Counted from the stretch's first letter, positions 1 through 24,745 are shown. The stretch is 24,745 nt of DNA from Methanotrichaceae archaeon (GCA_963754945.1 CAVWIG010000054.1:1-24745), one strand, 5' to 3'. Notes: generated by a model not told the origin, from the letters alone. A program made the numbers and translations.

Positions 1-64
1 GGCCGATTTATTATGCACGGGTATACGCCATATGAGGTAGCGAGGATTATACATCACCTGTGGT

Positions 65-454
65 TCATCGAGCTTTGAAATACTGAAACAGCTCGATGAG
101 GTTTCCAGAAGGATCTTCAAGTAGTATCTGCTTGCCGCCAACTCCAGTAACAATCTCATTACGAAACATGCAGCCAGCCTTCTTGAGCATATCCACCGTA
201 GATGCAATATCCTCGACTTCGATCTGAAATCGGTTCCAGCCACCTGGAGTTTGAGGGGTTCCGTCTGGCATTTCTTTACCGCCACCACCTCGTCCGCTCG
301 GCTTGCTAAGCAACAACCTCAGATTTTCCCTTGACAATATTGCGAATTCAGGTGCAGGATGTATCTCTACTTTGAAATCTAGCATCTTTGTGTAGAACTC
401 GATCGCAGCATCCACATCATTCACAATGTATCTGACGCTGACTGGTTTTGACAT
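65..454 (-). CDS. VOC (glyoxalase/bleomycin-resistance) family protein
   Basis: YIVNDVDAAIEFY at the N-terminus, FQIEVEDI in the middle and EDPSGNLIELF at the C-terminus are VOC signatures. Confidence 0.9.
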   Translation of the reverse strand: MSKPVSVRYIVNDVDAAIEFYTKMLDFKVEIHPAPEFAILSRENLRLLLSKPSGRGGGGKEMPDGTPQTPGGWNRFQIEVEDIASTVDMLKKAGCMFRNEIVTGVGGKQILLEDPSGNLIELFQYFKAR

Positions 455-559
455 CTTACCAACCCAATTTATGCTTATTGATTTGCATCATATATTATTA
501 TTGAAAAAATGAGTGAATCTATTGTCTCAACGTTTGGATCAGACTTGGCATCGTTTTCC

Positions 560-1519
560 TCAATCGTTTATCCTAAGTGCCAGCTTGCCGATGTGGTGCT
601 TCAGGACGTCTCGATGCGCCTGAGCTGCTTCCTCAAGCGTATATGTCTTGCTGATCTCGACGTGGAAGGGTCCTTGGGCGATCAGGCCGTTTAAGCGCTC
701 GAAGGCCTCTGGGCTAGGAAGGCCGTCATAGGCGTGGACTTCTACTCCTGCCTGACCAACGGGTTCCGGCTCCACGCCGTTCGGGTACGCGATGTTCCCG
801 CCTTTCTTCACCAGTTTTAGTGCTTCCATCAGGTCATCTGAATTCGTGAAGGCCAGGGCAGCGTCCAGGCCCTTCGGGGCGAAATCTATCACCGCTCCCA
901 CAATGTCCGCATCGTGCCCGTTCACAGAGTGGTCAGCTCCCAGGCGCTTCACCAGATCAACCCCGTCCTTTCCAGAGGCTAAAGCCAAAACGCTCGCTCC
1001 CATCAGCTTCGCCAGTTGAAGGGCAACGTGGCCTACGCCGCCGCTCGCCCCTACGATCATGAGCCTCTTCCCTTTACCAAGCCTCAACCTTTCGAGTCCC
1101 AGGAGGGCCGTTATTCCGCTCACGGCCAGCGCTCCAGCTTCATCCGGCTTGACCTTTTGTGGGATCATCGCTGCGTTCTCTTCATAGACCGCAGAGTACT
1201 CGGCGTAGAAGCCTCCCTTTGGGTTGTCGTAACCATAACCGTAAACAAGATCACCGACCTTGAAACGCCGCACATTTGGCCCAATGGCAACAACTGTTCC
1301 TGCCCCATCGGACCCCAGAACCAGCGGGAAGCTTCGGCTGCTAGCTCCGCCTTCACGGAGCCACGGGTCCCAAACTCCAACGCCGGCTCTACTAACCCGA
1401 ACTAGAACCTCGTTCTCACCTGGTTCCGGCACGGGTATCGATGCTACGTGAAGGACCTCAGGACCGCCGAAATGGTCGATCACCGCTGCTTTCATGGTTT
1501 TAGGAATTGATGGACTCAT
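560..1519 (-). CDS. NADP-dependent oxidoreductase, MDR/quinone-oxidoreductase-like
   Basis: FGGPEVL, PLVLGSDGAGTV and the Rossmann motif GASGGVG; no catalytic-Zn GHE motif; AAGGTGAG ribosome site upstream. Confidence 0.9.
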   Translation of the reverse strand: MSPSIPKTMKAAVIDHFGGPEVLHVASIPVPEPGENEVLVRVSRAGVGVWDPWLREGGASSRSFPLVLGSDGAGTVVAIGPNVRRFKVGDLVYGYGYDNPKGGFYAEYSAVYEENAAMIPQKVKPDEAGALAVSGITALLGLERLRLGKGKRLMIVGASGGVGHVALQLAKLMGASVLALASGKDGVDLVKRLGADHSVNGHDADIVGAVIDFAPKGLDAALAFTNSDDLMEALKLVKKGGNIAYPNGVEPEPVGQAGVEVHAYDGLPSPEAFERLNGLIAQGPFHVEISKTYTLEEAAQAHRDVLKHHIGKLALRIND

Positions 1520-1640
1520 TCAATCTCACCTTACGTCTAACCGACAAACAGTTTATTATGTGCGGCCAAAGAGGGGCCAGAGAAGTTGATTCTACACAAT
1601 GGAGGGATGACTTCTTCATCGAGATATAGCACTCTATGAA

Positions 1641-1655
1641 ATATAAATTTTTCTT
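1641..1655 (-). promoter_or_regulatory. Candidate archaeal BRE-TATA promoter for the oxidoreductase gene
   Basis: Minus strand reads AAGAAAAA-TTTATAT, about 120 bp upstream of the ATG at 1519. Confidence 0.5.
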
Positions 1656-1758
1656 ACTGTGACTCCAAGTTACTCGTTCGCAAAAAACCTTCATGACTTA
1701 TGGTCACCGTGAGGATGAAAATGGATCGGTGAGAGGACCCATTTAGTACCAAGAACTT

Positions 1759-1786
1759 AAAACGGTCGGGCGGGGGGGGGACGTTT
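1759..1786 (-). terminator. Possible end of the gvp transcript (imperfect hairpin, C-rich loop, short U run)
   Basis: Minus strand AAACGTC-(C-rich loop)-GACCGTTTT about 20 bp after the gvpM stop. Confidence 0.2.
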
Positions 1787-1807
1787 CGTAGTAGCTATCC
1801 AGAGGTC

Positions 1808-2071
1808 TTAAAGAACAACGTTCTCGCCGTTCTCCAGAGCCGCCTTTCTTTCCTGGCGGACATACCACTCCCTTGTGGCCTTATCGCAGTCCTCCATCAT
1901 TCCATAATCAAGCATGGTTTCCATGCTGGCCAGGACAGCCCTCAGGTTCACTCCGATCATTGGGATGCCCGCCACGGATATGATCAGATCCGCGTTAAGC
2001 ACCACACCTTTGTTCAGCAGCCTATCCAGCACCTCCACAAGGCAGCTTTCGCGTTCCGGCTCCAAGATCAT
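1808..2071 (-). CDS. gvpM: Gas vesicle protein GvpM (GvpA/J/M family)
   Basis: LVEVLDRLLNKGVVLNADLIISVAGIPMIGVNLRAVLAS; last gene after gvpK-gvpL; ATGA overlap with gvpL. Confidence 0.8.
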   Translation of the reverse strand: MILEPERESCLVEVLDRLLNKGVVLNADLIISVAGIPMIGVNLRAVLASMETMLDYGMMEDCDKATREWYVRQERKAALENGENVVL

Positions 2072-2847
2072 GCACCCCCGGTGTCCACGAAGCTGAAAGG
2101 AGCCCAGGGGCCAGTAAACCGGACGGCTAGACCATCGAGGCAGTTTATCTTCTCCAAGGCCATGCCTAGCAAGTCAACCTTGTCTCCGTGGACCAGACAG
2201 GAGAAGGAAGCCATCAACTTCTTGTCCTTGTACTTCTCCGGAACGAAAGAGTGCCTCTCTTCGGTCTTGACCTCATCGGCGATGGACTCTATATCCAGGC
2301 CGAACTGCTCAGCCAATTTTTCTACATGCAAAGAAACGGCATCCTTTAGCTTCAGATCCAGGTTCCGCTGTAGCAGGTAGGCCTTCCCCCTGCTTTGCGC
2401 ATCGATCTTTTCCTTTAAAGAAAGAAGATCACAGTTGCCGCTCAGCACTTTGGATGCACACTTATCATAATCATAGAAGATCTGGACGGAGTATTCCGCT
2501 CTGTCCGAGAGCCTGTTCAGCTCCTCTTGAAGCCTTTCGTAGTTCTGGTCCAGCCATCCTCGAATCGCCTCATCGCCTCCCCTGATTATCACATCGAAGG
2601 AGAAGGGGAGGACTGTTCCGAACTTCTTCATGGCATGGTCGATGACGTAACTGTGCTCAAGCACCCAACCTTCCGCCAGGGCATTGTTCGTGGTGTCGTA
2701 GGGCACAGGCGAACAAGAGTGTACAATTGCCGCTATGTCCCGGTGAGAGACGGTGTAGACCAACTTTTCTTCTATCCCTATGCCACCAAGATGGAGTTCT
2801 TCGTGCCCTCTGACTATGCAATAAAGATACCTGGCTTCATCGCTCAT
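2068..2847 (-). CDS. gvpL: Gas vesicle protein GvpL (GvpF/L family)
   Basis: YLYCIV start, VLPFSF core, C-terminal FTGPWAPFSFV; position between gvpK and gvpM. Confidence 0.85.
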   Translation of the reverse strand: MSDEARYLYCIVRGHEELHLGGIGIEEKLVYTVSHRDIAAIVHSCSPVPYDTTNNALAEGWVLEHSYVIDHAMKKFGTVLPFSFDVIIRGGDEAIRGWLDQNYERLQEELNRLSDRAEYSVQIFYDYDKCASKVLSGNCDLLSLKEKIDAQSRGKAYLLQRNLDLKLKDAVSLHVEKLAEQFGLDIESIADEVKTEERHSFVPEKYKDKKLMASFSCLVHGDKVDLLGMALEKINCLDGLAVRFTGPWAPFSFVDTGGA

Positions 2848-2850
2848 AGT

Positions 2851-3165
2851 CTAGCTTTCCTGCTCCTTGGTCCATCTCTCGGGATCAATGAACTGATCGA
2901 CTATGTTTTCAGCTACACTGTCAAGCCCATCCCTTACAGACTTCACAGCGTCTTCGATGCCGTTATCGACTTTAATTTTCTTCAGGGCCTCGTCCAGCTC
3001 GAAGAGAGAATCCCCGAGTCGCTCCATCTCCTCGTCGCTCAGCCTTCCTCCTTCCATTCTCCTGATAGCCTGTCGCTCGAGTACCTCTTCGATGATCTCG
3101 ACCAGGGCAACAACAAGACCAAGTAACCCTTCCGTTAGGTTCTCCTCATCGATGTTAATGGCCAT
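2851..3165 (-). CDS. gvpK: Gas vesicle protein GvpK
   Basis: GLLGLVVALVEII..LERQAIRRMEGGRLSDEEMERLG is the GvpK signature. Confidence 0.93.
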   Translation of the reverse strand: MAINIDEENLTEGLLGLVVALVEIIEEVLERQAIRRMEGGRLSDEEMERLGDSLFELDEALKKIKVDNGIEDAVKSVRDGLDSVAENIVDQFIDPERWTKEQES

Positions 3166-3169
3166 TTCA

Positions 3170-3811
3170 CTACCGTTCTATCTTGAGCTGAAGTATGCCG
3201 TTCTTGTAGGTCCTCTCCATAATGGACTTGGGAGTGCAAGGCAGGGCTACCGTCTTGCTGAACTGGCCGGCGTTTATCTCCAGGGACTCTCCTTTCAGCT
3301 GGACCTTTAGGTCATCCTCGGTGATCCCGGGTAGCTCGGCGATTACAGTGATGTAATCTTTCCCGTCGAGCACATCGACTATGGGCTCCCTCACGGGTCC
3401 CTTTTCAGGCATCCTCACGTTTACCTCTCTCGGAGCGGTCTTTCTCCTTGGTCCGCCGGAAAGAGGCCTTGTGGATATGTGGTAATCTACAACGGGCTTG
3501 CTCGACCAGCCCACATCGATCCTGTGCTTTATCTCGGCATCAGTATCTGCAATCCTATTTCGAAACTCCGGCGAGGACTTCTCCAGAGCCTTGATGATCC
3601 CCCCGAGGCCTGGAACGAACTGGCCAACGATGCCCCCCACCAAACCTTCCACGCAGATGTCTCCTCCGGACTCCTTTTCGACCTGTATTCCTGGCTCGCT
3701 CAGTTTCCCAGGCTCTTTCTTTTCCAGGTCTCCAATCCGCTTCTCGAGCTGTCTTATCCTTTCCTCGTACTGTTCATTGGCCTCATCTTTATCCTTTGGT
3801 GCCTTTTTCAT
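3170..3811 (-). CDS. Hsp20/alpha-crystallin domain protein, GvpH-like
   Basis: REPIVDV..ITVIAELPGI..TYKNGILQLKI alpha-crystallin domain; N-terminal coiled coil; GAGGTGAG ribosome site. Confidence 0.85.
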   Translation of the reverse strand: MKKAPKDKDEANEQYEERIRQLEKRIGDLEKKEPGKLSEPGIQVEKESGGDICVEGLVGGIVGQFVPGLGGIIKALEKSSPEFRNRIADTDAEIKHRIDVGWSSKPVVDYHISTRPLSGGPRRKTAPREVNVRMPEKGPVREPIVDVLDGKDYITVIAELPGITEDDLKVQLKGESLEINAGQFSKTVALPCTPKSIMERTYKNGILQLKIER

Positions 3812-3831
3812 GACTGCTCACCTCATCAAAA

Positions 3832-4200
3832 TCAATCATAGCTATCAGAAGGCGGCCTTATTAGGGGCAAGCTCTGCATCGGACTGGACCAACCACAGAT
3901 GGGGCACCCCTCTTGAATGAGCAGCTTCTCGTCCCTTCGGTGCCCGCATTCCGGGCACGCCGCCTTGGTCACTGATGCCTCCTTCCAGCCTGGTGCGTTG
4001 AGGTTTGTTCCTGAAGGGAGGTCCATCCCATACTTTGCTGCTGTCTCGAAGGAAGCCAGAGTTGCTCGTATCTTAATTCCTAGCAGCTCAGTGCCGGCTA
4101 TCGACACTGCTATATCCGCGTTGATCACCAGGCCTTTGTCCAGTATCCGCTCCACAACATCAGCCAGGTTGCTTGTTTTGTTTGGCGCTAATCCCATCAT
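3832..4200 (-). CDS. gvpJ: Gas vesicle protein GvpJ with C-terminal CxxC..CxxC ribbon
   Basis: LADVVERILDKGLVINADIAVSIAGTELLGIKIRATLASFETAAKYG GvpJ core, then CPECG..CPICG. Confidence 0.9.
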   Translation of the reverse strand: MMGLAPNKTSNLADVVERILDKGLVINADIAVSIAGTELLGIKIRATLASFETAAKYGMDLPSGTNLNAPGWKEASVTKAACPECGHRRDEKLLIQEGCPICGWSSPMQSLPLIRPPSDSYD

Positions 4201-4215
4201 ACTAATCCCATCATA
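4188..4215. repeat. Perfect 14-bp tandem duplication over the gvpJ start
   Basis: CTAATCCCATCATA at 4188-4201 and again at 4202-4215. Confidence 0.95.
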
Positions 4216-4298
4216 GTTTCGCTGGTGGATTTAGAACACTTATTTTGGCTTATATTTCTCCAAGCCTTCAGGAAGCGATTTCTTCTCTGAAGTAAGGC

Positions 4299-4580
4299 TT
4301 ACCTCCGCTTGGCAAGCTCTGCTTTGATCCTTCTTTTATGGGCAGCTATCGCATTTTTGTGTTTGATCTGCTGGCCCCTCTGCTGCCCCTGGACCACCGC
4401 CTTCTGAGCGTTCCATCTCCCTTGGATGCTCAGCTTATTCCGGCGAGAGGTTTCGTACCATTCCCTTTTGGTCTTTCTTAATTGAGGTATAACCTCGTCC
4501 CTGATCCTTCTCTTATGGGCAGTCACAAGCGTGTGCTGTCGCCTCTTATTCTCCATGACCTTGCGCACCATCAATGCCAT
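4299..4580 (-). CDS. Small very basic gas-vesicle-cluster protein (GvpI-like by position and charge)
   Basis: 93 aa, about 28 K/R versus 6 D/E, AHKRRI twice; GAGGAAG upstream; lies directly before gvpJ. Confidence 0.65.
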   Translation of the reverse strand: MALMVRKVMENKRRQHTLVTAHKRRIRDEVIPQLRKTKREWYETSRRNKLSIQGRWNAQKAVVQGQQRGQQIKHKNAIAAHKRRIKAELAKRR

Positions 4581-4624
4581 TTATCTTCCTCGGGTTAGTT
4601 TGACATTATTATTCCATATCATTA

Positions 4625-4864
4625 TTACAATGATCTGCGATGGGCAGATGTATTAGACTCATTGCTATCCATTCCTATCCTGATCACGCACTCGTACACC
4701 GCTCTGGAGAAGAAAGGACCTTCAACATTCCCTTGGATATTCCTCTTTGTTTCTCCCGCCCCATCCATCTCTTGGAGAATCTGCAGAAAACCTGCTATTC
4801 CGCAGATCTGCCCCCCCTCCGGAATCACAGGTCCTCTTGTAGCCGCGGTCTCATCGTCTTTCAT
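4625..4864 (-). CDS. Small gas-vesicle-cluster protein resembling the GvpH N-terminal region
   Basis: Starts 2 bp after the gvpG stop; amphipathic helix then beta-hairpin-like RAVYECVIRIG; no crystallin domain. Confidence 0.55.
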   Translation of the reverse strand: MKDDETAATRGPVIPEGGQICGIAGFLQILQEMDGAGETKRNIQGNVEGPFFSRAVYECVIRIGMDSNESNTSAHRRSL

Positions 4865-4866
4865 AT

Positions 4867-5148
4867 CTATCCAAGTAAGTCTGTTTTCTGGCCCAGGTCC
4901 ATCTCAGAGGCTTTTAGAGCGAGCCGAAGCTTGTACATGAGATCAGAGTTGATCCGCTCATACTCTTTCCGTGTCGTCTCGCCGAACTCGTAAAGCAAAC
5001 GATTCTCCTTTATCTGGCTCTTGATCTTCTCTGGGTTGTACGTTTCTTTGTAAGCAAACTTGTAGATCTGTTCAATGGTCCAGAACATGTCGATTGAGGG
5101 TATTGAGATGCCGAGGGAACGCAAGACGATATCGTCTATTAGGAACAC
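4867..5148 (-). CDS. gvpG: Gas vesicle protein GvpG
   Basis: MFLIDD..YNPEKIKSQIKENRLLYEFGE pattern of archaeal GvpG; GTG start overlaps the gvpF TAG by 1 bp. Confidence 0.85.
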   Translation of the reverse strand: MFLIDDIVLRSLGISIPSIDMFWTIEQIYKFAYKETYNPEKIKSQIKENRLLYEFGETTRKEYERINSDLMYKLRLALKASEMDLGQKTDLLG

Positions 5149-5834
5149 TATCTGAACCCCTTTCGCTGCTTTCCCAGAATGTATATGTCCACGAAGTTAT
5201 AAGCAGGCCAGGGCCCGGAGTACTGCACCTTGACCTCCCCGTACCCGGAAGAGATCTCCCCGACCCGCTCAGAAAACTCAAGGATTTTTGCCCTGTCCAC
5301 CAGAAAGGCCACATTCAATATCAGCCGGTCGCTGAATAGCTTGAGCTCTTTTGAATCAACAGAAATGCCCTGCAGGTTATCCAAGAATTCGGATCTGCAT
5401 TCTGATCTCTTGGCATCCCAGCCTTCTACGCCCTTGGGCAAAAATATCTTGATGCCGAGCTCGACCTTGTTGTCCACAACTTCGAAGGCCTTCTTCATAG
5501 CTGCGTAACCTGCCCCCATAGCAATAGTTAGCAGCTTTCGGTTCTTGAAAATCATCCCGTAGGCCACGGGCAGTACACTGTACTCGGTCATGACACGCTC
5601 TACAACTTTCCTGTGAGTCTCGACCTCACTCTCATTGACAGCGTACTCTCTGAAGACAGCATCGCTAATTACTGGTGTGACGTCCTTGTACTCGAAAGTG
5701 TAAGCCTCCTGGTCTCCAAAGCCCAGATTTCCGAAGCTCTTCTTATCTTCAGGAGCTTTTATTACACAGTAGACATACTTACCAAGGCTTTCTTCTGGTT
5801 TATGTCCTTCAGTTCGCAAGGTCCTTCTAGCCAC
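5148..5834 (-). CDS. gvpF: Gas vesicle protein GvpF
   Basis: YVYCVI, VLPVAYG, LFSDRLILNVAFLV, YSGPWPAYNFVDI; precedes gvpG; GAGGTG ribosome site. Confidence 0.88.
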   Translation of the reverse strand: MARRTLRTEGHKPEESLGKYVYCVIKAPEDKKSFGNLGFGDQEAYTFEYKDVTPVISDAVFREYAVNESEVETHRKVVERVMTEYSVLPVAYGMIFKNRKLLTIAMGAGYAAMKKAFEVVDNKVELGIKIFLPKGVEGWDAKRSECRSEFLDNLQGISVDSKELKLFSDRLILNVAFLVDRAKILEFSERVGEISSGYGEVKVQYSGPWPAYNFVDIYILGKQRKGFR

Positions 5835-5839
5835 AGGAG

Positions 5840-6118
5840 CTACACCTCTTCTTCAACCACTTCCATATCGGCCCTATGGCGAAGTCCAATTCTCCTGTAG
5901 CCTTGGAGCTCCCCACCATCGTCGAACTTCATCTCGTACTTTCCAAGGATGTCCTGGGTATCCGGAACGGCCTTTCTCTCCAAAACCTCGGACTCTACTA
6001 TCCAACCCTCACCGTCTCTAGAGACGCTGACTATGCTATCGACTTTTTTGTTAAAGAGCGTCTCCGCCATAACGCAGGCCTTTTCACTTATCGCTTGGAT
6101 CTTTGGCTTACCTGTCAT
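5840..6118 (-). CDS. gvpO: Gas vesicle protein GvpO
   Basis: GWIVESEVLERKAVPDTQDILGKYE..GELQGYRR GvpO signature. Confidence 0.92.
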   Translation of the reverse strand: MTGKPKIQAISEKACVMAETLFNKKVDSIVSVSRDGEGWIVESEVLERKAVPDTQDILGKYEMKFDDGGELQGYRRIGLRHRADMEVVEEEV

Positions 6119-6129
6119 CTCAAATCCAC

Positions 6130-6501
6130 CTAGGGAGTGTAGATAATATCACCCTTCTCGGATGGAAGGACTTCCACAGCCCTACCTATCCAATCACTAA
6201 CTCCATCTCTTAAATTATATATACTGATATCCTCGGCGAACCTATAATACCGTATAAATTTGGCTAGTCTGTGCCTCCTGGCTTGGCTTGCATCAGAGCC
6301 CATGGACTGCTCATCGAAGGTTCCATCCGGCTTGAGGCACAGATAGAAGGTTTCTGTTATCATCCTTCCATCTTCGGTTCTGGCGGTGATTACTACGGCA
6401 TCCGTCTCGTTGAAACGCAATCCTGGTGGTTTTCTTCTGAAGAGATCGCCAACTATCTTGTGAACGCCCGCTTCCTCAATTACAGCTTTAGTTAGTTCCA
6501 T
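6130..6501 (-). CDS. Hypothetical protein inside the gvp operon
   Basis: 123-aa ORF with 10-11 bp gaps to gvpN and gvpO on the same strand; no family recognised. Confidence 0.75.
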   Translation of the reverse strand: MELTKAVIEEAGVHKIVGDLFRRKPPGLRFNETDAVVITARTEDGRMITETFYLCLKPDGTFDEQSMGSDASQARRHRLAKFIRYYRFAEDISIYNLRDGVSDWIGRAVEVLPSEKGDIIYTP

Positions 6502-6511
6502 AATGATACTC

Positions 6512-7588
6512 TTAGGAAACCTGGGATACGGACTCTATAACCAGCTTAGTCTTTTCAGCCATGTCCTGAGACGAGCATGTCTTGGTTGCTATGACGTCGA
6601 TGCAGAGCTGCTCAAAGCCTATATGTCCGTCGCCGTTGAGGGTTTTCAAGCCATTGGCAATCATTATGCAAGCTCTTGTTCCAGGCTTCTGGCCATCTGG
6701 GAGCTTATCCCTTATCGACCGAACGACGCTTACGATCTTTCTAGATTGCTCAATTGATAATCCAGTGTGCTCCCTTACGATCTGGACTTCAGTGTCGTAG
6801 CAGTAATAATCAGCGTATATTCCTACCATCCTGTCGAGAAGCGCATCCTGTGGTCTATGGATACCGGCGTACTCTATGGAGTTGCTTGTGAGAATGGCCC
6901 TGAAATCTTCGTGAACCTTGACATACCTTTCGTCCCCAAACTTAGTGGGCAGTTCCAGGATTCCTTCCTCGAAGACTGAGAGCAGTATGTTGTTGGAAGC
7001 AGGCTTCGTTCTGGAGAATTCATTATAAATCAGAGTGTAGCCATATTTACATGCTAGAGATAGGGGGTTATCCACCCATTCTATCTTGGTTACGTCTCTG
7101 CTTTTAAATACATTATGAATATAATTATCTCTAACACTCTCGTTCTCCATCTGGGAGTATCCGCCGATCAGATCGCTGGTAGTTATAGCTTCATCGCCGT
7201 TGATCCAAACCACAGGCCTGCCCAGCTCCTTTGCGACGTGAGTTGCGAGGCTCGTCTTCCCACATCCGGTTGGACCAATCAAGTGAACCGGGTAACCTGA
7301 ATTTAGCCAGAGCTTCAGTCTACTTTCTATCTCCATTACCTCAGGAGTTTCTATGAAATGCTTTACATCTGGCATCAGGTAAGCGGTCTCTATAGCCCGT
7401 CTTACTGCTTCGTCTGATGGATTTCCAATCTCTTGCGGATATTTGGGCGACCTCACCCTGACCTGGATATCGGGCTCTTTGGATCTAGTGATCGCTTCAC
7501 GTGCCTGCGAGTTCGCTTTTCTTTCGCTGGCCGTTTGATGGACGGACTCTCCCCTCACCTTCCTTGGATGTGATTCGATATATTGCAT
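6512..7588 (-). CDS. gvpN: Gas vesicle AAA+ ATPase GvpN
   Basis: GYPVHLIGPTGCGKT Walker A, DNYIHNV, LIYNEFSR, QDALLDR. Confidence 0.95.
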   Translation of the reverse strand: MQYIESHPRKVRGESVHQTASERKANSQAREAITRSKEPDIQVRVRSPKYPQEIGNPSDEAVRRAIETAYLMPDVKHFIETPEVMEIESRLKLWLNSGYPVHLIGPTGCGKTSLATHVAKELGRPVVWINGDEAITTSDLIGGYSQMENESVRDNYIHNVFKSRDVTKIEWVDNPLSLACKYGYTLIYNEFSRTKPASNNILLSVFEEGILELPTKFGDERYVKVHEDFRAILTSNSIEYAGIHRPQDALLDRMVGIYADYYCYDTEVQIVREHTGLSIEQSRKIVSVVRSIRDKLPDGQKPGTRACIMIANGLKTLNGDGHIGFEQLCIDVIATKTCSSQDMAEKTKLVIESVSQVS

Positions 7589-7640
7589 TACTGGGCACCT
7601 TCCGTGAAATTTAGATTACTATAAAAATGTCTACTAGGGT

Positions 7641-8537
7641 TTACCCATAGTAGAAATCTCTTACGAAGTTCTTCAAATCCTGCTCCTGATACCTATGGAT
7701 CTCTCCCTGGAAGGTCCTGATCTTCCCCTGAAGTTCTACGGCACCAGAGCCGATTTTCGATACGGCCTTTTGGTTCTCCTTCACCTGTGAGCGAACGCTC
7801 CTTTCGAACTCTGCCAAGCCTTTATGCAGGTTCCTCTCGCCTTCATCCCTGATCTCTTTGCCAGCCTTTTGAACCTCTCGGGACATCTTGAGGGTTGAGG
7901 AATGAAGATCTCTCACTCCAGAGTTGAACTTGGCCACAGAATTCTCGTTGGATTTTTTCTGGGCGTCCAGGCCCTTCTTGAAGTCAGCTTGGCCGGCCTC
8001 AAACTTCTGGATGCCGTCCTCCAGCATCTTCCTGGACCTCTCGTGCAGATCCCTGGATTTTTCTCGCATCTCTCCGGACATTTTATTCGCTTCTGCCTGG
8101 AGGGCAAGAACTCCACTGCTTAACATTGCGGCCGCCTCCTTGTTCTCCTTCACTTGGGAATCGACGACTTTGTTGAACTTGGCAATGCCGTTGGTCATTT
8201 TTCGAATGCCTTCTTCCCTGATCTCTTTGCCAGCCTTCTCTAACTCTCCGGCTGTCTTGTTGGCAGCAGAGATCTTGGCCATGACCCCCGTCTTCCCAAG
8301 GAATTGTGCTTTTGCAGCAGCTTTTGGCTTCTCCACCGTTGGAGGTGCCTCTCTTGGATGTTCCCAAGAGACTGGTTTAGCCTCATCCTTCGGCGTAGCT
8401 TTTCGGCTGGCGTCTAGAATAGACTCAGCCAGTTGGGATTTGGTTCCACCAAGGGCTTCCACCCCAAGCCTCATTGCCATCTCCTCCAGCTCTCGCCTTG
8501 TGTGATTGGTAACCAGTTCTTCGAAGGTTTCTGACAT
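7641..8537 (-). CDS. GvpC-like helical repeat protein with N-terminal HeH/Rho-N-like module
   Basis: Between gvpA and gvpN; three helical repeats (58/65/58 aa); C-terminal DFYYG; GGAGGT ribosome site. Confidence 0.7.
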   Translation of the reverse strand: MSETFEELVTNHTRRELEEMAMRLGVEALGGTKSQLAESILDASRKATPKDEAKPVSWEHPREAPPTVEKPKAAAKAQFLGKTGVMAKISAANKTAGELEKAGKEIREEGIRKMTNGIAKFNKVVDSQVKENKEAAAMLSSGVLALQAEANKMSGEMREKSRDLHERSRKMLEDGIQKFEAGQADFKKGLDAQKKSNENSVAKFNSGVRDLHSSTLKMSREVQKAGKEIRDEGERNLHKGLAEFERSVRSQVKENQKAVSKIGSGAVELQGKIRTFQGEIHRYQEQDLKNFVRDFYYG

Positions 8538-8569
8538 AACCCTCCAAAAAATGAGTTAGAAATGCCTGC

Positions 8570-8800
8570 TTAAGCAGGGACACCCGGGGTTGCACCTATG
8601 GCGGCCTGCTCGATCTTGGCCATCTCCTCTGAGTAGTGGAGGAAAGTGTCGACCGAGGCTACAACGACCCTGGACTCAACTGTCAATATCTCGATACCAA
8701 CCAGGCTGATCCTGGCCCAAACATCGACTACAATTCCCTTGTCGAGGATTCTGTCCAAAACCTCGGCTAGGCTTGATGCATCTGGAGTAGCAGTTACCAT
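8570..8800 (-). CDS. gvpA: Gas vesicle structural protein GvpA (copy 4)
   Basis: [48 protein letters not shown]. Confidence 0.97.
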
Positions 8801-8813
8801 GTTTTATCTCTCC

Positions 8814-9044
8814 TTACGCTGGGACACCTGGGGTTGCACCTATGGCGGCCTGCTCGATCTTGGCCATCTCCTCTGAGTAGTGGAGGAAAGTGTCGACCGA
8901 GGCTACAACGACCCTGGACTCAACTGTCAATATCTCGATACCAACCAGGCTGATCCTGGCCCAAACATCGACTACAATTCCCTTGTCGAGGATTCTGTCC
9001 AGAACCTCGGCTAGGCTTGATGCATCTGGAGTAGCAGTTACCAT
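8814..9044 (-). CDS. gvpA: Gas vesicle structural protein GvpA (copy 3)
   Basis: Protein identical to copies 2 and 4; TAAGGAGAG ribosome site in the 13-bp spacer. Confidence 0.97.
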
Positions 9045-9057
9045 GTTTTATCTCTCC

Positions 9058-9288
9058 TTACGCTGGGACACCCGGGGTTGCACCTATGGCGGCCTGCTCG
9101 ATCTTGGCCATCTCCTCTGAGTAGTGGAGGAAGGTGTCGACCGAGGCTACAACGACCCTGGACTCAACTGTCAATATCTCGATACCAACCAGGCTGATCC
9201 TGGCCCAAACATCGACTACAATTCCCTTGTCGAGGATTCTGTCCAGAACCTCGGCTAGGCTTGATGCATCTGGAGTAGCGGTTACCAT
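9058..9288 (-). CDS. gvpA: Gas vesicle structural protein GvpA (copy 2)
   Basis: Protein identical to copies 3 and 4; AAGGTGAG ribosome site. Confidence 0.97.
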
Positions 9289-9377
9289 TTAACTCACCTT
9301 ATACTTTGACTGTATATTCTTCTGATTATTCAACTGTCTGATCTTTGCAAGAATCGAACCTAATCTCAAAGTCGGAT

Positions 9378-9608
9378 TTATGCAAGGACTCCGGGGGTAG
9401 CGCCTATGGCGGCCTGCTCGATCTTGGCCATCTCCTCTGAGTAGTGGAGGAAGGTGTCAACCGAGGCTACAACGACCCTGGACTCGACTGTCAATATCTC
9501 GATACCAACCAGGCTGATCCTGGCCCAAACATCGACCACAATTCCCTTGTCGAGGATTCTGTCCAGAACCTCGGCTAGGCTTGATGCGTCCGGCGTAGCT
9601 GTTACCAT
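9378..9608 (-). CDS. gvpA: Gas vesicle structural protein GvpA (copy 1, ends GVLA)
   Basis: Differs from the others by one residue (P75L); GGAGGTGA ribosome site. Confidence 0.97.
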
Positions 9609-9636
9609 TTTCTATTCACCTCCAGATATTTCGTTT

Positions 9637-9654
9637 TTCTTGAGATCTCAAGAA
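9637..9654. promoter_or_regulatory. Perfect 18-bp palindrome upstream of gvpA1 (candidate operator or RNA hairpin)
   Basis: TTCTTGAGATCTCAAGAA is its own reverse complement. Confidence 0.55.
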
Positions 9655-9777
9655 TCGTGAAGTCATTCGATAGCGAGAATTGCACGAGCAATGGCAATAT
9701 CTGTATGAGACCTATATCCCCAATATCTTCAAGGACCGTCATCTCATTGATAGTATAGTTTCCCTCCAATTCTGCCA

Positions 9778-9797
9778 TCTTAAATCTTTTTTTTTTT
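9778..9797 (-). promoter_or_regulatory. Candidate BRE-TATA for the gvp operon
   Basis: Minus strand A11-G-ATTTAAGA about 170 bp upstream of gvpA1; imperfect TATA match. Confidence 0.35.
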
Positions 9798-10214
9798 GAT
9801 ATCGTTTGATCTATTTACTGCCGAATATTACTTAGTTCGTATCTTTCTATGTTGTTACTAAACTTAACCGGAAATATGGGATTTACTTTGATGATAAAGA
9901 AGGACCGTTTAAGGAGGCCACGACCTTGGCCCTTCCATACCATCTGTGTCTGACGTATTGGCTGAGGATGTATTCCAACAATTCAGTACGACATGTTAGT
10001 AGTTCATATTCGTACTAAATCTCCTTATACTATGAAGCTTAAAATAGCTTTTCATCTCTCAAAATTAATCAATAATATTGTTCTAAAATTGTTTTGAAAT
10101 TTGTCTTGAAGTTCGAGAAATAACAATGTATATTTATGTGATTAGGCAGTTTAATATTGTATTAATCGATTCGCGGCCGGAACCTTTCGCCGCTTAATGA
10201 AGAACGAGGAGCAT

Positions 10215-10565
10215 ATGAAAATTCTTGTTGTGGATGACGCTCCATACATGATCAAAGTGCTAAAGGATATACTGGTGGCATGCGGTCACGAGGTCCACGA
10301 AGCTGTCACCGGGGAAGAAGCTTTGGTCAGATATTCGGATGTTAAGCCAGAGGTGGTTCTAATGGACATACTCATGCCATCCATGGATGGTATCAGCGCT
10401 ACCAGGAAAATTCTCGAGAAGGACCCTTTGGCAAAAATAGTAGTGATTACCGCGGTGGGAAAGACTGGTCTTGAAAAGGAGTGTTTGGAGGCCGGTGCCA
10501 GGAAGTTCATATCTAAACCATTCAAGATCAAAGAACTCGTCAACGTGATCAACTCGGTAGGGTAG
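10215..10565 (+). CDS. Single-domain response regulator (CheY-like receiver)
   Basis: ILVVDD, LMDILMPSMDG, VITA, SKPF; GAGGAG ribosome site favours ATG 10215 over 10197. Confidence 0.93.
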   Translation: MKILVVDDAPYMIKVLKDILVACGHEVHEAVTGEEALVRYSDVKPEVVLMDILMPSMDGISATRKILEKDPLAKIVVITAVGKTGLEKECLEAGARKFISKPFKIKELVNVINSVG

Positions 10566-11693
10566 ATGAAAGGATTTGAGTACGTAAAGGGATATCAGGA
10601 AGACATCATAGAGACCATTCCGAGTACGATTATAGTGGTAAACGAGAGCCTTAAGATTCTGTACGCCAACAGAAACTACTACCTGAAATCAGGCATGAAG
10701 GAGCGTGACGTAATCGGTGAGAAGCTCTCCAGAGTTTTTCCGCAGATCCTTATCGGGAGGACCCAGATTGAAGAGAAAATCAGGGATGTTTTTCTTACCG
10801 GCAAACCCTCTGATGGCGATCAGCTTCGATATCCTGGTGGAATATTCTATTTTTACAAAATATATCCGTTGAAGGAGGCGGAAGGCAGCATAAGCAAGGT
10901 GGTAATATTCTTGGAGGACATCACCGAGCTAACCAGGCTGGAGGAAGAGCTGAAGGATTCGTATGTCAAGCTCGAGAACGCTTTTGCAGAGCTGAAAGAG
11001 AACGACGAGATGAAGTCGGAGTTTATCCTGACCGCCTCGCATGAGCTCAGAACTCCTCTCACAGTCATAAATGGCTATATTGAGATGTTCGAGGAGGGAA
11101 TGCTAGGCGAGCTTGACGAGACTCAGAGCGAGAAGATCCACGTCATGCATTCCCAGACAGACCACATGATAAGGTTGGTTGAGGATATGCTTGATACCTC
11201 AAGGCTCGAATCGAAGAAGTTCAAGATTCAGAGAACTCCCATGAGAATCGAGGAGATCGCGAGGAGCGCTCTAGAGGAACTAAGCAGGCTTGCAGGACTC
11301 AAGGAGCATACATTATCCCTTAAGATCGAGGGCGAGCTTAGCTACATCGAGGGGGATGGAAGGAGGATAAAGCAGGTCTTCAACAATCTTTTGACCAATG
11401 CCATCAAGTACACTCCGGATAAGGGTTGTATAGAAGTAGCAATAAAAAATGAGCCGGGCCAGGTGCGAGTATCGATCTCTGACAATGGCATAGGGATAGC
11501 GAAGAAAGACCAGGTGAAGATCTTCGAAAAGTTTTACACCGGCAGTGGACACTCACTGACAAGGGAGTCTGGTAGGTTGGGTCTGGGTCTGGCCATAGCC
11601 AAGGGCATTGTTGAGGCTCATGACGGCAAACTATGGGTTGAGAGCGAGCCGGGAATCGGAAGCACCTTCTTCTTCACCCTTCCGAAAATATGA
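10566..11693 (+). CDS. PAS-domain sensor histidine kinase
   Basis: N-terminal PAS (ILYANR), H-box SHELRTPL, N-box NLLTNAIKY, DNGIGI, GLGLAIAK; no obvious membrane helix. Confidence 0.95.
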   Translation: MKGFEYVKGYQEDIIETIPSTIIVVNESLKILYANRNYYLKSGMKERDVIGEKLSRVFPQILIGRTQIEEKIRDVFLTGKPSDGDQLRYPGGIFYFYKIYPLKEAEGSISKVVIFLEDITELTRLEEELKDSYVKLENAFAELKENDEMKSEFILTASHELRTPLTVINGYIEMFEEGMLGELDETQSEKIHVMHSQTDHMIRLVEDMLDTSRLESKKFKIQRTPMRIEEIARSALEELSRLAGLKEHTLSLKIEGELSYIEGDGRRIKQVFNNLLTNAIKYTPDKGCIEVAIKNEPGQVRVSISDNGIGIAKKDQVKIFEKFYTGSGHSLTRESGRLGLGLAIAKGIVEAHDGKLWVESEPGIGSTFFFTLPKI

Positions 11694-12340
11694 TTGAGAA
11701 GCTTCTGAGTTTTATCCAGAAAAAGCCCCAGGTCGTACCGACAACAGAGCCTATAAGCCGTGTAATAAATTGCGATATCGTCAGAGGCTCGAACTATCTT
11801 GTGAAGGAGTCGAAGGTAGAGTTATGTATGAAGATTTTCGCATCCCTTGTAAAAGGCAAGTGCCAGGAATGTGATCAGCTAGAGGCTTTTCCGTGCGAGA
11901 GCGTAGGATGTGAAAGGTGCACCCTTCTATGCACGTGTAAAAATTGTAACAGAACAAGAGCCCAGGGCTTATGTTTCTCCATGCGCTCCCCGGAGGAGAC
12001 AAGGATGATGTACACCCTCCAGACGACTCCAGTATTCTGGATAAGCAACCATGGGACTGACAGAGTAAGCCCAAGAGACTTGGAATTAATTGCCGACATG
12101 ATCAGTTCATTTTTGAAGAAAAGTAAAAATCCTGTTGTTCTACTGGACGGGGTAGAATACCTAATAGCGATAAATGGTTTTATTCCCGTTTTTAAGATGC
12201 TTAGGGACGTACAGGAGTGGACGATCCTGAACCGTGCCGTTTTTCTCTTGTCCATAAACCCGGTCTCTCTCGAAGAGAAGGAAATGGCACTCATTGAGAG
12301 AAACATGAAAGACTTGAGCGTCCAAGAGAAAATTCCCTGA
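11690..12340 (+). CDS. DUF835-domain protein with Cys-rich insertion
   Basis: PVFWIS, VSPRDL, VVLLDGVEYLIAINGF, LEEKEMALIE typical of DUF835; ATGA overlap with the kinase. Confidence 0.85.
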   Translation: MIEKLLSFIQKKPQVVPTTEPISRVINCDIVRGSNYLVKESKVELCMKIFASLVKGKCQECDQLEAFPCESVGCERCTLLCTCKNCNRTRAQGLCFSMRSPEETRMMYTLQTTPVFWISNHGTDRVSPRDLELIADMISSFLKKSKNPVVLLDGVEYLIAINGFIPVFKMLRDVQEWTILNRAVFLLSINPVSLEEKEMALIERNMKDLSVQEKIP

Positions 12341-12690
12341 TTGGCAGACGGATCGACCCTGAAATAAGGACTATTTGATATCTTACCGTTTCCTTAAGGG
12401 GAACCTTGTTCGAGCGCAGAGAGTGGCAAAATCTCGGGTTTGAGTGGGCAAAATACTGGAATTTGCACAGCATCTGTTAAAACCCGGCAACCTCCAAGAC
12501 GCGGATTCTCATGTTCGCTTCTCGGGGAAAAGTTATTATCAGGTTCGTTCATCCTACGTTTGGGCGAGCTGTTGCAGGATAGCCCTTAAGGCGAATCTCA
12601 GTCGCTTGTATAACAAGCAAAAAAGCGAATTATATGAATGAGGCATGCTCGTGGCCGATGCGGTTACTACTCATATCACGCCTGCAGGAT

Positions 12691-12898
12691 TTGGAGAAAT
12701 CCCCTACAGGAATAGGTAGCCTGGATGAGATCACAGACGGGGGGGGCTCCTAAGGACGCCCCACTCTGATATCAGGCAGCACAGGCTCAGGCAAGACTCT
12801 GATGTCATGCAGTTCCTCGCGCAGGGCGCTCTCAGACACGATGAGCCCGGAGTCTTCGTGGCGCTCGAGAAGAGCGCCAGAGCATTGTGGCTAGCTTG
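12691..12898 (+). pseudogene. Truncated, disrupted KaiC-family ATPase N-terminal fragment
   Basis: LEKSPTGIGSLDEITDGG, TAA at 12751, GRPTLISGSTGSGKT, frameshift, MQFLAQGALRHDEPGVFVALE, then VASL in another frame. Confidence 0.85.
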
Positions 12899-12985
12899 CA
12901 GATTTTTCCGCTGCAGAGGAGTAGCCATACCACAGAATACTAATCGTGACATAGTAGTAAGCGAAAGTAGCATAGCGATTGGAAG

Positions 12986-15900
12986 ATGGAATCCAACATG
13001 AGGCAAACAGGGATCGATGTTATCGGCGATGTCCCCTGGGGGACTCATTTCTGCCAGTTCTATGAGACGAGTCAAGACCTGATCGAGATACTTGTGCCGT
13101 ATTTCAAGGAAGGCCTGGCCGCAAACGAGTTCTGCATGTGGGTGACTTCAGAGCCTCTTCAAGTCGATCAGGCGACTGCTGCCTTGCGGTCTGCAGTCCC
13201 GGACTTGGACGATTACATTGAAAAAGGGCAGATTGAGTTTCTCGACTATAGAACATGGTACACCCGATCTGGCAAGTTCTCGGCCGACGAGGCGCTTCAG
13301 GACTGGGTTGACAAACTGAAAGCAGCCCAAGAACGAGGATATGAAGGCTTACGACTGACAGGGAATACGTTTTGGCTGGAGAAGACAGACCGGGATGACT
13401 TCACTAGGTACGAGGAGACGGTCAACAATGTCATCGGCCGGTACCCAATGCTTGCCATCTGTACGTACTCCCTTCAAAAATGTAATGCAGTAGAGATACT
13501 CGATGTCGTCGCCGACCATCAGTTCGCTCTGATCAAACGTTCGGGACGATGGGAGACAATCGAGACCATCCAGCATAAAAAGATTGGACTGGCACTGCGA
13601 GAAATTGAGGAGCGTTATTCAACCACCCTGGCGAGCATCGGCGACGCGGTCATTGCTACCGATATAGCTGGCGATATCACCTTCATGAACGAAGTGGCAG
13701 AAGAATTGACCGGCTGGTCTCTCCATGACGCTTTGCAGAAACCGGCGAAGGAAGTTTTCAACATCATCAATGAACACACCCACCAGAAGGTTGATGACCC
13801 CGTCACCAAGGTGCTCGATAAAGGAACTGTTGTAGGTCTTGCCAACCATACCCTCTTAGTTCGAAGGGATAGAACTGAAGTCGCAATTGATGATAGCGGA
13901 GCGCCGATTAAAGACCGTAACGGCAACACCTTGGGAGTTGTGCTCGTATTTCGGGATATCAGTGACCGCAAGCAGGCTATGAAAGAGATCGAAAGTCTTG
14001 CCAAATTCCCGGAAGAAAACCCGAATCCGATAATGAGAATAGCAACAGATGGTGCCATCATCTACGCAAATCCGTCCAGCGCTCCGCTGCTTAAAGCATG
14101 GGAGTGCCAGGTGGGCGAAATGCTGCCGGACGATTACAGAAATCTCATCCTGGATGCCTACAGTTCTGGAAATCGAATTGAAACCGAGGCCACATCTGGC
14201 GGTACCATCTATTCGCTAATTATCGCCCCAATCGTGGATATGAGCTATGTTAATGTTTATGGCAGAGACGTCACCCAGCACAGGTTGGCAGACAAGGCAC
14301 TGAAGGATAGCGAGCAGAGATTCCGGGACGCCATAGATCATTTTCCAAACGTGTTAGCCATCTACGATGCGGATAGAAGAGTTGAATACGTCAACTCCAA
14401 CGGTCTTCAGATCATGGGACTCTCGGAGCAAAAGGTCATTGGAAAGAAGGATGAGGAGATCTTCCCACCCGAGACGATCAACTCATACCTTCCGGCCCTG
14501 AAGCGCGCTGTAGAAACAAAGATGCCCCAGGCCCTAGAGCGCACCAGGCCTGTCAGCATGGGCGGCCAGACGATCATCGCTAACATAATTCCTCGGCTCA
14601 ACGAGGACGGGGAGATCCGTCAAATCCTGTGTTTAAGCTATGACATCAGCGAGCGAAAGCGGGCCGAGGAGGAACTGCGCTTAGCCCACGACGATCTTGA
14701 GATGAAGGTGTTGGAGAGGACCGAGGAGCTCGCTTACGCCAAAGAAGAGCTCGAAACGACGAATGAAGAACTCCAGATAGAGCTCGAAGAGCAAAAGAGG
14801 ATAGAGGAAGAACTTCTTAAAGCGAAGGAAAAGGCTGAAGATGCCTCCAGGGCCAAATCGGATTTCATGGCCACCATGAGCCACGAGATCAGGACACCCA
14901 TGAACGCTGTCATTGGCCTGACAGGTCTGCTCCTAGACGATGGAGAGTTATCCGCCGAGCAGAGAGACTTCATCGAGACCATCAGGACCAGCGGAGATGC
15001 CCTTATGACCATAATCAACGATATCCTCGATATCTCCAAGCTGGAAGCAGAAAAGGTGATGCTGGAGGAGCAGCCCTTCAACTTGAAAAGCTGCATCGAA
15101 GAAGCTCTGGATTTAGTGGCAATTAGGGCGGCCGAAAAGGGCCTGAACCTGACTTACACTGTGGAGAAGAATGTACCAGCTAACATCATCAGTGATCCTT
15201 CCAGGCTGCGCCAAATCCTAGGTAACCTGCTTGGCAACGCTGTAAAATTTACCAATGCAGGCGACGTTAAACTCAACGTTACGAGCCATCAACTCGATGG
15301 GCATCACGAGATCCACTTCGCAGTTGAAGATACCGGCATCGGCATTCCAATGGATAAAATGGACCATCTGTTCAGGCCCTTCAGTCAGGTCGATGCTTCG
15401 GTAACTCGAAGATACGGTGGTACTGGCCTAGGCCTGGCCATAAGCAAGAAGCTTGTAGAGCTGATGGGTGGCAAGATATGGGCCGAAAGTGAGATTGGCA
15501 AGGGCTCGACATTCCATTTCACGATTGAGACACCTGTGACCTCCGATGAACCAAAGCCACTCTTAAGTGCAGTTCAACCTCAGATGGTCGGCAAGCGAAT
15601 ACTCATTGTTGATGACAGCAGGACTAATCGTCGGGTCTTGGGCATCCAGGCCTACACCTGGGGAATGCTGCCCGTGACAGTTTCGTCGAGTCAGGAAGCC
15701 CTAAAATGGATTAATAGAGGGGATGACTTCGATGTCGTCATCCTGAACATGAACATGCCGGTAATGGACGGATTGACTCTGGCCCGAGAGATCCGAAAAA
15801 CCAACGATATCCTGCCAATCGTGATGTTGACACGAGTCGGAGAACATGTGCCATCCGACCTCGTTGAGAGATCCTTGAACAAACCCATCAAACCGTCTCA

Positions 15901-16384
15901 ACTTCACGATGTCCTGATGGGGGTATTTGGCAAGAATCTCATCCAAGAGATTGCTTTGCCCGTCGCTAAAAATGAGATGCAGACTCCGCGTATCTTGCTT
16001 GCCGAGGACAATGTGTCCAGCCAAAAGGTAACTTTGGCAATGCTAAAGCGACTGGGATACTGCGCTGATGCGGTAGCAAATGGACTGGAGGCCCTCCAGG
16101 CTTTGGGGCGTCAGCACTATGATATCGTGCTCATGGATGTCCGTATGCCCGAGATGGACGGTCTCGAAGCCACTCAGATTATTCGCAAGCGTTGGCCAAA
16201 GAATGGACTAAAGGTAGTAGCCATCACGGCTTATGCTCTCGAGGGAGATCGGGAGAAGTGCCTTGATGCCGGTATGGACGATTACATCAGCAAGCCCGTG
16301 AAGCTGGATGAGTTGGCAGGGGTGCTGAGCAGATTCGCCAATCAGAAAATAGCTACTGAAGGTGTTGAAGAAGGATCGCAATAG
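12986..16384 (+). CDS. Hybrid sensor kinase: MEDS-PAS-PAS-PAS-coiled coil-HisKA-HATPase-REC-REC
   Basis: GDVPWGTHFCQFY (MEDS), SIGDAVIATD, FPEENPNP and EYVNS (PAS), SHEIRTPMN, GGTGLGLAIS, two receiver domains. Confidence 0.95.
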   Translation: MESNMRQTGIDVIGDVPWGTHFCQFYETSQDLIEILVPYFKEGLAANEFCMWVTSEPLQVDQATAALRSAVPDLDDYIEKGQIEFLDYRTWYTRSGKFSADEALQDWVDKLKAAQERGYEGLRLTGNTFWLEKTDRDDFTRYEETVNNVIGRYPMLAICTYSLQKCNAVEILDVVADHQFALIKRSGRWETIETIQHKKIGLALREIEERYSTTLASIGDAVIATDIAGDITFMNEVAEELTGWSLHDALQKPAKEVFNIINEHTHQKVDDPVTKVLDKGTVVGLANHTLLVRRDRTEVAIDDSGAPIKDRNGNTLGVVLVFRDISDRKQAMKEIESLAKFPEENPNPIMRIATDGAIIYANPSSAPLLKAWECQVGEMLPDDYRNLILDAYSSGNRIETEATSGGTIYSLIIAPIVDMSYVNVYGRDVTQHRLADKALKDSEQRFRDAIDHFPNVLAIYDADRRVEYVNSNGLQIMGLSEQKVIGKKDEEIFPPETINSYLPALKRAVETKMPQALERTRPVSMGGQTIIANIIPRLNEDGEIRQILCLSYDISERKRAEEELRLAHDDLEMKVLERTEELAYAKEELETTNEELQIELEEQKRIEEELLKAKEKAEDASRAKSDFMATMSHEIRTPMNAVIGLTGLLLDDGELSAEQRDFIETIRTSGDALMTIINDILDISKLEAEKVMLEEQPFNLKSCIEEALDLVAIRAAEKGLNLTYTVEKNVPANIISDPSRLRQILGNLLGNAVKFTNAGDVKLNVTSHQLDGHHEIHFAVEDTGIGIPMDKMDHLFRPFSQVDASVTRRYGGTGLGLAISKKLVELMGGKIWAESEIGKGSTFHFTIETPVTSDEPKPLLSAVQPQMVGKRILIVDDSRTNRRVLGIQAYTWGMLPVTVSSSQEALKWINRGDDFDVVILNMNMPVMDGLTLAREIRKTNDILPIVMLTRVGEHVPSDLVERSLNKPIKPSQLHDVLMGVFGKNLIQEIALPVAKNEMQTPRILLAEDNVSSQKVTLAMLKRLGYCADAVANGLEALQALGRQHYDIVLMDVRMPEMDGLEATQIIRKRWPKNGLKVVAITAYALEGDREKCLDAGMDDYISKPVKLDELAGVLSRFANQKIATEGVEEGSQ

Positions 16385-16472
16385 AACTAATAAGGGCCAG
16401 CACCTCAGCCGTCCGGATTGATGGTCCCTCTGGCCATTCGGACCTGCATTCGGAACAGCATCCTTTTAGAGT

Positions 16473-17366
16473 TCAACCTCCAAGGTGGTTGACGGCTTCG
16501 TGGGATCTTGCCTGGGTTAGTATCAGCAACCGATCCCGCGAATTGACGTTCCGTACCTTAGAGAATATTCGATATCTTTTGTCCACAGGTGTGAAGAGGT
16601 TGTAGTGGGAGAGTAGAAGCTCTGACTTGCCTAGAAATAGATAGCCTTTATCGTTTAGGGCGAAATGAAAGTTAGCAACTATTTTCTTTTGGGACACTGA
16701 GTTGAAGTACATCAATGTATTGCGGCAGATGAGAAGGTCTAGCTTTGAGATTGGTGGGTCCTTGAGCAGATCATGTCTTCCGAATAGGATCGAACGGCGT
16801 AGATCCCTGCGAAATTCGAAGTTGTCCTTGGAAGGCTCAAAATATTTTTGCCGTAGAGGCGATGAGATCTCTTGAAGGTCGGCGGTTTTATAGGTCCCCT
16901 GGCGTGCCTGGGCAAGTGCCACCTCATCTATATCTGTGGCATAGATCTTAACGCTACTTCTAAACAAGTCATCTCCCAGGGCCTCCGCTAGCACCATGGC
17001 AATGGTGTAGCTTTCTTCGCCAGATGCGCAGCCAGGATTCCAGACCTTGATGGGATGGTTTTCCTCCTTTTCAGCGATTATTTTGTGGAGTATCGCTTTG
17101 GCAAGGTAATCCCAGGCTTCTGGATCTCGGAAAAAGGATGTCACATTGATTAGGATAGTATTGAAAAGCTCGGAAAACTCTTCAGGATGGACCTGAAGGT
17201 AATCCTTGTACCTGCCGAAATCCTCTATCCCAAGCATTTTCATGCGTTTACTTACCCTACGAAAAATAGTAGGGCGCTTGTACCCTGTGATCTGAAATCC
17301 ATGGTGCTGCTGAAGATATTCCAGCAGCGCCTCGAACATCTCATCCTTGACATTCAAACTATTCAA
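16473..17366 (-). CDS. cheR: CheR-type protein-glutamate O-methyltransferase
   Basis: INVTSFFRD, GCASGEESY, IYATDID, CRNTLMYF. Confidence 0.93.
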   Translation of the reverse strand: MNSLNVKDEMFEALLEYLQQHHGFQITGYKRPTIFRRVSKRMKMLGIEDFGRYKDYLQVHPEEFSELFNTILINVTSFFRDPEAWDYLAKAILHKIIAEKEENHPIKVWNPGCASGEESYTIAMVLAEALGDDLFRSSVKIYATDIDEVALAQARQGTYKTADLQEISSPLRQKYFEPSKDNFEFRRDLRRSILFGRHDLLKDPPISKLDLLICRNTLMYFNSVSQKKIVANFHFALNDKGYLFLGKSELLLSHYNLFTPVDKRYRIFSKVRNVNSRDRLLILTQARSHEAVNHLGG

Positions 17367-17986
17367 GCTATGTGTCCTCCATTGACCAAGGATACGAGAG
17401 CGGAAGGGACCTCGTCAATGGACAAGATGAAATCCGCATTCTCAGTCTTGATGACTGAGCCGGGCATGCCAAAAAACTCCGAAGTTGTCTCATCCGGGAC
17501 TATTACAGTGCCATTCATATTCATAATAGCCTGCACACACATGGTGCCATCCCTGCCCGTGCCGGTTAGCACGACGGCAATGGCACGATCCTTATAGCTT
17601 GCTGCCACATATTCGAACAGCAAGTCTGCAGAAGGCCGCACAAAATTAACAAGCTCCGACGAAGAAAGTGATATCGTGCCATCTGGGTTAACCAGGAGAT
17701 GCCGGTCTGGTTTGGCGGTGTACACAGTCGATGGGCTCAAGATGTCTCCTTCCTCTGCCTGCTTTACGCTCATGAGGGTATAACTGTTCAGGATGTCAGC
17801 CATTAAGCTGTCGTGTCTGGGATCCGTGTGCTGTACGATCACGATCGCCGCCGGAAAGTCGGCGGAAAGGTGGGATAAGACTTTTTTTATGGCTGCTAGC
17901 CCGCCTGCAGATGCTGCTATTGCCACTACGTCGAAAGCGGTGTCATCAAAATGCACAGGAGAAGGCTTATGGTCCGTCATGTTCAT
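17363..17986 (-). CDS. cheB: Stand-alone CheB methylesterase domain (no receiver)
   Basis: Ser-His-Asp triad motifs ASAGG, VQH, LTGTGRDG; RPSAD; 4-bp overlap with cheR. Confidence 0.92.
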   Translation of the reverse strand: MNMTDHKPSPVHFDDTAFDVVAIAASAGGLAAIKKVLSHLSADFPAAIVIVQHTDPRHDSLMADILNSYTLMSVKQAEEGDILSPSTVYTAKPDRHLLVNPDGTISLSSSELVNFVRPSADLLFEYVAASYKDRAIAVVLTGTGRDGTMCVQAIMNMNGTVIVPDETTSEFFGMPGSVIKTENADFILSIDEVPSALVSLVNGGHIA

Positions 17987-18434
17987 GCCTGGGTTGTATC
18001 TACCTTTGACATCTCTAACTTAATTGGAGTTCAAAGGGTGAAAAGCTTCCGCTTGATAACCTTGTACGATAGCATGAACACTGACTTGACCATAATGCAT
18101 AAATGGTCGAGTACGATGCATCTTTTTGTGACTCAACTGATCACAGCGTCAAGCCCAAATGAGCAAACAACAGCATTATCAGTTTCTCCGAATCAACTGC
18201 GTTATGTCGGAGTCGATGAATCTCTGCGCAAAATTTTCCTTGATGTGATATCAAACCTTGATTGAATTCTTCTTCCTTTCCGGATCAATCAAATATCAAT
18301 ATCAATATCATTTCGAGTTCCTGTAATCAACATATGACGAACCCTTGCAGACGGCATTGGCTGGCTTCTAGAGTCAAAATTGCCTGGATGACCGATCTGG
18401 TTTTGAATAAAAAAGGATATCTCATTCCACGGAG

Positions 18435-18533
18435 CTATTTTATGAATAGGGCCGACAATGCATAGATAGGCAGCATAAAACACACCAGGAACGATACGAT
18501 TATCAATACGATAGCTACAGCGTTATCTCCCAT
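18435..18533 (-). CDS. 32-aa hydrophobic single-pass peptide (not in the ORF track)
   Basis: MGDNAVAIVLIIVSFLVCFMLPIYALSALFIK; GGAGGT 5 nt before the ATG. Confidence 0.6.
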   Translation of the reverse strand: MGDNAVAIVLIIVSFLVCFMLPIYALSALFIK

Positions 18534-18647
18534 AAAGGACCTCCATCGATCAACTGTCTTAGTAGGAAGTGGTATTAATTAGTATCGGATCGGAACCATG
18601 CCATTCCGCCAATACCTTTAACTATCTTAAATGAGACACAATTAAAT

Positions 18648-19745
18648 GTGCGATCGATCCAGAAGAGCGGAACGAAGGGGCATGGGGGCAAACTGGACAG
18701 AACTAAGGCGACAGGTGCGAAATATCTGCGACTCAAACCCGCGGGTTATCCACTTAAAAGTCTTTTTCAGGAGTATCCCGTAGTTTCAGAGCCCAAGCTC
18801 TTCGAGCTTTACGCCAGGGAACAGTGGTACGGCGAGGCTGTGAAACCCGGATGCTACCTCTTCGACCGGAGGCTCTATCCAGACTTCGCCTTTAAGGTGG
18901 TGCAGGTCTACCCGCGATTCTCAGTGGTTGGATCGGAGACAATAATTACCGTCGAGCAGAAGGCCGAGGCGGCCAAGATACAGTACGATGTGAGCTTCGA
19001 AGACGTAGTGGGCCAGGAGAATGCGAAAAGAAAGGTGAAGATCATCGAGAGATTCCTGGCAGATCCGGGGAAGTTCGGAAAGTGGGCCCCCAGGAACGTG
19101 CTCTTCTACGGCGTCTCTGGAACAGGTAAGACCATGATCGCCAAAGCTCTAGCAGCTCAGACAAAGGTCCCACTCTTGCCCGTCAAGGCCACTTCCCTGA
19201 TAGGGGAGTTCGTCGGAGAAGGAGCCAAGCAGATCCACAGCCTCTATGAAAGGGCTGAAGGGATCGCACCGTGCATAATCTTCATAGATGAGCTGGACGC
19301 CATTGCACTAGATAGACATTACCAGGATCTGCGCGGTGATGTCTCGGAGATTGTCAACTCACTTCTCACCGAGATGGACGGCATCCAGAAGAGGAATGGC
19401 GTCTGTACTATTGCAGCCACCAACAAAATAGAGTTCCTGGACAGCTCAATCCGCTCTAGGTTTGAGGAAGAGATAGAGTTCAAGCTTCCCACAGCGGAGG
19501 AGAGGCGTATTATCCTGGAAAAGAATGCTGAAACGCTGCCGTTAGAGCTGGACGGTGTGGATCTCGGAACTATAGCCAAGCTGTCAGAGGGATTCTCTGG
19601 TAGGGATCTCACCGAGAAGGTGCTGAAGGTGGCCCTTCATCAGGCCATTTTCGAGAACGGCAAGATCACCCAGCGTCACCTCGAAGACATCATCCTCCGG
19701 ACCAAGAAAGGGGTTCGTGAGCCTCCAAAAGAAATGTTCACTTAA
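18648..19745 (+). CDS. AAA+ ATPase of the AMA (Archaeoglobus/methanogen) type
   Basis: N-terminal GYPL motif, WAPRNVLFYG, Walker A GVSGTGKT, Walker B IIFIDE, IRSRF. Confidence 0.9.
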   Translation: MRSIQKSGTKGHGGKLDRTKATGAKYLRLKPAGYPLKSLFQEYPVVSEPKLFELYAREQWYGEAVKPGCYLFDRRLYPDFAFKVVQVYPRFSVVGSETIITVEQKAEAAKIQYDVSFEDVVGQENAKRKVKIIERFLADPGKFGKWAPRNVLFYGVSGTGKTMIAKALAAQTKVPLLPVKATSLIGEFVGEGAKQIHSLYERAEGIAPCIIFIDELDAIALDRHYQDLRGDVSEIVNSLLTEMDGIQKRNGVCTIAATNKIEFLDSSIRSRFEEEIEFKLPTAEERRIILEKNAETLPLELDGVDLGTIAKLSEGFSGRDLTEKVLKVALHQAIFENGKITQRHLEDIILRTKKGVREPPKEMFT

Positions 19746-19894
19746 ATGCATTCCCATTTTGCAGAGAGACATTTTTCTGGCGTTTGTCTTTGAGCTCCAG
19801 GAAAGCATCCATCGGGCCTCTTTTCAGGTTGTTGATTGTTTAGTGCCAATAGTAAGGACTTTGTACTTTCAGGTCTAGATTCTCAGGAGGTTGC

Positions 19895-20398
19895 ATGTGG
19901 AGGGAGATTTTAGATAAGTTCCGGCGTTTTCCTGCTCAGGAGAAGGTGATCCGGCTCATCCTGCAAAGGGGTTTCCAGGTCAACGAGGAAGGCCGTGTGG
20001 TTTCAGGGGGGATTGAGATACCCCACGCCCAGATAGCCAAAGAGCTGGACGTGGACAGAAGAGTTGTGGACACCACCGGCACGGCTATACGAGAGGATGA
20101 AGAGCTGTGGAAGATCTTCAGGAACGTCCGGTCCATGACTTTCCTGGGAGAGGTGGCGCCAGTACTAGGCTTGGGCGTGATCGAGATTACGCCTGTGAAC
20201 GCCTCTAAGACAGGGATTCTGGGAAACGTCGCGAGTGCTGTAGCTAGCCACGGTTTAAGCATTCGCCAGGCAGTATCAGATGATCCTTACTTTGTTGAAG
20301 ATCCTAAGCTGACGATAATCACAGAGGGCAAAATACCTGGGGACCTAGTTAGACTGCTGATGGAGATAGAAGGGGTAAAGAGGGTTACAGTGTATTGA
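19895..20398 (+). CDS. Archaeal ACT-domain putative regulator of amino-acid metabolism
   Basis: HTH-like IAKELDVDRRVVD and C-terminal ACT (GILGNVA..SIRQAVSDDP); GGAGGT ribosome site. Confidence 0.85.
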   Translation: MWREILDKFRRFPAQEKVIRLILQRGFQVNEEGRVVSGGIEIPHAQIAKELDVDRRVVDTTGTAIREDEELWKIFRNVRSMTFLGEVAPVLGLGVIEITPVNASKTGILGNVASAVASHGLSIRQAVSDDPYFVEDPKLTIITEGKIPGDLVRLLMEIEGVKRVTVY

Positions 20399-20450
20399 GA
20401 GCATGCGTGGCGGATGAAGACGAGAATGCTTTCATGCTATGCGAAGAGCT

Positions 20451-20690
20451 CTAACGCGATATTACTGCACCTGCTATGAGAAGCAAAATTCCCAGCGCAA
20501 TAACCAGCAGGCCGGGGAAAGTCGTCTCCACCTGGAACTTTGTGGAGCCGGCCTCGGCACCAATGAGCTTGAAGCTGTGGTTCTGCATATCCTTGCCGTT
20601 TCCCTCCATCACCTGTACTCCGACCAAAGCTATGCCGGTAATGACTACAAGAACCCCAATGAGAATTGCAACGTTTCCCCCGTTCATCAC
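20451..20690 (-). CDS. Small two-pass membrane protein, unknown function
   Basis: Two hydrophobic segments around a polar loop; AGGAAGG upstream of the GTG. Confidence 0.65.
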   Translation of the reverse strand: MMNGGNVAILIGVLVVITGIALVGVQVMEGNGKDMQNHSFKLIGAEAGSTKFQVETTFPGLLVIALGILLLIAGAVISR

Positions 20691-20808
20691 GACCCTTCCT
20701 TAGTCCCATTATTGAAGCTTCAGCGTATAACTTTTTGCCTACTATTATTCTAAACAGTCAAAAGATGCCCAATAAGGTTTTTACCCTAGCAGAGCCATTG
20801 GCCTTGGG

Positions 20809-22292
20809 ATGTTCAACAAGATCCTGATCGCCAACCGAGGAGAGATCGCCATAAGGGTCATGAGGGCCTGCAGGGAGCTAGGGATCTCCACTGTGGCCGT
20901 CTATTCCGAGGCGGACAAGAACGCCCTGTTCGCCAAGTACGCAGACGAAGCGGTTTATGTTGGCCCGTCTCCTTCCTCTCAGAGCTATCTGAAGATAGAC
21001 AACATCATCAAGGCTGCACTGGAGACGGGGGCCGAGGCAATCCACCCAGGCTACGGCTTCCTGTCGGAGAACACCCACTTTGCTAGTGCCTGCGAGGAGA
21101 ACGGCATTGTTTTCATAGGGCCTCCAAGCCGTGCAATCGACGCAATGGGATCGAAGATCACGGCCCGCCAGACCATGAAGAAGGCCGGTGTGCCCATAGT
21201 CCCCGGCATAGAGGAGGGATATCAGATCCTGATGAGGCCACAGAGATCGCGGAGAACATAGGTTATCCCATCATCCTCAAGCCTGCCGCCGGAGGCGGCG
21301 GAATTGGCATGAAGATCGTCCAAAGCAGGGAGGAGCTACAGCCTGCACTGGCCTCTGCCCAGTCCATTGCTCGCTCCGCCTTTGGAGACGATACAATCTA
21401 TATCGAGAAGTACCTGACAGAGCCAAGACACATTGAGTTCCAGATCCTCGCAGACAAGTTGGGCAACACAATCTACGTCTCCGACAGAGAGTGTTCGATC
21501 CAGCGCCGTCACCAGAAGCTCATAGAGGAATCGCCCTCGCCGGTAATGACCCCAGAACTCCGAGAGCAGATGGGCTCCATCGCCGTACAGGCTGCCAAGG
21601 CAATAGGCTACGTGAGTGCGGGAACGGTCGAGTTCATGTACTCCAAAGGTGACTTCTATTTCCTGGAGATGAACACCAGGCTCCAGGTTGAGCACCCCAT
21701 AACAGAGATGGTCACTGGGGTGGACCTGGCAAAAGAACAGATCATGATTGCTTCAGGAGAGCCATTGAACTACTCCCAGAACGACATGACCATAAGAGGC
21801 TGGGCAATTGAGTGCAGGATAAACGCCGAGGACCCTCTGAACGACTTCATCCCATCGCCGGGAAGGATCAGCAGGTATAGGAGTCCTGGCGGCCCTGGGA
21901 TAAGAGTGGACAGCGGAGTTTACAACGGTTATGTGATACCGCCTTTCTACGATTCCCTGATCTCTAAATTGGTGGCACACGGTAAAGACAGAACGGAGGC
22001 CATAGCCCGCATGGAAAGAGCCCTCTTTGAGTACATAATCGTGGGCGTGCATACCAACCTAGTATTCCACAAGGCTGTAATGAGGAATGCGAGGTTCAGG
22101 AGTGGCGACATCAATACCAACTTCATCAAAGAAGAGAACATCCTGGAGAAGGTAAAGGAGGTTGCCAAAGAGGATTACGAAAAAGGGAAGTCCTTGGCCT
22201 CCGCTCTTGGTGCAGATACCAGGAAAGTTGCCGCCATCTCCGCTGCTGTGGGTACATACATGACACAACAAAAGGCCAATGGGAAGGTGTAG
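20809..22292 (+). CDS. pycA: Biotin carboxylase (pyruvate carboxylase subunit A type), apparent frameshift near 21217
   Basis: [42 protein letters not shown]; adding one G at 21216-21218 restores [27 protein letters not shown]. Confidence 0.88.
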
Positions 22293-22293
22293 A

Positions 22294-23248
22294 TTGGGAT
22301 CGGACTTGTTGAGTTACCTTGAATCCGGATCATGGGTGTCAGGAGAGGAAATAGCATCGGAACTCGGTGTTTCCAGAGCAGCCGTCTGGAAACAGGTCCA
22401 AGCATTGCGCACAAAAGGCTACAAGATCGAGTCCTCAACAAACAAAGGCTATCGCCTGGGTGCAAACCAGGATGTACTGGACCCAGCGATGATTCTAAAA
22501 TGCCTGGAGACGGATTTCGTTGGAAAGACCTGCGTTACTTCCGAGAGGTGAGATCCACAAACGAGACCGCCAGGCAGATTGCCGCCAATTGTGGGAATGG
22601 TACCGTTGTACTGGCAGAGGTTCAGACCAACGGCAAAGGAAGACTATCCAGACCGTGGCATTCGCCTTCCGGCGGAATCTGGATGAGCCTGGTCTTGAAG
22701 CCGGAGATACCCATGGCTCAAGCTTATCGGATCAACATGGCAGTGAGCGTTGCCATCGCCAGAGCAATGTTGCGCCTGTACGGCATAAAAGCGGGCATAA
22801 AATGGCCCAACGATCTTCTTGTCAACGATCGAAAGCTATGCGGCATTCTGATGGAAGTCAGCGCTGAGACAGACCGCCTTGAGTATGTCGTGGTGGGCGT
22901 AGGAATAAATGCAAACGTTGATGTGAATAATTATCCAAGCAACTGGAACGCCACGTCCCTTTCCAGGGAAACGGGCAGCCAGGTTTCCAGAACCAAATTA
23001 ATACAGACACTGTTGATAGAGATAGAAAAGGCCTACAAACAAATGGGATCGCGAGATACATATATGGAGTGGCGGGACCGATCTGTCACTCTTGGCCGTC
23101 GTGTGCGCATAACTTCCTCGGATGGCGACCTTGAGGGTCAGGCAGTATGCCTTTCGGAGGATGGGGTTCTCGGAATTGAGCTGGCTGGAGAACCAGGGGT
23201 AATAAGCGCATAGTGGCCGGAGACTGCATTCATCTAAGGGCTCTGTGA
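22294..23248 (+). CDS. birA: Biotin protein ligase with N-terminal HTH (BirA), two apparent frameshifts
   Basis: SGEEIASELGVSRAAVWK, QTNGKGRLSRPW, KWPND; one base missing at 22524-22526 and at 23196-23199; corrected end IVAGDCIHLRAL. Confidence 0.9.
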
Positions 23249-23250
23249 TC

Positions 23251-23731
23251 ATGAAAAGAGACACGTCCAAGGCATAGCCAGGGATACGTTGGATTCATAC
23301 TTGAGGCGTCCAGTTCATCTATGCCTGATGAGTTCGCGGGGTTGCTTCAGGCTGATAACGAAATAATCACGGAAGTGCTCATACTGCCCGGCACGGAGTC
23401 TTCCAGGATGAGCGCCCTGATCCGGCTCTACATGCTGCCTAACATGCAGGTGGCTGGAACTGCGCACAGTCATCCTTCCTCCGATATCAGACCTTCCAAG
23501 CAGGACATCGTCTTCTTCTCACGCACCGGGACTATAACATAATTGTCGGCCCGCCTTTCAACGAACAAAGCTTCGCCTGCTATGATTGGCGCGGGAAGGC
23601 GGCGCGATTTGGCCATTTTAGATGTGGAGTTTAAAGACGATGGCTTTGATGACGATTTCGATGATGAATTTGATGACGAATTCAAAGAGGACAGGGGCCT
23701 TGACGCTTGTAGTCGCCACTGGTACCTTTGA
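23251..23731 (+). CDS. JAMM/MPN (Mov34) metalloprotein, several apparent frameshifts
   Basis: PDEFAGLL and HSHPSSDIRPSKQD; other frames give VQGIARDTL, ILEAS and DYNIIVGPPF; ends uncertain. Confidence 0.8.
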
Positions 23732-24127
23732 CCTTCTCCATCCTGGCCACGTCCTCTACCTGGAGCACTCTTAGGAGCGTTAGGTGACGAGCTGGTGGTA
23801 ATTGTTGCCAGGGATGTGAATGTGCGCCACAAGCCCAAGCCCGTCCTGCCTGAGGAGCAGAGGCTGAGAATGGTCCAGGCGTTAAAAGTCGTAGATCAAG
23901 CTATTCTAGGGGATGAAAAGGACCTCTTTCGGCCCATAGAGCAGCTTCGGCCTGACATAATAACCCTTGGCTTCGATCAGCACTTCAATCCGGCCATATT
24001 GGAAGAGGAGATGGCAAGGCTAGGCCTTCACCCAAAGGTGGTCAGAGTCACAACCCAGGACTCCTGCGACCTGTGCAGCTCTAGAAAGATCGTGGCTAAG
24101 GTTCTTGAAATTCACAAAAATCGATGA
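23700..24127 (+). CDS. ribL: Archaeal FAD synthetase, apparent frameshift near 23770
   Basis: TTG start gives MTLVVATGTFDLLHPGH; second frame gives LGDELVVIVARD, PDIITLGFDQ, CSSRKI. Confidence 0.85.
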
Positions 24128-24147
24128 AGGCGGATGCCGTCAGATAC

Positions 24148-24154
24148 TTATATA
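24148..24154 (+). promoter_or_regulatory. TATA box for a probably leaderless coaD transcript
   Basis: TTATATA ends 24 bp before ATG 24178; no ribosome site visible. Confidence 0.5.
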
Positions 24155-24177
24155 GACATCTCATCTCCGAGAGCCAT

Positions 24178-24642
24178 ATGGCCAGAGTTGCGGTAGGTGG
24201 CACTTTTGATCCCCTTCACGACGGGCATCTGTCGTTGCTGAGGAGAGCTTTCGAGCTTGGCAGAGGTGACACCGTTGTGATAGCCCTAACATCGGATGAA
24301 ATGGCCAGGGATCACCGGACTCGCCCGGTTCACGATTACGAGATCAGGCTCAAGAACTTAAAAGGCTGCATACAGAGGGAGTTCGGTGCACAGAACTACA
24401 AGGTGGAGAAGCTGAACGACCTGTGCGGATCTGCAATTTACGATGACTTCGACTACATCGTGGTCTCCCCTGAGACCGAGCCCGTGGCCGAGAGAATAAA
24501 CAAGCTCAGAACGGAAAAGGGCCACAATCCCATAGAAATATCGCTAATAGAGTACCGACTTGCTCAGGACAACATCAGAATCAGCTCCACCAGAATCTCA
24601 GAGGGCAAGATCGACCGACACGGAAAAGTGCTGATCGGTTAA
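24178..24642 (+). CDS. coaD: Archaeal phosphopantetheine adenylyltransferase
   Basis: VAVGGTFDPLHDGH, LTSDE, IVVSPET, ISSTRI; ATG 24178 preferred to 24124. Confidence 0.9.
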   Translation: MARVAVGGTFDPLHDGHLSLLRRAFELGRGDTVVIALTSDEMARDHRTRPVHDYEIRLKNLKGCIQREFGAQNYKVEKLNDLCGSAIYDDFDYIVVSPETEPVAERINKLRTEKGHNPIEISLIEYRLAQDNIRISSTRISEGKIDRHGKVLIG

Positions 24643-24745
24643 TTGGCCTGAACAATTTTAAGATTTCTTTTGTATGATACAAAAAAATGATGCCTTATCG
24701 TTCCTATAGACATTTGGTACTGCAGGCTGGAAGGATATTCCAAAT

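Follow-up and report, generated by a model that had tools for sequence, protein, structure and literature searches.

The window, 24,745 nt long, covers contig C54 of a Methanotrichaceae archaeon from end to end. ORF calls and family matches place 17 gvp-cluster genes on its minus strand from 1808 to 9608, separated by -4 to 98 bp, which bears out the co-directional 17-gene cluster described in an earlier sequence-only reading. Across a single divergent intergenic region of exactly 588 bp (9609-10196), the cluster faces a plus-strand operon encoding a receiver (REC), a PAS kinase, and a DUF835 protein; both the region and the coupled operon were confirmed as that reading had given them. The features are as follows.

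1808-2071, minus: gvpM
2068-2847, minus: gvpL
2851-3165, minus: gvpK
3170-3811, minus: Hsp20/GvpH-like
3832-4200, minus: gvpJ
4299-4580, minus: basic protein of 93 aa at the gvpI position
4625-4864, minus: conserved hypothetical protein of 79 aa
4867-5148, minus: gvpG
5148-5834, minus: gvpF
5840-6118, minus: gvpO
6130-6501, minus: conserved hypothetical protein of 123 aa
6512-7588, minus: gvpN, AAA ATPase (TIGR02640 above cut-off)
7641-8537, minus: GvpC-like repetitive coiled protein of 298 aa, kept after gvpA in relatives
8570-9608, minus: four tandem gvpA genes of 76 aa each, the first of the operon (9378-9608, 9058-9288, 8814-9044, 8570-8800); the scanned copy is above cut-off for NF046092 and PRK09371
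9609-10015, minus: predicted gvpA 5' leader, long (~400 nt) and containing conserved blocks and hairpins
10039-10046, minus: predicted TATA box (TATTTTAA) of the gvpA promoter, from a conserved block and the archaeal promoter consensus
10047-10053, minus: predicted BRE (GAAAAGC) of the gvpA promoter, on the same grounds
10054-10108, minus: run of 8-nt boxes lying upstream of the gvpA promoter and a candidate activator site of GvpE type
10101-10108, minus: box CAAGACAA
10089-10096, minus: box CAAAACAA
10078-10085, minus: box TAGAACAA
10054-10061, minus: box TGAGAGAT, with one degenerate box position between it and TAGAACAA
10122-10136, plus: putative BRE/TATA of the divergent REC-kinase-DUF835 promoter
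10197-10565, plus: stand-alone REC
10566-11693, plus: cytoplasmic PAS-HisKA-HATPase histidine kinase
11690-12340, plus: DUF835 protein of RecA/KaiC-type fold, without Walker A
about 12643-13000, plus: 5' part of a different kaiC gene, truncated and frameshifted, outside the module
12986-16384, plus: MEDS-PAS-HisKA-HATPase-REC-REC hybrid kinase, outside the module
16473-17986, minus: cheR and cheB, outside the module

The GvpC-like protein weakly resembles haloarchaeal GvpC (20% over 165 aa, E 4e-4, pairwise), and a search for similarity between the 93-aa basic protein and haloarchaeal GvpI found none. The ORFs scanned within the window gave no match to the GvpD and PadR/GvpE families. Folding of the gvpA leader has a z of -3.1 for 9880-10015 with a weak consensus fold, and RNA-run contigs of relatives span positions 9598-9999.

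As read from the sequence, the two-component residues appear intact, namely His159 of the kinase and D13, D14, D57, T85, and K107 of REC, which has no output domain. The DUF835 alignment contains no P-loop motif, and the structural model matches FlaH, Elp456, RecA, and KaiC (best E 3e-5, TM about 0.45-0.48). The model thus agrees with the earlier view of DUF835 as an inactivated KaiC-like domain, a class in which DUF835 and MEDS have been listed (PMC5847659). An insert carries eight invariant cysteines (C58, 61, 69, 74, 77, 81, 83, and 86), C95 is a further one, and the protein is a candidate metal or Fe-S sensor; together with the PAS domain, this cluster would suit redox or metal sensing.

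We compared the locus among relatives, as the sequence-only reading had advised. REC faces gvpA in ten of the first 12 gvpN-bearing relatives, which were picked before their layout was known, and the contig ends in the other two; hence the divergent layout is beyond chance. In relatives, the operon consists of the trio and two extra genes, which encode a regulator of the PadR family and a KaiC-like protein of one domain. In the source genome, this pair lies on contig C28, away from the gvp cluster, and is followed by glycosylase, TauE, and FprA genes. The same genes follow the intact operon of G016, which places the operon's breakpoint between DUF835 and padR. The C28 KaiC-like protein is a single domain of 230 aa with GAEGTLKS as its Walker A sequence.

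Across 105 genomes of the family, the distribution of all five genes follows that of gvp clusters; 48 of these genomes have gvpN, and the 105 are kin rather than independent samples. The DUF835 orthologue occurs in 40 genomes, 39 with gvpN and the other (G012) with gvpA facing REC. The kinase orthologue occurs in 38 (37 with gvpN, plus G012). Neither was found in a gvp-less genome of the family. PadR is present in 48 genomes, comprising 44 with gvpN, one with gvpA and a cut gvpN (G055), and three in which a search for gas-vesicle genes found none (G073, G041, and G050); the KaiC-like gene is present in 38, 37 of them with gvpN. The pattern is patchy even within one genus (gvpN in 28 and DUF835 in 26 of 59 genomes). 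By these sequence comparisons, the trio is supported as a conserved and gvp-restricted partner of the gas-vesicle cluster. Its presence is not uniform. Kinase deletions occur in G007 and G116, and four genomes have none of the trio at the locus; the two-component part is therefore dispensable. PadR by itself faces gvpA in G045, G055, G057, and G118, while G015 (99% complete) keeps the boxes and trio and gave no match to PadR or the KaiC-like protein. The KaiC-like gene adjoins padR in 38/38 genomes and the DUF835 gene does so in 31/40. Where the operon is split (the source genome, G079, G065, G112, and G115), padR and kaiC stay paired and leave the trio; in the closed genome G079, the pair is 420 kb from the gvp cluster.

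The genes to the right of DUF835 do not share this conservation. The sequence-only reading had joined the trio, the kaiC relic, the MEDS kinase, and CheB/CheR into one sensory island that replaces GvpD/E and contacts Gvp proteins. Their adjacency in the window and the place of MEDS beside DUF835 among inactivated KaiC-like domains speak for such an island. However, relatives do not keep the right-hand genes at this locus. The kaiC piece is a truncated pseudogene in the position where relatives carry padR-kaiC, the MEDS part of the hybrid kinase has a paralogue on C15 (87% identical), and the stretch from 15426 onward is duplicated on C31; cheR and cheB fall within a stretch that matches the end of that contig at 97.5% identity. 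In 33 other genomes, none of the cheB matches had a gvp cluster less than 0.5 Mb away on its contig. Synteny thus contradicts the island, a putative DNA-binding partner exists in PadR, and we regard this version as very improbable; the kaiC relic, MEDS kinase, and cheBR are bystanders.

We then inspected the intergenic region. The family box consensus is TGAAACAA with a 12-bp period. In the promoter consensus of ten other genera, four boxes of this type abut the BRE/TATA, and the autocorrelation of the profile has its peaks at lags of 12 and 24. The putative REC-side BRE/TATA lies across the box array and is less well conserved than the gvpA side. With genus g1 excluded from training and promoter anchors placed by hand, the window site ranks first genome-wide (41.1 bits, next-best site 14.0); the boxes alone score 23.5 and 21.1 bits against 15.9. 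This rank reflects conservation, not function, because the site is orthologous. The strict box pattern is found in 12/105 genomes, all with gvp genes, and in none with the reversed control. A two-box model exceeded shuffles in eight of 22 upstream regions at single-test level, among GvpE-bearing haloarchaea in 2/5 and among loci from families f14, f17, and f28 in 1/8. The published haloarchaeal GvpE site is TGAAACGG-n4-TGAACCAA, adjoining the BRE (PMC2241852). By consensus and spacing, the region here has the same arrangement of two 8-nt boxes, 4 nt apart and next to the BRE.

Halobacterium and Halogeometricum GvpE are PF03551 PadR proteins, and the C28 PadR is also above the PF03551 cut-off. 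It was the best match when the source genome was searched with GvpE (tblastn), with 30% over 70 aa in pairwise comparison and a profile-profile probability of 95%. The similarity is limited to GvpE 67-136 (BLAST) or 69-151 (profile alignment), a ~65-aa N-terminal region being uncovered, and does not extend over full length (129 versus 191 aa). The gvp-linked PadR is the sole match of a GvpE profile in four of five methanogen genomes. A methanogen PadR profile finds GvpE as best match in two of five haloarchaeal genomes and scores some generic PadRs as high as GvpE. Two trees placed generic PadRs between GvpE and the methanogen PadRs and did not recover a joint clade, which was not rejected either (AU p 0.40). 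Like gvpE, padR belongs to an operon divergent from gvpA in relatives; in the source genome, it has moved to C28.

The C28 KaiC-like protein was rejected as a GvpD orthologue, with E 0.12 to Halobacterium GvpD in pairwise comparison and no bR2 domain; PF06745 (KaiC) is its sole match, and neither PF07088 nor PF20440 was matched. A full-length GvpD homologue of 456 aa is encoded on C29, with PF07088 above cut-off (77 bits), PF20440 below cut-off, and the two-part architecture of GvpD (29% over 314 aa plus a C-terminal match). Formally, it overturns the expectation that the rest of the genome would lack gvpD and gvpE. It fails to explain the gvp cluster because it is present in 99/105 family genomes regardless of gvp; it is not linked to gvp, and its neighbor is a 129-aa non-PadR HTH gene. 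The description "without gvpD/gvpE" is literally true of the window but misleading, as a PadR of the GvpE family and a KaiC-family partner are paired on C28. Since relatives carry this pair in the operon itself, the locus looks like an extended GvpE/GvpD-type circuit and not a replacement. The earlier suggestion of output through a factor encoded elsewhere fits PadR, the putative DNA-binding protein.

Structure prediction suggests that the two neighbors may bind each other. The complex of a PadR dimer and the KaiC-like protein scored 0.77 against 0.34 for the best of three controls, and passed a mark reached by 116/157 solved complexes and 2/215 mismatched pairs, rates that are rough for a PadR-KaiC job. 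Runs share at least 94% of contacts, and the partner pLDDT is at least 78. The predicted contacts on PadR (51-53, 68-78, and 97) would cover its DNA-reading helix. The PDB match lists of the two families have no entry in common.

In Methanothrix thermoacetophila, Mthe_0064-0068 (REC, kinase, DUF835, PadR, and KaiC-type) lie between two gvp blocks and go up with gvpA in three of four RNA-seq contrasts; in the fourth, REC (2.8x) and DUF835 (1.6x) move opposite to gvpA (PMC10470525 Table S4). The response of the trio is stronger than that of padR/kaiC. The co-expression is also compatible with mere promoter sharing.

Gene content, linkage, co-occurrence, promoter boxes, protein families, and co-expression in one published data set are established. 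We propose, with a probability of roughly 0.68, that the gvp operon faces a REC-kinase-DUF835 operon whose PadR and KaiC-like end genes steer gvpA in a GvpE/GvpD-like circuit. PadR would bind the boxes of 12-bp period next to the gvpA promoter and probably activates gvpA as GvpE does. The KaiC-like protein would cover the DNA-reading helix and keep PadR off DNA; that it acts as a repressor stands at slightly better than even odds. The kinase, receiver, and DUF835 would set the balance of the two, and a route from kinase through REC-phosphate and DUF835/KaiC to PadR falls somewhat short of even odds.

The chief competing explanation is that PadR and the KaiC-like protein control gvpA while the trio is merely co-regulated and signals elsewhere, for example to filament attachment or vesicle assembly. 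The lone PadR facing gvpA in four genomes, the two kinase deletions, the departure of the pair from the trio upon operon splits, the lack of an output domain in REC, and the larger and once opposite response of the trio all favor it. Against it, the trio was found in none of the gvp-less family genomes, and in gvp clusters of family f14 a receiver, a KaiC-fold domain, and PadR are found in one chain. These REC-X-PadR fusions were met twice, beside a PAS kinase, among 12 gvp loci fetched from other families of the phylum, six of which have a PadR homologue in or beside them. The fold of domain X is like FlaH/KaiC; profile similarity of X to DUF835 was looked for and not found. We consider a trio signaling elsewhere unlikely.

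PadR-family proteins are often repressors. PadR might thus repress gvpA and the KaiC-like protein relieve it by covering the same helix, a sign opposite to GvpE/GvpD; the proximal box touches the predicted BRE, and the predicted complex suits an anti-repressor equally. But the boxes lie upstream of the BRE and not over the TATA or start site, their place, spacing, and near-identical sequence match the GvpE activator site, and padR RNA rises with gvpA in three contrasts, leaving about one chance in ten for repression. Least probable of all, and barely credible, is that the five genes merely hitchhike on a gas-vesicle island gained and lost as a block and play no part in gvp control. Block loss by itself yields co-occurrence among kin, and three genomes keep PadR where no gas-vesicle genes were found. 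Yet padR-kaiC pairs distant from the cluster (G079 and the source genome) still track gvp presence, and the conserved boxes, the fusions in other families, and the co-expression would be left to account for.

The GvpE/GvpD-like circuit can be compared with known systems. In the haloarchaeal p-vac, c-vac, and mc-vac clusters, the activator GvpE and the repressor GvpD act with a UAS of the divergent PA/PD promoters (PMC2241852, PMC4390858, PMC9501494). In vivo activation of PA and PD, and binding to TBP/TFB, are characteristic of GvpE. Shared with the haloarchaeal clusters are a regulator operon transcribed divergently from gvpA, a member of the PadR family next to a KaiC-superfamily protein, direct contact between the two (here predicted), and 8-nt boxes with 4-nt spacers adjoining the BRE (TGAAACAA here, TGAAACGG and TGAACCAA there). 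Unlike GvpE, the methanogen PadR has 121-134 aa and no N-terminal extension; unlike GvpD, its partner is a single 230-aa domain and not an orthologue. The haloarchaeal region has two boxes and 35 nt between BREs, whereas up to four boxes occur here with ~68 nt between predicted BREs. The receiver, PAS kinase, and cysteine-rich DUF835 are additions, and gvpF-M follow gvpA in place of gvpDE. GvpD leads to GvpE breakdown, while masking of the helix is predicted here. Reviews describe PadR/KaiC-type flotation control for haloarchaea only. A wider proposal, tentative and rather doubtful, is that activation of the GvpE type, through a site with a 12-bp period, is older than haloarchaea and drives methanogen gvp. 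A histidine kinase would signal via a receiver and a dead KaiC domain that binds iron-sulfur or zinc, and from there to a KaiC-like protein that mimics the DNA site on a PadR activator. If true, it would trace archaeal signaling all the way from two-component phosphorylation, via KaiC-fold proteins, to a named promoter.

Serratia sp. ATCC 39006 likewise has dedicated regulators at its gas-vesicle locus, GvrA/GvrB/GvrC, which are needed for gvpA transcription; GvrA is a sigma-54, NtrC-like bacterial activator, and PadR, KaiC-like, and DUF835 proteins are absent from the description (PMC4982088). A stand-alone REC, cytoplasmic PAS kinase, DUF835, and output by protein contact recall archaeal two-component systems with inactivated KaiC-like domains (REC-DUF835, MEDS-REC, and iKaiC-REC) and FilI/FilR1/FilR2 of Methanosaeta harundinacea (summarized in PMC5847659). 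Unlike those systems, the one here offers a candidate target promoter, a putative output protein that binds DNA, and flotation as a visible phenotype. Weighing against the proposed circuit, homologues (40-46%) of the DUF835-domain and KaiC-like proteins neighbor each other in gvpN-less genomes of family f3.

The genome that holds the window is 2.97 Mb in size and 88% complete, and the window is the whole of contig C54. ORF and family matches gave the following arrangement:

1808-9608, minus strand: gas-vesicle (gvp) cluster of 17 ORFs
588 bp from gvpA1, plus strand: trio of REC, PAS kinase and DUF835 genes
beyond the trio: kaiC fragment, then MEDS hybrid kinase, then cheR-cheB

The sequence-only reading had described this layout accurately, from the gvp cluster and the 588-bp gap to the right-hand genes. 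It had also joined the right-hand genes with the trio into a sensory island, which synteny did not bear out: the kaiC relic, the MEDS kinase, and cheB-cheR are ruled out as members of the gvp module. Specifically, the kaiC relic derives from the 5' end of another kaiC gene and is broken, and contig C15 encodes a paralogue of the MEDS kinase. Across 33 other genomes, no cheB match shares a contig with a gvp cluster at a distance of 0.5 Mb or less. The right part of the window (15426-24745) is 97.5% identical over 9.3 kb to the end of contig C31 (58504-67788), housekeeping genes included. The biotin carboxylase gene is split in the window (20809-22292) and whole on C31, and cheR is whole in the window and frameshifted on C31. 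This duplication likely reflects a co-binned strain or indel errors, and frameshifts in the assembly hence call for caution. A PRS2-type AAA ATPase and a TrpY-family regulator after the island (18648-20398) are unrelated to the gvp finding.

In relatives, two genes after DUF835 complete a five-gene unit: one encodes a PadR protein of 121-134 aa, the other a KaiC-like protein of 220-244 aa with a single domain. Among the 40 relatives sampled first, 12 bear gvpN; REC faces gvpA in 10 of these, and the contig ends too early in the other two. In the window's genome the padR-kaiC pair is located on contig C28 (210808-211900). To its left lie two transposase genes together with the usual TPR gene; to its right are three genes likewise found after the intact operon of a relative (G016), presumably encoding a glycosylase, a TauE-like and an FprA-like protein. 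As the right-hand neighbours are those of the intact operon, the operon has been broken between DUF835 and padR. G079, a closed genome, shows this split too, with 420 kb between the two parts, as do G065, G112, and G115.

Sources label close homologues of the window's proteins as Methanotrichaceae or Methanothrix, and the family is accordingly taken to be Methanotrichaceae. We surveyed 105 genomes of the family, with orthologue cut-offs of E <1e-60 for DUF835 and E <1e-105 for the kinase. gvpN was found in 48, DUF835 in 40, the kinase in 38, the KaiC-like gene in 38, and PadR in 48, counts that ignore kinship among non-independent genomes. Outside the gvpN set, DUF835 and the kinase occur only in G012, whose gvpA faces REC at a contig end, the KaiC-like gene only in G073, and PadR in G041, G050, G055, and G073. 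G055 has gvpA along with a truncated gvpN; gas-vesicle genes were looked for in the other three PadR-bearing genomes and none were found. The G050 PadR (L059:6140-7192) is a TIR-domain-PadR fusion. Among the 48 gvpN genomes, DUF835 is absent from nine, the kinase and the KaiC-like gene from 11 each, and PadR from four; several of those with missing genes are drafts whose contigs stop at gvpA repeats. The KaiC-like gene adjoins padR in 38 of 38 genomes and DUF835 does so in 31 of 40. The distance from DUF835 to gvpN is at most 7 kb in 26 of 39; in the other 13 the two are on separate contigs. Genus g2 is patchy, with gvpN in 28 and DUF835 in 26 of its 59 genomes. In four genomes (G045, G055, G057, and G118) gvpA is faced by padR alone, and in two (G007 and G116) most of the kinase gene is gone. 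The distribution counts, the padR-only loci, and the kinase losses together identify PadR as the constant part of the unit. An 87-nt padR piece, fused directly to the REC ribosome site in a relative (window 10199; L037:10965-11051), appears in contigs from four RNA runs, each of a different study, alongside contigs with whole padR, and is possibly a fossil of a padR that once headed the operon. These runs contained only relatives, in small shares and as contigs only, and a cover gap at 10044-10180 in three of the four was given no weight as evidence.

We then compared the unit with the haloarchaeal activator GvpE and repressor GvpD. GvpE from plasmids of Halobacterium and Halogeometricum belongs to the PadR proteins of PF03551. 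Its best match within the window's genome is the C28 PadR (30% over 70 aa). A five-row GvpE profile retrieved the gvp-linked PadR as sole match in four of five methanogen genomes and a generic PadR in the fifth. In the reverse search GvpE ranked first in two of five haloarchaea, and with the methanogen PadR profile generic PadRs scored as high as GvpE. Neither of two trees of PadR proteins (one of 66 rows, one of 42; LG+G4), built without near-duplicates, weak non-PadR matches, and most of the haloarchaeal PadR expansion, settled the position of GvpE (AU test, p 0.40), and a PadR homologue search returned near relatives only among its best 120 of 168 matches. The KaiC-like protein fails GvpD membership by sequence. 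Its Walker A is altered (GAEGTLKS), and the lysine, the Walker B aspartate, and a KMR motif are invariant; it may work like GvpD without being GvpD. The absence of gvpD, as the sequence-only reading had it, does not extend to the whole genome, where contig C29 encodes a full-length GvpD homologue. This homologue is ruled out as the cluster's repressor because it occurs in 99 of the 105 genomes. The near-universal ATPase (L001:667-2441), 62-98% conserved and beside a small HTH gene, is independent of gas vesicles, and is probably the housekeeping stock that gave haloarchaeal GvpD. In its accessible text, a 2022 review treats GvpD and GvpE as haloarchaea-specific and methanogen gvp clusters as devoid of gvpDE (PMC9501494). 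The accessible parts of the literature, with subscription papers outside coverage, report no methanogen GvpE homologue, PadR-gvp link, or such module.

gvpA-REC intergenic regions were collected from 33 genomes, 13 of them chosen for having DUF835 and gvpN on one contig, and 32 were hand-aligned on a conserved block, leaving out G416. The consensus of ten other genera is TGAAACAA-n4-TGAAACAA-n4-TGAAATTA-n4-TGAAAGAT-GAAAGGG-TATTTAAA, and its autocorrelation peaks lie at 12 and 24. According to the portions available of two papers, the GvpE site is TGAAACGG-n4-TGAACCAA, adjoining the BRE between divergent promoters (PMC2241852, PMC4390858). The window's site, from 10100 down to 10039, is the top one in its genome (41.1 bits versus 14.0 for the next), and the boxes alone score 23.5 and 21.1 in two overlapping registers versus 15.9, being imperfect and in one case degenerate. 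A two-box model exceeded shuffles in eight of 22 regions: the window, two of five GvpE-bearing and none of three GvpE-less haloarchaea, G416 of family f3, one of eight loci from f14, f17, and f28, two of three in genus g6, and G015, though PadR was not found in the last. In Halogeometricum the model chose TGAAACGG-TTGG-TGAAATCA, not above shuffles (p 0.18). A strict promoter pattern matched 12 of the 105 genomes, every one with gvp genes, and was absent from the window's genome and 35 other gvpN-bearing genomes; with these misses, the pattern tests specificity, not sensitivity. G012 (C351:2059-2113) and the window's genome (contig C27, near 9411) each carry a second promoter-like site with this box array at a distance from gvpA, a possible further target.

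The predicted complex of a PadR dimer with the KaiC-like protein, both from the window's genome, scored 0.77 versus 0.34 for the best control. Of 157 solved complexes 116 attain the mark for a complex, and of 215 mismatched pairs two do so; these counts apply only roughly to this pair. Runs agree in at least 94% of contacts, with a partner pLDDT of at least 78. The PDB lists of the two families have no common entry, so there is no sign that the prediction reproduces a solved pair. PadR residues 51-53, 68-78, and 97 are predicted to contact KaiC-like residues 82-112, which include the invariant D86 and R88. The PadR side of this contact is the SQGxVYPxLY helix, with which PadR proteins read DNA, and the model supports a KaiC-like protein that would mask the DNA-binding surface of PadR.

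In a 401-genome sample of the phylum, gvpN occurs in 40. Six of 12 loci from families f3, f14, f16, f17, and f28 have a PadR homologue in or beside the gvp cluster; the contigs of the other six measure 1.6-10 kb. G323 and G254 encode REC-X-PadR adjoining a REC-PAS kinase, G226 encodes X-PadR, and G323 additionally has MEDS-like-PadR. The X domain matches FlaH, Elp456, and KaiC folds, and the modelled DUF835 fold resembles FlaH, RecA, and KaiC. DUF835 also carries eight invariant cysteines, located in an insert modelled at low confidence. The DUF835 profile had no significant match to the X domain or the KaiC-like family. The fusions of PadR with these other domains are the chief argument for a single pathway that would join receiver, dead KaiC domain, and PadR. 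In four clusters of f14 and f28 (G323, G366, G254, and G226; loci L083, L086, L087, and L093) the PadR fusion is separated from gvpA by a gene for a Cdc48-type AAA ATPase, and the G323 locus presumably also encodes an ArsA-like ATPase and an RpoN-like ORF.

Methanothrix thermoacetophila has the unit as Mthe_0064-0068 (annotated as REC, PAS kinase, DUF835, PadR, and a KaiC/GvpD/RAD55 ATPase) between two gvp blocks (PMC10470525). In the parts of that study available, gas-vesicle genes show the clearest expression change upon the switch to direct electron uptake, and no regulator is named for it. Its Table S4 lists all five genes up together with gvpA in three contrasts: 2.0-2.8-fold (gvpA 2.6-fold) for acetate versus DIET in a sheet of 82 rows, 2.0-4.1-fold (gvpA 4.1-fold) for DIET versus DIET-magnetite, and 2.9-33.8-fold (gvpA 5.0-fold) for acetate versus acetate-magnetite. 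In the fourth, REC and DUF835 change in the opposite direction to gvpA, with no entry for the remaining three genes. The co-expression fits a shared, auto-regulated divergent promoter, short of proof of regulation.

The best-supported reading, with a probability of roughly two in three, is an activator and anti-activator resembling GvpE and GvpD, to which a two-component input has been added. The methanogen module would work like the haloarchaeal system, with a PadR protein that may or may not belong to GvpE proper and a KaiC-like protein outside GvpD. A trio that is merely co-regulated with the gvp genes would also show the shared expression, and the fusions in other families speak for one pathway; we consider it unlikely. 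Still less probable is a circuit of reverse sign with PadR as repressor, in which the KaiC-like protein would relieve repression by covering the DNA-reading helix. The sensory island has the accurate layout on its side and synteny against it, and is very improbable. That the five genes are hitchhikers on a gas-vesicle island is hardly credible, given that the padR-kaiC pair follows gvp presence even where it lies far from the cluster. Under the activator and anti-activator reading, methanogen buoyancy, which bears on sludge washout and contact with partners, gains a candidate regulator, a candidate site, and a candidate antagonist, and its control thereby becomes testable. The unit is, moreover, a concrete example on which two wider questions can be studied, the route from archaeal stand-alone receivers to DNA and the role of KaiC-like and dead KaiC-like proteins.

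The long gvpA leader (window 9609-10015, minus strand), for which transcription is predicted to begin near 10015, keeps the blocks GTACG...CGTAC, TCAGAC, and GGCCTCCTC across genera and has a hairpin just ahead of the ribosome site (fold z -3.1 in the window). Rfam gave no match within 9280-10230, and RNAalifold on 18 leader sequences gave only four pairs without real covariation, so a structured cis-RNA is not established. Within the gvp cluster, four unannotated proteins (6130-6501, 4625-4864, 4299-4580, and 7641-8537) keep their order across the family. The last, of 298 aa, occupies the position of gvpC, a gene that methanogen gvp clusters lack according to the accessible text of the review (PMC9501494). 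A 194-218-aa protein without Pfam or NCBIfam match flanks gvp clusters in Methanotrichaceae, f14, and f28, in many relatives adjoining gvpM or gvpH. Its gene has been relocated away from the cluster in the window's genome (contig C43:2183-2773; L038), and it is a candidate for an unrecognised gas-vesicle gene.
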